From Candidatus Versatilivorator sp. (lineage in GTDB: Bacteria; Acidobacteriota; Terriglobia; Versatilivoradales; Versatilivoraceae): 64,000 bases of DNA. The DNA is taken from assembly GCA_965207735.1 (NCBI GenBank), contig OZ242296.1, forward strand, positions 4,192,001 to 4,256,000. The letters run 5' to 3'. The translations under genes were made by a program, and so were the position numbers. Position 1 is the stretch's first letter; each line of letters opens with the position of its first letter. The notes beneath the pieces were generated by a model. The model was not told the origin of the DNA and made no database searches. It saw nothing but the letters and a program-made list of their open reading frames with translations. Below, one piece after another: positions 1-64,000 of this stretch.

Positions 1-481
1 ATATCGGCTGCAGGTGCTTCCAGGCCGAGGCCTGGCCACCGGGCATCATCGAAGGCCCGAAGCGGGCGCCCAACTCCCCTCCGGACACTCCCGAACCGAA
101 GAAGAGGCAGCGGCCGGAATACTCCCGCTCCCGGCGGATGGTGTCGGTCCAAAGGCTGTTGCCGCAATCCACCACCAGGTCGTCGTCCTCGATGCCCGCC
201 TCCAGGAGCTGTGAGATCACCCGGTCCACCGCGGGCCCCGCCTGGACCAGAATTATCACCTTTCGGGGTTTCCTGAGGGCTGCCGCCAGGTCGGGCAGCG
301 AGGCGCATGCCACCAGCCCGCCGGGAGTCTCCGGGTTGTCGGCCACGAACCGCTCCATGACCGAACGGGTGCGGTTGTAGACCGCCACCTTGAATCCGTG
401 GTCGGCCATGTTCAGGGCCAGATTCTGGCCCATTACGGCCAGACCGATCAGTCCCACGTCCGCGCTAGCGTTTTGAGCCAT
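1..481 (-). CDS. gnd: NADP-dependent 6-phosphogluconate dehydrogenase, 5' part (runs off window start)
   Basis: Manual translation from ATG at 481: [38 protein letters not shown], the canonical GndA N-terminal Rossmann motif. Absent from the ORF track because it is truncated by the window edge. Confidence 0.93.
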
Positions 482-538
482 GCGATGCTTTCTTTGGGGG
501 AAACAGGACAGGAGTGCAGCGGCAGGACGTTTCCGATG

Positions 539-1342
539 CTACATGGTCTCCGAACCGACGGCCCGCCCCTGGTCCACGCTCAGTTCGTCCTTGGAGATCT
601 TGTGGACACTCTTGGGGTTGAAGGTTTGGCTGGTTCCGACTCTGAGAGCCACCTCGATTCGGCCGCCCGTCAATACGAAGAACTGCAGGAGGTATCCGCC
701 CCCTTCCATCACTTCCACCTGGTATTCGTCCTCGGGCGTTCCCCCCAACGAGGCGGCCAGTTGCGCCTGAAATGCAGGAGCTTCGACCACCCTGCCGGGC
801 AGAGCCATGATCAAGGTGCCCGGATCCTCCCGGAGGAGTGCCCGGATCCGTTCCCGAATTTCAGCCATCCGGGAAATCAGGCTGCCGGCGAAGGCGACCT
901 CGTCGCCGGGCGCTTGAGCCGGGGGCCGAATGCCCCAGGTGATGTGATGGATGAAAGGATTTCCATACCCCTGGTCCATCATGCGGCGGTAGCCCGTCTC
1001 GTCCAGGGGATGAACCACGGCAATGTGGTCGGGCCAGCCCTTTTCCCGGGCTGGGCTGACCTCCGGCAGCGAAGCCGCCACGTTGATGTAGTCACAGCCG
1101 TCCACCGGAGAGGGATAGCAGCGGTTGTCCGATCCGACCACGTACCCCAAGCTTCTCAGCGGCTCCGCCAGCATCCGGGGCGGCTCCGAGAAGATCGCGT
1201 AGTGGTCGGGGTGATCCATCAGCGGGATCCCCCCGCCAAGTAGTCGATCGCCCACTTCCCTGGCCTCCCGCAGCCGCTCGGCGGCGTTGGGAATGGCCAT
1301 TGTTTCTTCAAATCCCTCCGGCAAAGTCACACGGGCTTCCAT
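539..1342 (-). CDS. Hypothetical protein, possible VOC/HPPD-like metalloenzyme
   Basis: ORF 539..1390; likely ATG at 1342 after a GAGGAG RBS. Motifs DHYAI, DHIAV, FIHHITWGI and YLLQFF...RIEVALR resemble glyoxalase/HPPD metal-ligand strands. Confidence 0.6.
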   Translation of the reverse strand: MEARVTLPEGFEETMAIPNAAERLREAREVGDRLLGGGIPLMDHPDHYAIFSEPPRMLAEPLRSLGYVVGSDNRCYPSPVDGCDYINVAASLPEVSPAREKGWPDHIAVVHPLDETGYRRMMDQGYGNPFIHHITWGIRPPAQAPGDEVAFAGSLISRMAEIRERIRALLREDPGTLIMALPGRVVEAPAFQAQLAASLGGTPEDEYQVEVMEGGGYLLQFFVLTGGRIEVALRVGTSQTFNPKSVHKISKDELSVDQGRAVGSETM

Positions 1343-1390
1343 ATCTCCTCTTGCCAGGCTTGCAGCAAACCGGTGGAAATCGCGGGGCAA

Positions 1391-2851
1391 CTAGGACCAG
1401 AGATCCAGCACCGGATGGCCCTTGACCAGTTCCCGGGGCTGTTCCAGGTGGTTGAGCACTTCCATTTCCGGATTGATCCCCAGTGTGAAATAGACGGTTG
1501 CCAACAGATCGTTGGGGTGAACCGGCTTGTCCTTGGGCGCGGAACCGGTCTCGTCCGAAGCCCCGTAGAGCTGGCCGCCCGGGATTCCGGCCCCGGCAAT
1601 GACCGCGGTGTAGCAGTAAGGCCAGTGGTCCCGGCCGTCGGGAGCATTGGTGTTGCCCGAAGTGCTCACGCCCAGACGAGGCGATCTACCGAACTCTCCC
1701 ACCGCCACCACCAATGTCTCCTCCAGCAGCCCGCGCTGGTGCATGTCTTCCAGCAGCGCTGAGAGGGCCCGATCCAGCTTGGGACAGTGGAGATTGCGCA
1801 AGGGCTTGAAGTTGGAGGCGTGGGTATCCCAGGCATCCACCTCGGGATTGCCGTTGGCCACGGCCGGCCAGTTCAGTTGGACGAAGCGGGTTCCGGCTTC
1901 CACCAGCCGGCGGGCCAGCAGGGCCCCTTGACCGAAGGTGGTTCGACCGTAGCGGTCCCGCATCGCGCTGGACTCCTTGTCCAGATCGAAGGCATCCCGA
2001 GCCTTGCCTGAAAGCACCAGATCGAAGGCCTTTTCGTAGTACTCTCCCAGGGCGTGTTGGCCCACTGCCTTTTCCAGTTCCGGCATGGACTGGTTGAGCC
2101 CCTTCAGCAAGGTATACCGGTCTTTCAGGCGCTGCTCCGAAATTTCCCTGCGCAGCGTCAGATCATCCAGGTTGACGGATTGATTGGGATCCTGGTAAAG
2201 CCGATAGGGATCGTAGGCCTTGCCCAGAAAGCCGGCCGCTCCCCCCTTGCCGATCACGCTGGATTCCTGCAAGGGGCGGGTCAGCTCCACGAAGGGCAGA
2301 ACCGGCTCATCGGGCGGAAGCATCTTGGAAACGTGCGAGCCGGCCGTGGGAAAGTCGGCCGGAGAAGGGGGCTCGAGCTGACCCGAGGGGGCCACTTTGT
2401 CCGGGGGGTAGCCCGTCAACATCTGATAGATGGCGGCGGTATGGTTGAACAGTCCCTTGGGGGTGTAGCTCATGGAGCGGATCAAGGTGCACTTGTCCAC
2501 CTGATCGGCCAGCAGGGGCATGGTCTCGCTGAGCTGAATACCGGGGACCTTGGTCTTGATCGGGTTGAACTCGCCCCGGACGTTGGAAGGAGCCTCCGGC
2601 TTGGGATCCCAGATGTCGAGATGGCTGGGTCCTCCCTGCAGAAAGAGAAGCACCACGTGCTTGGCCGCCCCAAATCCCCGGACTCCGGCGAACTTGGCCG
2701 CCAAGTCGGGCGTGGACGCCGCCTGCGCCTTTTGCATGGCCAGGAAATGGGGCAACCCGAGCCCGAACAAACCCACGGATCCGACCCGCAGAAACTCCCG
2801 GCGGGTGGGTCCATCGCAGAAATTGCCGCCGCGGCCTGGAATCACTAGCAT
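1391..2851 (-). CDS. DUF1501 domain protein with Tat-like N-terminus
   Basis: TRREFLRVG, GGPSHLDIWDPKP, WDTH, GEFGRSP and GRDHW are typical DUF1501 motifs. Confidence 0.9.
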   Translation of the reverse strand: MLVIPGRGGNFCDGPTRREFLRVGSVGLFGLGLPHFLAMQKAQAASTPDLAAKFAGVRGFGAAKHVVLLFLQGGPSHLDIWDPKPEAPSNVRGEFNPIKTKVPGIQLSETMPLLADQVDKCTLIRSMSYTPKGLFNHTAAIYQMLTGYPPDKVAPSGQLEPPSPADFPTAGSHVSKMLPPDEPVLPFVELTRPLQESSVIGKGGAAGFLGKAYDPYRLYQDPNQSVNLDDLTLRREISEQRLKDRYTLLKGLNQSMPELEKAVGQHALGEYYEKAFDLVLSGKARDAFDLDKESSAMRDRYGRTTFGQGALLARRLVEAGTRFVQLNWPAVANGNPEVDAWDTHASNFKPLRNLHCPKLDRALSALLEDMHQRGLLEETLVVAVGEFGRSPRLGVSTSGNTNAPDGRDHWPYCYTAVIAGAGIPGGQLYGASDETGSAPKDKPVHPNDLLATVYFTLGINPEMEVLNHLEQPRELVKGHPVLDLWS

Positions 2852-2904
2852 TTTGTCCCTCCTTCCTAAAATACCTGCTTGTTTTCAGGAATGATCATAC
2901 CGGT

Positions 2905-5388
2905 TCAACGGTTAAAGAGAAAGCCATTGCTGTTGAGCAGCGCCCACAGAAGATCCTGGGCGCCGGCAGCCCGGCTTTCGGAATGCTTCAGATGGTCCAC
3001 ACCGACCTGCATTTCCTGAGAAGTCGGCGGCCGGCTCAAGGTAGCCAGGTGGAGATCCTCCACCAGTTGGCGGTCCGATTTCCCTTGCTGGATGAGAGTG
3101 GCGATGCGGCCCTCGGGAGCCGAGACGGCATTGGCCAGCGTGGGGCCGTTCACCAGATTGAGGGCATGAGGCAGGCTGACATCGCTGCGGCGCTCACACT
3201 CACAGGGTTCTTCCCGTTGCGGGCGTCCGAACAGGTCCAGGAAGCCGCCCTTGCCCACGTGGGGATCGGGGACCTGCACCGCGCTGTAGTCTTCCGGCAT
3301 TTCGGGGAGTTCGAATCGGACCCCGGTAGCCAGGGCGATGGCGTCCGCCAGGGGCTCGGCGCCCAGGCGGCGGGGGATCTGGTGGGAGAAGTTGCGATCG
3401 TCATGCCGGTTCCACTGGTTGGTGCGGAACGTGGTCTGGTAGACCCGGGAATTGGTAATGGTCCTCATGAGATGCTGCAGGTCGAAGTCGTGCTTCTCGA
3501 AGTCCTCGGCCAAGGCCGCCAGCAGCGCTTCATTGACGGGGGGATTGGAGGCGCGGATGTCATCTACCGGGCTGATGATCCCCCGGTGAAAGAAGTAGCT
3601 CCAGACACGGTTCACGATGGCGCGGGCAAAGAAGGGGTTTTCCCTGGAGGTGAGCCACTCGACCAGGGCCGGCCGGCGGTCTCCCTCGGCCAGCGAGGGA
3701 ATGGAGGGCACGGCCCCGCCGGTGACCAGAAACCGGGGATTCACCACTCGCCCGTCCTTGGGGTGCTTCAACTCGTTCTCGACCCTTTTGAGATAGACCA
3801 CTTCCTCTCCGCTTTCGAATCCAGGCCGCACCCCGATTGCAGAGAAAAAGGCAGCCATCTCGAAGTACTGGTTCTGGGTCCACTTTTCAAAGGGATGGTC
3901 GTGACACTGGGCACAGACCATCCGAACTCCCAGGAAGAGTTGGGTGGTGGTCTCCATGGCGGCAGTGGGGCCGCGAGCCGAGAGAAAGAAGTTGGCGGCC
4001 GGATTCTCGAAGGTGCTCCCCTTGGAGGTGAGCAACTCCCGCACCAGCGTGTCATAGGGCTTGTTGTCGGCGATGGATTGGCGCAACCACTCGCGGAAAG
4101 TCCACATGCCCTTGTAGCTCATGAACTTGCGATTGCTGCGCAGCAGATCGCCCCACTTCAGGGTCCAGTAGTCGGCGTAGGCCTGGCTGCGGATCAGCTC
4201 ATCGATGGCCCGGGAACGCTTCCGTTGAGAATCGGTCGGATCCTGAGCGAAGGCCCGAATTCGCTCCGGCTCAGGGATCTTGCCGGTCAAGTCCAAGCTG
4301 ACCCGGCGCAGGAACTCGGCGTCCTCAGCCAGCGGAGAGGGCTGAACCCTGAGCCGCTTCAGCTTCCTGTCGACCAGCTTGTCGATATAGTTGAACTGGG
4401 GCATGGCAGCCCAGACAAACCCGGGCTTGGGATTGAGCACGGTCACGGGAACCATCACGAATTGACCTTCATAGCGAATCATCAGGGTCGATTCTCCCGT
4501 GCGGAGACCCTTCACCCCACTTCCCTCGACGGCCACCGCCTCCACGTCGCTGCTGCCAAGATGCGCCTCCCGGGTCACGTCCCGGGTCGACCCGTCGGGG
4601 TAGCGGGCCACCACGACCACCTGCTGCCTGCGTCCGGGGGCGTGCATGAAGATCTCCCCGGGATGAGCCTCCACCCCTACCACCCGATCCGCCTTGGGAT
4701 CGCCATAGGGAACCTCTTGCTCTATCCAGGTCAGGATGGAGTCGTAATAGGGAGAGCCCAGCGGCAGCACCAAGCCGCCACCGTGGGCGACCTGCTGGGT
4801 GGGCTTGGCCAGCATCAGGCTCTTAGGGGGGTCGGCTCGATTGAAGCGCCGGCCGGACATGTCGTAGAGAAGCGCCCGGTAGTCGAACTCCGCGTCATAC
4901 CCTCGCAGGGAGAGCTTGAACCCGTTCTTGCCCTTGGCCGCCCCGTGACAGACTCCCTGGGAGCATCCCACCTTGTTCATGATGGGCAGGACGTCCCGCA
5001 GAAAGGTTGTCCTGGCGGAACCAGATGAGGCATCCACGCGCACGGCAATCTCGGCCGAATGCCCGCCGGACCGAACCGTCACCCGGGCCTGTCCTTCCCG
5101 GACCGCCCGCAGATAGCTGTCCGGTCCCAACTCGACGATACCGCCTTGCGGCTCGATCCGGGCCCTTTCCGTCAGGTCCAGTCGCTCGCCGCCGGCGGAG
5201 ATGCCGGTGACCAGGATCCTCCGCAATTCTCCCGGCCTGCTGAAAACCAGACCGCCAGGCTGCACCTGCAGCTCACGGATTTCGGCTGGCGGCCCGGCCG
5301 AACCGTCTCCGGCCGGCAGACCAGTGCCGGCGGCCATCAGGATAAGGCTGCCTGCCCAAAGACAGGTCGCTATCGGCTTGGAAACCAT
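2905..5388 (-). CDS. DUF1549/DUF1553 (PSCyt2/PSD1) protein with Ig-like domains
   Basis: Likely start MVSKPIAT at 5388 with signal peptide; CSQGVCHG, EFLRRVSLDLTG, CAQCHDHPF, VNRVWSYFFHRGII and C-terminal DLLWALLNSNGFLF. Confidence 0.88.
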   Translation of the reverse strand: MVSKPIATCLWAGSLILMAAGTGLPAGDGSAGPPAEIRELQVQPGGLVFSRPGELRRILVTGISAGGERLDLTERARIEPQGGIVELGPDSYLRAVREGQARVTVRSGGHSAEIAVRVDASSGSARTTFLRDVLPIMNKVGCSQGVCHGAAKGKNGFKLSLRGYDAEFDYRALLYDMSGRRFNRADPPKSLMLAKPTQQVAHGGGLVLPLGSPYYDSILTWIEQEVPYGDPKADRVVGVEAHPGEIFMHAPGRRQQVVVVARYPDGSTRDVTREAHLGSSDVEAVAVEGSGVKGLRTGESTLMIRYEGQFVMVPVTVLNPKPGFVWAAMPQFNYIDKLVDRKLKRLRVQPSPLAEDAEFLRRVSLDLTGKIPEPERIRAFAQDPTDSQRKRSRAIDELIRSQAYADYWTLKWGDLLRSNRKFMSYKGMWTFREWLRQSIADNKPYDTLVRELLTSKGSTFENPAANFFLSARGPTAAMETTTQLFLGVRMVCAQCHDHPFEKWTQNQYFEMAAFFSAIGVRPGFESGEEVVYLKRVENELKHPKDGRVVNPRFLVTGGAVPSIPSLAEGDRRPALVEWLTSRENPFFARAIVNRVWSYFFHRGIISPVDDIRASNPPVNEALLAALAEDFEKHDFDLQHLMRTITNSRVYQTTFRTNQWNRHDDRNFSHQIPRRLGAEPLADAIALATGVRFELPEMPEDYSAVQVPDPHVGKGGFLDLFGRPQREEPCECERRSDVSLPHALNLVNGPTLANAVSAPEGRIATLIQQGKSDRQLVEDLHLATLSRPPTSQEMQVGVDHLKHSESRAAGAQDLLWALLNSNGFLFNR

Positions 5389-5395
5389 GAAACGC

Positions 5396-7909
5396 TTACC
5401 TCTCGATCGGAATATGAACACCGGCCGTGTCCTCCCCGGCTGAAACCACGATTCTGGAGCGCAGGGGAGCAATACGGTAGGGGACCTTTTCCTTTTCTCT
5501 CCCCGCCAACATGGAGGAGGAAGTGATTTCGAACTCATATTCTCCCGGAGCGGCGGAGTCTTCCGCCCGGCACACCACTCGAAATTCGTCTTCATCCGCG
5601 GGAACTTCCACAGGCGGGCAGGATACGCCCAGCGGAAAGTTCTCCGGTCGGATGCTCACCGGCTGCTTGAAGGCGGGTTCCCGCTCGACCCTGCCCAGCA
5701 GTTCCCCGCCCCCACCCGGCGTCAACCCGATCCCTTCGCCTGCCAGGCTGAGGCGGTATCCCGGCACCACGTCAACCGTCATGGCCCTCGAGTAGACGGT
5801 AACCGGGGCGCCATCCACGTCCAGCAGACCGGTCAGAACCATGTTGAACTTCAGGGCAGGCGTACCCACTGTCGTGCCGATCCTCAGCCAACCCTCGCTG
5901 ATGTACTTGGCGCCGACCTCTCCCACCCTCACGTTCACTTCTCGAGATCCGACTGATCTGGCGACAACCCTTTCCGGAGGGCGAAGTCCGGCCACGGCGC
6001 TCTCGAACTTCCACGGCAGCTGGGTCTGCATTCCCTGCACCAGTCGGATCGACCGGGAACCCTCCACACTCAGCTCAGCCAGGGAGGATTTGGACACCAT
6101 GGCCGGGAGCTCCATTCCCAGCCAGTGGGCTGCGAAGGGAGTCTGATCGTCCCGGTTGTTGGGATCGGGCCGTCCGGTTCCCCGGCTGCTTTGAACCTGG
6201 GTGACCAATCCGGGACCTCGCGCCCTCCGGCGCAGCCGGGTTCCGTCCTCCAGGACCGCCTCTCCCCAAACGGACAATTCTCTCAACCTGGGCGAGGCGC
6301 CCTTGCGGGCGGTAACGGTCAGCATGCCGCTCGCGGACACGGCCCTCTCTCCCTGCACCAGGGAGGCGGCAGGAACCAGCCCGCCTTCGACTACCAGGTC
6401 TTTGCCGGCGTCCGAAATGCCAAGCCGTATTTCCCCCAGGTACCCTCTGCGTTGAATATTGACCTCGACCGCCGCCGTCCCCTCGGCCGGAATATTGACG
6501 TAGGGGGTATCCAGACTCAGGACGAAATCGGCCGTCTGCCGGCGGGCCAGGAGTCGGTAGCCGAACAACGGACCTCCCCGCTCCACCAGGTCCTCCACCG
6601 CCACCAGCAGCTCTCGCACGCCCTCGGGCACCTTCACTTTGAGAAACGGGTCGGAACTGGTCCTCAACCCCCGCAACACTGCCGAGAAGACCGCGATTTC
6701 CGGAATATCGTCCCCCGCCGAGGCCAGGCGATTCCCCTCACTATCGTAGGCGGTCAATCTGCCGTAGAGGCGTGAGGTCCCCAATCCACCTGCTTCCAAC
6801 TGGATCATCCACTCCTCTCCGGGTTTGACTGCCAGACGGTAGCGGTCTACTTCCCCGGGGTTCGCTATGCGTCCGTTGACAACGGTATCCGGCTCAATCC
6901 CGACCTCGGCTCCCCCGTCCGGTTCGCTCGTCTCCGGAAGATCACCCACCGCAAGCAGAAGCGGGAGGCTCCCCGGGGAGCCCGGGACCGGCACCATGGC
7001 GAAATCGGCCGTGGGGCCGACCTGGCTCAGATCCACCGTCACCTCCCTGGATTCCCTGAGGTTGCCGCCCACCAACCGCACCTGAACCTTATCCCCTCTT
7101 CGCCCCCCCAAGGGAAAGAGGCCGGCGGCGTAGGCGAACTCCCCGATCTTCAGCCGGTAGAAGTTCCGCTCCTGCAGGCTGAAACGCGCATCGTGCACCA
7201 TCAGGTAGTAGTCGCCCGATTCGGGCAGGGAGATGTCCAGCCTGCAATCGACACCCAGGCCGTGAGCATCGTTGGAGACGGCGATCTGTTTTTTCTCGGC
7301 CGTCAACAGTCGAATGACCGGATCCAGCGCCGAACCGGCCCGACGGGCTTCCACCTCGACCACCAGGCGCTGCCCTTTTCGGCCCTCGAACCGGAAGAAA
7401 TCCCGGTCGGGCCCGGAAAGCGTCCCGTTGACCGTGGCCGGAAGCTGCAGCGGTTGGCTCCCTTCGGCGGAATTGTTCAAGGCCTTGTGAACCGGTTGGC
7501 GAGACTCCTCCTCGGAAACTTCCGGCAGGGCGCCGACGCTGAACAGCAGCACGTTGGACAGTCCCTCGGAGGAGCGAAGCCGCAAGGTGTAGAGCCCTAC
7601 CGCCGTTTCTTCGGGCAGTTCCACCAGGAAGGGCCGCTTCTCCTCCGTCTTGCCCGGCCCGGCCCCTTGTCCGGAGACGGTCAAGGGCGTGAATGTGCCC
7701 GGCAGGTTGGAGACGATCTCGGCTCCCTGCAAGTGGCTTCCAACCAGAGTGAGGGTGAAAGCGGTTCCCCGCTGGGCTCCCGGCGGATCCAGCCGCTTCA
7801 GGCTCGGGCTGGCGCCCTGGACTGGAGAGGCCAGAGTCCCCAGAAGGAAAGCTCCCAGCAAACCGGCTCCCCGGCAGGCCGCCCAGCAACATCGGCGGTT
7901 CTCCATCAT
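5396..7909 (-). CDS. Secreted PPC (pre-peptidase C-terminal) repeat protein
   Basis: Signal peptide; PPGAQRGT, DRDFFRFEG...LDPVIRL and NGRIANPGEVDRYRL repeats; usual partner of DUF1549/DUF1501 genes. Confidence 0.75.
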   Translation of the reverse strand: MMENRRCCWAACRGAGLLGAFLLGTLASPVQGASPSLKRLDPPGAQRGTAFTLTLVGSHLQGAEIVSNLPGTFTPLTVSGQGAGPGKTEEKRPFLVELPEETAVGLYTLRLRSSEGLSNVLLFSVGALPEVSEEESRQPVHKALNNSAEGSQPLQLPATVNGTLSGPDRDFFRFEGRKGQRLVVEVEARRAGSALDPVIRLLTAEKKQIAVSNDAHGLGVDCRLDISLPESGDYYLMVHDARFSLQERNFYRLKIGEFAYAAGLFPLGGRRGDKVQVRLVGGNLRESREVTVDLSQVGPTADFAMVPVPGSPGSLPLLLAVGDLPETSEPDGGAEVGIEPDTVVNGRIANPGEVDRYRLAVKPGEEWMIQLEAGGLGTSRLYGRLTAYDSEGNRLASAGDDIPEIAVFSAVLRGLRTSSDPFLKVKVPEGVRELLVAVEDLVERGGPLFGYRLLARRQTADFVLSLDTPYVNIPAEGTAAVEVNIQRRGYLGEIRLGISDAGKDLVVEGGLVPAASLVQGERAVSASGMLTVTARKGASPRLRELSVWGEAVLEDGTRLRRRARGPGLVTQVQSSRGTGRPDPNNRDDQTPFAAHWLGMELPAMVSKSSLAELSVEGSRSIRLVQGMQTQLPWKFESAVAGLRPPERVVARSVGSREVNVRVGEVGAKYISEGWLRIGTTVGTPALKFNMVLTGLLDVDGAPVTVYSRAMTVDVVPGYRLSLAGEGIGLTPGGGGELLGRVEREPAFKQPVSIRPENFPLGVSCPPVEVPADEDEFRVVCRAEDSAAPGEYEFEITSSSMLAGREKEKVPYRIAPLRSRIVVSAGEDTAGVHIPIER

Positions 7910-7946
7910 CCTCTTCTCCCTTCCCGCCCGGCCCTGCGCCTACGTT

Positions 7947-9356
7947 CTATGGGCCGGAGGCCGCCATCTCCGCTTTCATCGGGACGGGAACAAAATCCCG
8001 CAACAGCTTCCCCGACGCCACCTCGTGGATCCGCACCCGACCTTCGAACCCCGCCGTGGCCAACTCCCGTCCCCCGGGGTGGAAGGCAAGGGTATAGATC
8101 CCGGACTCATGCCCGGTGCAGGCCGCCAGGCGCTCTCCGCTCTCCGCGTCATAAATGGGGGCCTCGGCTCCCGCGCCGGCTACGGCCAGCTTCCGGCCGT
8201 CGGCGCTGAACCCCAGGGCAAAAATCTCCCCCGACTGGCGTTCGAAGGCGCGGATCAAAGTGCCTTCCTGGCCTGCGAAGATCTTCTTGGGTCGATCCAT
8301 TCGATAGTAATAGGGGATTCGCTCCTCGCCGCCGACCACCACCCGGTCCCGACTGGGATGGCGGGTCACGGCCGCCAACTCCTTCCTCAGCTTGTTGAGG
8401 TTCTCGATGAAGGCTCCCGACTCGGCATGCATCAGTTTGGCCGCGAAATCCCGCCCCACCGAGACGATTCGCTTTCCGTCCATGCCGAAACGGGTCCCCA
8501 GAACCCAGTTCTCATGGTGGTTGGTCTTCAGCAACTCCTTTCCCGAAGACACCTCATGGATCCGGACGGTGCTGTCCGAGCATCCGAAGGCTACTCGAGA
8601 ACCGTCGGGCGAGAGGGAAACCCCGAAGAGGGTGTCCTTGCAAACGGTGACCGAGCGTTTCAACTTGCCGGAGGCGAGCTCCCAAAACTGCAGCTCCCCG
8701 AAACGGGCCGGCGTCCCACCCCCCGCCACCAATGTTTTTCCATCCGGAGTGAAGACCAACGACTGGATGCGATCGGAGAGTCCCACCAGGCGGCCTTCCA
8801 GCCCGCTACCGTCCGATCGGTGCAGCAGGACCTCCCGGTATCCCGAAACGGCCAGCAGGGAACCGTCCGGCGAATAGGCCAGGGCCGTGATCACGGGTGG
8901 CGAGGAATAGACCGGAGGCTCGTTCTGAGAAACCCTGTCGAGCTGGATGGGCGTGTCGTCGGTGGCGCCTGCCTTCACCCAGGCCCGGAACCTGGCGATG
9001 GTCTCCCGGTCCAGCGGCGGACCGCCCAGAGGCATCAGGGGCGGGCGCCTGCCTTCCATCATGGCGATCAACAGGCTTCTCTCGGGATCTCCCGGGACCA
9101 GGCCCGGTCCGCTGTGACCTCCCTTGAGAAGAGTCCGATACTGGGTCAGGTCGAGGTGCCCTTGCTGGATAGCCGGCTGGTGGCAGCCCTGGCAGTGCTG
9201 CTGGATCACCGGACGGATGTCCCGGAAATAGCTGGGAGCCGACGCCGGCTGCTCCTCCGCGGATTCCGCCCTGCCGGGAGCGGAGGGGACCACCGTCCAG
9301 ACCAGCAACAAACACCCCACGGCCTTCAGGAAGGACAACCGAAAAAACCCTGCCAT
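7947..9356 (-). CDS. Planctomycete-type cytochrome c + WD40 repeat protein
   Basis: Likely start MAGFFR at 9356; YFRDIRPVIQQHCQGCH (CxxCH), then repeated xSPDG WD40 blades. Confidence 0.85.
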   Translation of the reverse strand: MAGFFRLSFLKAVGCLLLVWTVVPSAPGRAESAEEQPASAPSYFRDIRPVIQQHCQGCHQPAIQQGHLDLTQYRTLLKGGHSGPGLVPGDPERSLLIAMMEGRRPPLMPLGGPPLDRETIARFRAWVKAGATDDTPIQLDRVSQNEPPVYSSPPVITALAYSPDGSLLAVSGYREVLLHRSDGSGLEGRLVGLSDRIQSLVFTPDGKTLVAGGGTPARFGELQFWELASGKLKRSVTVCKDTLFGVSLSPDGSRVAFGCSDSTVRIHEVSSGKELLKTNHHENWVLGTRFGMDGKRIVSVGRDFAAKLMHAESGAFIENLNKLRKELAAVTRHPSRDRVVVGGEERIPYYYRMDRPKKIFAGQEGTLIRAFERQSGEIFALGFSADGRKLAVAGAGAEAPIYDAESGERLAACTGHESGIYTLAFHPGGRELATAGFEGRVRIHEVASGKLLRDFVPVPMKAEMAASGP

Positions 9357-9550
9357 TGGCAAAAACCTGCGCTTGGAAAGAAATTGGATGGAGCGGTACG
9401 CTTCCAGCCGCAATGATAGGGCTTCCGCCACTCCCCCGTCAAGACGGAGTCGGGCCGCCAACCCTGCCGGGCGAACGACTCCAAGGTGGTTGATCCGGGC
9501 GCTGGGGGCGAGGGCCCGGCTTGTCTGAAACAACCGAAAAAAGGCAAAAG

Positions 9551-9581
9551 ACAAAAGAGTTATCCACGAAGGGGCACGAAG
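9551..9581 (+). repeat. Intergenic CACGAAG-family repeat, copy A
   Basis: ACAAAAGAGTTATCCACGAAGGGGCACGAAG; 30/31 identical to 24593-24623. Confidence 0.8.
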
Positions 9582-9830
9582 GCGTGACGGCTCTGCCGCA
9601 TCGGCAGGGCTGCGGCCTGGCAACCCGGAACGACCCCCTCCAGGGGCACGTGTGATGGGAGGAGGCCCTCCCGGGAGCGCGGGGGTCCCGCCCGCATCGT
9701 CTAGTAATGCTGTCCATCCATGTTCAATAGGTGGAAAACCGAATTGGGACCAACAAACTGCTGAAGATATACTGTGAATTCGTATTCAGCGACCCGCTGA
9801 GAAATGCGGGCGTAACTCGAGAGTCCGAAT

Positions 9831-12470
9831 ATGACCGTTGTCACCGCGAATCTCCGACTCGCCCGAGAACTCCAGCAGGAATACGACCGGGAACAGCAGG
9901 CGGCAGGGCTGTCCTGCTGGCCGACGCCCCGCATTCTTCCCTGGTCGGCATGGCTTTCCGAACTGTGGAGAGAGGCGTTGTTTTCCCGTCGTGCGGAAAC
10001 CGCCCGACGCCTCCTCCGTCCAACGGAAGAACGGACAATCTGGGAAGACATCATCCGTTCAATGCCCGATAACCCGCTGCTGGAAGTCCCCAGGACCGCC
10101 GAGTCGGCACTGTCCTCCTGGAATCTTCTGTGGGCCTGGCATATTCCCCTGGACCCCCCGGAGTGGAGAGATCAAGAGGATTCCGAGACCTTTCGGTCGT
10201 GGGCCGAGGAATTTGGCCGCCGCTTCCGCCGGAATGGGTGGTTGTCAGGCGCCGAACTTCCGGCGCTTGTGGCGGATCTCATCGAAAGGGGACGCCTTCC
10301 GGTCCCCGGCCAAGTGGAATTTGCAGGCTTTCTTGAGCCGACGCCTGCCCAACAAAGGCTGTTCGACTCCCTGGCTGGGCGCGGGACGGAAGTTCGCCAC
10401 CGCGAAATCCCCCAAACAGCCGGCAAGGCCGTGCGCCTGGGCCTGAGGGATGCCGACCGTGAAATGAGGGCCGCCGCCCAATGGGCGCGCCGGATTCTGG
10501 AAAACGACCCGGAGGCGGCAACCCCGAATTTTCGAATCGGCGTCATCGTTCCCGATCTGGGAGGGCGCCGTAGCCAGATCGAGCGTGTTTTCGCCGACAC
10601 CCTGCATCCCCGTACCCGGCTGCGCCAGGACCTGGACCCCAAGAGGCTCTTCAACATCTCGCTGGGGTTGCCGGCGGCCGACTACCCCCTCATCGAGGCG
10701 GCCTTCCTGCTGCTTGCGACCGATCCCCGGAAAATTCCAATCGAGGTCGCCGGCCGACTCTTGCGATCGCCGTTTCTGCAGGGTTCCGAGGAGGAATTCA
10801 CGAGCCGGGCCCTGCTGGATGTCGAATTGCGTTCCATGGGAGAGCCTTACCTTTCGCTGAGGGACATCATCGCCCCGGCCCGCGGCGGGGATGCCTCGCT
10901 TCGGTGCCCCCGGCTCGCCGGCCGGTTGCTCGCCTGGACGGAGCGGCACCAGGCGCTGCAGCCCAGCCGGCTGCCCAGCGACTGGGCTCCCGTCCTCTCC
11001 CAATTCCTGCAGGAGATCGGGTGGCCCGGAGATCGCGGTATCGACAGCATGGAGTTCCAGACGCTTGAAGTCTGGAATGAACTGCTCTCCGAGTTGGCCA
11101 GGCTCGACCGCGTCTGCGGGCACATCTCGCTGGGTACGGCCGTCGGCAAGTTGAGATACCTGGCTTCGACCCGGCAGTTTCAGCCGGAGTCCGAGCCGGC
11201 CCCTGTCCAGATTCTGGGCGTGCTGGAAGCCTCCGGCCTGCGCTTCGAGCGGCTCTGGATCATGGGGATGCACGACAATGCCTGGCCGGCGGCGCCGTCG
11301 CCCGATCCGTTTCTGCCGTTTCACCTGCAGCGGCGTTTCAAGCTGCCCCGCTCCTCCCCGGACCGAGAACTGGAGTTTGCCCGGACGTTCACCACCCGGC
11401 TCCTGGCAAGCGCCCCAACCGTGGTCGTCAGCCATCCGGAGCGGGATGGCGATTCCGATTTGAGAGTCAGCCCCCTCCTGACCGCACTGCCGGAAGTTGC
11501 CGAGGCCGACCTGAGGCTCCCGGCTTCGGACAGTTACCCGGAACAACTTCGGCGGTCGTCCCGAATGGAGACCATCCAGGACCACCGCGCCCCGCCGTGC
11601 GGCGATGTTCCCTTCAGAGCCGGGACCTCTCTGTTCAAGCTGCAGGCGGCCTGTCCCTTCAGGGCTTTTGCCGAGTTGCGCCTTGGAGCACAAGCGCCGG
11701 ACCAGCCCGAGCCAGGCTTGAACGCTCTCGACCGGGGACAACTGGTCCACCGCATTCTGGAGCATGTCTGGGAGAAGTTGCGATCCCACCAGGGATTGCT
11801 GTCGATGAGTGAGGAAGGACTGGTGGATCTGGTGCGTTCCGAGGCCGACGCCGAGATTCGGAAGTTCTCCAGACGCCGCCGGGTTCTGCGAAACGCCCGG
11901 TTTGCAGCCATCGAGCGGGAACGAATCGAACGCATTGTCGGGCAGTGGCTGCTCCTGGAAAAGCAGCGGCAACCATTCACCATGCTCGAACAGGAAACGG
12001 GACGGCGCGTGACACTGGGCGGCCTCCAGTTGAATATCCGAGCCGACCGGGTGGACCGCCTCGAAACCGGGGAGCTGGTCATTCTGGACTACAAGACCGG
12101 CGAGTGCAGCCCATCCGATTGGGACGGCTCCAGGCCCGATGAACCGCAACTGCCCATCTACGCCGTGACCGCCGACTCTCCGGTTGCAGGTGTCTTGTTC
12201 GGCAGGCTCAAGACCGGGAAGTTCGCCTTTCGAGGCTTGGCTGGTTCCGATGGCATTGTTCCCGGCGTCAAGGAACCCGACGATCAGCCGTCGCTGGGAG
12301 AAACGATTGAAGAGTGGCGGGAGGTCCTGGATCGGTTGGGCCGTGAGTTCAAGGCAGGACAAGCCATCGTGGACCCCAAGCGACCCCGCCAGACCTGCCG
12401 GCACTGCGCGCTGCCGGCGCTCTGCCGGATCGGCCAGGCCCCTTCCGAGGTGGAGGGCGATAGTGATTGA
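9831..12470 (+). CDS. addB: AddB-like DNA repair subunit, PD-(D/E)XK nuclease with Fe-S cysteines
   Basis: QAACPFRAF, RADRVD...ILDYKTG, PQLPIYA and CRHCALPALCR (1+3 Cys); overlaps the start of the UvrD-like gene. Confidence 0.75.
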   Translation: MTVVTANLRLARELQQEYDREQQAAGLSCWPTPRILPWSAWLSELWREALFSRRAETARRLLRPTEERTIWEDIIRSMPDNPLLEVPRTAESALSSWNLLWAWHIPLDPPEWRDQEDSETFRSWAEEFGRRFRRNGWLSGAELPALVADLIERGRLPVPGQVEFAGFLEPTPAQQRLFDSLAGRGTEVRHREIPQTAGKAVRLGLRDADREMRAAAQWARRILENDPEAATPNFRIGVIVPDLGGRRSQIERVFADTLHPRTRLRQDLDPKRLFNISLGLPAADYPLIEAAFLLLATDPRKIPIEVAGRLLRSPFLQGSEEEFTSRALLDVELRSMGEPYLSLRDIIAPARGGDASLRCPRLAGRLLAWTERHQALQPSRLPSDWAPVLSQFLQEIGWPGDRGIDSMEFQTLEVWNELLSELARLDRVCGHISLGTAVGKLRYLASTRQFQPESEPAPVQILGVLEASGLRFERLWIMGMHDNAWPAAPSPDPFLPFHLQRRFKLPRSSPDRELEFARTFTTRLLASAPTVVVSHPERDGDSDLRVSPLLTALPEVAEADLRLPASDSYPEQLRRSSRMETIQDHRAPPCGDVPFRAGTSLFKLQAACPFRAFAELRLGAQAPDQPEPGLNALDRGQLVHRILEHVWEKLRSHQGLLSMSEEGLVDLVRSEADAEIRKFSRRRRVLRNARFAAIERERIERIVGQWLLLEKQRQPFTMLEQETGRRVTLGGLQLNIRADRVDRLETGELVILDYKTGECSPSDWDGSRPDEPQLPIYAVTADSPVAGVLFGRLKTGKFAFRGLAGSDGIVPGVKEPDDQPSLGETIEEWREVLDRLGREFKAGQAIVDPKRPRQTCRHCALPALCRIGQAPSEVEGDSD

Positions 12471-15400
12471 CGAGGTCCTGGACCGAAAACAGCGTCTGCA
12501 GGCGCTAGACCCGACCCAGTCGTTCATCGTGCAGGCGCCCGCGGGTTCCGGAAAAACAGAATTGCTCATCCAGCGATTCCTGGGGCTGCTGGCGCAAGTC
12601 GAGCAACCCGAGGCCGTGGTCGCCGTCACCTTTACCCGAAAGGCGGCCGCGGAGATGCGCCACCGGGTCATCGCTGCTCTCCAGAGCGCCTCGGGACCGA
12701 AGCCCGCCACGCCGCATGAAGCTCACACCTGGTCACTGGCGCAGGCGGCGCTGGCTCGGAACAACGAACGCAACTGGTGCCTGACCGAGCATCCCTCCCG
12801 TCTTCGCATCCAGACCATCGATTCACTGTGCGCCCTGCTGGTTCGCCAGATGCCCTGGGTTTCGCAAATGGGCACTTCGCTCGGCCCCGAAGAAGACGCG
12901 GGGCGCCTCTACCTTCAGGCAGCCCGCCGAACGCTGGCCATGCTGGATCCCCAAGGGGGGCGGACTGAAATTTCCGAGGCCTTGTCGCAACTTCTCGCAC
13001 ACCTGGACAACAACGTCGGAACGGTGGAGCAACTGTTGAGCACCATGCTGGGGAAACGGGACCAGTGGCTGCGGCACGTGGCTGGAACCCAGCCTACGGA
13101 CGATCTACGCAAGGATCTTGAGTCCGCACTCAGACGGATTGTCGAGCGCGCCCTGAAACGGGTGGCGGCCGCATTCCCCGAAAACTTCAGGGACGTGACC
13201 GTTGGACTGGCCCGCTTCGCGGCCGGCAGCCTTCGAGAACAGCAGCGCGGCAGTGCCCTCGAGGCCTGCTTCGAGCTCCGTGATTTTCCGAATGCCGGCC
13301 TGGAGTCGTTGCCTCGCTGGCTGGGGCTGGCGGAGATGTTCCTGACCCAACAGGGAATCCGCCGCCGGACCCTGAACAAGAATCAGGGGTTCCCGCCAAC
13401 CCCTTTAGGACGTGGAGCCAAGGAGGTGTGGCGCGGGATCGAACTCGACGAGGAGGCCGTGGCCGCACTCCACGCCTTGAGATCGCTGCCACCGTCCCGC
13501 TTCCACGATGGGCAGTGGGAGGTGCTGGCCGCCCTTCTGCGCCTGTTGCCCGTGGCTCTCGGCCAACTTCAATTGGTCTTTCGGGAAGAAGGGAGTGTGG
13601 ACTTCAGCGAGATCGCGATTCGAGCACGAATCGCCCTGGGGACGGACGAGGTTCCCACCGACCTCGCCTTTGCGCTCGACTGCCGAATCCAGCATCTGCT
13701 GATCGATGAGTTTCAGGACACCTCCCAAAGCCAGTATTCACTGCTGGCCAGACTTATCGGCGACTGGCAGCCGGGAGACGGCCGCACCCTGTTTCTGGTC
13801 GGAGACCCGATGCAGTCGATCTACGGCTTTCGAGAGGCCGAAGTGAGCCTTTTTCTGAGTGCTCGGTCGAACGGGATCGGCGCTGTCCGGCTGACGCCGC
13901 TCACGCTCTCGGTGAACTTTCGTTCCAGTCCGGGAATCGTGGATTGGGTGAACCGCACACTGAGCCAGGCTTTCCCGGAAACGGAAAATGTGTTGACAGG
14001 CGCGGTGACTTACGAACCCTCGGTACCGTTCAAGGGAGACAGTCCCGGCAGGGACGTTCACTTGCATCCGTTTCTGACGGATGAGCCGGTGCTCGAGGAA
14101 GCCCGGCGCGTGATTGAAACCATCGAGAAAGCCCAGTCACAGAACCCGGGCGGGACCATTGCCGTGCTGGTGTTGGCCCGCAGCCACTTGTTCCATATCG
14201 TGGCCGCGCTTCGCCAAGGCGGAAAGAAGTTTCGCGCCGTGGAGATCGAGGCCCTGGGGGAACGCCAGGTGGTTCAAGACCTGATGTCGCTCACCCGGGC
14301 GCTCCTGCATCCGGCCCACCGGCTGGCCTGGTTGTCGATTCTGCGGGCGCCCTGGTGCGGTTTGAGGCTGGCGGACCTGGATGCGCTGATGGATGGCGAC
14401 TCCACGGCCGCGGTCTGGGATCTTCTTCAAGATCCGGCGAGACGAGAGCGGTTGTCTCCCGAGGGCAGGACACGCCTCGAGCGTCTGATCCCTCTGCTCG
14501 ACGATGCGCTGGCACGTCGGGCACGACTGCCGGTTCGCCGCTGGGTGGAGAGCCTCTGGATCGCCCTGGGCGGCCCGGCCTGCCTCGAGACGCGCGCGGA
14601 GCTCGAAGATGCCGCCGCCTACCTGGATCTGCTGGAGCGGTCTTTGGACGGCATGCAGCTCCTGGACGAGACCAGGTTCGCCGAAGAGGTCGCCGGCCTG
14701 TACGCGCCTTCCGACGTCGAAGCCGGCGAGGAGCTGCAACTCATGACCATCCACAAAGCCAAGGGGCTGGAGTTCGACACCGTAATCCTGCCGGGCCTGG
14801 GACGCCGCCCTCGGCATGACGATTCACGCCTGCTGCGGTGGCTGGAATACATGGACGGCGATGTGGCCCGCCTGCTGCTGGCGCCGATTCCCCGGGCCGC
14901 GGGCGACGGGGACGCGCTCTACGAATACGTGAAGAAGGCTGACCGGGATAAGCGGGTTCATGAAACCACCCGCCTCCTCTACGTGGCCGCCACCAGGGCC
15001 CGGAAAAATCTGCACTTGCTCGGACACACCAAACTCGATCCTGAGGGGGCGCGGTTGAGAGACCCCGATTCGCGCACCCTGCTGGCGAAGATCTGGACAA
15101 CCGTCGAGCCGGAATTCTCGGAACGTCTAAAGGACCGGGTAACTGAAGAAGTGGAAACGGAGGAGACCGTCGCCCCCGAGCCTCAAGGCATCCCTTTGCG
15201 GCGTCTGGCCGCCGATTGGACGCCCTCCCCTCCCCCGAAGGATGCGGTTTGGAAACCACGAAAACAGCCGGCCGGGACCGAGGACGTGGAGACACCCCAA
15301 CCAACCTTCGAGTGGGTGAGCGATCTGCAGCGGCGAGTGGGTACCGTCGTCCACGGGATGCTTCAGCAACTGTGCGCGCCGGACCGTCTCGACTTCGGCC

Positions 15401-15825
15401 GGGACGCTCTCCGTGTCGCGCTATTGCAGGAGGGACTCGACGGCGACAAGCTCGACCAAGCCCTGTCCCGAGCCGTTTCCGCTCTCAAAAACACCATTGC
15501 CGACGAACGCGGCCGTTGGATTCTTTCGCACCACCAGGACGATCAGAGAGAGTACGCACTCTCGACGGTCGTCCAAGGAAAAGTACGGAGATATGTCCTG
15601 GACAGGACCTTTGTGGCCGGCGGTACGCGCTGGATCATCGACTACAAGACGGGAACCCACTCCGGCGGGTCCCCGAAAGAATTCCTGGACAATGAGCAGG
15701 CGCGCTACCGCACTCAGTTGGAAACCTACGCGAGCCTGATCCGGTTCATGGACTCCCGCCCCATTCGCCTGGGTCTCTATTTCCCCATGCTTCAGGGCTG
15801 GCGGGAGTGGCCTTTCGCGAGCTAG
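12463..15825 (+). CDS. addA: AddA/RecB-like UvrD helicase-nuclease
   Basis: GTG start at 12463; QAPAGSGKT, TFTRKAAAEM, IDEFQDTS, VGDPMQSIYGFR, MTIHKAKGLEF, LYVAATRA and C-terminal IIDYKT nuclease motif. Confidence 0.82.
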   Translation: MIDEVLDRKQRLQALDPTQSFIVQAPAGSGKTELLIQRFLGLLAQVEQPEAVVAVTFTRKAAAEMRHRVIAALQSASGPKPATPHEAHTWSLAQAALARNNERNWCLTEHPSRLRIQTIDSLCALLVRQMPWVSQMGTSLGPEEDAGRLYLQAARRTLAMLDPQGGRTEISEALSQLLAHLDNNVGTVEQLLSTMLGKRDQWLRHVAGTQPTDDLRKDLESALRRIVERALKRVAAAFPENFRDVTVGLARFAAGSLREQQRGSALEACFELRDFPNAGLESLPRWLGLAEMFLTQQGIRRRTLNKNQGFPPTPLGRGAKEVWRGIELDEEAVAALHALRSLPPSRFHDGQWEVLAALLRLLPVALGQLQLVFREEGSVDFSEIAIRARIALGTDEVPTDLAFALDCRIQHLLIDEFQDTSQSQYSLLARLIGDWQPGDGRTLFLVGDPMQSIYGFREAEVSLFLSARSNGIGAVRLTPLTLSVNFRSSPGIVDWVNRTLSQAFPETENVLTGAVTYEPSVPFKGDSPGRDVHLHPFLTDEPVLEEARRVIETIEKAQSQNPGGTIAVLVLARSHLFHIVAALRQGGKKFRAVEIEALGERQVVQDLMSLTRALLHPAHRLAWLSILRAPWCGLRLADLDALMDGDSTAAVWDLLQDPARRERLSPEGRTRLERLIPLLDDALARRARLPVRRWVESLWIALGGPACLETRAELEDAAAYLDLLERSLDGMQLLDETRFAEEVAGLYAPSDVEAGEELQLMTIHKAKGLEFDTVILPGLGRRPRHDDSRLLRWLEYMDGDVARLLLAPIPRAAGDGDALYEYVKKADRDKRVHETTRLLYVAATRARKNLHLLGHTKLDPEGARLRDPDSRTLLAKIWTTVEPEFSERLKDRVTEEVETEETVAPEPQGIPLRRLAADWTPSPPPKDAVWKPRKQPAGTEDVETPQPTFEWVSDLQRRVGTVVHGMLQQLCAPDRLDFGRDALRVALLQEGLDGDKLDQALSRAVSALKNTIADERGRWILSHHQDDQREYALSTVVQGKVRRYVLDRTFVAGGTRWIIDYKTGTHSGGSPKEFLDNEQARYRTQLETYASLIRFMDSRPIRLGLYFPMLQGWREWPFAS

Positions 15826-17405
15826 GAGTCTGCGCCGCAGGACGATTTCGGAAAGTTCAAGAGCGAGAGGCTACTGCGCAAGGCCGGTTCCAAGGAGTGC
15901 TTGGGAGCCACTTGGGCGTTGATAGAGTCTCAAGCGTCCTGTGGGCTCCCACAATGGGCGGTTGAGGACCTCCGTGGCCCTGGGTATTGGGTGGAAATCC
16001 CTTGCTTCAGGCCGCCATCAACGCACTCATCCTCTTGATGTTGAGGGCCAGACACACCAAGTCCCACTCCCCCTGCACTGATTGCAAGCCCCGCAGACTG
16101 AACCGTCGGAATCCCAGCCCCTCCTTGATCCACCCATGAGGGGCTTCGGCAATCCACTTCCTCCGCCGATACTCCACCTGACCGGCTAGGCTGGCCAGCT
16201 TCTTCCTCATACGACTCTTGGCCGGATGCTTCCTGGGATCGATCTCTACCGCCCGCTTCCCCTCGCGCCCCAGCGCAACATAACCGTCCACTCCTCTCTC
16301 TTCCAGGGCCTGCAAGTCCTCCTCATTGCAGTAGCCCGCATCCGCCAGCACCTGTTTCGGTATCTCCTGGAAGCTCTCCTCCACCTCCTCCAGCAACTCC
16401 ATCATCTGCCCCTGATCGCTCGCCTGCGCCGTTACCTCGGTGGCCACAATGATCTGGTGCTCTCCGTCCACCGCCACCTGCGCGTTGTAGCATTGCTGGA
16501 ACCCCTCGGTGGAAGTCTTCATGATCCGGCTTTCCGGATCGGTGAAATTACTCTGCGCCTTCTCCTCCGGTTCTCCGTAGGCCCGCTTGTAGGGCCGTCG
16601 TGCTTTCGGGTTGCGGTCCTGTCCCGGTTTGCGCCCCCGCTCCTCATCGGCCTCCCGCTGGGCCGCCTCCAGCCGCTGCTTGGCCGCCTCGATCGCCGCC
16701 AGCCGGTCCTCCCGCCGCCGCAACTCCTCGGGCAACTCATCCCCACGCCGGTCTTCCCCGTACCGCTCATCTTCCTCCCGGTCCTCCCGCCGCGCCTTCT
16801 TCAACAACTCATGGATCTCTGCCTTCAGTTGCCGCTCCCGCTCCTTCATCCGACCATAGCTCATCGCCTTGCGCCGGCTCGCGTTCGCCCGCACCTTCGT
16901 CCCGTCGATCCCCAATCGCCCCAACCCCACCATCCCCATCTCCCGCGCCAAGCTCACCACCTGTACGAACAGCTGCTTGAAGTCCTTCAAATGCCGGCGG
17001 CGAAACTCGCACAACGTCCGATGCTGCGGAAAGTTCCCCGCCGCCAGCATCCGAAACGCCACGTCTTCCTCCAGCTTCCTCGCGATCTTGCGCGACGAGA
17101 ACACCCCTGTCGCATAGGCGTAAATCAACACCTTCACCATCATCCGCGGCTCGTAGGGCGAGTTGCGCCTCCCGTCCTCTTCATAGGGCCGGTAAAACGC
17201 TCTCAACTCCAGCCCATCCACCAACTCACTCACCTGATGGGCCAAGTGCCCTTCCGGTACCCACTCCCCCAGGTCCGGCGGCAACATCAACAGTTGCTTC
17301 GGCTGATACGGGCGAAACCTTGTCCCCATCCACCACCTCCTATGATGTCTCTAAGCCCGTTATTGTATCATTCAGCCCTGCCCGGGTTTTCTGCGGCGCA
17401 GACTC
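15826..17405 (-). mobile_element. IS1182-family insertion sequence, 1580 bp
   Basis: Perfect 15-bp terminal IRs GAGTCTGCGCCGCAG (15826-15840) and CTGCGGCGCAGACTC (17391-17405); CTAG target duplication at 15822-15825 and 17406-17409. Confidence 0.92.
16007..17329 (-). CDS. IS1182-family DDE transposase
   Basis: LLMLPPDLGEWVPEGHLA, YAYATGVFSSRKIA, IDGTKVRANAS, NFTDPESRIMK, LADAGY and GFRRFSLRG. Confidence 0.92.
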   Translation of the reverse strand: MGTRFRPYQPKQLLMLPPDLGEWVPEGHLAHQVSELVDGLELRAFYRPYEEDGRRNSPYEPRMMVKVLIYAYATGVFSSRKIARKLEEDVAFRMLAAGNFPQHRTLCEFRRRHLKDFKQLFVQVVSLAREMGMVGLGRLGIDGTKVRANASRRKAMSYGRMKERERQLKAEIHELLKKARREDREEDERYGEDRRGDELPEELRRREDRLAAIEAAKQRLEAAQREADEERGRKPGQDRNPKARRPYKRAYGEPEEKAQSNFTDPESRIMKTSTEGFQQCYNAQVAVDGEHQIIVATEVTAQASDQGQMMELLEEVEESFQEIPKQVLADAGYCNEEDLQALEERGVDGYVALGREGKRAVEIDPRKHPAKSRMRKKLASLAGQVEYRRRKWIAEAPHGWIKEGLGFRRFSLRGLQSVQGEWDLVCLALNIKRMSALMAA

Positions 17406-17635
17406 CTAGCTAGCATTTTTCGCCAAGTGTCGCACTGTCGAGACGCCTACAGAGAGGAAGGATCGTGATTGGCGTCGTTTTTGGGAGGCTGGGCGTTCCG
17501 GGAGGGTGCAGCCAAATCGTCGCTTACGCGGCTACCACAGCGCAGAATGCCCACGCCCCCGGGCTCACGCCCGGGGATTCCCAATAGGTTGAGCAACTCC
17601 ATCAAGAAAACCCCGCATGACGCTAGTGTCTCGCT

Positions 17636-18917
17636 TAGTGCATCACTCCAAAAATGCGATGATGTATTCGGTCAGGCCTAGGCAGCGGCAGTGTGAACCT
17701 CCAGAGCTTGGATTTTTTTGAGAAGCTTGTGGAGGTGACGGCGCGTGAACTTCCATTGGAAAGGACTGGCGGCCTGCTCGTAGTGCTGTTGAAATCGAAG
17801 GAGGCGATCGGCGATTTCAGCGGTGGATTCAAAGTGGTTGGGTGTGAGGACCTTTCTCTGAATCACCGAGAAATAGATTTCTATCTGGTTCAACCAACTG
17901 GCATGGACCGGCGTGTGAAGAGGAACAATGTTCGGCCATTGGGCCATCAGCCGGCGGTTACTGCGCTGGCCCCGATGGGAGGAGCCGTTGTCCATGATCC
18001 AGAACACGCGGCGAGCCGAACGATAGGGTTCCTCGGACATGACCTGGGAGACCAAACGCTGGAAGGGCGCAATGCCAGTGGTGTGCTCACATCGTCCGAA
18101 GATCCTGGCGCGCCGAACATCCCAGGCTGCCAAGTAGGCAAGGGCGCCGCGCCGGGCATAGGCATGTTCGACGCGCATGGCGTGGCGCGGCGCCGGAGGG
18201 AGGCTCGGATGTTCCCGCCGGCGGGCTTGGATGCTGGTCTTTTCGTCGGTCGACACCACGCAATCGGCATCGCTGAGGGGGCGTCCCTTCCAGATGCCTT
18301 CATAGAGATCCAAGATGGGGCCGGCCTTCTGGGCAAAGTGGGGATCTCGGGGAAAAATCCAGCTTCGGTGAAACCAAGGCCGAATCGCATCCTGTGACAA
18401 CCATCGCCAGATCGTGGTCTCTCCGATCGAAGCGACCAGTCCCCGACCAATGACCTCACGCTGTATCTCCGCCATGCTGAAGCGGGACAGCGGCAGACCA
18501 TAGGTATGAGGCAACTCACAGGCCAGCGACTTCACTTCAACGACCACTTCGGGGGGGAAAGCGAGGCGGCCGGCCTCTGCGGGGAGCCTCCTCCAACCCG
18601 GCCAGACGATATTGGAAGAAACGTTTGCGCCACTTACACACGATCTGGGCCGACGTATCCAGTCGGGTTGCGATGTCTTTGTTGTCGAATCCCTGGGAGG
18701 CGTAGAGAACGATCTTGGCCCTAATAACATCAATATACGATGATGTATATTTACGCGCCTTTGCCTCCAGAATTCTTTTTTCGGAATCGGTAAGAATGAT
18801 CCTGAATGGGCTTGTCTTTGGCATAGAATTCTCCCTCCCCTCGGGAAGAATCCTATCCCATTATGCTTAATACCGCCAGACTTATATATCATCGTATTTA
18901 TGAAATGGACTACTTAG
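17636..18917 (-). mobile_element. IS630-family insertion sequence (ends approximate)
   Basis: Imperfect IRs beginning with TA (TAGTGCATCACTCCAAAAATGCGATGAT vs TAAGTAGTCCATTTCATAAATACGATGAT) flanking a split IS630 transposase. Confidence 0.7.
17678..18824 (-). CDS. IS630 transposase in two overlapping frames (HTH ORF 18537-18824 plus DDE ORF)
   Basis: ORF-A RAKIVL...KWRKRF...PRRGRPPRF; ORF-B STDEKTSIQ, MDNGSSH, SWLNQIE; frames joined at TTTCCCCCCC (18560-18551). Confidence 0.85.
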
Positions 18918-19074
18918 CAGTCGACTCAAGGTTATAATCACCTCATAACAAATAACATAGAGACGATTTGAGGTGGTGGCGACTTGACTCTGCCTTAGGT
19001 ACGGGCCATTTTCAGCGGACCTGCCACCTGCCAGTCGAATTGCCGGGCATAGGCCGATTTCATAGTCTGTCCGG

Positions 19075-19660
19075 ATGTACACTGGCAAAACTCTTTTCGC
19101 TCAAGTCATGAGCTTCCTTCCTTGGACGACCTTCGCTCGGATCGTCGACCGTTACTCGGGGGACCGGCGAGTCCGCAACCTGCCCTGCACCGAGCACTTC
19201 CGCGCTCTCGCCTTCGCCCAACTCACATTGCGGGAGAGCTTGCGTGACATCGAAACGTGCTTGGCGGCCCATCCCGCCAAGCTCTACCATTCCGGCTTTT
19301 CGGCGCCGGTCAAACGCCCGACCCCGGCCCGAGCCAACGAGCGCCGCGACTGGCGCATCCAGGCCGATTTTGCCCAGCGCCTCATCGCCCGCGCCCGAAG
19401 ACTCTATGCCGGAGAACCGCTCGCTGTGGAACTGGCTGATACCGTCTATGCCTTGGACTCCACCACGATCGATCTGTGCCTGTCGGTCTTCCCCTGGGCC
19501 AACTTCCGAAGCACCAAGGCTGCCGTGAAGTTGCACACATTGCTGGATTTATGCGGATCCATTCCCAGCTTCATGCACGTTTCCGACGGCAAGTTCCACG
19601 ACGTCAACGTGCTCGATATCCTCGCTCCGGAACCGGGAGCCATCTATGTCATGGACCGCT
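19075..19660 (+). pseudogene. IS4-family (DUF4372) transposase, 3'-truncated
   Basis: MYTGKTLFAQVM, RESLRDIETCL, ALDSTTIDLCLSVFPWA and KLHTLLDL; similarity stops after IYVMDR and the final catalytic E region is absent. Confidence 0.85.
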
Positions 19661-20096
19661 CTGGGTCGCCGTCTTGGTGTACGAGCGCGTCGCCAACATT
19701 CGCAAACAACTCGAAATCCAGACCCCCCTCTAGCCTTCCCAAGTACCTCACAACCCCATGTCATTCTACAAGAACCAACAGATTCTGTAGGACCGGCCGG
19801 CCGTTCAAGTACTTTAGAATCTATAACTTCCGAAATTCAAACACGAATCCGAGAGTGGACTCTTCCCTAAGTACTTGATTCTATGGGACTTTTAACGAGA
19901 CACGAGTGCCCGCATGATTGAGCTTACGTGACAGAAGTGTGACTTCATGGTCTTTTTTAGTGAAATATAGGTGTCTTTGTGCATCGCGATGTTATGGTCG
20001 GCTTCGGAAAGGTTGGGCGCGACTCCAACCCCCGCTTCCATCGTGCCAACCGGCGGCTGTCCCCGGAAGGGTCCGCCTCCGACGGAGGATCGGCCA

Positions 20097-22460
20097 TTGA
20101 CCAACCCCGACACACTGAAGCGAGAACATGAGGCGCTACGGCACTGTATCTCCAAGCTGAGCGCGGCCAGCCTGCGCATCGTCGCCAGCCTCGACCTGGG
20201 CACCGTCCTGCGCGAGGCCGTGGAAAGCGCCTGCGAGCTCACCGGTGCCCGTTTCGGCGTGATTGCGACTGTCGACGACTCGGGGCAGGTTCAGGATGTG
20301 GTCAGTGCCGGCTTAACGCCGGAGGAAGACCAACAACTGGCGGACTGGCCCGACGGATTGCAGTTGTTCGCACACTTCCGGGACCTGCCGGGAGCGCTGA
20401 GACTTCGCGACCTGCCCGGCTATATTGGGTCACTCGGTTTTTCCACTGAGCTGGTTCGGTGGAAGATTTTTCAGGGAATGCCCATGCATCACCAAGGTGT
20501 CCACGTCGGCAATTTCTTTCTGGCCGAGAAAGAAGGCGGGGGGGAGTTCACCAGCGAGGACGAACAGGTCCTGGTGCTGTTCGCCTCGCAAGCGGCGGCG
20601 GCGATCGCCAACGCGCGCACCCATAGGGCCGAGCAGCAGGCGAGAGCAGATCTGGAGGCATTGGTCGAAACCTCTCCGGTGGGGGTGGTGGTCTTCGGTG
20701 CCAGAACCGGACATCCGTTGAGGTTCAACCGGGAGGCAAGGCGGATGGTCGAGGGTCCGCGCCAGCTGGGCCAATCCCCTGAGCAACTTCTGGCGGCCAT
20801 TACCTACCGGCGTGCCGACGGACGGGAAATTGCCCTGAACGAATTTCTGTTGGCGCAGGAGTTGAGCGCCGCGACGACGGTGCGGGCCGAGGAAATCGTG
20901 CTGGAGGTCCCCGACGGCCGTAGAGTGAAGACTCTGGTCAACGCCACGCCGATCCGTTCCGCGGATGGGGAGGTCGAATCGCTGGTGGTAACCATGCAGG
21001 ATCTGGCGCCGCTGGAGGAGCTGGAGCGATCGCGGGCGGAGTTCCTGAGCCTGGTGAGCCACGAACTCCGGGCTCCCTTGACTTCGATCAAGGGGTCGAC
21101 CGCAACCGTGCTGGGCGCCTCACCGTCCCTGGAGTCGGCCGAGATGCTCCAGTTCTTCCATATCATCGACGAGCAGGCCAATCACATGCGGGGCCTGATC
21201 AGCGATCTGCTGGACGCCGGGCGAATCGAGACGGGCACGTTGTCGGTGTTTCCCGAACCGGCGGAGGTGGGCAACCTGCTCGAACAGGCCAGAAATACCT
21301 TCCTGAGCGGAGGAGGCAAGCACACCGTTCTTATCGACTTACCTCCGGACCTGCCCTCGGTGCTGGCCGACCGCAGACGCATCGTCCAGGTTCTGAACAA
21401 CCTCTTCTCCAACGCTTCCAAGCACGCTCCCGTGTCCTCTCCGATCCGGGTGGGCGCGGTGCGGGATGGCGTATACGTGGCCATTTCGGTCTCTGACGAG
21501 GGGCGGGGTGTGTCGCCAGACCTGCTACCCTACCTGTTTCGGAAGCACACGCGGGTTGGCTCCGGTGATCAGGAGCGTGGCATCGGCGGGTCGGGCCTTG
21601 GCCTGGCCATCTGCAAGGGACTGGTGGAGGCCCATGGGGGCCGGATCCGAGCTGAAAGCGGCGGGAAGGATCAGGGCACGCGGTTCACTTTCACCATCCC
21701 CGTGGCCGAGCAGACCGGAAACATCGCTGCGCCCGGCTCGGCCCGAAGCGCTTCCCGCTCGCCGCGGAAACGGAGGAAACCCAGGCGTATTCTGGTGGTG
21801 GACGACGATCCCCAGACGCTCCGCTACGTGCGGGACGCTCTAACGGCGACGGGCTATTCCCCTGTCGTGACCGGCGACCCAAGGGAAGTGTCCCATTTGG
21901 TCAAGTTGAAAAAGCCCCACCTGGTCCTGCTGGACCTGATGCTTCCCGGCACCGATGGCATCGAGTTGATGGAGCGCGTTCCCGAGCTGGCCGACTTGCC
22001 GGTCATCTTCATCTCGGCCTATGGCAGGGACGAGACCATCGCCAGGGCCCTGGAAAGCGGGGCCGCCGACTACATCGTCAAGCCCTTCTCGCCGACCGAG
22101 CTGGCTGCGAGAGTCCAGGCGGCCCTGCGCCGACTTGCCGATCCGCCCGAACCCTTTCAACTGAGGGACCTGACCATCCACTACGAGCAACGCCTGGTGA
22201 CGGTGGCCGGCCATCCCGTGGAACTGACGGCCACTGAATACGAGCTGCTCCGGGTGCTGTCGGTCAACGCGGGACGGGTAACGACCTACGATTCTCTGCT
22301 GCGCCGGGTGTGGAGCGGGAAAGACACTGGCGACTCTCAGTCTGTGCGGGCCTACGTGAAAAGACTGCGGCGTAAGCTCGGCGACGACGCCGCCAGCCCA
22401 ACCTACGTTTTCAACGTCCGCCAGATCGGCTACCGCATGCCCAAGCCGGGCGATCAGTGA
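20097..22460 (+). CDS. Cytoplasmic hybrid sensor: GAF-PAS-HisKA-HATPase-REC-OmpR winged helix
   Basis: TTG start after GGAGG; SHELRAPLTSIKG, NLFSNASKH, GSGLGLAI, ILVVDDD, LLDLMLP, LTATEYELL and VKRLRRKLG...GYR. Confidence 0.88.
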   Translation: MTNPDTLKREHEALRHCISKLSAASLRIVASLDLGTVLREAVESACELTGARFGVIATVDDSGQVQDVVSAGLTPEEDQQLADWPDGLQLFAHFRDLPGALRLRDLPGYIGSLGFSTELVRWKIFQGMPMHHQGVHVGNFFLAEKEGGGEFTSEDEQVLVLFASQAAAAIANARTHRAEQQARADLEALVETSPVGVVVFGARTGHPLRFNREARRMVEGPRQLGQSPEQLLAAITYRRADGREIALNEFLLAQELSAATTVRAEEIVLEVPDGRRVKTLVNATPIRSADGEVESLVVTMQDLAPLEELERSRAEFLSLVSHELRAPLTSIKGSTATVLGASPSLESAEMLQFFHIIDEQANHMRGLISDLLDAGRIETGTLSVFPEPAEVGNLLEQARNTFLSGGGKHTVLIDLPPDLPSVLADRRRIVQVLNNLFSNASKHAPVSSPIRVGAVRDGVYVAISVSDEGRGVSPDLLPYLFRKHTRVGSGDQERGIGGSGLGLAICKGLVEAHGGRIRAESGGKDQGTRFTFTIPVAEQTGNIAAPGSARSASRSPRKRRKPRRILVVDDDPQTLRYVRDALTATGYSPVVTGDPREVSHLVKLKKPHLVLLDLMLPGTDGIELMERVPELADLPVIFISAYGRDETIARALESGAADYIVKPFSPTELAARVQAALRRLADPPEPFQLRDLTIHYEQRLVTVAGHPVELTATEYELLRVLSVNAGRVTTYDSLLRRVWSGKDTGDSQSVRAYVKRLRRKLGDDAASPTYVFNVRQIGYRMPKPGDQ

Positions 22461-22463
22461 GAG

Positions 22464-24557
22464 CTATTGGTGAGGAATGCGGGGTAGAACTTCCCTCGAC
22501 TCCAGGTGGGCTTCGATTTCCTTGCGGGTCCGCCACACCGGTCGAAGCTGCTTGCGGGCAAACAACGCCAACTGGTCCCCCCGATGGGGCGAGTCGGGCT
22601 GGGAGGCGTTTCCGTAGCTCAGCAGGGCCGCCGCCCGGACCGGTTCGGAGAATTCCACCAGCGCCACGAAGGAATCGCCAAACAGCGCCCGGAAGCGGCC
22701 GTCTTTATCAGGGGCGAACTCCAGGGACCGAAAGATCCCCAGCCGGCTGGGGCCTCCGCTGGCCGGAAGGTCGCGCTCTCCAATTCTCAGGCGAAAGACT
22801 TCTCCCCAGGGCACGTCCAGAGAGCCGAACCGGCCCCGGGTGGCGCGGGCGGCTTTTTCCAGGGCTGCCACGGCGGCGACGGGATCGGCCAGCCCCTTGG
22901 GCGTGGTCAGGGGCTCCCCCTCCTGCCAGGACGTGGCAAACATGCCGGCGCCAAGAGTCCGGACCCATTCGGCGAACAGCACGGCGCCCCGGCTCCCGGC
23001 GTCGGCCCTTCGATCCCAATCCTCCAGCACCCGAGCCGCCTGTCGGGTCAGATCGCTTGACCGCGGACCCACCGCGGCCGTCAGTTCATCCAGAATGCGA
23101 TCGGCCAATTCCATCCGCGTGGAATGCTTGTAGCGGCTCAAGGATTCGAAGCTGATTTTCCGGTCCTCCTCCAGCATGCGCACCGATCGTTGAGCACGGA
23201 AACGCATCCTACGGGGGGCCAGGTAGGCGGGGAAATCGCCTGGATTCAGCAGCCGGGGAAGCGTGGAACTCCAGGGCGGATCGTTGGCGTTTTGCACCCA
23301 GCCCCCGGAGGGGTCCACCACCCGGGGCAGCTCCTCGTAGGGGTGGGTCCGGGTCCAGAGCATTTCGGGGCGGTCCCCCGGAACCATCCCCTGCCAGTCC
23401 TGCCAACCGCCTGAGGCACGGACCGGTGTCCGTCCACCGAACAGGTAGAGAATGTGCCCCTCCCGGTCGGCGTAGATCAGGTTGAAGATTGGATTCTGCA
23501 GCCGCCGCAGCGCCGATTCGAACTGCCGGAGGTTCCTGGCACGGATCATGTCCCAGTACTGCTCGAACATGTGGGGCTGATCCAGACCGACCAGCCGAAC
23601 CGCAACGGCCTTGTCGCCCTTGATTTCCAGGACCGGACCGTGGATAGAGCGGCGCACCGTCAGAGTCTCCCGGCGAATGGTCCCGTCGGATTGACGGACC
23701 CGGATGGACTGGGTCTCGGTCTCGAAGGCCTTGACCCCTCCATCCCAGCGGTAACCGCCTTCCGCCAGGCTCAGCTCGAAAAGGTCGATGCCATCCAGTG
23801 GATTGGTGGTGTGGGTCCAGCCCAGGTGATCGTTGAACCCCAACCCCAGGATGGGCATTCCGACCAGGGTGGCGCCGTAGGCATCCACTTCCGGTGTTTT
23901 CCACTGGACTTCGAACCAGGTGAAGAAACTGCTCCAGGGAAGATGGGGATTGACCAGCAGCATGGCATTGCCGCCGGCCGAACGCGATGGCGCAATGGCC
24001 CATCCATTGGACCCCGGGACCGGTTGCCCGGCTCTGCCGAAGGTGACCTCTCTTCCGACAAAGGAGAGGTGGATCACCCGCTGCAAGTGCCCCAGAACAT
24101 CGGTCGGGTCCAGGGGCAACACAGACTCCAGCTCAGGATCGATACTCTCCGGGTGCAGGCGGGCATAGGCGTTCATCCCCTCCACAAAGCGGTCCAGATA
24201 CCCCTTGAACCTCGGCTTCTGCGCCTCGTACCACTGCTGTGCCCGCTCGGGCACTCCCATGGTTCTCAGATAGCGGTCGGAGGCCAGATAGGATTCCCCC
24301 CAATACTCCGCCGCTCGGCCCCGGGCTTCACCGTAGAGCCGCAAGATGAGGTTGGCATGGTTTTTCATCTGGGCCCAGCCGAAGGCCCGGAACAGCTCAC
24401 CGGGCTCAGTGGCATGGATATGGGGCACACCCCAGCGGTCCCATAGGATCTCGGCCGGCCCTTGATTGCGCGGACCGCAGGCTGCAGCCGCCAGTGCCAA
24501 AACGATCCCGGGCAGCAGGATCCATCCGCCCGGTACGGAGCGTCTTGGACTTCTCAT
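22464..24557 (-). CDS. Penicillin acylase family Ntn-hydrolase (lipoprotein-like signal)
   Basis: WDRWGVPHI, GSNGWAI (beta-subunit N-terminal Ser), NPHLPW and VQNANDPPW; LAAAAC lipobox-like segment. Confidence 0.9.
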   Translation of the reverse strand: MRSPRRSVPGGWILLPGIVLALAAAACGPRNQGPAEILWDRWGVPHIHATEPGELFRAFGWAQMKNHANLILRLYGEARGRAAEYWGESYLASDRYLRTMGVPERAQQWYEAQKPRFKGYLDRFVEGMNAYARLHPESIDPELESVLPLDPTDVLGHLQRVIHLSFVGREVTFGRAGQPVPGSNGWAIAPSRSAGGNAMLLVNPHLPWSSFFTWFEVQWKTPEVDAYGATLVGMPILGLGFNDHLGWTHTTNPLDGIDLFELSLAEGGYRWDGGVKAFETETQSIRVRQSDGTIRRETLTVRRSIHGPVLEIKGDKAVAVRLVGLDQPHMFEQYWDMIRARNLRQFESALRRLQNPIFNLIYADREGHILYLFGGRTPVRASGGWQDWQGMVPGDRPEMLWTRTHPYEELPRVVDPSGGWVQNANDPPWSSTLPRLLNPGDFPAYLAPRRMRFRAQRSVRMLEEDRKISFESLSRYKHSTRMELADRILDELTAAVGPRSSDLTRQAARVLEDWDRRADAGSRGAVLFAEWVRTLGAGMFATSWQEGEPLTTPKGLADPVAAVAALEKAARATRGRFGSLDVPWGEVFRLRIGERDLPASGGPSRLGIFRSLEFAPDKDGRFRALFGDSFVALVEFSEPVRAAALLSYGNASQPDSPHRGDQLALFARKQLRPVWRTRKEIEAHLESREVLPRIPHQ

Positions 24558-24592
24558 GGCCAGTCTCCCGAAACCGCGATGTCACTGAAACA

Positions 24593-24749
24593 ACAAAAGA
24601 GTTATCCACGAAGGGACACGAAGAACGACAAGGGGCCACTAAGGCGTTGAGGTGAACCGCGATGGGATTCCATGGTCACGAAAGGATTGTCGATTTCCGA
24701 TTGAACGAAGTCCATCTGTTTTCGTGTATATTCGTGTTCATTCGTGGTT
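24593..24749. repeat. Inverted pair of CACGAA-unit arrays (copy B)
   Basis: CCACGAAGGGACACGAAG near 24606 faces TTCGTGTATATTCGTGTTCATTCGTGG at 24721-24747; 10-bp unit period. Confidence 0.7.
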
Positions 24750-24919
24750 CAACTTGCCCAACGATCTGCCGTTAATTGCCTGAACAATCTGCAGGTCAGG
24801 GCGGGGAGCTGACCAACCTCTTTCGCGACGCCGCTTCCATTCTTCCAGAGATAATCACTTCCTGTCATTGCTATTATTGAGAGGCAGCCGACACCCATGG
24901 AAGAGATCGGGAGCAATTC

Positions 24920-25921
24920 ATGAAATATCTGGTGACGGGCGCCAGCGGGTTCATTGGCGGTTGCCTGGCCAGACAGTTGGTCCGGGCCGGGCACGAGGTA
25001 GGAGCCCTGGTGCGCAACCCCGAGGCCGCCACGGACCTCAAGGCCGCCGGCGTGTCCATCCACCAGGGGGATGTTCGGGACAAACCCTCCCTGCAAGCTC
25101 CCATGAGCGGAGTTGACGGCCTCTTCCACCTGGCCGCCTGGTATCGGATCGGGGGGAGGAACCGCCGGGAGGCTTACCAGACCAACGTGGAGGGCACCCG
25201 CAACGTCCTGGAAACGGCTCGGGATCTGGGCGTCCCCCGGATTGTCTACACCAGCACCGTGGCCGTCTCTTCCGACACCGGCGGCAGGCTGGTCGATGAA
25301 GGGTTCCGCCACCGAGGACCCTGGCTGAGCCAGTACGAGCGCACCAAGTGGATGGCCCACTACCAGGTGGCCCTGCCCATGGCCGAGGCCGGCGTTCCCC
25401 TGGTCATCCTGCAGCCCGGCGTGGTGTACGGCCCCGGCGACCCCAGCGCCATCGGCACGGCCTTCCGGCAGTACCTGCAGGGTCGGTTGCCCGTGACCCC
25501 TCAACGAACCGCCTTCTGCTGGGGCCACGTCGAGGACACCGCCACGGCCCATCGGCTGGCCATGGAACGAGGCCAACTGGGCGAGAGCTACATTGTGGCC
25601 GGCCCGGTCCAAACCTTCCGGGAGGTCTTCGAACTGGCGGAGCGCCTGACCGGCATCCCGGCCCCCCGGATACACCCCGGCCCATCAGCCATGAAGTCTA
25701 TGGCAGCCTTCATGAAATTACTGGGAGCCTTGATTCCCCTTCCCTCGGCTTACTCGGCGGAGAGCCTGCAAATCATGGCCGGGACGACCTACATCGGCGA
25801 CAACCGCAAAGCCCGCCGCGAGCTGGGCTTCGCCCCCCGCTCCCTGGAGGAGGGACTAGGGGAAACACTGCGCTACGAGATGGAGCGCCTGGGCTTGAGG
25901 GCGAACCTATCCCTCCCTTGA
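24920..25921 (+). CDS. NAD-dependent epimerase/dehydratase (HpnA/DFR-like extended SDR)
   Basis: VTGASGFIG, FHLAA, YERTK (YxxxK) and PGVVYGPGD. Confidence 0.88.
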   Translation: MKYLVTGASGFIGGCLARQLVRAGHEVGALVRNPEAATDLKAAGVSIHQGDVRDKPSLQAPMSGVDGLFHLAAWYRIGGRNRREAYQTNVEGTRNVLETARDLGVPRIVYTSTVAVSSDTGGRLVDEGFRHRGPWLSQYERTKWMAHYQVALPMAEAGVPLVILQPGVVYGPGDPSAIGTAFRQYLQGRLPVTPQRTAFCWGHVEDTATAHRLAMERGQLGESYIVAGPVQTFREVFELAERLTGIPAPRIHPGPSAMKSMAAFMKLLGALIPLPSAYSAESLQIMAGTTYIGDNRKARRELGFAPRSLEEGLGETLRYEMERLGLRANLSLP

Positions 25922-25966
25922 AGGGCCAATCGCCCTTTTGCTATCCTTTGCACTCAGGAGAAAGCT

Positions 25967-28492
25967 GTGAACAGGAGCAATCTGGTTCGGGCGGCCCTGG
26001 CGCTTGCGGCCATCACAGGGCTGTTGACCGTTGCGGGAACGGCCGCTGAACCTACGGTGGATTTCGCCCGGGAGATCCAGCCGATCTTCCAGGAGCGGTG
26101 CCTGGCCTGTCACGGCAGCCAAACCCAGCTGCACGGCTTCAGGCTGGACCGCAGGTCGGATGCCTTCAGGGGCGGCGACTCCGGCGTCCCGGCTATCATT
26201 CCGGGAAACAGCTCCGACAGCTTGCTGCTGCGCTATGTCTCCGGGCGGGACCCCGAGGTGGTCATGCCGCCCGAGGGACCGCCGCTGACCGGTGAGCAGG
26301 TGGAGCTGCTGCGTCGCTGGATCGACCAGGGGGCAGTCTGGCCACAGGACGAGATCCCCTCCGAGTCCCAGTCCGGCGTCAATTCACACTGGGCTTTCCA
26401 GCCGATCTCCGCACCTGCGTTGCCGGCCGTGGAGACAAAGGAGTGGGTCAACAACCCCATCGATGCCTTCGTCCTGGAAAAGCTGGAGGCGAAAGGCTGG
26501 AAGCCCTCGCCCGCGACCGAACCCCATCAGCTGCTGCGGCGACTCTATCTCAACCTGATTGGACTGCCCCCCAACTTGGCAGAGCAGGAAGCCTTTCTGA
26601 AGGACCCCAGCGAGGCTGCCTACAAGGCAACCATCGATGATCTGCTGGAGCGCCCGGCCTACGGGGAGCGCTGGGCCCGCCACTGGCTGGACTTGGTGCG
26701 CTACGCCGAAAGCAACGGATACGAACGGGACGGCGCCAAGCCCCACGCCTGGAAATACCGGGACTACGTGATCCGGTCCTTCAACCGGGACAAGCCCTTC
26801 GACCGCTTTGTCCTGGAGCAGTTGGCGGGAGACGAACTGCCCGACGCCTCAGCCGAGACCCTCATCGCCACCGGGTATTTCCGCCTGGGACCCTGGGACG
26901 ATGAACCCGCCGATCCCGAAACCGACCGCTTCGATCAACTCGACGACATCGTCAGCACCACCTCCCAGGTCTTCCTGGGACTGACCCTGGGTTGCGCCCG
27001 CTGCCACAACCATAAGTTCGACCCCCTGACCGCCCGGGATTACTACTCCATGGTGGCCGTCTTCAACGGCCTGCAGCGTCCCCGCAGGAAGCGCACCGAG
27101 CTGGACCTGCCGATCGGGACTCCCCGGCAACTACAGCAGTACCGGGCCACCTCCCGCCGGATCGAGCGTCTGCAGGAGGAGCTCGACCGGTTGAGCGCCG
27201 GGTTACGCCGGAAGTTTTTGGAGTCAGGCAGTTCCAACCTGCCGGCCCTGGCGGTGCAGGCCTTTCTGGCCCAGGATCCCAGCCGGAAGCAGAGGGGCTT
27301 GAGGCAGCTTTTTGAAAAACAGTTGGCGGAAGAAGTAGAAAACGCCCCGGTTCCGGACGCCGTCCGGGAGCAGTTGGAGGCCGGGGAACGGGAGATCCAG
27401 GCGCTGGAGGCCGCCCGAATCGACCTGCCCCGCGGCTATTTCATGCACGAACCGGATCCGTCCCCGCCCGCCACCCATCTGTTGATCCGGGGCAGCGCCG
27501 CCAACCCGGGACCGGAAGTCGGGCCGGCCTTCCCGGCCATTCTGTCGGATACGGTCTTTCGGCCGGAGCCCCGGAACAGGAGCAGCGGGCGCCGGCTGGC
27601 CCTGGCTCGATGGCTGGCCGATCCTCAAAACCCTCTGACCCCCCGGGTGATCGTCAACCGGATCTGGCAAAAGCACTTCGGATTCGGGCTGGTTCGCAGC
27701 CCAAGCGATTTTGGCGCCCGGGGCGAAAAGCCGACACACCCCGAGCTGCTGGATTGGCTGGCCCACTGGTTCGTGAGGGAAGGATGGTCCTTCAAGAAGC
27801 TCCATCGCCTGATCCTCACCAGCAACAGTTACCGCATGAGCCGGAAGTGGAATCCCCACTACGGCGAGGAAGATCCGGAAAACCGCCTCATGTGGCGCAT
27901 GCCGCGGGTTCGACTGGAGGTCGAGGCCATTCGGGACTCCATGCTGGCGGTCAGCGGCCGGCTGAACCGGCGCATGTACGGGCCCAGCATGTTTCCCAAT
28001 ATCTCCAGGGCGGCGCTGGAGGGGCACAGCGATCCCGACACCGTCTGGAAACCGTCCGCCGAAGAAGAAGACCGCTCCCGCCGCACCATCTATGTCTTCC
28101 TGAAGCGCTCCCTGGTGGTTCCCATGCTGGAAGTGCTGGACCTGTGCGATACCACCAAGACCGCGTCCCGGCGGATGACCACCAGCGTGGCCCCGCAGGC
28201 GCTCATCCTGTTCAACAGCGAGTTCGTGAACCGGCAGGCCCGCTACCTGGCCGCCCGCCTGGAGAACGAAGTGGGAACCGATCCGGAGAAACAGATTGTA
28301 AGGGCCTATACCCTGGCGCTGGCCCGGCCTCCCAGCCCGACCGAAAAAGGGAATCTGCTCGCGTTCTTGAGGCAGGAGGCCGACGACCAGATCCGGCAGC
28401 AGGCCATCGTTCCCGCCAACGCGCGGCGTGGAGCCCTGCGAGAGATGTGCCGGGTGATTCTGAACCTGAACGAGTTTGTCTATCCGGATTGA
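25967..28492 (+). CDS. PSCyt1 cytochrome c + DUF1549 + DUF1553 protein
   Basis: FAREIQPIFQERCLACHG, YGERWARHWLDLVRYAES, CARCHNHKFDP and RVIVNRIWQKHFG. Confidence 0.9.
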   Translation: MNRSNLVRAALALAAITGLLTVAGTAAEPTVDFAREIQPIFQERCLACHGSQTQLHGFRLDRRSDAFRGGDSGVPAIIPGNSSDSLLLRYVSGRDPEVVMPPEGPPLTGEQVELLRRWIDQGAVWPQDEIPSESQSGVNSHWAFQPISAPALPAVETKEWVNNPIDAFVLEKLEAKGWKPSPATEPHQLLRRLYLNLIGLPPNLAEQEAFLKDPSEAAYKATIDDLLERPAYGERWARHWLDLVRYAESNGYERDGAKPHAWKYRDYVIRSFNRDKPFDRFVLEQLAGDELPDASAETLIATGYFRLGPWDDEPADPETDRFDQLDDIVSTTSQVFLGLTLGCARCHNHKFDPLTARDYYSMVAVFNGLQRPRRKRTELDLPIGTPRQLQQYRATSRRIERLQEELDRLSAGLRRKFLESGSSNLPALAVQAFLAQDPSRKQRGLRQLFEKQLAEEVENAPVPDAVREQLEAGEREIQALEAARIDLPRGYFMHEPDPSPPATHLLIRGSAANPGPEVGPAFPAILSDTVFRPEPRNRSSGRRLALARWLADPQNPLTPRVIVNRIWQKHFGFGLVRSPSDFGARGEKPTHPELLDWLAHWFVREGWSFKKLHRLILTSNSYRMSRKWNPHYGEEDPENRLMWRMPRVRLEVEAIRDSMLAVSGRLNRRMYGPSMFPNISRAALEGHSDPDTVWKPSAEEEDRSRRTIYVFLKRSLVVPMLEVLDLCDTTKTASRRMTTSVAPQALILFNSEFVNRQARYLAARLENEVGTDPEKQIVRAYTLALARPPSPTEKGNLLAFLRQEADDQIRQQAIVPANARRGALREMCRVILNLNEFVYPD

Positions 28493-28582
28493 TTCGGACG
28501 CGCTTGAAACAAACGAAAAAGGCAAGAGCTCGTCTCAGGCAGCCAGGACTGCCGGGCGGTCGAATTATGGAGAGGTGAGACC

Positions 28583-30055
28583 ATGTCCCATCGGTACATC
28601 CCCAACCCCACTCCCTGCGGCCGGAGCCGGCGGCAGTTCCTCTGGGAAGTGGGCGGTGGCTTCGCAGGCCTGGCTCTCACCGACCTGCTGATTCGCGACG
28701 GCTTCTTCACCCGAACCGCGGCCGCCTCGGACAACGTCCCCAGCGCCGGTTCCCTGCTGGACGCCCGTATGCCGCATTTCCCGGCCAAGGCCAAGCATGC
28801 CGTCTTTCTCTTCATGAACGGAGCCCCAAGCCAGGTGGACACTTTCGATCCCAAGCCGGCCCTGACCCGCTTTCACGGATCTCCGTACAAGGGCCCCCTG
28901 GAGGTCGGCTCCAACAACCGGGCCATCGGATACCTGATGCAGAGCCCCTTCCCCTTCCAAAAGCACGGCCGGAGCGGCCTGGAGATCAGCAGTCTCTTCC
29001 CCCACACGGCCAGATTCGCCGACGACCTGTGCGTCATTCGCTCCATGTATACCGATACGGCCGCCCATGCCTCCGGGTGCCTCCAGATGAACACCGGCAA
29101 CGTCACCATTGGCAAGCCCAGCCTGGGATCCTGGCTGAGTTACGGGTTGGGCACTCTCAATCAAAGTCTTCCCAGCTTCGTGGTGATGACCGACCCCCGG
29201 GGCGGTCCCATCAGCGGGGCTTCCAACTGGACGGCCGGATATATGCCCGCACCCTACCAGGGCACCCTGTTCCGCAGCACCGGGGCGCCCTTGCTGGATC
29301 TGGCCACCCCACCCGGCGTCAGCCGGCAGACCCAGCGCCATTCCCTGGATCTCTTGCGAACCCTGAACGAGGAGCACCTGGCCTCGCGGCCCCGGGAAGA
29401 CGAGCTGGCAGGCAGGATCAACACCTACGAGCTGGCCTACCGCATGCAGACCACGGCCGCCGAGGCGGTGGACCTGGACCGCGAAGACGAAGCCACCCGG
29501 GAAATGTATGGCCTGAACCGGCCCCTGACGGCCGACTTCGGCCGCAAGTGCCTGATCACCCGCCGCCTGCTGGAAAACGGGGTCCGCTTCGTGCAGCTCT
29601 ATTCCGGGGGCGGCCACATCGAGGACACCTGGGACGGCCATGGCGACTGCATCACCAATCACAAGCTCCACGCCGGGGAAACCGACCAGCCCATCGCCGC
29701 TCTCATCGCCGACCTCAAACGCAGCGGCCTGTGGGATGAGACCCTGCTGGTCTGGGGCGGTGAATTCGGCAGGACCCCCACCAGCGAGGGGATGGGCAAG
29801 CCGGGGAGAGACCACGACTGGCACGGGTTCAGCATGTGGCTGGCCGGAGCCGGGGTCAAGGGCGGGCAGGCGGTGGGCGCCACCGACGAGCTGGGGTTTG
29901 CAGCCGTGGAACAACGCTGCCACGTGTCCGACCTGCACGCCACCATTCTGCACCTGATGGGACTGGACCACACCAGGCTCACCTACCTCTACCAAGGGCT
30001 GGACCAACGCCTCACCGGCGTCCGGGGAGAGGTCGTCCAGTCGGTGCTGGCGTAG
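28583..30055 (+). CDS. DUF1501 domain protein
   Basis: SRRQFL Tat-like start; GAPSQVDTFDPKP, GVRFVQLY, GEFGRTP, GRDH and DLHATILHLMGLDH. Confidence 0.9.
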   Translation: MSHRYIPNPTPCGRSRRQFLWEVGGGFAGLALTDLLIRDGFFTRTAAASDNVPSAGSLLDARMPHFPAKAKHAVFLFMNGAPSQVDTFDPKPALTRFHGSPYKGPLEVGSNNRAIGYLMQSPFPFQKHGRSGLEISSLFPHTARFADDLCVIRSMYTDTAAHASGCLQMNTGNVTIGKPSLGSWLSYGLGTLNQSLPSFVVMTDPRGGPISGASNWTAGYMPAPYQGTLFRSTGAPLLDLATPPGVSRQTQRHSLDLLRTLNEEHLASRPREDELAGRINTYELAYRMQTTAAEAVDLDREDEATREMYGLNRPLTADFGRKCLITRRLLENGVRFVQLYSGGGHIEDTWDGHGDCITNHKLHAGETDQPIAALIADLKRSGLWDETLLVWGGEFGRTPTSEGMGKPGRDHDWHGFSMWLAGAGVKGGQAVGATDELGFAAVEQRCHVSDLHATILHLMGLDHTRLTYLYQGLDQRLTGVRGEVVQSVLA

Positions 30056-30076
30056 CCCCTCCCGCGAACCGAACCA

Positions 30077-30820
30077 ATGGACCTGCAGCAAGGCAGAGGC
30101 TGGATCGCGGAAAGCCGCTCGGTTACCGGCTTCACCGGAGCCGGCATCTCGACCGAGTCGGGCATCCCCGATTTTCGCAGTCCCAACGGGGTCTGGGCCC
30201 GAAACCGGACCGTCTATTTTCAGGAATTCCTCAACAACGAAGCCGACCGCATCGAATACTGGCGGCAGAAGGTGGAAAGCTGGCCGGCCATGCGGGATGC
30301 GGCGCCCAACGCCGGTCATCTGGCCTTTGCCGAGCTGGCCCGGCAGGGCAAGCTGCTGGCCATGATCACGCAGAACATCGACGGCCTCCACCGACGTTCG
30401 GGTCTGGACAGCCGGTTGATACTGGAACTGCACGGGACCACGGCAGAAGCGGCCTGCCTCGGCTGCGGCAGAAGGATCTCCATGGATGAGGCCGTCGACC
30501 GCGTGGTCCAAGGTGAGCCGGCGCCTCGCTGTGCCCGCTGCGGGGGCCTGCTGAAGCCCGCGACCGTTTCCTTCGGCCAATCCCTTCCCATGGAGGTGCT
30601 GGACCGGTCCCGCCGGGCCGCCCAGGACTGCGAGGTCTTCCTGGCGGTAGGCTCTTCCCTGGTAGTGGAGCCGGCCGCTTCCCTGCCCCTTCTGGCCAAG
30701 CAGTCCGGGGCCAGGCTCATCATCCTCAACCGGACCGAGACCCCCCTGGATGGATTTGCCGACCTGGTGATCCGGGAAGAGATCGGACACACCCTGCCCG
30801 GCTTGGTGGAACCTGCCTGA
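30077..30820 (+). CDS. cobB: Sir2-family NAD-dependent protein deacylase
   Basis: GAGISTESGIPDFR, TQNIDGLH, ELHG, two CxxC and GSSL. Confidence 0.88.
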   Translation: MDLQQGRGWIAESRSVTGFTGAGISTESGIPDFRSPNGVWARNRTVYFQEFLNNEADRIEYWRQKVESWPAMRDAAPNAGHLAFAELARQGKLLAMITQNIDGLHRRSGLDSRLILELHGTTAEAACLGCGRRISMDEAVDRVVQGEPAPRCARCGGLLKPATVSFGQSLPMEVLDRSRRAAQDCEVFLAVGSSLVVEPAASLPLLAKQSGARLIILNRTETPLDGFADLVIREEIGHTLPGLVEPA

Positions 30821-30824
30821 TCGC

Positions 30825-31652
30825 TTATTCCCGGGGGGTCTGGTCGTTGAAGACTTGGGTTCGTTTGAGAAGGCGGCGTTCCCGGCCGGGGAACCCTTCG
30901 CGGCGGTGCATGGTGCAACGATTGTCCCAGACCACCAGGTCATCGATCTGCCAGTGGTGGGTCCACACGAACCGGGGAAGCTCGATGTGGCCAATAAGCA
31001 GGTCAAGCAGCCGCCGGCTCTCGGAGGGGTCGAGTCCGACAACGTGTTTGGTGAGGTGGGGGCCCAGGTAAAGGGCCTTGCGGCCCGTTTCGGGATGGGT
31101 GCAGGCCAGAGGGTGAGACACGGGATAGGGGCGATTCTGGGCTTCCACCGAGTGTCGATGGACCGCTCTCAGCCCCCACAGGCGCGCCTTGAGACCTTCG
31201 TCCAGGGCGTCGTAGGCAGCATATCCATTGCACCACTGGGTGGCGCCACCGCCCCCCTCGGGGAGCTCGACGGCATATAGGGTCGAGATGGTCCCGGGCT
31301 GGGGCAGGTAGGACAGGTCGGAATGGAAACCGATCTCCTCGTTGCTGAGGGCTCCGATCGGCTGGCCGTTCTTCTTGAGATTGGAGATGAGGAAAATCTC
31401 CTTGACGGGGCGATCCAGCTGCTTGCGCACGTGCTCCACCGGCTTGCCGAAATGGCGGGTAAAATCCACCTGATTCCGCTCGCTGATGCGCTGCTTCCTG
31501 AAGTAGATCAGACAGTGCTGCCGCAAGGCCTGGCGAATGCCCGCCACGGCATCCGCCGGCAGCGGCTTGGACAGGTCCACATCCCTGATCTCGGCGCCCA
31601 AGGCTCCGCCGGTGGGAACGATCTTCAGCCCTTCCAGCCTGGCGACGGCCAC
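30825..31652 (-). CDS. TauD/TfdA-family Fe(II)/2-oxoglutarate dioxygenase
   Basis: LGAEIRDVDL, FHSDLSY (HxD), HPETGRKALY and WDNRCTMHR. Confidence 0.9.
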   Translation of the reverse strand: MAVARLEGLKIVPTGGALGAEIRDVDLSKPLPADAVAGIRQALRQHCLIYFRKQRISERNQVDFTRHFGKPVEHVRKQLDRPVKEIFLISNLKKNGQPIGALSNEEIGFHSDLSYLPQPGTISTLYAVELPEGGGGATQWCNGYAAYDALDEGLKARLWGLRAVHRHSVEAQNRPYPVSHPLACTHPETGRKALYLGPHLTKHVVGLDPSESRRLLDLLIGHIELPRFVWTHHWQIDDLVVWDNRCTMHRREGFPGRERRLLKRTQVFNDQTPRE

Positions 31653-31810
31653 TGTCCCTCTCCCAACGCCGATGCGATGGAGTCGAACCGAACGTTTTGA
31701 TTATACTGGAGAGGTCATCGATGGCAACCCCAAGAGCCGGGAGAGCAGCGGTGGAAACGACAGTCAGCCACCCCGGCCTTGACGCCGCCATCACCCATTC
31801 GGGAGTAGCC

Positions 31811-34800
31811 ATGAACCATCGACTTGCTCGGGCCATCGTGCCAATCCTTCTCCTGGCGCTTCTCGGGGACTGGGCTTCTGCCGGAAGCCCCCCGGCCTCC
31901 CCGCAGGACCGACCGGCGCCCGCTCAGGAGGCCGGCGATACCGACCGCCGAGACCAGGAGGAAGAAACCGACCCGGCAGGTGAAGAAGACGACACCGACA
32001 TCCTGCTGACCGATGAGGGCGACATCATCTACACCGAAATCGATGTGACCGGCACCGTGATCCGTGAAACGCCCATCGACTCGCCCAACTCGGTCTCCAT
32101 CATCGACCGGGAATCGCTGTCCCAGCAGGGATCGCCCTCGGTGGTGGAGCTGTTCAAGAACATGAGCGTTAGCGGCGGCGTGCTGGGCGAGTCCAACAGT
32201 TGGTACAACGGCACCTCGACCGGCATCGCCGAGACGGTGGCCAACGTGAACCTGCGCTCCCTGGGAGCCTCCCGCACCCTGGTTCTGCTCAACGGACGGC
32301 GGCAGACCTACCTGCCGGCCCGGCTGGCCGGCGGCCGCTTCGTGGACGTGAATGCGTTTCCCACCATCGCCATCGACCGGATCGACGTGCTCAAGGAAGG
32401 CGCCGGGGCCGTCTACGGCTCGGACGCCATCGCCGGCGTGGTCAACTTCATCACCCGCAGCCAGTTCGAGGGCTTTGAAGTCTCGGCCTCCTACGACCAC
32501 TTCTCAGGTTCCAAGGACGGGATGCTGGGCGGGATCTGGGGCAGGAAGTTCGGTTCTTCCGCCCACCTGGTCGTGGCCATGGAACACAAGCGCAGCGGGC
32601 ATTTCGGAGCCGAGGAAACCGGGTGGTCGTTGCGTCCTTACCCGGGATGGTGGTGGGGATGGTCGGGGACGGGCAACCCCGGCGCCTTCATCGTGCCCCA
32701 GACCGAGGCCACCGGAATATCGGCTCTGGTGGAAGCCCCCCGCTTTATCGACCCGGGCTGCGACGCAATGGGAGGACACACCGACAACGGCTCCCGCACC
32801 TGCCGCTTCCGCTATCAGCCCTGGGACAGCCTGATCTATGCTCAGCAGCACAGTCGGGGGTTTGCCGAGATCAACGGAACCTTCGGCGACAACAAGAACT
32901 ATCATCTGGAGATGCTCTACGCCGATGCCCGGATCCCCGACTGGGAGACCACTCCGTCGTTTCCGCCCGTGTCGATTTTTGACGGTTTGCAATTGGTCAG
33001 CGCCGATCACCCGGGCAGGCAGGCGTTCGCAGACAACTACCCAATGCTGCCTAGCAGCGCCGGCGAGCCGCTGGACCTTACCGGGGAGGAGCCCTGGTAC
33101 TTCTTCGGCCGCCTGGTCGGCAACTCCGGCCCGGGGCGCAGCTCACCCCGGCAGTCCCGCACCAGGCGGCTGGCGGGATCGGTGGGGAGCGAAATCGGGG
33201 AAACCGGCCTCTTCTACGACCTGGGAGCGACCTACTCCGACGCCAGGGGAGAGTTGAGCCACCCCGGAGAATGGGCTCATCGCAAATTCCTGGCCTATAG
33301 GGGTTTCGGCGGCCCCAACTGTGGGGTCAACGTGGTGGTGGATTCGACGGCTCCCTCCGGGATGGCTCTCGGTCGCATCCCCGAGGGCGTCGCTCCCGGG
33401 CGGGGCGACTGCTCCTATTACAACCCCTTCAGCAACGCCATCGGATTCTCGGCCCAGCCGGGCTCCCAATTCAGAGACACTCAAAACCCCGAGTTTCGTC
33501 CTGAACTGGCAAACAGTCCCGAGTTGCTGGGATGGATCAACCAGAATGTCACCTACGTCAACCGGGCCAGCCTGGTGACGGCCGACGCAACCCTGAACGG
33601 CACGCTGCATTCCAGCGTGGCGAGCTACGCGGTGGGCTATCAGTACCGGCTGGTGGACGTGGGCACGACCCCCAACGCCGCCGGCAACCTGGACATCAAC
33701 CCCTGCCCGGTTCCGGGAGACAACAGTTGTCCGGTGAAGACCGGTTCCTTCACCTTCACCTCCGGCGCCCATCCCTACGACGACCAGCAGGGCACGCACG
33801 TGACCTTCGCCGAACTGGCTCTCAAGCTGGGAGAGAGGGTGGATGCCCAACTGGCCGCCCATTACGAGCGCTACGAGTTCGCCGACAGCTTCGACCCCAA
33901 GGCCTCCATTCGCGTGCAACTGAACAACCTGGTGGCCCTGAGGGGAACTGTGCAGACCTCCTTCCGTACTCCCTCGGTGGACGACCTCAACCAGGACCTG
34001 GTCACCACCACCGACTACGTGGCTGCCAGCGGGACCTGGAAGGCCATCAGTACCTCCGGGAGCACCAGTCTATTGCCGGAGGATGCACTCACCTACAACC
34101 TGGGGGTGATCCTGAAGCGGAACCCGAACTTCGACTTTACCTTGGACTACTGGGGATTCGACTTCAACAACCCCATCGGGGTCCTGCCCCACGCCGCCCT
34201 GGCCTCCGCCTATGCCGATCCGGCCACCCGAGGCGCGGTGCGGGATCGCATCTTCTGTCCGGGCAACCGCAACGACGGCAGTTGCGATCCGGTAGACATG
34301 GAGAGAATCCGGGTGCACCACATCAACTGGCCCGGCATCAAGACCTCCGGCATCGACTGGCACCTGGGCGGCAGCCGGCTCATGGGACCAGGCGTGCTGG
34401 TCGGCCATCTGGACGGAAACCACACCCTGGACTTTGAAGTGGAGGCCCTCCTCCACAACGGCGTGGAACTTCGGCCCAGGGAGCAGGCGGCCGGCTACCT
34501 GAACCGGACCAACCCGCTGGCGCCTCCCCTGCCTCGCTGGAGAACCCACGGCAGCCTGGGCTACCACTGGAGACACTACGGCCTGATCGGCGGGGTGCAC
34601 TACATCTCGGGATACGAGGATCGGGACACCGTGGCCGCCTACAGCCAGATCGACAAGTTTCTGACCTTCGATATGAACTTCCGGTGGCAGATTCCCAATT
34701 CCGGAACCACGCTGACCGTTTCCGGCCTGAATCTGGCCGACCAGCGGCCTCCCCTGGTGAACACCGAGCTGGCCTTCGACTCGCTGACGCACAACCCCAG

Positions 34801-34840
34801 GGGCCGCCGGGTAAAGCTGACCGTCACCCAGCGGTTCTGA
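31811..34840 (+). CDS. TonB-dependent receptor
   Basis: Signal peptide; plug NLRSLGASRTLVLLNGRR and IDVLKEGAGAVYGSDAIAGVVNFIT; C-terminal Phe. Confidence 0.92.
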   Translation: MNHRLARAIVPILLLALLGDWASAGSPPASPQDRPAPAQEAGDTDRRDQEEETDPAGEEDDTDILLTDEGDIIYTEIDVTGTVIRETPIDSPNSVSIIDRESLSQQGSPSVVELFKNMSVSGGVLGESNSWYNGTSTGIAETVANVNLRSLGASRTLVLLNGRRQTYLPARLAGGRFVDVNAFPTIAIDRIDVLKEGAGAVYGSDAIAGVVNFITRSQFEGFEVSASYDHFSGSKDGMLGGIWGRKFGSSAHLVVAMEHKRSGHFGAEETGWSLRPYPGWWWGWSGTGNPGAFIVPQTEATGISALVEAPRFIDPGCDAMGGHTDNGSRTCRFRYQPWDSLIYAQQHSRGFAEINGTFGDNKNYHLEMLYADARIPDWETTPSFPPVSIFDGLQLVSADHPGRQAFADNYPMLPSSAGEPLDLTGEEPWYFFGRLVGNSGPGRSSPRQSRTRRLAGSVGSEIGETGLFYDLGATYSDARGELSHPGEWAHRKFLAYRGFGGPNCGVNVVVDSTAPSGMALGRIPEGVAPGRGDCSYYNPFSNAIGFSAQPGSQFRDTQNPEFRPELANSPELLGWINQNVTYVNRASLVTADATLNGTLHSSVASYAVGYQYRLVDVGTTPNAAGNLDINPCPVPGDNSCPVKTGSFTFTSGAHPYDDQQGTHVTFAELALKLGERVDAQLAAHYERYEFADSFDPKASIRVQLNNLVALRGTVQTSFRTPSVDDLNQDLVTTTDYVAASGTWKAISTSGSTSLLPEDALTYNLGVILKRNPNFDFTLDYWGFDFNNPIGVLPHAALASAYADPATRGAVRDRIFCPGNRNDGSCDPVDMERIRVHHINWPGIKTSGIDWHLGGSRLMGPGVLVGHLDGNHTLDFEVEALLHNGVELRPREQAAGYLNRTNPLAPPLPRWRTHGSLGYHWRHYGLIGGVHYISGYEDRDTVAAYSQIDKFLTFDMNFRWQIPNSGTTLTVSGLNLADQRPPLVNTELAFDSLTHNPRGRRVKLTVTQRF

Positions 34841-34900
34841 CGGGGGCCTCCGGCGACCTGCCGTCCCGGCCGGCAACTTTCCCGACCCTGGAGAATCTCC

Positions 34901-36388
34901 ATGGAACCAGGACTGGTCCAACGGGCCCGCCGACATCCCGACCGTCCCGCGATTCTGGCCGAGGGCGCCTGTTTCTCATACCGCGATCTGCTGCGGGCAT
35001 CGGCCCGCGCGGCCGGGAGATTGCTCCAGGGAACCGGGGACCTCGGGGAAAAGAGAGTCGCCTTCCTGCTGCCCCCAGGGGGTTCCCACGTGGCCACCCA
35101 GTGGGGAATCTGGAGGGCCGGCGGCATTGCCGTACCCCTCTGCACCGCCCATCCGCCGCCGGAGTGGGAATACGTCATCCGGGACTCCGGAGCCCACCTG
35201 GTCGTCGTCCACAAATCCTTTGCGGAACGAATCCGTCCGGTGGCCCGCAGGTGCGACGTGGCCGTAATGGACGACGCCTCTCCGGAATCGGACTCCCCGG
35301 CAGCCCGGCTGCCCTCGATCCCTCCCTCGCGACGAGCCATGATCGTCTACACCAGCGGCACCACCAGCCGGCCCAAGGGGGTGGTCTCCACCCATGGAAA
35401 CCTTGAGGCCCAGATCGAGACCCTGGTGCGGGCCTGGGGATGGCAACCGTGGGACCATATCCTGCACGTCCTTCCCCTGCACCACGTGCACGGAATCGTC
35501 AATGTTCTGTGCTGTGCTCTCTGGTCGGGCGCCACCTGTGAGATGCTGCCCGGGTTCCAGGCCGGCCAGGTGTGGGAGCGATTCGTCCGGAGTCCGCTCA
35601 CGCTGTTCATGGCGGTGCCGACTGTTTACTCCATGCTGATCACCGCCTGGGAGGCCGTCCCTGCCTTCCAACGAAAGATCTGGTCCCAAGCCTGCTCAAA
35701 GATGCGCCTGATGGTTTCGGGCTCGGCGGCGCTGCCGGTGCACGTGCTGGAGAAGTGGCAGCAGATCAGCGGCCATCGGCTGCTGGAACGCTACGGTATG
35801 ACCGAGATCGGGATGGCCCTCTCCAACCCCCTGGAGGGCGAACGGCGGGCGGGATTCGTGGGGACACCGCTTCCAGGCGTCGAGGTGCGATTGGTGGACG
35901 ACCAGGGGAAACCGGTCGAGGCCGGCAATCCAGGGGAGATCCAGGTCAAGGGACCCGGTGTCTTCGGGGAGTACTGGCGAAGGCCCGAGGAAACCCGGGC
36001 GGCGTTCGCCGACGGGTGGTTCCTGACCGGAGACGTAGCCGTGGTGGAGAGGGGCTCCTACCGCATCCTGGGCCGCAATAGCGTGGACATCATCAAGACC
36101 GGAGGGTACAAGGTCTCGGCCCTGGAAATCGAGGAGGTTTTACGAACCCACCCGGATATTGCCGAGTGTGCCGTGGTCGGACTTCCCGACAGGGAATGGG
36201 GAGAGTGCGTGGCGGCGGCGCTGGTTCCCCGCTCCGGCCGGTCCCCCTCTCCGGACCGCCTACGCCGTTGGGCCAAGGCCAGGCTGGCTATTTACAAGGT
36301 GCCCCAAAGTTTCCTGCAGATGGACAGCCTGCCCCGCAATCTGATGGGCAAGGTCAACAAGCGCGAACTGGCCAAGCACTTCCCATAA
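34901..36388 (+). CDS. Acyl-CoA synthetase, MatB/ACSF3 (malonate-CoA ligase)-like
   Basis: YTSGTTSRPKG, LPLHHVHG, ERYGMTE, WFLTGD and GGYKVSALEIE. Confidence 0.85.
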   Translation: MEPGLVQRARRHPDRPAILAEGACFSYRDLLRASARAAGRLLQGTGDLGEKRVAFLLPPGGSHVATQWGIWRAGGIAVPLCTAHPPPEWEYVIRDSGAHLVVVHKSFAERIRPVARRCDVAVMDDASPESDSPAARLPSIPPSRRAMIVYTSGTTSRPKGVVSTHGNLEAQIETLVRAWGWQPWDHILHVLPLHHVHGIVNVLCCALWSGATCEMLPGFQAGQVWERFVRSPLTLFMAVPTVYSMLITAWEAVPAFQRKIWSQACSKMRLMVSGSAALPVHVLEKWQQISGHRLLERYGMTEIGMALSNPLEGERRAGFVGTPLPGVEVRLVDDQGKPVEAGNPGEIQVKGPGVFGEYWRRPEETRAAFADGWFLTGDVAVVERGSYRILGRNSVDIIKTGGYKVSALEIEEVLRTHPDIAECAVVGLPDREWGECVAAALVPRSGRSPSPDRLRRWAKARLAIYKVPQSFLQMDSLPRNLMGKVNKRELAKHFP

Positions 36389-36640
36389 GGAACTTCACGA
36401 AGGGGCACAAAGCCCGCATGCCTTGGTCGTTTCTCATCGTTCCGCTCTTTTTGTGTTTTTGTGCCTTTTGTGGCCATTCCCGGCAATGATCCCGGCGCCG
36501 AATTTTGCAAGTGGCTCCACTGAGTGTTCCGCGCGGCAGGGCGGGGGCCGGCTGACCAGGGCTTGGGACGTATCCCGCACTCCTTGCGATTTCTTGTAAG
36601 GTAAGGCATATTTAATCACAGTAAGGACTCAGGGGTTTAT

Positions 36641-36874
36641 ATGGTGCAATCTGCAATCACTTCAAAGGGGCAGACGACATTGCCCAAGTCCGTGCGGCAG
36701 GCACTCGGAGTAAAGACAGGAGACCGCGTACGTTACGTCATCCTGGACAATGAGGTCCGGATCTTGCCCGTGCGTCCCGTCGGGCGGCTGTTTGGCGCAT
36801 TGAAACATGACGGCCCGCCCGTGACCCTGGAGGACATGGAACGGGCTGTTGCCGAGGGAGCCTGCGAGAAGTGA
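36641..36874 (+). CDS. AbrB/MazE-fold antitoxin
   Basis: ITSKGQTTLPKSVRQALGVKTGDRV; GTGA overlap with the PIN gene; three GTAAG repeats upstream (36596, 36601, 36621). Confidence 0.88.
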   Translation: MVQSAITSKGQTTLPKSVRQALGVKTGDRVRYVILDNEVRILPVRPVGRLFGALKHDGPPVTLEDMERAVAEGACEK

Positions 36875-37278
36875 TCGCGCTCGACACCAACGTCCTGGTC
36901 CGCTATCTGGTGGCGGACGATGCGAGGCAGGCAGAGGCCGCCCGTTTGTTGTTGGAAGGGTTAACGACTGATCGACCGGGTTTCATCTGCCGTGAGGTGA
37001 TTGTCGAACTGGTGTGGGTGTTGCGTCGGGCCTACGGGTTTTCCCGCGACCGGATTGCGACGGTGCTTGAGAATCTGGTCGCCACCGAAGCCCTTGAGGT
37101 CGAGGCGGCTGACGACGTGGCCCGCGCCGCCGTGAGCTATCGTCGGGGCGGTGCCGGTTTTTCCGACCTCATGGTTGTGGCGGCCGCAAAACGGGTGGGC
37201 GCGGGCACTCTCTACACTTTCGACCGAAGGGTAGGGCAGGTAGAGATCGCAACGCTGTTGGAGGATCCCGCTTCGTAG
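36871..37278 (+). CDS. vapC: VapC-family PIN toxin
   Basis: MIALDTNVLVRYL, ELVWVL, GFSDLMV and LYTFD. Confidence 0.88.
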   Translation: MIALDTNVLVRYLVADDARQAEAARLLLEGLTTDRPGFICREVIVELVWVLRRAYGFSRDRIATVLENLVATEALEVEAADDVARAAVSYRRGGAGFSDLMVVAAAKRVGAGTLYTFDRRVGQVEIATLLEDPAS

Positions 37279-37450
37279 TTGTAGATTGTCGATTTACGGC
37301 ATATTCAGTTGTCCGTACTCCCCAATCGACAATCGACAATCTGCAATCAACAATTCCCTTCATGCCCCTTCGTGGATATCCTTTTTCCCTTCGTTAACTG
37401 TCGGTCTGAGGCTCCGCCTCGCTAAACCATCCAACCAGGAGGTTCATCCC

Positions 37451-38425
37451 ATGGCTCCCCGTATCAAGGTTCTATTGCTTGCCTCGCCCCCTCCCGACTT
37501 CTGGGTGAAGGAGGCAATGAAGTTGATCGCCCCCCGTCACCAGGTTGTCCGTTTCGACCCTCAACAGGACCCGGCGCCGCAATTGCAAGGAGTGGACGCC
37601 GTGTTGGACATGGGCGGTCCCAAGGACAAGAGGCCGCTGGCCGACCTGCTGTCCGGTTCGGTCAAGCTCTGGCAGCTGGTCAGCACGGGATTCGACAACT
37701 TCGACGTGGACTACTGGCGTGAAAGGCGGATTCCGGTGGCCAACACCCCCGGCGGCTCCAGCGCCGTGTCCCTGGCCGAATGCGCCCTGATGCTCATGAT
37801 CATGGTGTCCCGCCGCTGGCCGGAAGCCGAGGCTCTTCTCCGGGACCGGGTGGTGGGCAGACCCAAGGGGCTGGACCTGGAAAACCGGCGGTTGGGTCTG
37901 GTGGGCTTCGGCGCCAGCGCCATCGAGCTGGCGCGGCGGGCCAAGAGCTTTTCCATGAAGATTTCGGCCATCGACATCCGTTCCATCTCCCAGGAGGAGC
38001 AGGAGGAGCTGGGAGTCGATTTCGTGGGTGGACCCGATGAACTGGACCAGGTCATCGGTCACAGCGATTACCTCTCCCTGCACCTCCACCTCAACCGGGA
38101 AACCCGAAATACCATCGATGCCCGCCGGCTGCGGCTGATGAAGCCCACCGCCTACCTCATCAACGTGGCTCGAGGGGCACTGGTGGACCAACCAGCTCTC
38201 TATGAGGCCCTGATCGAAAAGCAGTTGGCCGGGGCCGGCCTGGACGTCTTCGCCGAGGAGCCGGTCGATCCCGATTCCCCCCTGCTCCAGCTCCCCAACG
38301 TGGTGGCCGCGCCCCACATCGCAGGCCAGACCCAGGAGACCGCCGAGCGCCGTGCCGCCATGGCGTCTGAGAACCTGGACCGGGTGGCCCAAGGACTCGA
38401 CCCGATCTACCGTATCGATCGATAA
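37451..38425 (+). CDS. D-isomer-specific 2-hydroxyacid dehydrogenase
   Basis: ATG at 37451 after AGGAGG; GLVGFGA, LINVARG, GLDVFAEEP and APHIAG. Confidence 0.88.
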   Translation: MAPRIKVLLLASPPPDFWVKEAMKLIAPRHQVVRFDPQQDPAPQLQGVDAVLDMGGPKDKRPLADLLSGSVKLWQLVSTGFDNFDVDYWRERRIPVANTPGGSSAVSLAECALMLMIMVSRRWPEAEALLRDRVVGRPKGLDLENRRLGLVGFGASAIELARRAKSFSMKISAIDIRSISQEEQEELGVDFVGGPDELDQVIGHSDYLSLHLHLNRETRNTIDARRLRLMKPTAYLINVARGALVDQPALYEALIEKQLAGAGLDVFAEEPVDPDSPLLQLPNVVAAPHIAGQTQETAERRAAMASENLDRVAQGLDPIYRIDR

Positions 38426-38490
38426 ATTGCCGAGGGATAGTGCCGAATGCCGTGGCAGGAGAACAATCGGGCAACCACAACGGTTTGCCC

Positions 38491-40056
38491 CTACGCCTCG
38501 ACCTCCGGCCAGGGATGGCGGGCGGGATCGATCAGGCGGCTGGGAGCGAAGTAGGCGGGGGGATAGTCGTCGGGCTCGTCGTCCAGGCCCAGGATGCGGT
38601 TGACGATGCAGCGACCGCCGTTGAAGGAGACGCCGCTGCCGGAGCCGGCCATTCCGCCGATGATGTGACGCCGCTTTCCGTCCAGCAGCCCGACGATGGG
38701 ATATTCATCCGGGGTATAGCTCACGGTGCCGCTCCACTCATTGGCCAGGCGGAGCCGATAGGGACCGAATTGCTTCTTCATTTCCGCCGCCACGAACCGA
38801 CTGAGAAAGCGTGAGGGCCGGTTGCGGCCCGCCTCCCCATCGGGGACACGGGGGCCGCCCGAACCGAAAAGGACCCGGCGGGCGTAGCGTCCGGCAAAGT
38901 ACCAGGAGCCGCTGATCCCCACGTGGGGCTTCATGTTTTCCGGACCGCCGTCGCCGCTGGCGCCCTGTTGCTGCATGGGAAGGATGCAGTCATGCAGCAG
39001 CGGATAAATCTTGGGCGTGTAGGACTCGGTGGCGTAAACCAGGTGCCGGGTCGAGAGGGAGCCCCGGGTAGTGGACACGCGATAGCGCTCTCCCTCGTCC
39101 TCGACCCCCACCACCCGCGTTCGGGTCATCAGTTCCACGCCCGGCTTTCCGAGAGCGGCTCCCAGCAAACACCAGACCCACTTGGCCGGGTGCCAGGAAG
39201 CCGCCGCCCGCGAAAACCCGGCCGGATGTTCCACCTGCATCCCGCTGCGCTCCAGGACCTCTTCGGGACCGATGGAAGTCCAGTCGGTGAAACCGGTTTC
39301 GACCGCCATCTTCACCGATGCTTCCAGTCCCTCCTGCCCCAGGGCATCCTGGCCCTGAACCCAGCCCGAGCGGGAATAGTCGCAGTCGAAGCCCTCGCTC
39401 CGGATGGTCTTCTCGATCAGGTCGGCGTTGCGGTAGGCCGCCGCACAATAGACCCGGGCGAATTGACGGGCCAGCCGCGCCTGCTGGTCCCGATTCAGAT
39501 CGGTACGCAGCCGCGGCAATGCTTCCAGCACGGTGTCGTAGACATACTTGAAATAGCGGCCCATCACCACCAGCCCCTCGTTGCGGCCGGAACTGCCGCT
39601 GGCGGGATCATCCATCTCCAGCACCAGCAAAGGCCGGTCCCCGGAGCACCGGCGAGCCCAGTGATAGGCCACGGCCGCACCGGTGAACCCGGCGCCGATC
39701 ACCACCGTGTCGACCTCCTGCGGCAGACGGGCCGAGGGATCGCTTTCCCAGGGGTGGTTGGCCAGGGGATTGGCGTCGATCAACCACATGGGCGTCCTGG
39801 AGATCCTGCCTTCGATGATGAGTTCCTGGCTTGCGTCCGGTATGGTGACCCACATCTGGCGCCAGGCCCACCCCACCAGCTTCGCCCACCTCACCACGAT
39901 GGAGCGACCGGCGAATTGGGCGTCGGCATAGATCCTGGCTGTCTGCAGGTCGGCCGGACGCAGGCTGAACAGCAGCTCCAAGGCAACCCGAAGCCGTGTG
40001 CACAAAGACACGGCTGCCGGCGAATGAGAACGGGTGGATGAGGTTGGTTCGGACAT
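38491..40056 (-). CDS. FAD-dependent oxidoreductase (DAO family); start uncertain
   Basis: VVIGAGFTG, GSSGRNEG, HPAKWV and YTPDEYPIVG. Confidence 0.82.
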   Translation of the reverse strand: MSEPTSSTRSHSPAAVSLCTRLRVALELLFSLRPADLQTARIYADAQFAGRSIVVRWAKLVGWAWRQMWVTIPDASQELIIEGRISRTPMWLIDANPLANHPWESDPSARLPQEVDTVVIGAGFTGAAVAYHWARRCSGDRPLLVLEMDDPASGSSGRNEGLVVMGRYFKYVYDTVLEALPRLRTDLNRDQQARLARQFARVYCAAAYRNADLIEKTIRSEGFDCDYSRSGWVQGQDALGQEGLEASVKMAVETGFTDWTSIGPEEVLERSGMQVEHPAGFSRAAASWHPAKWVWCLLGAALGKPGVELMTRTRVVGVEDEGERYRVSTTRGSLSTRHLVYATESYTPKIYPLLHDCILPMQQQGASGDGGPENMKPHVGISGSWYFAGRYARRVLFGSGGPRVPDGEAGRNRPSRFLSRFVAAEMKKQFGPYRLRLANEWSGTVSYTPDEYPIVGLLDGKRRHIIGGMAGSGSGVSFNGGRCIVNRILGLDDEPDDYPPAYFAPSRLIDPARHPWPEVEA

Positions 40057-40215
40057 GGCCTGCCGGGATTCTACCATGGGCTTCCCGCAGGCATGGTATG
40101 TGTTTCCCCATGCCCCCACCCGGCCTGCGGATCATACGAGAGTGAAACAATGAATCGTCATGGCCTGTCGGGAACAAGGACCATGTCCCGTTAGACCGGT
40201 TTTTTACCTAGTTGA

Positions 40216-40421
40216 ACATGGATACACAGGATGGACAGGATAAACGGCGCGAGAGGCTATGCCACAGAAGCAAACCCGCTTGATGATCGGGTGGGTATTG
40301 GTAGTGATCCAGGAGCCTGGGAGCGGGTTTTGGGAAATCTATGTTGGAACAGTGGCGATGGTTCAACTCAAGACGGTGGAAACTCCCGCCCAATAATCCT
40401 GTGCATCCTGTGCATCCATGT
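40216..40421. repeat. 26-bp inverted repeat enclosing a decayed GxxExxY-like fragment
   Basis: ACATGGATACACAGGATGGACAGGAT (40216-40241) vs reverse complement of 40396-40421, 24/26 identical; interior reads MIGWVLVVIQEPGSGFWEIY. Confidence 0.7.
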
Positions 40422-40575
40422 AAGTTAGCCGTCTAACCATGCTTGACTTTGAACGGATGTTCCGCCACCCGGCTCAAGGCGCTGTTTCCAATAAACATCA
40501 TTCCGTATTCCGTCGGCTTGTGCTTCACTTGGGCTCACCGGCATTTGCTGCCGCCGCCGCAACGGCCATTCAAAT

Positions 40576-40636
40576 TCCAGTGATGTCTAGTGCCGTCCAG
40601 TAGAGTCTATAACTGTCTTATTTATGAGTGTCTTAT
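40576..40636. promoter_or_regulatory. att-arm-like region of integrase 1
   Basis: TCYAK pentamers at exact 10-bp spacing (40576, 40586, 40596, 40606) plus TTTATGAGTGTCTTAT; both motifs recur upstream of integrase 2. Confidence 0.55.
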
Positions 40637-40709
40637 ATAAGTCTTGCCGTGGCTTGTCTTGCCACCAACATCCCTTGCAATCCACTGCCATCCCTCATAT
40701 AATGGGGGG

Positions 40710-41936
40710 ATGGATACTGTAACGGACTTCGCTCCGTTCCGACCCAAGACCAAACCCACCGGTTGCCACCCCAGCAACGCCCTCTCGGCCGCCTTCCTGC
40801 GCTCCGCTCCGCCCGGAAGATACGCCGATGGAAATGGATTGTACCTCTTCGTCCAGCCCAGCGGAACCCGCAGTTGGATTCAACGCCTCGTCGTCCGTGG
40901 CCGTCGCCGGGAGCTCGGTCTCGGCAGCCTTGCCCTGGTTTCCCTGGCCGAGGCCAGGGAGAAGGCCCTGGCCAACCGCAAGCTGGCCCGTGAGGGCGGA
41001 GATCCTCTTGCCGAGAAGCGACGCACCGAGGGTATCCCCACCTTCGCCGAAGCCGCCTCGCGTGTGCTGGAACAGAAGCGGGACGGATGGCGAGGCCGGC
41101 GTCACCACCGCGAGTGGATGTCCAGCCTGAGGCGGTTCGCCTTCCCGCGCATCGGCAAGATGCCGGTCTCCGAGGTCACCAGCGCCGATCTGCTTGAGAT
41201 CCTCACCCCCATCTGGCACCGGAAGGCCTCCAGCGCCCGGCGGGTGCGCCAGCGCCTGCGGGCGGTCCTGGAATGGGCCGTAGCCATGGAGTACAGGATG
41301 GACAACCCCTGCGACCGGATCGGCCCGGTCCTGGGTCCCCAGCAGGACGTTACCGAGCACATGCGGGCCTTGCCGCATCGGGAGGTGGCCGCGGCCATCC
41401 GGACGGTGCAGGCATCGACGGCAGAGGAGGTGGCCAAGCTGGCCTTCGAGTTTCTGGTGCTGACGGCGGCCAGGTGGAGCGAGGTGCGCTGGGCCGAGTG
41501 GGAGGAGATCGATCGGGACGCTGGTGTATGGACCGTCCCGGCCAGTCGGATGAAGGCCAACCGGAAGCACCGGGTGCCGCTGTGTGGACGTGTCCTGGAG
41601 ATTCTCGAGGCGGCACGGACCCTGGGCAAAGGAGCCGGTCCTCTGGTGTTCACCCGTGGGCAGGGGAAGCCGCTCAGTGACAAGGAGCTGCGGTGGCTGG
41701 TCCGCGAGCAGGGGATTGCAGCCGTGCCGCACGGGTTCAGGTCCAGCTTCCGGGACTGGGCGGCCGAGGAGACCGACCATCCCCGGGAGGTGTTCGAGGC
41801 GGCCCTGGCGCATGTGGTCCGGAACTGGGTCGAGGCGGCCTATACCCGCTCCGACCTGTTCGAGCGCCGGCGTGTCCTGATGGACGACTGGGCGCGTTAC
41901 CTGGACCAAGGGCCGGGAGAGGATCTGGAGGTCTGA
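40710..41936 (+). CDS. P4-like tyrosine integrase 1 (arm-binding domain)
   Basis: YADGNGLYLFVQPSGTRSW...RELGLG; LTAARWSE, HGFRSSFRDW, ALAH and EAAYTRSD (R-H-R-H-Y set). Confidence 0.93.
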   Translation: MDTVTDFAPFRPKTKPTGCHPSNALSAAFLRSAPPGRYADGNGLYLFVQPSGTRSWIQRLVVRGRRRELGLGSLALVSLAEAREKALANRKLAREGGDPLAEKRRTEGIPTFAEAASRVLEQKRDGWRGRRHHREWMSSLRRFAFPRIGKMPVSEVTSADLLEILTPIWHRKASSARRVRQRLRAVLEWAVAMEYRMDNPCDRIGPVLGPQQDVTEHMRALPHREVAAAIRTVQASTAEEVAKLAFEFLVLTAARWSEVRWAEWEEIDRDAGVWTVPASRMKANRKHRVPLCGRVLEILEAARTLGKGAGPLVFTRGQGKPLSDKELRWLVREQGIAAVPHGFRSSFRDWAAEETDHPREVFEAALAHVVRNWVEAAYTRSDLFERRRVLMDDWARYLDQGPGEDLEV

Positions 41937-42086
41937 GTGTAGTTAGGCCCAAGGGATCGGTGGCGTGAACCAAGTCAAGCAGGGGAACTTCTCCCAAAGC
42001 GCGCCAGGGATCGAGCCACACCCGAAGGCCCACGGCCGTCAAGGCCAGGTTGACGAGAATGACTTGGCTCCAGGTCTTCATTTCGC

Positions 42087-42501
42087 CCTTCCCGAAGGGA
42101 TCACTGTGGTGAGAGCGACCTCCCCGCAAGGGGGGCAAAGGGTGTCCCGACCCCTGTCCCCCTTTGCCCTCCCCCGTGGCGCACCAGCGGCCGAAATAGG
42201 GGGGTCGCTCTCACCACTTTCTCCCCTCTCGTGCGGCGCGCCGCCGCGACGGGAGGGAGGGGGACGCGCGAGGCGCAGCCTCGCTTCGCTTTTTCGCAGC
42301 GGACGCGGGAAATCCGTCCTATCCCGCGTCTGATGCGGCGTTTCGGGAAAGTCCCACACCACAACGGCAGGGCTCCGCCCTCTGAGAGAGAGGCGTTGTG
42401 CATATCAAGATCATGTCCCCCTTAGATGTCCTCCCCCCCGTCTAAAAGGGGGACACCCATCTGACGGCATCTGCTTGACCCCCAGAGGCGGAAATCTTCG
42501 G
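42087..42501 (+). repeat. Integrase-associated folded non-coding element, copy 1
   Basis: 15-bp stem 42106-42120/42203-42217 with nested hairpins; homologous to 46840-47254 and, inverted, to 59374-59804. Confidence 0.85.
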
Positions 42502-43159
42502 TCATTCCACGGTCATCGAGTGAGCCCGTTTCTTGCTCCGTTTGGTGGACTTTCTTTGCGGCGGCATCGAAACCGCCATGGCGTTCAAGTGTCTCCCAAT
42601 CGGTGTTAGCGATGGCCTGGCGCAGCCCCGCCGCTTCTGTCTTGGCCGCTGCCGGGTCTCGGGTTGTCCAGGCCTGGAGAACCCGCTGGGTGCGGTCGAG
42701 ATGTTGCTGGTCGCACTTATCGGTTCGACCGTCTCAATTCTCGAGCGCCTCAGATCTTCCTTTGACGAGCCGCACATTCTGATCGTCCCGCTTGCAGGCA
42801 GTAATGCACGATAAAGTGGTTTATCGGGAACTGTTCCAGAGGCCTTGAGGACAGGCGCCAAGGCGTCCTTGAGGTCTCTGTGTACATTCAGGGTTCTTGT
42901 CAATCTTGTCAATCAAAAGAGGAGGGGGAGGGGGTAGGGCTAATTTTAGCCTTTTATTGTACAAATAGAGATGTTTTGAGCCTGAAGTGGTGTAGGTGTA
43001 AATTGTTGTATAATACGCACGTTGCAGAGATATTAGAAAATAAATCCCGTTGTTTGCGTATTTGTGCAATAATTGCTCCAACTTGTTGGCAACGTGTCCC
43101 AAACACGTCAAAAACGTGTAGAACTTACGCCCAAGGGATCCGGATTCTGAGGTCTTCTG

Positions 43160-43342
43160 ATGACTCAAGATCAATTCAGCACTATCCTCGCACGCCTCGA
43201 CGGCATGGAAGAACAGAACAATCGTGACCATGCTGCTATGGGAGAGCGTATAGGCGACCTGGAAAAGAAAATCGACAGCTACCACGCCAATATTCATGAT
43301 GACGTGGCCGAAGTTCTCGCTATCCTGAAGTCGGACGTGTAG
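43160..43342 (+). CDS. Small hypothetical coiled-coil protein
   Basis: GAGG RBS; MTQDQFSTILARLDGMEEQ heptad-like pattern; AT-rich upstream region. Confidence 0.5.
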   Translation: MTQDQFSTILARLDGMEEQNNRDHAAMGERIGDLEKKIDSYHANIHDDVAEVLAILKSDV

Positions 43343-43355
43343 CCCCTTCCTCCCC

Positions 43356-43795
43356 ATAATCTTGTCAACTCTGACCCTTCTAGCGCTGGTCTTGGCGCTG
43401 TCCTCACCAGCTACCTCCTAGGATCTCCTGGTGCCGGCTGAAGTCGTTGACGTCTATGACGGCGATACATTCGTCGCTGACGCCAAGCCATGGCCAGGAG
43501 TCACCATGCGTGTATCGGTCCGGCTCGCTGGCGTGGACACCCCGGAAATGAACGGCAAATGTGAAGATGAGAAGCAGAGAGCCAGGGAAGCCAAGAGCCT
43601 GTTGAAATCGCTCCGTGGCGGCCGCGGTGGCAAGGTTACACTGAAGGGGCCGAAGCGTGGAAAGTATGCTGGCCGAGTGGTTTCACGAGTGATCGTCCGA
43701 GGCGGTCACGATGCCACCACCAGAATGATCAAATCAAATCAGGCTATGGCCGTCCTTATGATGGCGGGAAGCGGAAGGGTTGGTGTAGTGATTAG
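43356..43795 (+). pseudogene. Secreted thermonuclease (SNase) pseudogene
   Basis: VYDGDTF, VRLAGVDTPE and KYAGRV; in-frame TAG at 43419 cuts off the signal peptide; a duplicated AAATC near 43731 shifts the C-terminal YGRPYDGGKRKGWC out of frame. Confidence 0.8.
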
Positions 43796-44002
43796 TAATC
43801 CTGAGCGCGTTTAGGGTTCTTTACGACTTTCCGAGCAGGGCTTTGGCCAGCTCAATCAGGTCGGCGGCGATCGACCCGACAGCCCAAATGATAACGTAGA
43901 GAGCGCCTGCGGAGAAGGACAGCGAAAAGGACTAGGCGAGAAGCGTCTGCAGGGAATTAGGCAACAACTAGGTTCTGTTCACTCCGCCTCGGTGCATCCC
44001 GA

Positions 44003-44209
44003 TCAGACATAAGGGTTCGCTGGTTTCTCGTAGTATTGCAAAGCTGCGGGGGCGAAGTTTTCGTGCTTCAGTTCTTTCCCCGCCCACCACGAGCAGTGCA
44101 GCAGTTCGCCGTAACCCTCGCCTACATTTGAGGATCTCTCCACCGTCATTGGAGGACCGCCTGACTTCAGTTGAACCACGTCTCCGGGCTTGAATTGTGT
44201 ATCACCCAT
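44003..44209 (-). CDS. YodC/DUF2158 family protein
   Basis: FKPGDVVQLKSGGPPMTV...CSWW...F; GGAGG RBS. Confidence 0.85.
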   Translation of the reverse strand: MGDTQFKPGDVVQLKSGGPPMTVERSSNVGEGYGELLHCSWWAGKELKHENFAPAALQYYEKPANPYV

Positions 44210-44213
44210 CTCA

Positions 44214-44546
44214 TTAGACCTCCTCCCATTCCTCGGTTGAATCCAGATCTTTGGTTTGTTCAGGAAGCGGCTCTTGGCCAGTGTCGCCAACGCCTGCAAG
44301 GCGCTCAGCGATCACGCTACATTCCCTCTTGAATCCTCTCTCGAAGTACTCAGGCGGCTGAACTTTCCCAGACGTTCCTTGGTCTGCCCTCCTTTCGGTT
44401 ACTGATCGAATGATCTTAAGATTGGCATCATTGAACAAACGACGGGATATTAGGAGCAAGAAAGCGCGATGCGCCTGTATTCTTCCCTGGAGGTCTTCCA
44501 ACGCCTCCTTGTGATTGTCGAGAACGTGGTTTTTGATCTGATCCAT
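44214..44546 (-). CDS. Hypothetical protein
   Basis: ATG at 44546 after GGAG; stop lies 4 nt before the YodC start. Confidence 0.5.
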   Translation of the reverse strand: MDQIKNHVLDNHKEALEDLQGRIQAHRAFLLLISRRLFNDANLKIIRSVTERRADQGTSGKVQPPEYFERGFKRECSVIAERLAGVGDTGQEPLPEQTKDLDSTEEWEEV

Positions 44547-44557
44547 GGACTTTTCTC

Positions 44558-44830
44558 CTAGTTTCTTCTTTCTGGTAATCGTGGCTGATCCCCCTCCAAT
44601 TGGCCTATCTTGCTGACGAATGGCAGGGCCTTCGGGAACCTTTCCGCAAAATACTTGTTCGCCCAACCGGGTAGCCAAACCTCATTGAAATACCTTCGAA
44701 AATCAGGGAGGCAATCGACCGGATAGAGACGTGCACGCACAGGCGGACGAGTATCATCAAGAAACTCATGCTCATGGGTAGGGAACTGTTCAGGGTCAAT
44801 ACCCTTAGTCTCCCCTGACGATTAATACTA
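44558..44830 (-). pseudogene. C-terminal fragment of a phage-type hypothetical protein
   Basis: Frame reads ...FPTHEHEFLDDTRPPVRARLYPVDCLPDFRRYFNEVWLP...YF; no intact 5' end. Confidence 0.4.
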
Positions 44831-45172
44831 AGGGTGTGTTTACATTCGAATGTGAACGGTTCTAGAGGCGGCGATATATGAAGCTCATGCACGAACCCGA
44901 ATCAGTCCTGCGGTGCGAAGGCCTCCGACAAACACGGCCGGAGGGACACCTAGTATCCTCAGCAGGAATAACTTCTAGACTATCCAAACTTGTATGATTT
45001 GAGTGTGATAAATTATGCGAGAATCATGAGTATATAGTGACTTACCTTAGAAAAAGGCCAGAACCGTCATTGGGGATGGTACAGTTTCGCGCAACCCCGC
45101 AAACGACTGTTGCATTAATGCGGCTCCTGTCCGGATCAGTTCCCGGCCGGCCCGGAGAAGGAGGATGAACCG

Positions 45173-45315
45173 TTGAACAGCCACGACGAACTACGGCAGG
45201 AGATCGAGGCACTGCGCGCGTGCATCTCCTGGCTGGGCGCGGCCAACCGGCGCATCAGCGAAAGTCCCGCCCTCGAAACCGTCCTGCGCGAGGCGCTCGA
45301 ATGCGCCCGTGCCGT
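45173..45315 (+). pseudogene. N-terminal stub of a hybrid sensor kinase paralog
   Basis: ELRQEIEALRACISWLGAANRRISESPALETVLREALECA aligns with TLKREHEALRHCISKLSAASLRIVASLDLGTVLREAVESA of the 20097 gene; same GGAGGAT..TTG start context. Confidence 0.75.
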
Positions 45316-45379
45316 ACGGGTGCCGCTCCAGCTTCTCGTACTGGGCGGCCGAAGAGACGGACCATCCCCCGGTGCAGAG

Positions 45380-45520
45380 TCCAGAAAGTTCCAGAGATAT
45401 CTACTAAAGTATTGTAAGTAGACCTTTATGAGTCACTTATGGTATATTGGTGTCTATTGATGTCCAGGGTGTTCCCGGACGTTCAGGGTGATCTTAGGGG
45501 TGATCTCACAGGGGGTGATC
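45380..45520. promoter_or_regulatory. att-arm-like region of integrase 2
   Basis: TCYAS at 45380/45390/45400 and related pentamers at 45453/45463/45473; TTTATGAGTCACTTAT at 45425-45440; GGGTGATC three times just before the start. Confidence 0.55.
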
Positions 45521-45522
45521 CG

Positions 45523-46701
45523 GTGACCCGATACCGCAAGAAACTCTCCGCCGCCTTCGTCCGCTCCGTCGAGCAGCCCGGACTCTACTGGGACGAGCAT
45601 GGCTTGATCCTACGGGTCAAACCGTCCGGATACAAGCAATGGATCCAACGGCTCTTCATCCACGGCAAGCGCCGCGAGCTGGGTCTGGGCTCTCTTCGGC
45701 TCGTGACGCTGGCCCAGGCCCGGGAGAGGGCCATCGCCAACCGCAGGCTGGCCCGCTCGGGAGGCAATCCCCTGGCCTCCCGGCGCCACTCCGTCCCGAC
45801 GTTCGAGCAGGCCGCCGCCAAGGTCTACGCCATGTACCGGCCCAACTGGAGAAGCGACCATCATGCCGCCCAGTGGAAAGGCAGCCTGCGCAGCTACGTC
45901 TACCCCAAGCTGGGCCGGATGCGGGTGGACGGGATCACGACGGCCGATGTCATGGCCGTCCTGTCGCCGATCTGGAACACCAGGCAGGCAACGGCCCGGC
46001 GGGTGCGGCAACGGATCGGCACGGTGATGAAGTGGGCCATTGCCCAGGGCTACCGGATGGACAATCCGGCCGGGGAAGCGCTCGGGGCCGCGCTGCCGAA
46101 ACAGGGCGGCATCCCACGCCACTTCAAGGCTCTGCCCTATGGGGAGGTGGCCGGGGCGATCCGGACGGTGCGGCAATCGGAAGCAGACGTGGGGGTCAAG
46201 CTCGGCTTCGAGTTCCTGGTGCTGACGGCGTGCCGGTCGGGGGAGATGCGCGGGGCGCGCTGGGCGGAGATCGACCTGGAGGCGGGAGTGTGGACGGTTC
46301 CCCCGGAACGGATGAAGCACCAGAGAGAGCACCGGGTCCCGTTGTCTGCGGGAGCGCGGAGGATTCTGGCCGAGGCGAGGCGGATCGAGAGATCTTCCGA
46401 TCTGGTGTTTCCGACTCCGGCCGGTGGCCCACTGCCGGACCGCGATCTCAGCACCCTGCTGCGGGAACTGGGAATCGGGGCCGTGCCGCATGGGTTCCGC
46501 TCGTCGTTCCGGGACTGGGCGGGGGAGCGGACCGATGCTCCCCATGCGGTGATGGAGGCGGCGTTGTCGCACGTGGTCCGCAACCAGGTGGAAGCGGCCT
46601 ATGCCCGCTCGGACCTGTTCGAGCGGCGGCGTGTCCTGATGGAACAGTGGGCGGAGTTTCTGGCCCGGGGGACGGAGGAGGACGCGGAGCTCCTTGCGTA
46701 A
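45523..46701 (+). CDS. P4-like tyrosine integrase 2
   Basis: KKLSAAFVRS...GLILRVKPSG...RELGLG; LTACRSGE, HGFRSSFRDW, ALSH and EAAYARSD; paralog of integrase 1. Confidence 0.93.
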   Translation: MTRYRKKLSAAFVRSVEQPGLYWDEHGLILRVKPSGYKQWIQRLFIHGKRRELGLGSLRLVTLAQARERAIANRRLARSGGNPLASRRHSVPTFEQAAAKVYAMYRPNWRSDHHAAQWKGSLRSYVYPKLGRMRVDGITTADVMAVLSPIWNTRQATARRVRQRIGTVMKWAIAQGYRMDNPAGEALGAALPKQGGIPRHFKALPYGEVAGAIRTVRQSEADVGVKLGFEFLVLTACRSGEMRGARWAEIDLEAGVWTVPPERMKHQREHRVPLSAGARRILAEARRIERSSDLVFPTPAGGPLPDRDLSTLLRELGIGAVPHGFRSSFRDWAGERTDAPHAVMEAALSHVVRNQVEAAYARSDLFERRRVLMEQWAEFLARGTEEDAELLA

Positions 46702-46839
46702 AGAGGCCCACGGCATCGGTCGCCCGCACCAGGGCTGGCAGGGCGACCTGCCCCGGACCGGCGAGGGTGAGAGCCAAGCGCGAAGTCCGGAAGCAGTCAA
46801 GACCAGGTTGGGCAGGACAACCCGGGTCCGGGTCTTCAG

Positions 46840-47254
46840 CCTTCCCGCCAGGGATCACTGTGGAGGGAGCGACCCCGAAAAGGGGAGGTTAACCGTGAAC
46901 TGTGAAGTGAAACGGCTAACCCTCCCCGATGCCGCACTAGCGGTCAGAAAGCAGGGTCGCTCCCTCCACCTTCTCCCCTCTCGTGCGGCGCGCCGCCGCG
47001 ACGGGAGGGAGGGGGACGCGCGAGGCGTAGCCTCGCTTCACCTTGTGGCGTCAGACACGGAAAATCCTTGTTGTCCCGTGTCTGATGCGGTGATTGGGGA
47101 GAGTCCTCGACCACGGCGGCGAGGACTCCGTCCTCTGAGAGAAAGGCGTTGTGGGTGTGGAAATCATGAAACGGCCGAGTGAACATCGCTGCGTTGTAGC
47201 CGTTTCACCCATACGACGGCATCTCCTTGACCCCCAGAGGTAACAATCGTCGAT
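46840..47254 (+). repeat. Integrase-associated folded non-coding element, copy 2
   Basis: 16-bp stem 46860-46875/46954-46969; compensatory changes relative to copy 1. Confidence 0.85.
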
Positions 47255-47574
47255 CAGTGCAGGGTCATTGTTTTACGCCGATTGGTCCCCCAACTGGAGG
47301 ACATTCTTAATGGTGACCTCAATGCCACCATGGCGTTTGACGGTGTCCCAATTAGCATCCGCGATGGCCTGGCGAGGGGAGGCCACGGTAACCCCTCATT
47401 ACTCTCATACATTGCTCCCGTTTCTCTGGAAATCGGTCGCGATAATCTTGGATTGCCTCCAGGCATCGAGACCAGCGGTCTCTGAGACGAAAATCGGGGT
47501 TGTGGCCATTTTCAGTGTATTATGGGTATGCTGAGGGCCGGGGAAATACGTACTACGCGGCCTAGCTAGAGGAC

Positions 47575-48771
47575 TTAGGGGGGGCTGTTCGAGTAATAAC
47601 GACCGATGCTCGCTGCCACATGAACACTTGTCGTGTAAGAACGTCCATCGGATCGAAGGCAGTCCGGATCGCGGTCCGGGCCAAAAGCACGTATGCCCGT
47701 TTGCATCCGGGCGGCGAGCTCGTTCCTGATGGTATCAGATAAGTCGTTCCACCAGCTTGGTTTCATGTAGACGTTCTCAAGATGCTCGACCGCCAGCTGG
47801 ATTCCCCTGTTGGCCTTCTCTTCATCCGGCACATCTTGGAACGAGCGCCCGAACAACGCCGCAGGGCCCTTGTGCCCTTCAGTCCAGCCAATTACAAGCA
47901 CGCTTCTGCCATTGAGAACTGTCAAGTTAAGACCCACGTGCTCGTGTGGTGAATCACCGCGGGTGACTATTTGCAGTAGATTGCCAGCAAAGTCATACTC
48001 GGGATGAAATGCTCCACAACCCACGACAGGCAAGACAGCCGAAAAAACCACGCCGACAAATCGATATTCTTCGAATTGCTCCTCGATGAAGATTGTGTCG
48101 TATTGTTTCTTCCACCGCTCGCAGTCAGTCAGACCGCGTTTAGTTCCCTCTTTGTGAAGGTGGATATGCTGCTGCAATTCGCACTGTTCCCAATAGGGCT
48201 TTCCACGGTCGAATTCCCGCATTATATTCACGGTTCGAAGTGCGGCCTTCTTGTTAAATAGTTCATAGGAGATTGCCCGAAAGCCCAACAGGAAACAAGA
48301 CTTTGGAGTGAGCGGGACAGTGTGGCTTTCGACCGGCTGGAACATCGAGTGGTCATGGGTATCACAAAATCCCATGAATGTGGAAGCGCTCCGCACCCCG
48401 ACCTTACTGGGCACAAAGGCGCCATGGTTCCGTAACCGGTCTCGGAATCCTGCTTTAGCGGAAATGACATGGCCGTTTTCGGCTATGGCAGCGAGCCCGC
48501 CACGTCGTTGCACCGTGTGTGATCGAATTATTCTACGCCCGCAGTTTTCAGAACTAGCTTCCGGATGAGAACAGTACCCCCCTTCGAATTCATGGTCCAG
48601 CTGTGACAACTGGTCGTGGAAATTGACGGGCGGTTGAGACTCCCGGTTTCGGTGGCACTGCTTCCATTTTTTGCCGGAGCCGCACCAGCAAGGGGCATTG
48701 CGCGGCATTTTAAGGTGGGGCGTAAGGTCATCTGGTGGAACGAACTGCGCATGGAGGGAAGCGTGAGCCAT
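47575..48771 (-). CDS. SEC-C motif protein with additional Cys/His clusters
   Basis: RNAPCWCGSGKKWKQCH; CSHP...C...IRSHTVQR; FMGFCDTHD. Confidence 0.8.
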   Translation of the reverse strand: MAHASLHAQFVPPDDLTPHLKMPRNAPCWCGSGKKWKQCHRNRESQPPVNFHDQLSQLDHEFEGGYCSHPEASSENCGRRIIRSHTVQRRGGLAAIAENGHVISAKAGFRDRLRNHGAFVPSKVGVRSASTFMGFCDTHDHSMFQPVESHTVPLTPKSCFLLGFRAISYELFNKKAALRTVNIMREFDRGKPYWEQCELQQHIHLHKEGTKRGLTDCERWKKQYDTIFIEEQFEEYRFVGVVFSAVLPVVGCGAFHPEYDFAGNLLQIVTRGDSPHEHVGLNLTVLNGRSVLVIGWTEGHKGPAALFGRSFQDVPDEEKANRGIQLAVEHLENVYMKPSWWNDLSDTIRNELAARMQTGIRAFGPDRDPDCLRSDGRSYTTSVHVAASIGRYYSNSPP

Positions 48772-48919
48772 TTAAGGTGGTAAATCTAATTCTGACCGTC
48801 GACTTCTAAATGGTACGCGGTCAGCTTCTTGAACACAATGAGTCTGCTGGCGGGAACGCAAGCGTCGACGAGGTCGACGGTTATCGCGAAAGCGGTCTCC
48901 TGAGGCATGTCCTGGCGTT

Positions 48920-49066
48920 GGCAGACCTATTCTCCAAGGATGTGCCACTGGAGGATGTGCTGTACTTGGCCGGCCACGCTAACCCTAGGACCACTTTATT
49001 CTATAATTCTATGATCGCTGACGGTGGAGCGTTACCCTAAATGTTGTGGAGAGATTTTCCGTGTGA
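48920..49066 (+). pseudogene. C-terminal remnant of a XerC/D-type tyrosine recombinase
   Basis: DLFSKDVPLEDVLYLAGHANPRTTLFY, then a frameshifted VTLNVVERFSV*. Confidence 0.7.
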
Positions 49067-49462
49067 GCACTCGCTCAATCCTTCCGGAGGGACTGCCGAT
49101 TGGCCAAAAAGAAAGAGTCAGAAAGGGCGCTCAACCAAACATCGCCCGTAGGGGCACTGCCGGCAACGACCACTCATGACAACGGCCAGCGTTGGCGACC
49201 GCATCGCGTCCAGGTTCTCTGAAACGATTCCCTCCTGGTCAAAATCGGTCACTGCCTCGATAATGACCACCGTAACGTCACCGGTGTGGTCGGTCCGGTT
49301 GCGGCCCTTTTTAATAGCTGTGGGTACGACGGAACGTCCATCTAGACCTCAGCCTCATCCTGGAGCCAGGCTCCCCCGTTCCAACTGGGGATTCGCGGCG
49401 ATCCGAGCCATCCCAGTGCTAGATTACAGCGCCGTCACCTACTCACGAAGGTTCGGACCAGA

Positions 49463-52400
49463 GTGAATGTCCATATGAATTCGGAAAACAATGCACGAAA
49501 GGTTGCGGCCGTTCTGGCGCACCCTTCGATTTTGCGTGGGGCTTGGTTGCGCGTGGACGCTTGGTACAAACACGGGGAACTCGCGCCGCAGCCGGAACTT
49601 GCGCGATGGCGTCTGCACCCCGAGGCCATGCTTCGGGATCTGGCACAGCGGTTGCGCGAAGATGACTGGAAACCGGAGCTATGGCGGCAGGTGCCCTATC
49701 CCAAGAAGGGCCGGTGTTTGAGGCACTACACGATGCCGACGGTTCGGGACCAAGTGGCGTTCATGGCTCACATGGTCGCGTTGGGACCGATCCTCGATCA
49801 ACAGTTCGCGAATTTCGCGTTTGGGAACCGGTGGTACCGTCCGATCGCGTGGGACCGAAGGCAGCATCCCCCAAGGTGGGTGCATCGCCCATATCCAGTG
49901 CTCACGGACAGGAGCTATCTATCTTACGCACGATCTCACGGGTTGTTTCGGCGCGTGGCGCATTGGACAGTGGCTCGGATGACGCAGGCAACTCTCCCCG
50001 CGGAAGACAGCTCGGGCCGGATGCTGCGTCCCGAGGACTACCAGGATGGGACGCTCCCGGAGTGGACGAAACCGGAGTGGTGGACGGGAGCAGTTAACTC
50101 GGCGCGCGCTTTCTGGGCTTACTTGGACATTGAACTCGCGTATCCATCTGTTCGCATCGAGCGGTTAGCCTTGGCGATGGAACGCGCACTCCTGCAGCCG
50201 GTCCAACTCGTCCAACTCGAACAACTATACGACGGCTGCCCGGAACCCGTATTGAAAGCACTTGCCATCACAGACGTACGAGTGGAGGTCGGGCGCCGAC
50301 TGACCACAACGTTGGGCGAGATCACTTTGGACGCTGGCGGAATTCCGCCAGATGCGTGGAGCCCTCCTCAGGGACACGATTTCCCTAGTGTGACAACAGA
50401 ACGTTTCAACGGGATACCTACTGGACTCATCATTTCTGGAATGTTGCTCAACGTGGCGCTGATGGAGGCGGATCGAGTGATCCGCCGATATCTCGAACAG
50501 ACCTCGGGGAAACGACGCGGAGCGATCGTCAGGTTCGCGGACGATATGTACATTCTGTCCCGATCGTCTGAGGGCCTCTTATCCTTGGTTGAAGCCGTTC
50601 ACGGAGCACTGTCGGGGACCGAGGAGTCTTCCCTTGCAGTACCTAACGAGGTTTCCAACATCTGCATCAATTTGAGAAAGATAAAGCCGGATGCGGTCCG
50701 GGGAATCATCTACAAGTACCTCCTTGATCAGGGTTGGACCGAGTGTGGAAGCAACAAGTGTAAACAGCCGTTGCCCCCGTCCACAAAGGAGTCAAAGAGT
50801 AACCAGGCATCGAGCGTACGGATATCGGACTTGGGAACGGCGCTCTTGCCCGGCGGCCGGTTTGCGTCCGAACAGGAAGCCTTGGAGCGCGCAGCTGTCG
50901 AAAAAGGAGATGTCGGTCCGTTCGTCACGCGGCTAGTCGAACGGCTGAGCGACATGGGGACGGACACGCTTCGACAGCGATTCGGTGAGGGCGCTCGGGA
51001 TCATCTAGCACGTTTACACGAACTGGCACGCTTCGACATAGAGGACGAGCAGGTACCGCCTGAGACGCGTCGCACCTTCGCGGTCAACCGCCTTGTTCGT
51101 GCATGGTTGCCAAGGTCCTCAGAGCTGGGCGAAGAGGATAGAGAGTTGCGCCAGATCCGCGAGACCATCGGTTTCGTGCTGGACCGCACGCCATGGAAGT
51201 TCGCGATCTGGCGGGCGTTGGTTCGCGGCGCGGCGCGACGCCCGCTTTTTGAGGCGAAGGACAACGGGATAGCGGCTCAAGAGGCGGCAGCGTGGTTGTG
51301 CGACCGCATCCGTCGAATCGCGTGTGCAACGGACTCCATAAACTCGACGACTTGGCTATCCGCTTGGCCGGAGATCGATCGTGACGACGGCCACACCGCT
51401 GAACGGACAGACGAATGGCAGCACCTCTATCTGTCGTTCCTACGAGCTGTCTTTTGGCGCTCACTCGCGGAAACCGTGCGTGAACTCGGGCGTTATGCCA
51501 AGCCGGTGGAGGACGATGAATCAACTGAGCGGGTGCCATCGCCGTTTCTCTGGACGGCAAGAGCGGTTGGAGACGGACGCTACGGACAAGCGGTGGATGA
51601 CTTGGGCCGCATCGACGAATGGGTCGAGATACTGTACCCAGCAGCGAATGACGTGAAAATCGACACGTGGCCGTGGGAACTGGACGAGTTCGTCGGAGCA
51701 GTTTTGGCCGTGCACACGACCACAGAACTCGCGCAGGCATGGCGAAGCACTAAGGGTCCGGGATCCGTGTTGCGCGTGCCTGAGTCCCCTCGATTGGAAG
51801 GAATGCCGAAAGCGACCCGGCTGTTGTCTCGGACGGGAAGGCTCCAGCAGAAGGGATCGAGGCGTAATCGGAAACTCGACCTCTGGGCGCTGGCGAACGT
51901 GCAGTTGGGTCGTTGGGATCAAGGGTTAGGAAGTGTTCTCTTCCCGCCGTCCGGAAAGCCGCGCATACGGCAAGCGGAGCGCAATGCACAGGAGGCTGTG
52001 GCCGCAGGATTCTCCCTAGGGTGTTTTAAATGGATCGGTCTAAGGCTTGCGAACCGAGCGGCTCCCAAGATGGACGAGGGTGCAGGCGCTTTTGATCGGA
52101 ATGCGTTTGTGCTCCATGACTATGATCGAGCACGGCGCGTAATCGTCGGCCAAACGACTGAGGCAGCGTCGCGCCCAACGGTCCACCGGCTCCTTTGGGG
52201 GAGGCCGACTGCAGCCAGGCTGAATGGATGGCAAATGGCCCAGTGGGAGATTCCAGCGGTGGGATTACCCCTTCGCGTTGCTGCGGCACTGTTCAGTGTC
52301 GTCCGTGAGACAGCAACTACTGTGGGATGGGAATGCAGTTTGGGACCGCTGACGTGGCTGATCGACGATGACGCGGGAGTCTTGGTCGCGGGTCGCTGCG

Positions 52401-53923
52401 AGCAGTTGGAAGGACTCGAAAAATCCAACGACTTGGCCAACCACCCACAAATCAAACCGGAAACGGATGAGGAACTGATATCAGTACGAAGGTCGACGGC
52501 GTGGGAGGTTCTGCCGCACGCGGCGTTTTATCTGCCGTTTGAGTCGGCTGCTGCGGGTAGAGTGCACGTGGAGAGCTACGTCCTGTACTGCGATGTGCTG
52601 CTTCTGTTGACTTTGCTTGACGGTGCCGAGCGGATTCTCGATATCTTGGCTAGATGGGGAATTAGGGGAACGCCGTTCGTGGACCGATGGGGCTGGCGGT
52701 CGCGGATTCACCTGCCGCTCCAGGCATGGAAGTCCATTGAGTCGATCCTCCGCTGGAGCGCGTCGCCGGGGTCCAATATTACGTCATCCGGGAGGCAACT
52801 CGTCGATTCGCTGGCCCAGTACTCCCGCAAATATGTCTCCTGGGAGGATTTCCGTCCTGAGAGGATTGACATCGGTCTTTCTCCTCGACGGGATCTCGAC
52901 ATCGTTAGGACGGTCCGTCCGGCGGGCGAATTAATCGGCCCAGAGCTACCTCCCGAATTGCACATCGACGAGACTCAGATTATGGATGTGCTTGTCGCAC
53001 GTGTGGGGCAGGTGGCCGCATGGCCGAACAACGCGCACGTAGTTAGACGATTCCCGAGGATCCCGTCTACCATGGCGAACTTAATGATCGAACAGGTTGC
53101 CAATGTGTTCCTTGCGCCCGCGCAAGCCGTCGACGAAGCGGCTCCGCAATTGGTAGTCCTTCCGGAATTGTCAATTCCGCAGCAAGAAGTCGGGAGTCTA
53201 AGGGACTTGGTGAGAGCCGAGGGTAAAGGAGCAGTAGCGGGACTCTATTGGCGCGCGCTGAAACCTGCATTTCGGCCCTCAAGGCCTTCGACACCAACAC
53301 AGGCTTGGTTGGTAAACGAAGCCGAAGTTGTAGTACCCGTCGGCCGTGACAATGGACCGCCGACAGTCAGGTGGTTTCGTGTCCGAAAGCCGGTGTCTGC
53401 GCACACCGAAGACGGTCTAGCGAGGGCGCTATCGAAAGTGTCGGGGACAAGGTGGCGAATGCTGCGGGGTAACCAGTGGTTTCGATTTGTGCATCCGAAT
53501 TGGGGGGACTTTACAGTGGCGATCTGTGCGGACCTGATCGAATCGGCGCCCTGGAGGGCGTTTCGGGGTGAACTCTTACACCTTCTAATGGTGGCATTTA
53601 ACAAGGATGTCGACCTGTTTGACTCGCTGACATGGGTGCGTGCGTACGAAAACTACGTCAACGTCGTGTCTGTGAATCACGGTCGATTCGGCGGGTCGTT
53701 CCTGTGGACTCCACGCAGGACCCATGAGCGTGAGTTAGCGAGACTTCGCGGCGGCCACCTGGTGTTGACAGCCGACGTTCAGTTGCCGGTCAAGGAACTG
53801 CTGGGAGCACAGAAAGCGGGTACAGCGCAGGCGATCGAGGAATCCGCCAAGAAGTGGCGTAACGAAGCCTCAGTGGAGACGAAGTTCAAGACTCCGCCTC
53901 CTGGATTCCGTAGAATTTTGTAA
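49463..53923 (+). CDS. Reverse transcriptase-nitrilase fusion (UG/Abi-type, DRT1/UG1-like), 1486 aa
   Basis: RT motifs PYPKK..R, RDQV, FGNRWYR, LDIELAYPSV, GIPTGLIISGMLLN and VRFADD (50534-50545); C-terminal C-N hydrolase triad LPELS (E 53165), VRKP (K 53387), AICAD (C 53525), plus AFNKDV. Confidence 0.9.
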   Translation: MNVHMNSENNARKVAAVLAHPSILRGAWLRVDAWYKHGELAPQPELARWRLHPEAMLRDLAQRLREDDWKPELWRQVPYPKKGRCLRHYTMPTVRDQVAFMAHMVALGPILDQQFANFAFGNRWYRPIAWDRRQHPPRWVHRPYPVLTDRSYLSYARSHGLFRRVAHWTVARMTQATLPAEDSSGRMLRPEDYQDGTLPEWTKPEWWTGAVNSARAFWAYLDIELAYPSVRIERLALAMERALLQPVQLVQLEQLYDGCPEPVLKALAITDVRVEVGRRLTTTLGEITLDAGGIPPDAWSPPQGHDFPSVTTERFNGIPTGLIISGMLLNVALMEADRVIRRYLEQTSGKRRGAIVRFADDMYILSRSSEGLLSLVEAVHGALSGTEESSLAVPNEVSNICINLRKIKPDAVRGIIYKYLLDQGWTECGSNKCKQPLPPSTKESKSNQASSVRISDLGTALLPGGRFASEQEALERAAVEKGDVGPFVTRLVERLSDMGTDTLRQRFGEGARDHLARLHELARFDIEDEQVPPETRRTFAVNRLVRAWLPRSSELGEEDRELRQIRETIGFVLDRTPWKFAIWRALVRGAARRPLFEAKDNGIAAQEAAAWLCDRIRRIACATDSINSTTWLSAWPEIDRDDGHTAERTDEWQHLYLSFLRAVFWRSLAETVRELGRYAKPVEDDESTERVPSPFLWTARAVGDGRYGQAVDDLGRIDEWVEILYPAANDVKIDTWPWELDEFVGAVLAVHTTTELAQAWRSTKGPGSVLRVPESPRLEGMPKATRLLSRTGRLQQKGSRRNRKLDLWALANVQLGRWDQGLGSVLFPPSGKPRIRQAERNAQEAVAAGFSLGCFKWIGLRLANRAAPKMDEGAGAFDRNAFVLHDYDRARRVIVGQTTEAASRPTVHRLLWGRPTAARLNGWQMAQWEIPAVGLPLRVAAALFSVVRETATTVGWECSLGPLTWLIDDDAGVLVAGRCEQLEGLEKSNDLANHPQIKPETDEELISVRRSTAWEVLPHAAFYLPFESAAAGRVHVESYVLYCDVLLLLTLLDGAERILDILARWGIRGTPFVDRWGWRSRIHLPLQAWKSIESILRWSASPGSNITSSGRQLVDSLAQYSRKYVSWEDFRPERIDIGLSPRRDLDIVRTVRPAGELIGPELPPELHIDETQIMDVLVARVGQVAAWPNNAHVVRRFPRIPSTMANLMIEQVANVFLAPAQAVDEAAPQLVVLPELSIPQQEVGSLRDLVRAEGKGAVAGLYWRALKPAFRPSRPSTPTQAWLVNEAEVVVPVGRDNGPPTVRWFRVRKPVSAHTEDGLARALSKVSGTRWRMLRGNQWFRFVHPNWGDFTVAICADLIESAPWRAFRGELLHLLMVAFNKDVDLFDSLTWVRAYENYVNVVSVNHGRFGGSFLWTPRRTHERELARLRGGHLVLTADVQLPVKELLGAQKAGTAQAIEESAKKWRNEASVETKFKTPPPGFRRIL

Positions 53924-54075
53924 TCCGCTTAAGGTTAACGTGATGCGTCAACGGTGTGTACGAACACAATCAACTTAAGGGGATGCGGGCTGAGTCATAC
54001 GACGTGGGCGTAGGGTCGGTGCCGACTTTCGGCACCGAAAGAGCACCTCCCGTGGAACGCACTGCGGAGGTTCTC
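53923..54075 (+). ncRNA. Candidate structured RNA directly downstream of the RT gene
   Basis: Four tandem stems: 53923-53933/53974-53984 (two internal hairpins), 53998-54012, perfect 10-bp 54016-54038, and 54041-54075; no U-tract. Confidence 0.5.
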
Positions 54076-54171
54076 GATGTAAGTTGTTCCATACAAGCTC
54101 GTTAGATTGGCATTGTCACACCCCAGACTGAGGCAGAATCTGAGATAATAGCACCTGAGTAGAGGCAGGAC

Positions 54172-57100
54172 GTGACAGATCCAGTTTCCGATATAGACGA
54201 GACGCTTGCAACCTTGCGGATCAACAGGGACGCGCGGCGATCTGACGGGACGGCGTTCGAGGACGCGGTGCTTCGGCATGCCGAACACATTCCCGGCTGG
54301 GAAATCGCTCGGTGTTGGAGATACCCGGAGTGGCCGCATCGAATGTCGGTCGGTGTGCCGCTGCCGTCTCACGACGCCGGCATCGACCTTGTTGCCGTAA
54401 AGCATGATGGTTCGCGCGTCGCCATCCAGTGCAAGGCCCGTAGCGGTGGCGGGTCGGTAACGATAACGGAGGTGCAGAAGTTCGCGGGGGCTGCGCCGCC
54501 ATCGGTATTCGCGGAGCGCTGGTTCGTGGCGGAAGCCGGTCGGAGCGAGGCGACGGAGAAAGCGGCTGCAGTGGCACAGGTGACTTTCGTCGATTTCGAG
54601 ACGGCGCTGGCCGAAGCACTGGAGGATGCGCGGGAACGGGAGCGGGCAGCGACGGAACCTGATCCTCGAACGGCAATGCAGCAAGAGGCGGTGGCCGAAT
54701 GCGTGCAGGCGCTTCGCGCCGGTTTGCCGGAACACAAGGATCTCTGGGTCGGCAGCAATCCGAAAGAATGGATGCCTTCTGACGCGACGCGGGCGACGTT
54801 GGTGCTGCCGTGCGGCACCGGAAAGACCCGCGTATCGATGCGGATAATGTCAGAGTTGGCGGAGGCAGGTGACCTCGGCGTCGTGCTCGTGCCGAGCATC
54901 GCGCTTATAGCACAGGTGCGGCACGAGTACCTGTCGCACATCGGGTGTCCGGTGCGGACGCTGGCCGTGTGCAGCGACGCGACGGCGGGTCATGTCGATG
55001 TCGAGCGGGATCCGGATCTCGTGGTGGACCCCACTCGGGACACGGGACAGGTCCGCGCGGCCGATGTCGGTTGCCGGGTAGCGCAGAGCACCGCCGCGGT
55101 CGCGGATTGGCTTCGCACTGGCAGGGACTCGACCGACCTGCGTATCATCTTCTCGACGTACCAGTCAGCGCACCACGCGGCGGAGGCGCTACTGGCGGAG
55201 CGCCGGTTCGCGCAGGTCCTGATTCTGGACGAAGCTCACCGGACGGCCCAATTGCGGCCAGCTAAGAGCCAGCGACAGGCTGAGCGACTGCGAAGGTTCA
55301 CGCTGTGTCACGACCAGGATGCGTTCCCGGCCCGGTACCGTCTGTACCAGACGGCGACGCCCCGCGTCTACGATGCGAGCAATGCGAAGGTGGCCCGTAT
55401 CGACCGCACGAAGTGGATCGTGGCGAGCATGTCGGACGAGTCGATCTTCGGTCCGGTAGCCTACCGGCTTCCGTACCAGGAAGCGGTCAAGAAGGGCTTT
55501 CTGTCGGACTACCGGATCATCGCGATCGGAGTCGATGGGCGGGCATGGGCCGCGGCCAATCGGATTGTCCAGTTGTTCGAGCAGTCGAACGAGACGCGCG
55601 GGCTGACGACCCGAGAAGCGCTCTCCTGGCTGGTCTACGGTGTGACCCTGGCCGGGGGCGCGGTCGGAGACGATGGCAGCGTGCGCGTGAGCCGGTCGCT
55701 GGCGTTCCTGAACAAGGTCCAGCGTTCCAACCAGATGGTGAGGTGGCTCAACAGCGACGAGGGACGCGCAGAGATCGAGCGGTACTTTACCGAGGGCGGG
55801 GTTGAAGGGATCGGTCGGCAGTATGCCGTGGAGCATCTCGACGCCGGGCACCCCGTTCGCGAACGGCGGCGGGCGCTGCGCGATCTCGCGGCGGCGCATA
55901 CCGAGAAGCCACGCGGGATCGCGAACGTTGGTATCTTCGGCGAAGGAACCAATAGTCCGAGTCTCGATGCGGTGGCTCTGCTGGCTCCGCGCCGCAGCCC
56001 GACCGACGTGATCCAGATCGTCGGCCGGTGCATGCGCCGGGCGCCGGGAAAGCAATTCGGGTACGTAATCGTACCCGTTCCGTTGCCGCGGGGTATCGAC
56101 GCAGAGACGAGTCTATCGATGGATACGCTCGGCGACGAGTGGAAGGCGCTCGGTGAGGTTCTGCGGGCGCTACGAGCACACGATGGACGCATTGAGGACG
56201 AGATTTCAAGCCTGCTGCAGATCTACGTCCCGCCGGAGGCTGAGGAACCGGTTCGGCAGCCTGTGATCGTCAGGGACGGCGCTGTGACTCGCATGGGCGT
56301 TTGGAGTGGACCTCGGGGCCACGCCGAAGACGCCGTGGCGCGAGCGGAAGTGCCAGCGTGGCGTGAGCCTGCGGCGGGCGGGGCTCCTGTCACCGAGTAC
56401 TTGACGGAGGACAAGGGCTTCGCGTGGCAGGAGGCTCCGGCCACAGGCAGTGAGTCTGGGCGTTTCACCGACGGCCAGGCTGCCGACGATGAGAGGATGT
56501 TGGATGAGTCGCCGGTCGTGTTGGTCATCCAGCGCGGACGAGGCGGCGTCCATTGCACTGTGCAGGCTGCGGCGCGGTCCATGGAGCGGCATGGCGGCGT
56601 CGATGTGGCGAAAACCGTAGAGCGGGCGCGTGAGGCTGCCGAGTCACTCAACCCGCTGCCGAGGCGTCCCAGGCGGCGCGTCTCCCCGCGCGGTGGGTCC
56701 AAGAACGGCCGGTCGGCTGGGTTGTCGCCGACGCAGCGACTTCTAAAGCAGATCCGGCAGGATGGCGTAGGCCGGGATTTGCGTGTCGAAGTGATGGAGA
56801 AGTCCGGGCTACGCGGAAACGAGGTGCGCGACTTCAACCTGCTGATGGAGCCCGTCCAGCGCTCATCGGGGTATTTAAGTCGCGAGGGACTGGAGGGGCG
56901 ACTGCGTGCGGTGCTCGGCATGGAGCACTTGCAGTCCACCGACGCCTTTGCCGATGCGTGCACGGTCAGCGTGTTGTTACTGATGAACGCGGCACTGTTG
57001 CACGCACGGCTGGAGGACACGAAGGGTCAGGCGGCGGATCTGGCTCGTGTCGGGCGCCTTCACGACGTGGCCATCGGGAGCGAACCGGTCAAGGTACTGC

Positions 57101-59148
57101 GCGAGGCATGGACGGCCGTGCTGCGGTATGACTATGAGCCGGTGTTGCGGCCGGCACTCGATGTTCTTGAGGCGCTGGCTGCAGCGGACGCGCACGGCGG
57201 CGTCAACCAGGCGCTGCGAGCGGTCGCCGCCTGGGCCGAGGAGAACGCTGAGATCTACGTGTCAATGGGAATGGAGTATGCAGGTGAACTGTTCAGTCGC
57301 GTTCTGGGTAACCAGGCGTCCGACGGCGCGTTTTTCACACGTCAACCGGCCGCAAGGCTGCTCGCTGAATTGGCGCTTGACGGTACAGGCGAATCTGAAT
57401 GGACCGAGCGGCGGACATGGCAGCGACTCCGAATGGCGGATCTTGCGTGCGGTAGCGGAACTCTACTCAATGCGTATGTGGAGGCAGTCAAGGATCGGAT
57501 ACGCGAGGCCGGAGGCGACGAGCGAAGCGCCACGGAGTTCCACAAGTACGCTGTAGAGAGGCTCGTGACCGGTCTGGACATCAATCCTGTGTCCTTGCAA
57601 ATGGCGGCCGGCCGACTGACGCTAGGGAACCTCCAGGTCGATTACCGGAAGATGGGTCTCCGAGTTCTGCCGTATGGTCCCTTCGATGGCGACGCGGTAC
57701 GGCTCGGGTCGTTGGAGTTGTTAACCGACGAAGATGTGGTAGGGCCGGCACCGGCGACTACGGGCTCTGCGGAAAGGAAGGGACAGAGCGCGCTGTTCGA
57801 GTGGTCTACTGTGGACCCGGAGGTCGTGCAGGATGTTGAGGAGCGGCGGATCGTAATGATGAATCCGCCGTTCACTGCAAACGACAAAAAGGGCCGGAAG
57901 TTCACGCCGGAAGTCGTAAAGGCGCTTCAAAGGCGGGAGTTGCAGATCCGCGATCGGCTAGCGGTTAGCGATTTCGACGCGGCAAGCGTCATCGACGCGA
58001 ACAGCATAAGAACGATGTTCACGCCGCTCGCGGAAAAAGTCCTGTCCGAAAGTGACGGCGTTCTCGCCAAGATCATGCCGGTGACGGCCTGCACGGGAGC
58101 CTCCGGACTCGAAGAACGGCAGTTTCTCGCTTCTCGGTTCCACATCCACATGATCGTGTGCTGCCATGAGCCGCAGGAGCCGAATTTGTCTACTCACACG
58201 TCGATCAACGAGTGCCTGTTAATCGCGACGCGGCACGGGGCCGATTCCAGGCCAACCACCATGTTTGTCAACCTACGCCGCTTCCCGAAATCAGTGGAAG
58301 CTGTCCAGCACGTCGTAGCCGCGATCCGAGACCGGCGTGTCGACGAGGTGGGCACGCTATGCAAGTGGCCGGCCGATCGCGTGCGCGCCGGCGACTGGTC
58401 TCCTGTCCAGTGGTTCGATCCGAGGTTAGCCGAAGCGGCAACGGGACTTCGAGCTGCATCCGGTCTGTGCCGGCTGGATGTACTGTACAAGATGGGACCG
58501 GCCGGCCGACGTATCCGTGATGCGTTCGAGCGCGTGACGGACGGATCTTCGACGGCAAGCGATGTGGCTGTATTCGATTCGATCTCAAGCGACCTTCGCG
58601 TCTCGTTGGCCGGCGAGCCGGATGCTATGTGGCGGCCGAGACCCAGAAAGGAGCGCATGGTACGTTCATATCTTGCGCAGACGGGCTGGATGCTGCTGAT
58701 GAACCGTGCCGACACCCATGCGGCCTCGGTCGTGGGTGTGTGCGCTTTGGCGAAAGGCTTTGGGTCCGGCCTAATGCCAGTGGTGACGGAGACGCGCGAG
58801 CAGGCCAAGGCCCTAAGCGTTGTGTGGAACGGTACTCCCGTTCTCCTGCAATTGCTGAACATGCGCACCAAGAAGTTGACGTACCTGAACTGGTCGGTCG
58901 CGCAACTTGGATCGGTACGTGTCCCGGTAACGCTAGATGACGTGGGAGAGCAGGCTGCGCTGGTAGGTGTCTATGACCGTCTGTGTCGGGAGCAGCTGCA
59001 ACCCTGGACACACGCGGATATAGATCCCGTCCGGCGTGAGATCGACGCCGCCGTTGCCCAAGCATATGGGCTCTCGGAAAGTGTACTGGCGGATTGGCGC
59101 AAGTGGTTGGCGAAGGAGCCGACTATAGCCAACCGGAGTCCGGTCTAG
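54172..59148 (+). CDS. Type ISP-like restriction-modification enzyme (Mrr nuclease-SF2 helicase-N6 methyltransferase-putative TRD)
   Basis: DAGIDLVA...AIQCK; LPCGTGKT, STYQS, DEAH, TATP, QIVGRCMR; DLACGSGTLL and MNPPF. Confidence 0.85.
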   Translation: MTDPVSDIDETLATLRINRDARRSDGTAFEDAVLRHAEHIPGWEIARCWRYPEWPHRMSVGVPLPSHDAGIDLVAVKHDGSRVAIQCKARSGGGSVTITEVQKFAGAAPPSVFAERWFVAEAGRSEATEKAAAVAQVTFVDFETALAEALEDARERERAATEPDPRTAMQQEAVAECVQALRAGLPEHKDLWVGSNPKEWMPSDATRATLVLPCGTGKTRVSMRIMSELAEAGDLGVVLVPSIALIAQVRHEYLSHIGCPVRTLAVCSDATAGHVDVERDPDLVVDPTRDTGQVRAADVGCRVAQSTAAVADWLRTGRDSTDLRIIFSTYQSAHHAAEALLAERRFAQVLILDEAHRTAQLRPAKSQRQAERLRRFTLCHDQDAFPARYRLYQTATPRVYDASNAKVARIDRTKWIVASMSDESIFGPVAYRLPYQEAVKKGFLSDYRIIAIGVDGRAWAAANRIVQLFEQSNETRGLTTREALSWLVYGVTLAGGAVGDDGSVRVSRSLAFLNKVQRSNQMVRWLNSDEGRAEIERYFTEGGVEGIGRQYAVEHLDAGHPVRERRRALRDLAAAHTEKPRGIANVGIFGEGTNSPSLDAVALLAPRRSPTDVIQIVGRCMRRAPGKQFGYVIVPVPLPRGIDAETSLSMDTLGDEWKALGEVLRALRAHDGRIEDEISSLLQIYVPPEAEEPVRQPVIVRDGAVTRMGVWSGPRGHAEDAVARAEVPAWREPAAGGAPVTEYLTEDKGFAWQEAPATGSESGRFTDGQAADDERMLDESPVVLVIQRGRGGVHCTVQAAARSMERHGGVDVAKTVERAREAAESLNPLPRRPRRRVSPRGGSKNGRSAGLSPTQRLLKQIRQDGVGRDLRVEVMEKSGLRGNEVRDFNLLMEPVQRSSGYLSREGLEGRLRAVLGMEHLQSTDAFADACTVSVLLLMNAALLHARLEDTKGQAADLARVGRLHDVAIGSEPVKVLREAWTAVLRYDYEPVLRPALDVLEALAAADAHGGVNQALRAVAAWAEENAEIYVSMGMEYAGELFSRVLGNQASDGAFFTRQPAARLLAELALDGTGESEWTERRTWQRLRMADLACGSGTLLNAYVEAVKDRIREAGGDERSATEFHKYAVERLVTGLDINPVSLQMAAGRLTLGNLQVDYRKMGLRVLPYGPFDGDAVRLGSLELLTDEDVVGPAPATTGSAERKGQSALFEWSTVDPEVVQDVEERRIVMMNPPFTANDKKGRKFTPEVVKALQRRELQIRDRLAVSDFDAASVIDANSIRTMFTPLAEKVLSESDGVLAKIMPVTACTGASGLEERQFLASRFHIHMIVCCHEPQEPNLSTHTSINECLLIATRHGADSRPTTMFVNLRRFPKSVEAVQHVVAAIRDRRVDEVGTLCKWPADRVRAGDWSPVQWFDPRLAEAATGLRAASGLCRLDVLYKMGPAGRRIRDAFERVTDGSSTASDVAVFDSISSDLRVSLAGEPDAMWRPRPRKERMVRSYLAQTGWMLLMNRADTHAASVVGVCALAKGFGSGLMPVVTETREQAKALSVVWNGTPVLLQLLNMRTKKLTYLNWSVAQLGSVRVPVTLDDVGEQAALVGVYDRLCREQLQPWTHADIDPVRREIDAAVAQAYGLSESVLADWRKWLAKEPTIANRSPV

Positions 59149-59373
59149 TTCGAGTTTACTTGACGATCGGCTCAAAGCCATACGGATGATGAAATTTCAT
59201 GGCCAAGACTGCCTGCCGTGCTTTCCCTCCACAGGCCCCGCTCACCTCTTCCAGTCACCCTTGCAGTTCCACCTCGTCGACGGTTAAGTGTTCCACATGG
59301 CGGCCTCGACGCCGTCGTGGAAAAGTTCGACCAAGCGGACGAGGACAGGCCGCCCTCGGCCGGAGCGGGATGG

Positions 59374-59804
59374 GTCGACGATTTCCGGCTCCGGGGGTCA
59401 AGGAAGTGGCGTCGTATGGGTGGCCACCTTTCAGACGGGGGGTGGCTCACACAGGTGGCGCACCAAGTGGCTCACGCACTTGACCAACACAACGCCTTTC
59501 TCTCAGAGGGCGAAGTCCTCCTCATTGTGGTCCAGGTTGTGCCCGGAAACCCGCATTGGAAGCGGGTTGGCAAGGATTCTCCGAATCCTCTTCGGCAAAG
59601 CTCCGTGCGGCGCCGGCTTGAGTTGTCCCCGCCTCGCACGGCGCGTCGTGGCGCCGCACAGGAGGGGGAGGAAGTGGAGGGAGCGACCCCCCCTTTTTGG
59701 CCGCTGGTGCGCCACGGGGGAGGGCAAAGGGGGACAGGGGTCCGGACACCCTTTGCCCCCCTTGCGGGGAGGTCGCTCTCACCACAGTGATCCCTACGGG
59801 AAGG
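59374..59804 (-). repeat. Integrase-associated folded non-coding element, copy 3 (inverted)
   Basis: Reverse complement starts CCTTCCCGTAGGGATCACTGTGGTGAGAGCGACCTCCCCGCAAGGGGGGCAAAGGG, nearly identical to copy 1; shares CCTCTGAGAGAAAGGCGTTGTG and CTTGACCCCC blocks. Confidence 0.85.
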
Positions 59805-60126
59805 TTGTCAGACAGGCTCGGGCAGCCGGGCACGATGGCTCTTGCTACCGACGGCCAGCGTCGGCAATGCAGCCGGGGTTGGATCGGATTTTTCGTTAGC
59901 CTTGAGCTGGTCCAGGTAATCGGCCCACAATTGCATCATCTCTCGCCTCTGCTGCAAATGAGCCGTGCGGTTGTAAGCCCGCCCAAGAGGATCTCGCACT
60001 ACATGTGCCAACTGGTGCTCAATGACGTCAGGACGAAAGCCCAGCACTTCATCGAGGTGGGTTCTTGCCATGGCCCGAAAGCCGTGCCCCGTCATTTCCT
60101 CCTTGCCAATGCCCATGCGCCTTAGG

Positions 60127-62055
60127 CCGAAGTTCCTGACCCACCGACAAGATAACTCCTTTATCTTCAATCATCAATCAGGAATCTCAGGTTGTCTTGC
60201 CTGGGAACATCCTGATGAGCTCGAAGGCCCTTTGCTGTAGCGGGGTCGGCTCGGTCAATCGCTGGACTCGCGGACCATCGGGTTCGGAGGGCAATCGGCA
60301 CTGGTGGCGGGCCCGCGTCGCCATCTGCGCCATCAACGTCTCCAGGCTCTGCAGCGGCAAGCCGTCCTCGGTGAGGCGTTTGCTCTTCTTCCGTTTGGCG
60401 GAGTCCGACGGCTGGGCCGCCAGCACCGGGTCTCGCCGTGCCCGTTCCGCTTCCAACTCCTCGTCATCGAACAGCAACGGAGCCAGGGCCAGCCGCAGAT
60501 GCCACTGAACGTAATAGGCCAGCAGGCACAGGAACAGATGAGCCCGCACCCGGCTCTCCACCCGATGACGGATGGGGCGGATGTGCAGGTCGACGGTCTT
60601 GAGGGAGCGGAAGGCCCGCTCCACCCGCGTCAGGTCCTTGTAGCGGCGCACCACCGCGGCTGTTGGCAGGCGATCGGCTGGCTCGCTGGTCCTCAGCATG
60701 TAGAACCCGTCCAGTTGCGCCTCCCGGATGATGGCGTCGGTGCGCCGTTCATAGTGGAAGGACCCGTCTGCGATCTGGGTCCGGAAGTGTTTGGCCACCT
60801 GGAAGCGGTTCTTGACCCGGCCGACTTTCTCGGCGATCTCGGTCGCCGACAAGGGCGTGCGGGTCCGTCTGGCCACCTGGCGGGCGATTCCGGCCAGCGC
60901 CTCCTCGGTGGCTGTCAGCAAAGCCTCCCGCTTCCGCCGCCGATGCTCGGCCAGCAGCGGGTTGTGGCAGACGATGAGCCTCTCGCCCGGATAGTCCGGG
61001 CTGCGGACTTCGGCCAGATGACGCTCGTCGAACAGGGAGAGCTGAACCGCCTCGCTCTCCACCAGACGGCGTATCTGGTGGTGGCGCAGGGCTGAGACCC
61101 ACCCCACTCCCGGATGACGCTTCAGATGGCTGATCTGCGTCTCGGTCAGCAGCCCGCGGTCCCCCACCAGCACCACCCGCTCCAGACCAAACCGACCCCG
61201 CACCTTCTCCACCTGATCCCCCACCGTGGTCGGATCCCCCGTGTTGCCGGCATAGGCCTGCACCGACAGCGGCCGCCCCATCTGGTCGGCCAGCACCCCG
61301 TAGACCACCATGGGCCGGTCCCGCCTGCCGTCCCGGTTGTGGCCGAACTGCATCAGCGAGCAGGTCTGGCCTTCGTAGTAACTGCTGCTGACGTCATAGA
61401 GCACCGCATCCCCTTCCGCCAGGTGCCGCTTGGCCAGCTTGCGCTCAATCCGGTCCTGACGCTCCAGCAACCAGTCCATGGCCTCATAGAGATCGTCCTC
61501 GTCGGTGTCCTCAAGGGACAGTTCCTCACCCAACGTGGTGGTGTGCCAAAGACGGGTGGTGGCCAGCTTGGAGGCCGGATAGAGCAGACGCTGCAGGATC
61601 ATGGCCAAGACCCGGTCCCGTTGGGGAGAGGGTCGGGAATCGATCAGCGCCGGCAGCTTCAGCTGCCGCACCACTTCCAGCAGCAACTCGACGTGGCCAT
61701 GAGGCAGGGAGCGTTCGATGGCGAAGAGTTGGTCGGGATGGACCAGGGGTTCGTTCTTGAGCACGCGCCGGAGGCGCTCGATCTTGTCCTTGGGCCAATG
61801 GGAGAGATTGGCCAGGGTGCGTTTATGGACCTTTTTACCCTCACGGCGGCCTTCGCGCAGGAGGATGGCAGGGGGAGAGTTGCGGTTGGGGACGGTTTCG
61901 ACGTACATGGGACTACGATATCACATACAACTATCATGTCAAGATAAATGCTAATCATATACATGGGAACAACACTCCACACGCCTCAATCCTCTTCCCC
62001 AAGAAAACAAATGGCTTAAGGCGATTTTTTGGGTGTAAAATGGGAGGAACTTCGG
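60127..62055 (-). mobile_element. IS1634-family insertion sequence, 1929 bp
   Basis: IRs CCGAAGTTCCT (60127) and AGGAACTTCGG (ends 62055); 6-bp target duplication CTTAGG at 60121-60126 and 62056-62061. Confidence 0.92.
60187..61908 (-). CDS. IS1634-family transposase
   Basis: MYVETVPNRNSPPAILLRE, LYDVSSSYYEG, VGDRG, VERAFRSLK and RVRAHLFLCLLAYY. Confidence 0.92.
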   Translation of the reverse strand: MYVETVPNRNSPPAILLREGRREGKKVHKRTLANLSHWPKDKIERLRRVLKNEPLVHPDQLFAIERSLPHGHVELLLEVVRQLKLPALIDSRPSPQRDRVLAMILQRLLYPASKLATTRLWHTTTLGEELSLEDTDEDDLYEAMDWLLERQDRIERKLAKRHLAEGDAVLYDVSSSYYEGQTCSLMQFGHNRDGRRDRPMVVYGVLADQMGRPLSVQAYAGNTGDPTTVGDQVEKVRGRFGLERVVLVGDRGLLTETQISHLKRHPGVGWVSALRHHQIRRLVESEAVQLSLFDERHLAEVRSPDYPGERLIVCHNPLLAEHRRRKREALLTATEEALAGIARQVARRTRTPLSATEIAEKVGRVKNRFQVAKHFRTQIADGSFHYERRTDAIIREAQLDGFYMLRTSEPADRLPTAAVVRRYKDLTRVERAFRSLKTVDLHIRPIRHRVESRVRAHLFLCLLAYYVQWHLRLALAPLLFDDEELEAERARRDPVLAAQPSDSAKRKKSKRLTEDGLPLQSLETLMAQMATRARHQCRLPSEPDGPRVQRLTEPTPLQQRAFELIRMFPGKTT

Positions 62056-62468
62056 CTTAGGGCGGCCAGAACGGCATTCTCGCTCATGGGTCGGTCTCCT
62101 CTGGGAGTCCGACCGCTCGGAAAGACATAGCGTCCCTGTCCGGTCAACGGGTAGAGTTCGCGCAGAACCCCCACCGCCTGGCGGGAAAGGGGCACCAGAT
62201 GCTGGGAATCGGTCTTGATGACGGTGAAGCGCCATTCGGCCGTTTCCAGGTCGATATCGGACCATTCGGCTCGGCGGAGTTCGCCGGGCCGGACGAAAAC
62301 CAATGGGGTCAGTCTGAGGGCACAGCGCACAATCAGTGATCCCTCGTAGCCGTCCAGGACTCTCAGCAATGGGCCAATTTTCTTGGGATCGGTCAGGGCA
62401 GCGAAGTGCCCTCCCTTCACAGGTGGCAAGGCACCTCGCAAGACCTGGAGGCTACTGTAGATGTTTCG

Positions 62469-62580
62469 TAAACCGTTGATTTATATAAATCAAAGATCTT
62501 TGATTAGATTGGGTTGCCCCCACAGTTGCCCCTGGATCATTGGGAGTAACAGCCACCCTCCCAACAGCCACCCTCCCAAC
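62469..62580. promoter_or_regulatory. att-like end: IHF consensus, two overlapping palindromes, direct repeats
   Basis: AATCAACGGTTTA on - strand (62469-62481) matches WATCAANNNNTTR; perfect palindromes at 62476-62493 and 62488-62505; GTTGCCCC twice; AACAGCCACCCTCCC twice (62548-62577). Confidence 0.6.
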
Positions 62581-62674
62581 GGCCTCATGGTTCCCGGCGG
62601 CGTCATGTTCTGCCCGGCGCTCACACCTGCAACAATGCCAGCAACGCACTCCGCGTTACTGGCCCGCCGTTGCT

Positions 62675-63499
62675 TCACTCCGGTGACACAGCAACCTCAA
62701 CATCGGAGAGCTTAATTTCAGGCAACTCCTGGACGGGATCATATTCGGTTTCCGCCACCCGGCAGATGATCCTCCTGATGACCTCCATCAGGAAACGGCG
62801 TTCCACGTCCGTGAGGGGAACCAGATCAGTAGGGGAGCGGTACGCCTTCCTGGCCTCGTTACGACTGCCTCTCTCAGACGAGAGTTCTCCGATCTTGTCC
62901 AGAACTTCCGGCTCGATGCGAAATTTCTCGGCAGCCTGTTTGCGCTTTTGGCTACGCCTCCGCTTGTGTTGCTGGTCAGATTGACTGACCGATGCCTCCA
63001 AGACAGTCAGACAGAAATAGGCCATGCTCGCCAATGGCTCCTTACCTGCACGACTATGAATGAAGCGGTCGTGCATGCTTTGCGCATTTGAAGAGACGTG
63101 CTTGAAGGTTGATGGCGGCGCGGGGTAGGGACGGGGAGTGATCACCGTCAGTTCGCCCTGCACATTCGGCGGCGGAACCACCAAATCGCCACGGAGGCTA
63201 ACCTTACCCGGCGTTGGTTTCCGGTCCTCAATCTTGTAATCCCTGAAGACCAGCTTGAACACCTTGGGTCCGTATTTAAGACTCGCAGAGAACTCCCACG
63301 CGCAAATGAAATTGCGAACGGCTTCCTGGGCCTCATTTGCCGACGCATAGTGCGCCTTCATCTCGAAGCGGACCTGCTCCTGCTCTGCGTGGACGCGAAA
63401 CGCCTCTTCCTCGTGATGGTATGGCTTCGCGTCACTGTAATCTACAGACCGGTCGGGCTTGATCTTGTAAAGCAGCGAGACGACGTGCGGGTCGTTCAT
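62675..63499 (-). CDS. Hypothetical island protein
   Basis: Long ORF with likely start MNDPHVV; helical C-terminal half (EPLASMAYFCLTVLE...LDKIGELSSERG...ARK); family not recognised. Confidence 0.65.
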   Translation of the reverse strand: MNDPHVVSLLYKIKPDRSVDYSDAKPYHHEEEAFRVHAEQEQVRFEMKAHYASANEAQEAVRNFICAWEFSASLKYGPKVFKLVFRDYKIEDRKPTPGKVSLRGDLVVPPPNVQGELTVITPRPYPAPPSTFKHVSSNAQSMHDRFIHSRAGKEPLASMAYFCLTVLEASVSQSDQQHKRRRSQKRKQAAEKFRIEPEVLDKIGELSSERGSRNEARKAYRSPTDLVPLTDVERRFLMEVIRRIICRVAETEYDPVQELPEIKLSDVEVAVSPE

Positions 63500-64000
63500 C
63501 GGTAGTAGACCTGTTCGGTTTCTCCGATCTGCTTGCACACCTACCAGAAGACGCGGGGAGACTCTGAATGCCCCACAATTCGTGATCCTAGCCGGCCTGG
63601 CTGGGCAGCTACCTTGAAAATACTGCCTGGGCGAATTTCGACCCTTTACGGCCGGGAAAGAGGTCCGGAAATGCTCGCCTCCCGCACCAGAGGCCGCAAA
63701 TGCGCCAGGATGTCCGGCTCCACTTCCTACAGTGGCGAAAGCCAGTCTTGGCCGGTGTCGATTGTCCGCTGAATCAACAGCCCGGTAGCCGACTCGGTGG
63801 TAGAAAGTTCACGCCATTCTCCACGGCTTCGCCAAGGTAGGCCAACTCCTGCCAACTCCACAGGCGGAGAGTGAAGAACTCGCAAAAACCGCAACATGCG
63901 AGGGGTGACTCAATCAATATTGGGGAATTATATACCTAAGTAACGAGGGATTATTGAAAGCATCCAGACGTAAGGTGAAAAACAATGTTGGCAATCGTTG

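Follow-up and report, generated by a model that had tools for sequence, protein, structure and literature searches.

The closest described counterparts of the element analysed here are the oriT subtypes and mimics of the Staphylococcus pWBG749 family, with its factor SmpO (PMC8136818), which as described combine, as here, an invariant core with subtype-specific repeats, an adjoining gene in which the residues contacting DNA vary with the subtype, and hitchhikers with several subtypes, one of them bringing its own specificity gene. The reported MOB_C systems (pAD1 TraX, CloDF13 MobC, ICEKp1; PMC12857230, PMC6736028, PMC5935869, PMC7755788) appear alike in their plan of a winged helix and a PD-(D/E)XK domain, reported for TraX (PMC12857230), in a direct-repeat binding site, predicted here, apart from the nick, and in an adjoining VirD4-type coupling protein; the ICE found here has a PF13814-like gene as well. 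Published MOB_C nick sites read GGGTG/GTCGGG and GGTTG/GTCGCG. The iOriTs reported from six clinical species (bioRxiv 10.64898/2026.01.13.699239) are att-bounded tyrosine-integrase islands without relaxase or mating-pair genes, which share only an oriT with a co-resident ICE and outnumber it, as the islands here would do if the predicted oriT is one; that study describes at most nine integrative elements per chromosome, nearly all above 4 kb. In Firmicutes, IME_oriT elements integrate into the oriT of ICEs (PMC7563843), a behaviour shared by an integrase module inserting at the predicted oriT here. RSF1010 ssiA, on which RepB' acts, includes the mini-hairpin CCGAAGG (PMC13037366) and, judged from its published description, resembles the present element in having a cGNAg mini-hairpin alongside a RepB'-family primase.

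The element is non-coding, about 430 bases long and present as 47 near-full copies in the genome studied (G000). From its sequence and surroundings, it is likely a DNA control site taken from an acidobacterial ICE family, namely an origin of transfer. The full reading, to which a probability of roughly 0.68 is given, is that of an oriT of MOB_C-like kind whose repeats differ by subtype and which has been taken over by hitchhiking islands that integrate into REP-like palindromes.

Three copies lie in the window, i.e., the whole 64,000-nucleotide stretch of DNA analysed (Table 1). The initial annotation had described them as three homologous blocks, which were indeed present at its coordinates and strands, with 78% mean column identity in the three-copy alignment. 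The rule that a copy follows an integrase on its 3' side and shares its orientation failed genome-wide, holding for 18 of the 47 copies (directly 3', same orientation), while four islands had the order integrase, gene X, reversed element. The integrase of copy 3, taken for a different subtype, proved to be a truncated remnant. The suggested modularity was borne out by the mosaic make-up of the copies. The body of the element was non-coding as proposed, with indels of 1 mod 3, and so frame-breaking, in 243 of 292 cases; its final 70-80 bases overlap gene X, whose 3' end they form on the opposite strand, and the homology of copy 1 continued past the block end to about 42710. The 3' end of X was retained beside 44 of the 47 copies and the 5' end of the coupling-protein gene (T4CP) beside 10, and many copies may be in decay.

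Table 1. Features of the window, with positions counted from its first letter.
Feature	Position	Strand	Basis or remark
attL, left half of REP-like palindrome, core CGCCGCC at 40552-40558	40547..40563	+	att comparison, empty-site relatives
Integrase 1, P4-type tyrosine integrase	40644..41936	+	Arm-DNA-bind_3, Phage_int_M, Phage_integrase
Coupling-protein (VirD4/T4CP) 5' remnant, 43 codons	41953..42081	-	82% identity to intact ICE gene
Element copy 1 (predicted oriT), TGTCC-type repeats	42087..42510	+	
Edge mini-hairpin CCC-GNA-GGG	42087..42101	+	Same as insertion core for second integrase subfamily elsewhere in G000
Outer inverted repeat, candidate nick region	42106..42217	+	Encloses subtype repeats 42143-42151, 42155-42162
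Subtype repeats, predicted X binding sites	42413..42456	+	Direct 42413-42421, 42426-42434; inverted 42448-42456
Gene X 3' remnant overlapping end of copy 1	42422..42712	-	
Integrase 2, P4-type tyrosine integrase	45439..46701	+	
Coupling-protein 5' remnant, frameshifted	46715..46839	-	
Element copy 2, TGAAACG/TGAACAT-type	46840..47260	+	Repeats 46895-46915, 47166-47186, inverted 47200-47208
Gene X 3' remnant, internal stop	47186..47392	-	
Gene X 3' remnant at copy 3	59296..59451	+	
Element copy 3, chimera: copy-1-like 5' domain, TGAGCCA-type 3' repeats	59368..59804	-	
Integrase 3 remnant, without N-terminal arm domain	59893..62441	-	Split by IS 60127-62055, DDE transposase 60187-61908

In its native setting, a complete ICE, the element is flanked by gene X on one side and the coupling-protein gene on the other. 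Around ICE copy E16 were found VirB3/4/9/10/5/6/8, X, the element, T4CP, VirB11, a RepB primase (PF16793, E 8.5e-20), ArdC and a Replic_Relax-like gene, and the ICE also encodes a primase-helicase. ICE copies of the element sit far from the ICE's integrase. At distant loci (36-54% identity), spanning Bryobacterales, Terriglobia, Vicinamibacterales, one deltaproteobacterium and one gemmatimonad, T4CP followed X in 23 of 27 cases and an element profile match lay beside X in 17 of 27; at two Vicinamibacterales loci X abuts T4CP, leaving no space for the element. A decayed VirB cluster in G000 without X and T4CP was without the element too. The relaxase candidate P0124 (Replic_Relax/MOB_C-like) is encoded about 6 kb from the element and scored 18.7 bits (E 0.002) against a Pfam cut-off of 25.3 bits; 11 of the 36 members of its family matched PF13814 (MOB_C; best 7e-05), and H175, D251, E269, Y275 and K283 were invariant in all 36. 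In this context the element is a non-coding cis stretch beside the coupling-protein and relaxosome genes of a conjugative system.

Of the 47 copies, 41 were inside 22 attL-attR-bounded islands that make up 6.8% of the genome; every island carried at least one copy and shared the element with E16. VirB4, P0124 and the RepB primase were found in none of the 22 islands, T4CP was kept by none, and full-length X was present in four and missing from 18. Several island integrases were truncated. Compared with the iOriTs as reported, the islands are numerous (22 in one genome), five of them measure only 2.1-2.4 kb, and they lie in multi-copy REP-like palindromes, at which their integrases insert. For the window island, the attR matching the 7-bp core of integrase 1 lies outside the window at G000:4,276,965 (window-equivalent 84,965), which gives an island length of 44.4 kb; the site was empty in all five relatives examined. 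Defence and restriction cargo is represented here by a reverse transcriptase of 1486 aa and a restriction-modification fusion of 1658 aa. That the element marks out a family of integrative elements, as first proposed, was borne out by the 22 att-bounded islands, the element itself stemming from the relaxosome region of an ICE and not from the integrase. Islands without transfer genes probably carry the element to be mobilised in trans by the ICE machinery.

Gene X encodes 315 aa with a winged helix (residues 5-96; model pLDDT 90) resembling MarR/ArsR regulators and a nuclease-like fold. The best fold matches of the C-terminal domain were PD-(D/E)XK nucleases, all with Z<8 (NucS: Z 7.2, rmsd 3.1, 103 aligned; SdaI: Z 7.0, rmsd 4.2, 120 aligned). 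X seems to be without two of the three acidic catalytic positions, where the alignment, read by eye, has V/I in place of the PD aspartate and Y/F in place of the glutamate. Compared with the MOB_C systems described so far, two proteins of this plan are found here, P0124 apparently catalytic and X apparently setting specificity. Compared with pWBG749 and SmpO as published, X (315 aa) joins a winged helix to a nuclease-like fold instead of being a ribbon-helix-helix protein, and the hitchhikers, known from sequence, are chromosomal islands with at least nine subtypes in one genome.

These subtypes are defined by the variable arms, which consist of repeats of 7-9 bp recurring four to five times per copy; direct repeats among them are spaced about one helical turn and located just downstream of the cognate X. 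An inner arm previously seen as unrelated sequence that still pairs is such a variable repeat, found again towards the opposite end and tracking X. At least nine repeat subtypes occurred within G000, the commonest in 19 of 47 copies and that of the resident ICE in 2 of 47. Among homologues below 90% identity (n=28), repeat sequence tracked X residues 46-56 beyond the remaining protein (partial rho 0.27, p 0.0004), with 11 of the 44 repeat motifs assigned manually where automatic selection had failed, and the top 12 sliding windows of the correlation all covered the helix-turn-helix. Restriction to sequences below 80% identity (n=18) weakened the signal from the helix (p 0.014), the rest of X also correlated (p 0.023), and the C-terminal window adjoining the repeats scored equally high. 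The recognition helix had 32 variants in 50 close homologues. Among ICE copies, a copy's own motif recurred inside the outer stem in 10 of 14 cases with at most one mismatch, whereas motifs of other copies did so in 10 of 168, and in integrase-X islands the 5' and 3' repeats agreed in only 4 of 17. As they covary with the recognition helix of X, the variable repeats point to a protein-bound DNA site. Relative to MOB_C systems as published, the repeats lie inside the outer stem and also some 200-300 bases off, and the nick motif is loosely similar.

The same arrangement could be read as the replication origin of an excised circle, X acting as a Rep-like initiator on iteron-like repeats and the GNA mini-hairpin as a single-strand initiation site, so that the element would be kept for maintenance and not for transfer. 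This was considered unlikely, although several observations favour it. Helically phased direct repeats lie downstream of a covarying winged-helix gene, and the ICE has both a RepB primase and a primase-helicase. The edge of copy 1 reads CCGAAGG, as reported for the ssiA mini-hairpin of RSF1010 (PMC13037366), and the mini-hairpin loop was G...A in 86 of 93 distinct copies. The claimed excess of DNA-type loops was real, with 99 cGNAg/cGNNAg loops counted on the + strand across 78 copies, compared with 25 on the opposite strand and 7.3 in shuffled sequences, 63 of the 99 coming from this one mini-hairpin at the 5' edge; compared with ssiA as described, it occupies about 15 of 430 bases. Against an origin of replication stand the fixed position of the element relative to the coupling-protein gene within a transfer operon, the 18 islands without full-length X and the lack of RepB primase in all 22; 47 live origins per chromosome would moreover demand tight silencing. 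The replication-origin and oriT readings are mutually compatible.

Considerably less probable is a promoter or operator of the T4CP-VirB11-primase-relaxase genes with X as repressor, the island copies being passive debris or decoys. The likeness of X to winged-helix regulators, its seemingly incomplete catalytic site and the coincidence, in this genus, of the element edge with the T4CP ribosome-binding region agree with it. It leaves unexplained why all 22 islands keep the element and none T4CP, why the stem core is invariant, and why the edge motif persists even where T4CP begins 25 to >100 bases further away.

Copy 1 folded more stably than shuffles (z -7.5 as RNA, -9.2 as DNA), and both strands folded about equally. 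All stems quoted by the initial annotation were found, including GACGCGG/CCGCGTC (42302-42308/42324-42330) and its copy-2 variant (47054-47060/47076-47082). The outer stem (copy 1, 42106-42120/42203-42217; copy 2, 46860-46875/46954-46969) had a near-invariant core, GAGCGACC/GGTCGCTC. Among 27 copies, mostly from ICE contexts, 97.3% of its cells were paired, which was matched by 0 of 500 shuffles (slid controls 47-59%), and 8 of 22 pairs were changed on both sides, the structure being drawn from the same 27 sequences; compensatory changes were seen across distant ICEs. The alleged covariation held for the outer stem but not for the whole element, where 0 of 119 pairs reached E<0.05 (tree-based null drawn from every pair of columns); in the middle hairpins, 4 compensatory events stood against 264 pair-breaking ones. 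The alleged G-T wobbles favouring the integrase-sense strand were not borne out (G-T 141 vs A-C 136 events on the tree, p 0.81). This absence of strand bias and the frame-breaking indels fit double-stranded, non-coding DNA, in line with the original preference for DNA over RNA. As for a nick site, the published MOB_C sites were matched about equally well by the arm with invariant GGGGTCGCT and by TGTGGTC, which is conserved; the likeness is short, limited to a few bases (invariant GGGTCGCT and conserved TGTGGT).

A structured non-coding RNA tied to the integrases would account for the strong folding, the compensated outer stem and the metatranscriptome contigs (one run) that span the element together with the integrase gene. 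It was judged very improbable, given the lack of strand bias, stems that are nearly pure Watson-Crick, uncompensated middle hairpins, variable parts that are direct repeats linked to a DNA-binding helix, and an orientation that varies relative to the integrase; an Rfam search of the window, as had been advised, returned no match (best E 0.16, far below the gathering score). An attC-like folded substrate or accessory site for the adjoining integrases is the least credible reading: a second integrase subfamily does insert exactly at the edge mini-hairpin (G000 has three such modules, 2.7-2.9 kb long, each bringing its own element copy and regenerating a target copy), but only about 15 edge bases serve as target, the element lies far from the integrase in ICEs, and the att sites of integrase 1 are of the ordinary kind and lie in other places. 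The element was rejected as the att site of integrase 1 because this enzyme uses the REP-like 7-bp core, found there and at the distant attR. The three modules differ from IME_oriT as reported (PMC7563843) in consisting of just an integrase and an element copy, without relaxase. Of the functions first listed, oriT was best supported.

For the oriT reading, a course of transfer can be proposed. The P4-type integrase would excise the island from its REP-like palindrome at the observed 7-bp core. The winged helix of X, as its covariation suggests, would bind the 7-9-bp repeats and thereby choose the subtype served. P0124, which retains the acidic catalytic residues apparently absent from X, would nick at or near the outer inverted repeat, after which the strand would leave the cell by way of the coupling protein and the VirB channel; more speculatively, the edge GNA mini-hairpin might serve the ICE's RepB'-type primase in second-strand synthesis. 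The four islands with intact X, of the commonest G000 subtype, might turn the helper's relaxase towards their own subtype, with islands that lack X riding on them. A tentative extension, more doubtful than the oriT itself, is that in a previously undescribed acidobacterial conjugation system the work of the MOB_C relaxase is divided between two proteins, one catalytic and the other, X, catalytically dead and used for addressing, its hypervariable winged helix reading an interchangeable 7-bp oriT barcode. A three-tier parasite ecology (ICE, X-bringing islands, X-less islands down to 2 kb) would have grown around it in one chromosome, the islands spreading because their P4-type integrases are directed at REP-like palindromes present in many copies or at the mini-hairpin of the oriT.

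The concepts of oriT mimics, iOriTs and oriT-inserting elements are already known. For this phylum, a 2012 survey described nothing as known on conjugation (PMC3548315). The paired helix and repeat variants offer a ready panel for probing a protein-DNA recognition code, and genome engineering might draw on an integrase with 83 potential targets per genome. If true, the reading would provide a concrete oriT, a relaxase candidate and a specificity factor for the phylum, and would explain the movement of defence and restriction cargo among sponge-associated bacteria.

The folded, approximately 430-base non-coding element, present in three copies in the window, originates from an ICE, and its most probable role, at roughly two chances in three (0.68), is that of an oriT. 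In the genome containing the window, one copy (E16) lay inside a complete ICE comprising a P4-type integrase, a primase-helicase, VirB3, B4, B9, B10, B5, B6 and B8, the gene for protein X, the element, the coupling protein (T4CP), VirB11, a RepB primase, ArdC and P0124, the relaxase candidate. Relative to the strand folded in the initial annotation, the ICE genes are in reverse orientation. In the window, the end of X was retained at all three copies and the first T4CP codons at copies 1 and 2. X was also located at 27 distant loci (36-54% identity); T4CP followed it at 23 of these, and the element profile matched beside it at 17. At two Vicinamibacterales loci X abutted T4CP, with no element between. 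In two distant ICEs (L059 and L073), a tandem array of ~25-base units (CTCTGGAGCAGCACTG-like) was located in the X-T4CP interval, between X and the element core. The att ends of the ICE itself were searched for and not found.

The outer stem and a mini-hairpin at the 5' edge (CCC-GNA-GGG) of the element were conserved. Across 27 copies, mostly from ICE contexts, 97.3% of the cells of these two features were paired in a structure drawn from those same, related sequences, with two-sided changes at 8 of the 22 pairs and an invariant core. This level of pairing was reached by none of 500 shuffles, and slid controls gave 47-59%. The covariation claimed in the initial annotation held as compensation in the outer stem of these 27 copies but not in a tree-based test over all column pairs (our own implementation, not R-scape; 78 non-redundant genus copies; a null without recombination between copies), where 0 of 119 pairs reached E<0.05; among the structural pairs, those that came closest were 52-82 (E 0.4), 332-381 (5.9), 26-129 (10) and 28-127 (13). 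In the 78 copies, the 5' domain had 29 compensatory events and the 3' domain 7; the middle had 4, against 264 pair-breaking events. Wobble pairs had been taken to favour folding of the integrase-sense strand; G-T and A-C events were equally frequent (141 vs 136) and both strands folded alike, so this argument fails. GNA loops were truly in excess (99, compared with 25 for the opposite strand and 7.3 for shuffles), but the single edge hairpin, whose loop was G...A in 86 of 93 distinct copies, accounted for 63 of the 99. This hairpin bears on the strongest alternative, in which the element is a replication origin or priming site: the site of RepB' action, ssiA, contains a CCGAAGG mini-hairpin (PMC13037366, partial text). 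We regard that role as rather unlikely.

The variable arms of the element are repeats. Each copy carried a 7-9 bp motif as two or three direct repeats plus an inverted copy near the end of X, and in most cases the motif occurred two more times within the outer stem. The 3' motif recurred in the outer stem of 10 of 14 ICE copies, compared with 10 of 168 when foreign motifs were tried (the pattern could not be parsed in some ICE copies, which were left out); in integrase-X islands the agreement fell to 4 of 17, which shows recombination between element halves. The model of X (pLDDT 90) displayed an N-terminal winged helix and a C-terminal domain whose best structural matches were PD-(D/E)XK nucleases (Z 6-7.2). 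Sequence searches of Pfam, NCBIfam and PDB assigned X to no family, Foldseek with the full-length model gave nothing at E<=0.001, and a metagenome scan returned one short locus; for the C-terminal part, Atlas gave Replic_Relax at 0.77, a lead only. Residues 46-56 of X took 32 forms among 50 close homologues, and the repeats covaried with this helix: motif similarity tracked it over and above the remainder of X (partial rho 0.27, p 0.0004, n=28, with 11 of 44 motifs corrected by hand), and the 12 highest-scoring windows of the scan all fell on the helix-turn-helix. With n=18 this correlation weakened (p 0.014), and one C-terminal window scored equally high. The helix RPNRAHRF occurred at two distant loci, both with TGGAATA. 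At least nine motif types were found in the genome containing the window, and the three window copies carried three different ones. The element might instead be an operator, which we consider distinctly improbable.

For the oriT reading, P0124 is the candidate relaxase. It occurred once in the genome, in the ICE, with a weak Replic_Relax match; H175, D251, E269, Y275 and K283 were kept in all 36 members of its family, and PF13814, whose proteins are assigned to the MOB_C class (PMC5357655, available in part), matched 11 of the 36 below or near threshold. Where the first two acidic positions are read in the alignment, X has hydrophobic or aromatic residues, from which X is more likely a specificity factor, as judged from its sequence. 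A predicted X-P0124 complex scored 0.00 and was counted neither way. According to reviews available as extracts (PMC12857230, PMC6736028), the MOB_C protein TraX has a winged helix, a restriction-enzyme-like site and an essential tyrosine, and its bind site, located 70-120 bases away from the nick, comprises five direct repeats. The invariant stem arm of the element resembled MOB_C nick sites in the accessible parts of PMC5935869 and PMC7755788 over a few bases only, which does not place the nick in the element.

The three homologous blocks and their quoted stems were recovered in the window as initially annotated, and copy 1 folded much more stably than shuffles (z -7.5 as RNA and z -9.2 as DNA). 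An iterated profile search of the genome recovered 31 fragments in addition to 47 near-full copies. All 13 same-genus genomes had the element and 0 of 11 further genomes of the family did; elsewhere in the class, 2 of 16 genomes showed it weakly. Blastn against annotated plasmids and phages gave no match, and a pattern search of viral contigs none. A phylum-wide pattern search found two loci (L112 and L113) with the element's architecture and their own repeat motifs, without X, in a genome of a different acidobacterial family; its gap was too short and it missed the genome containing the window, so its 1/401 tally is no measure of range. The integrase near L112 was 72% identical to integrase 1. 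A coding remnant was rejected for all but the last 70-80 bases, and indels in the element body were frame-breaking. Function as an RNA is very unlikely, and Rfam gave nothing credible at gathering or E-value thresholds. Of two metatranscriptome runs, contigs of one covered element and integrase alike and those of the other barely reached the element, an uninformative pattern.

The link between element and integrase is indirect, since only 18 of 47 copies lay directly 3' of an integrase and in its orientation, as had been described for the three window copies. A recombination substrate is scarcely credible. Element copies, which are not independent events, were instead mostly located in att-bounded islands. 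Left boundaries were sharp in alignments of regions upstream of integrases. For integrase 1, the island interrupts a REP-like palindrome (so labelled here from its palindromic, multi-copy form), whose other half resumes at the right end; both ends share the 7-mer CGCCGCC, and the 44.4-kb insert was absent from all five relatives examined; 83 intact palindromes in the genome fit its target pattern. Genome-wide, 22 left ends each had a paired right end, and these islands (357 kb, 6.8% of the genome) enclosed 41 of the 47 copies, at least one per island. None of the 22 encoded VirB4 or P0124, and four encoded full-length X. P4-type integrases with the att core in the palindrome occurred genome-wide, and related subfamilies used other cores, GTGCAGC and AGCCGCGTAG (the other orientation of the palindrome). 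Integrase 3 was a remnant without arm domain, split by an IS. Four islands of 2.1-2.4 kb each retained one element and both att ends, with the integrase deleted; three are equal in length at different sites, which suggests spread with the integrase in trans. Three modules of 2.7-2.9 kb, each with its own element copy, were bounded by the edge mini-hairpin core and had regenerated the target copy; they belong to a second integrase subfamily, not that of integrase 1.

Coordinates of features in the window and elsewhere in the genome containing it (G000)
Feature	Position	Strand	Remarks
tRNA-Leu(GAG) call (ARAGORN)	window 27157-27252		96 bases, within a long ORF; probably a false positive; G000 has a normal tRNA-Leu(GAG) at another site
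Intergenic repeat	window 40120-40546		~430 bases, multi-copy, abundant genus-wide; ends in the REP-like palindrome used by integrase 1
Palindrome with att core	window 40547-40563		left end of integrase 1 island at 40547
Right end of integrase 1 island	window-equivalent 84,965		
Element copy 1	window 42087-42510	+	
Element copy 2	window 46840-47260	+	
96-aa ORF	window 49176-49466		overlaps start of 1486-aa protein
1486-aa protein	window 49463-53923	+	reverse-transcriptase domain, weak (group II RT E 1.8e-17 and Drt2 E 5e-4, neither reaching the cut-off); may be an unclassified defence RT
1658-aa Mrr nuclease-helicase-N6 methylase fusion	window 54172-59148	+	type ISP-like restriction-modification cargo
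Element copy 3	window 59368-59804	-	
IS	window 60127-62055	-	DDE_Tnp_1 transposase, short terminal inverted repeats, CCTAAG duplication; ~15 copies in G000
Nested integrase + element modules	G000:636,429-639,326; 1,013,912-1,016,809; 2,496,226-2,498,939		inserted at edge mini-hairpin
2.1-2.4 kb islands	G000:1,087,295-1,089,369; 4,406,544-4,408,618; 5,151,297-5,153,371; 3,236,928-3,239,330		
Second VirB cluster	G000:2,777,874-2,789,174		distant type, decayed; X, T4CP and element all missing

Every concept here has a known counterpart. In the literature searched, with most subscription journals outside its reach, neither the element nor protein X was described, nor any tyrosine integrase that targets REP sequences. 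The edge-mini-hairpin modules parallel IME_oriT elements (PMC7563843, partial text), and the islands fit the iOriT class as presented in the accessible part of bioRxiv 10.64898/2026.01.13.699239. Among working models, the pWBG749 oriT family of staphylococci comes closest: in the portion available of PMC8136818, its specificity is set by an invariant core together with subtype repeats and the accessory factor SmpO, and a hitchhiker with its own smpO was mobilised by a non-cognate helper. In the genome containing the window, 19 of the 47 copies fit X carried by islands and 2 fit X of the resident ICE. As an oriT, the element would be bound by X at its subtype repeats and nicked by P0124, and the islands would be mobilised in trans.

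Follow-up and report, generated by a model that had tools for sequence, protein, structure and literature searches.

We identified, within a 64,000-nt stretch of the genome of Candidatus Versatilivorator sp. (hereafter, the window), the gene for a class 3 UG/Abi reverse transcriptase (RT), in which a large RT and a C-N hydrolase (nitrilase), both with intact active sites, are accompanied by a long extension. Judging by profile scores and trees, the protein belongs to a family that is a separate class 3 clade, and its closest sampled relatives are UG6-like systems. The family is uncatalogued: catalogues of anti-phage systems match it weakly, and our literature search found no description of it; supplementary RT tables may list members, for example as "unclassified" RTs. 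A defence role of some kind is very probable. As for how such a role would be carried out, we lean toward abortive infection of the DRT1 type, carried out by one gene, in which the cell would be killed upon infection.

The open reading frame (ORF) at 49463-53923 (plus strand, as are all coordinates below unless noted) is uninterrupted over 1,486 codons, and the gene is real and intact. The ORF opens with GTG at 49463, from which residues are numbered here; the likely start is ATG at 49475 (M5), the start in the database copy of the protein and in close homologues, so that the whole gene, with its RT, alpha-repeat, predicted pseudokinase, and nitrilase parts, spans 49475..53923. It occurs once in the host genome, a single contig of 5.26 Mb. 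Pfam detected only a weak RVT_1 stretch, and the PADLOC scores of the protein were 124 bits for RTasNitrilase, 89 for RT_UG5-nitrilase, 60 for Drt1a, and 57.5 for RT_UG6. A whole-protein search of the ESM Atlas returned generic RT clusters only, an Rfam scan of window positions 40000-64000 returned no match, and promoter and terminator counts showed no excess over the shuffled level.

The RT fingers and palm occupy 49475..50680 (residues 5-406), with catalytic D222 at 50126-50128, the motif PTG at 50417-50425, and the motif FADD at 50534-50545. The original prediction had claimed RT motifs and a complete nitrilase triad; all the motifs it quoted are present, and across 73 dereplicated long family members the RT aspartates and the nitrilase E-K-E-C residues are near-invariant. 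It had also noted FADD in place of YADD, which is not a special feature: the first residue is F in 65 of the 73 members and Y in the other 8, and these counts rule out FADD as a sign of inactivity or novelty. Two spirochaete split members carry FADE (L020, 8001-10655; L032, 7914-10619). PTG characterizes the 73-member family where DRT1 has PQG; the member at locus L036 has PIG. Among class 1 enzymes, the protein-primed DRT6, AbiK, Abi-P2, and UG15/DRT4 can be aligned with most of the length of the RT half. The best fold match of the fingers is with the RTs of group II introns, and the fingers contain a long insertion common to the family and UG6. A variable linker follows (50681..50923, residues 407-487; its length ranges from 27 to 118 aa among family members) where DRT1 has its unresolved priming loop; it contains no conserved serine, the best S/T/Y column being occupied in 38 of 73 members.

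The long extension between RT and hydrolase, a class 3 UG/Abi feature, is present as claimed, and its middle of about 800 aa, previously described as helical and unexplained, can now be read as a predicted alpha-repeat followed by a predicted kinase-like lobe. The predicted alpha-helical (HEAT-like) repeat region covers 50924..52150 (residues ~488-896) and includes several strongly conserved positions (S496, R661, W697, and E739 in 73/73 members, T489 in 70/73). The lobe at 52157..52867 (residues ~899-1135) is probably a catalytically dead pseudokinase C-lobe, running from the hinge to the end, as suggested by predicted-structure fold matches to kinases that begin near the hinge in most rows. 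The signatures of an active protein kinase are absent: the family consensus lacks the N-lobe Gly-rich loop, HRD, and DFG, and DFG occurs anywhere in only 1 of 144 kinase-like domains compared to 8 of 9 true kinases. G1054 and E1056 are each invariant (73/73). A sequence-profile search for kinase homology of the lobe gave an E value of 0.07, the same as the negative control; an ESM Atlas search with residues 897-1140 gave no usable match, and the Foldseek list, filled by nitrilases, displayed no kinase.

The nitrilase domain spans 52979..53872 (residues ~1173-1470), with catalytic residues E1235 (53165), K1309 (53387), E1316 (53408), and C1355 (53525). Beyond it, the C-terminal motif FKTPPPG (53885..53905) is a tail of the K-x-P-P-x-G/F type common to the family and to UG6-like, UG1, and UG5 references; the tail was matched through UG1 relatives, not through the DRT1 structure 9YFD. 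K1476 in this tail is present in at least 90% of rows in alignment A5. By this sequence likeness, the tail is likely equivalent to the active-site lid of DRT1. A fold search of a viral structure library found one CN hydrolase and nothing else.

One search found 210 homologues, the best 120 of which share 40 to 70% identity, and a profile of the middle alone (residues 410-1180) matched 184 cluster representatives from 1.84 billion; as far as checked, the best 150 of these 184 include no UG6-like protein. The family is spread patchily over many phyla, the 42 loci from GTDB coming from Acidobacteriota, Pseudomonadota, Spirochaetota, Gemmatimonadota, Myxococcota, Bacillota, and Planctomycetota, among others. 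No member was found on the viral contigs searched, and a plasmid search gave distant matches only. Intact fusions account for 15 of the 42 loci; another 15 loci are divided at a single boundary, and in the remaining 12 the gene is truncated, interrupted, or broken. The natural fission point, where relatives stop and restart, corresponds to 52148..52177 (residues ~896-905) and separates the RT module from the lobe and nitrilase, which stay together in the split forms. In 14 of the 15 splits, the start codon of the second gene lies -13 to +3 nt from the stop of the first, immediately 5' of a TLHRLLW motif, which rules out frameshift or assembly artefact as the source of these forms; at the remaining locus, L049, the restart is 78 nt downstream. 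A tree of 30 clean loci plus the window requires five changes between fused and split states, three of them forced by strongly supported branches.

Profile scores place the family outside both DRT1/UG1 and UG5-large. With the profiles of their own groups, reference proteins (six of DRT1, full-length, and four of UG5-large) scored 1016-1356 bits, whereas the window protein reached 60 bits with Drt1a, against 1248-1356 for the DRT1 references, and 89 bits with RT_UG5-nitrilase, against 1016-1064 for the UG5-large references. It scored 19 bits with RT_UG29 and did not match RT_UG5_small at E<=0.1; none of 41 family proteins exceeded 130 bits with any PADLOC profile. In the other direction, the family RT profile gave 169-220 bits for UG6-like RTs, 45-62 for UG1, and 18-26 for UG5, and the family nitrilase profile 109-159 bits for UG6-like proteins compared to 53-78 for UG1 and UG5. 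HHalign joined the family and UG6-like RTs over residues 24-549 with probability 100 (E 1.4e-40). Searched by sequence against the PDB, the family profile matched DRT1 9YFD best (E 1.8e-29); 9YFD was absent from the results of the fold searches.

The RT and nitrilase trees each resolve four separate, supported clades (the family, UG6-like, UG1, and UG5); supports in the RT tree are 99/97 for the family and 100/99 for UG1, and the nitrilase tree behaves likewise. The family falls outside the 11 to 20 UG6-like rows sampled. In outgroup-free trees, the branch joining the family and the UG6-like rows has support of 96/93 (RT) and 78/74 (nitrilase). In rooted trees of both domains, the branching order of the four groups is unsettled, and one long-branched tree grouped the UG6-like rows with UG5 and DRT8 (support 82). 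"Closest sampled" is to be read against the sampling: the UG6-like set (80 loci) was built outward from two weak matches, and the trees include no rows for UG24, UG29, UG5-small, or the published UG6 references (Mestre's 15). We sought the published UG6 proteins in 401, 401, and 63 genomes and found 0 in each, with the positive control silent too. The original prediction of a divergent class 3 UG/Abi defence RT is supported by these scores and trees; its view that the subgroup could not be fixed gives way to a clade of its own with UG6-like systems as closest sampled relatives. The RT phylogeny and PADLOC searches it proposed were run, and because both scores and trees put the family outside DRT1/UG1 and UG5-large, the placement inside the DRT1 clade that it named as lowering novelty was not found. 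Because current PADLOC models give the family low scores (no more than 103 bits with RT_UG6), its members are probably missed or misnamed in annotation.

The RT gene lies in an integrase-rich island, with a P4-like integrase at 45439..46701 and, as the next gene downstream, a type IIG-like restriction-modification gene (54172..59148; Pfam; PADLOC REase_MTase_IIG, 292 bits), which we treat as context outside the system. Directly upstream is a short ORF (48810-49040) that we take, by motif, to be a C-terminal remnant of a tyrosine recombinase, and divergent from the RT gene is a 398-aa SEC-C motif protein with no other family match (47575-48771, minus strand). An element of approximately 0.5 kb follows each P4-like integrase (42085-42622, 46839-47374, and, inverted, 59375-59804; segments 71 to 94% alike, no Rfam match), such that the RT and restriction-modification genes are flanked by two oppositely oriented integrase-plus-element modules. 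A third integrase copy (59808-62441, minus strand) is broken up by a DDE transposase (60187-61908), whose 20-nt inverted repeats lie at 60118-60137 and 62045-62064. Outside the window, a group II intron-like RT recurs in the host genome (G000) as 13 or more near-identical frames of 456 aa.

Around family members, PADLOC matched (E<=1e-8) 34 of 73 neighbouring genes, in 20 of 34 loci, while the corresponding figure for ORFs in the window's left part was 1 of 17; the neighbours of family members were hand-picked, and the enrichment in defence genes is therefore indicative only. BREX genes lie on both sides of the system in 9 of 42 loci (8 of these split forms), and DISARM genes lie beside the member in L043. 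Members occupy two different places in two BREX types, and elsewhere their neighbours are housekeeping genes or any of many unrelated systems. Leaving aside the RT's own frames, each gene family recurs in at most 8 of 43 loci; no known RNA was found in the stretch scanned with Rfam, and no conserved transmembrane (TM) gene beside family members, in keeping with the earlier remark that no small membrane-protein ORF is adjacent. The RT ORF starts no more than 130 nt from the end of an ORF on the same strand in 14 of 30 loci. Other defence RTs turned up in these surveys: a DRT1 gene (5001-8693) and a DRT8 gene (9531-11159) face each other on a Sphingobium plasmid (L052), genome G002 holds a split family member inside BREX (L017) and a DRT1 elsewhere (L065), and L066 contains a stand-alone 293-aa DRT1-type nitrilase (8761-9642) in a co-oriented gene run, with no RT found in 16 kb.

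According to the accessible text of PMC13275509, DRT1, DRT5S, and DRT5L make template-free, protein-primed DNA, DRT1 function needs both active sites and the C-terminal tail, and the DNA adducts of DRT1 give rise to a dormant filament in which a C-terminal lid covers the nitrilase site. DNA synthesis that gates a toxic amidase, as originally suggested, thus has a published precedent in DRT1; for the window protein it would hold by analogy. Both sites, the alpha-repeat, and a tail like that of DRT1 are all retained in the family, so DRT1 logic is our best guess, and it is supported by the near-invariant sites in 73 homologues, the class 1 alignment, the 9YFD match, the defence context, and the lack of a recurring partner or Rfam RNA. 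The RT would prime on a hydroxyl residue of its own and make short, template-free single-stranded DNA with neither an RNA template nor a primase. DNA adducts and nitrilase faces would then assemble an oligomer, with the FKxPPPG tail closing the nitrilase site as a lid and keeping the enzyme dormant. Phage replication would disturb the adducts or oligomer and open the lid, and the open nitrilase would hydrolyse an essential amide-bearing metabolite or make a toxin, such that the cell dies. The kinase-like lobe would be a non-catalytic adaptor tying the nitrilase to the RT module, which would explain why it stays with the nitrilase in split forms. A bolder version, which we regard as doubtful, makes the pseudokinase lobe an allosteric sensor that opens the lid on binding a phage factor or a phage-disabled host defence protein; pseudokinase and nitrilase would form a sensor-effector subunit that can detach, having repeatedly separated from a protein-primed RT subunit that restrains it. 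If true, this would place pseudokinase signalling inside a DRT and yield a primase-free minimal form of UG6. With its invariant G1054 and E1056, the predicted lobe is a concrete candidate for the missing phage-sensing step.

The profile scores and HHalign match that tie the family to UG6-like proteins would also fit a plain UG6 member that lost its primase, fused its nitrilase, and works as UG6 does. The two share PTG and a domain order that includes a dead kinase-like part, and 7 of the 80 UG6-like loci themselves encode RT-nitrilase fusions. We nevertheless judge this fairly unlikely, given the low RT_UG6 scores (57.5 bits for the window protein and a maximum of 103 in 41 family proteins, where UG6-like proteins reach 232-388), the separate supported clades in both trees, the absence of DnaG from 42/42 loci, fission before rather than after the kinase-like part, and the lack of UG6-like proteins among the best 150 of 184 middle-profile matches, as far as checked. 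A second possibility, suggested by the DnaG of sister systems, is a defence RT that depends on a primer or template supplied in trans, be it host DnaG primers, phage nucleic acid, or some unrecognised RNA; its DNA would be a signal instead of a structural brake. The group II intron-like fingers, the insertion common with UG6, and the linker without a conserved priming serine would suit such an enzyme, but all three class 3 proteins tested in PMC13275509, in its accessible text, work template-free with protein priming, the space left for an RNA is small at many loci, and there is no conserved partner gene; we consider it unlikely.

Genomic context invites two further readings. Flanking BREX genes (9/42 loci), the type IIG gene after the RT in the window, and DISARM in L043 would be expected if the gene served BREX or restriction systems as an accessory, such as a back-up effector fired when those are inhibited. 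Two positions in two BREX types, with unrelated systems or housekeeping genes elsewhere, form instead a hotspot-cargo pattern, and DRT1 and DRT11 work alone in the accounts available from PMC13275509 and PMC13436386, making an accessory role improbable. The integrases in the window and the 14 of 34 loci without a PADLOC neighbour match could point to a mobile-element or metabolic enzyme with no defence role; against the patchy spread over many phyla, the defence neighbours, and the class 3-type nitrilase and tail, we think this very improbable. The family matters in that no DRTs are less well understood than those of class 3, UG6 having never been put to experimental test. It provides, in many phyla, one-gene and two-gene forms of a UG6-like machine that lacks the primase, which let RT, kinase-like lobe, and nitrilase be tested apart along evolution's own cut.

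Compared to known systems, the family is most like UG6 (PMC9226505, in the text available), with which it shares the order of RT, helical region, dead kinase-like part, and nitrilase, the PTG motif, and, among sampled proteins, the closest RT and nitrilase. The UG6-like kinase-like part matches kinases (probability 94.7, E 6e-8); both it and the family lobe lack catalytic residues, the latter by predicted structure, and profile homology between them is not significant. UG6 has an adjacent DnaG-type primase, whereas none occurred in the 42 family loci within up to 8 kb on each side (the host genome itself has two distant genes only); the same profile was positive in 72 of the 80 UG6-like loci from which it was built. 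UG6 has YVDD where the family has FADD or FVDD, is split after rather than before the kinase-like part, and encodes its nitrilase as a separate downstream ORF where the window gene is fused, though not strictly: DnaG, RT, and nitrilase follow one another across the 80 UG6-like loci, with nitrilase separate in 64, fused in 7, and missing in 9 (mostly cut short). The fused proteins behind a DnaG gene at L120-L126, of 1336-1362 aa, differ in this from UG6 as described; family fusions measure 1340-1690 aa. Many UG6-like operons (L074-L153) have, after the nitrilase, a hydrophobic ORF of about 200 aa that is absent in the family, exceeds no Pfam cut-off, and finds no mention for UG6 in the available text of PMC9226505.

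DRT1/UG1 (9YFD; PMC13275509, accessible text) resembles the family as a single chain of RT, alpha-repeat, and nitrilase with a conserved lid-like tail, but the window protein is about 250 aa longer, its middle region has no profile match in DRT1, PTG replaces PQG, and priming residue S402 has no equivalent, the best linker column being the one shared by 38/73 members; the word "kinase" is absent from the DRT1 main text. UG5-large/DRT11 (1005 aa, shorter than the window protein), as described in the accessible part of PMC13436386, is likewise an RT-nitrilase fusion that needs both active sites, no noncoding RNA, and no TM partner; UG5 also exists in fused and split forms, and its clade is separate from the family in both trees. 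In UG5-small, the nitrilase is a separate ORF, in contrast to the fused window gene. UG29 (PMC9226505, same text) is also a large RT with a C-terminal C-N hydrolase, but reaches approximately 2500 aa with an N-terminal DnaG, neither of which the window protein has. The class 1 protein-primed RTs AbiK, Abi-P2, DRT4/UG15, and DRT6 align to the family over 380-459 residues of RT and alpha-repeat and are without kinase-like and nitrilase domains.
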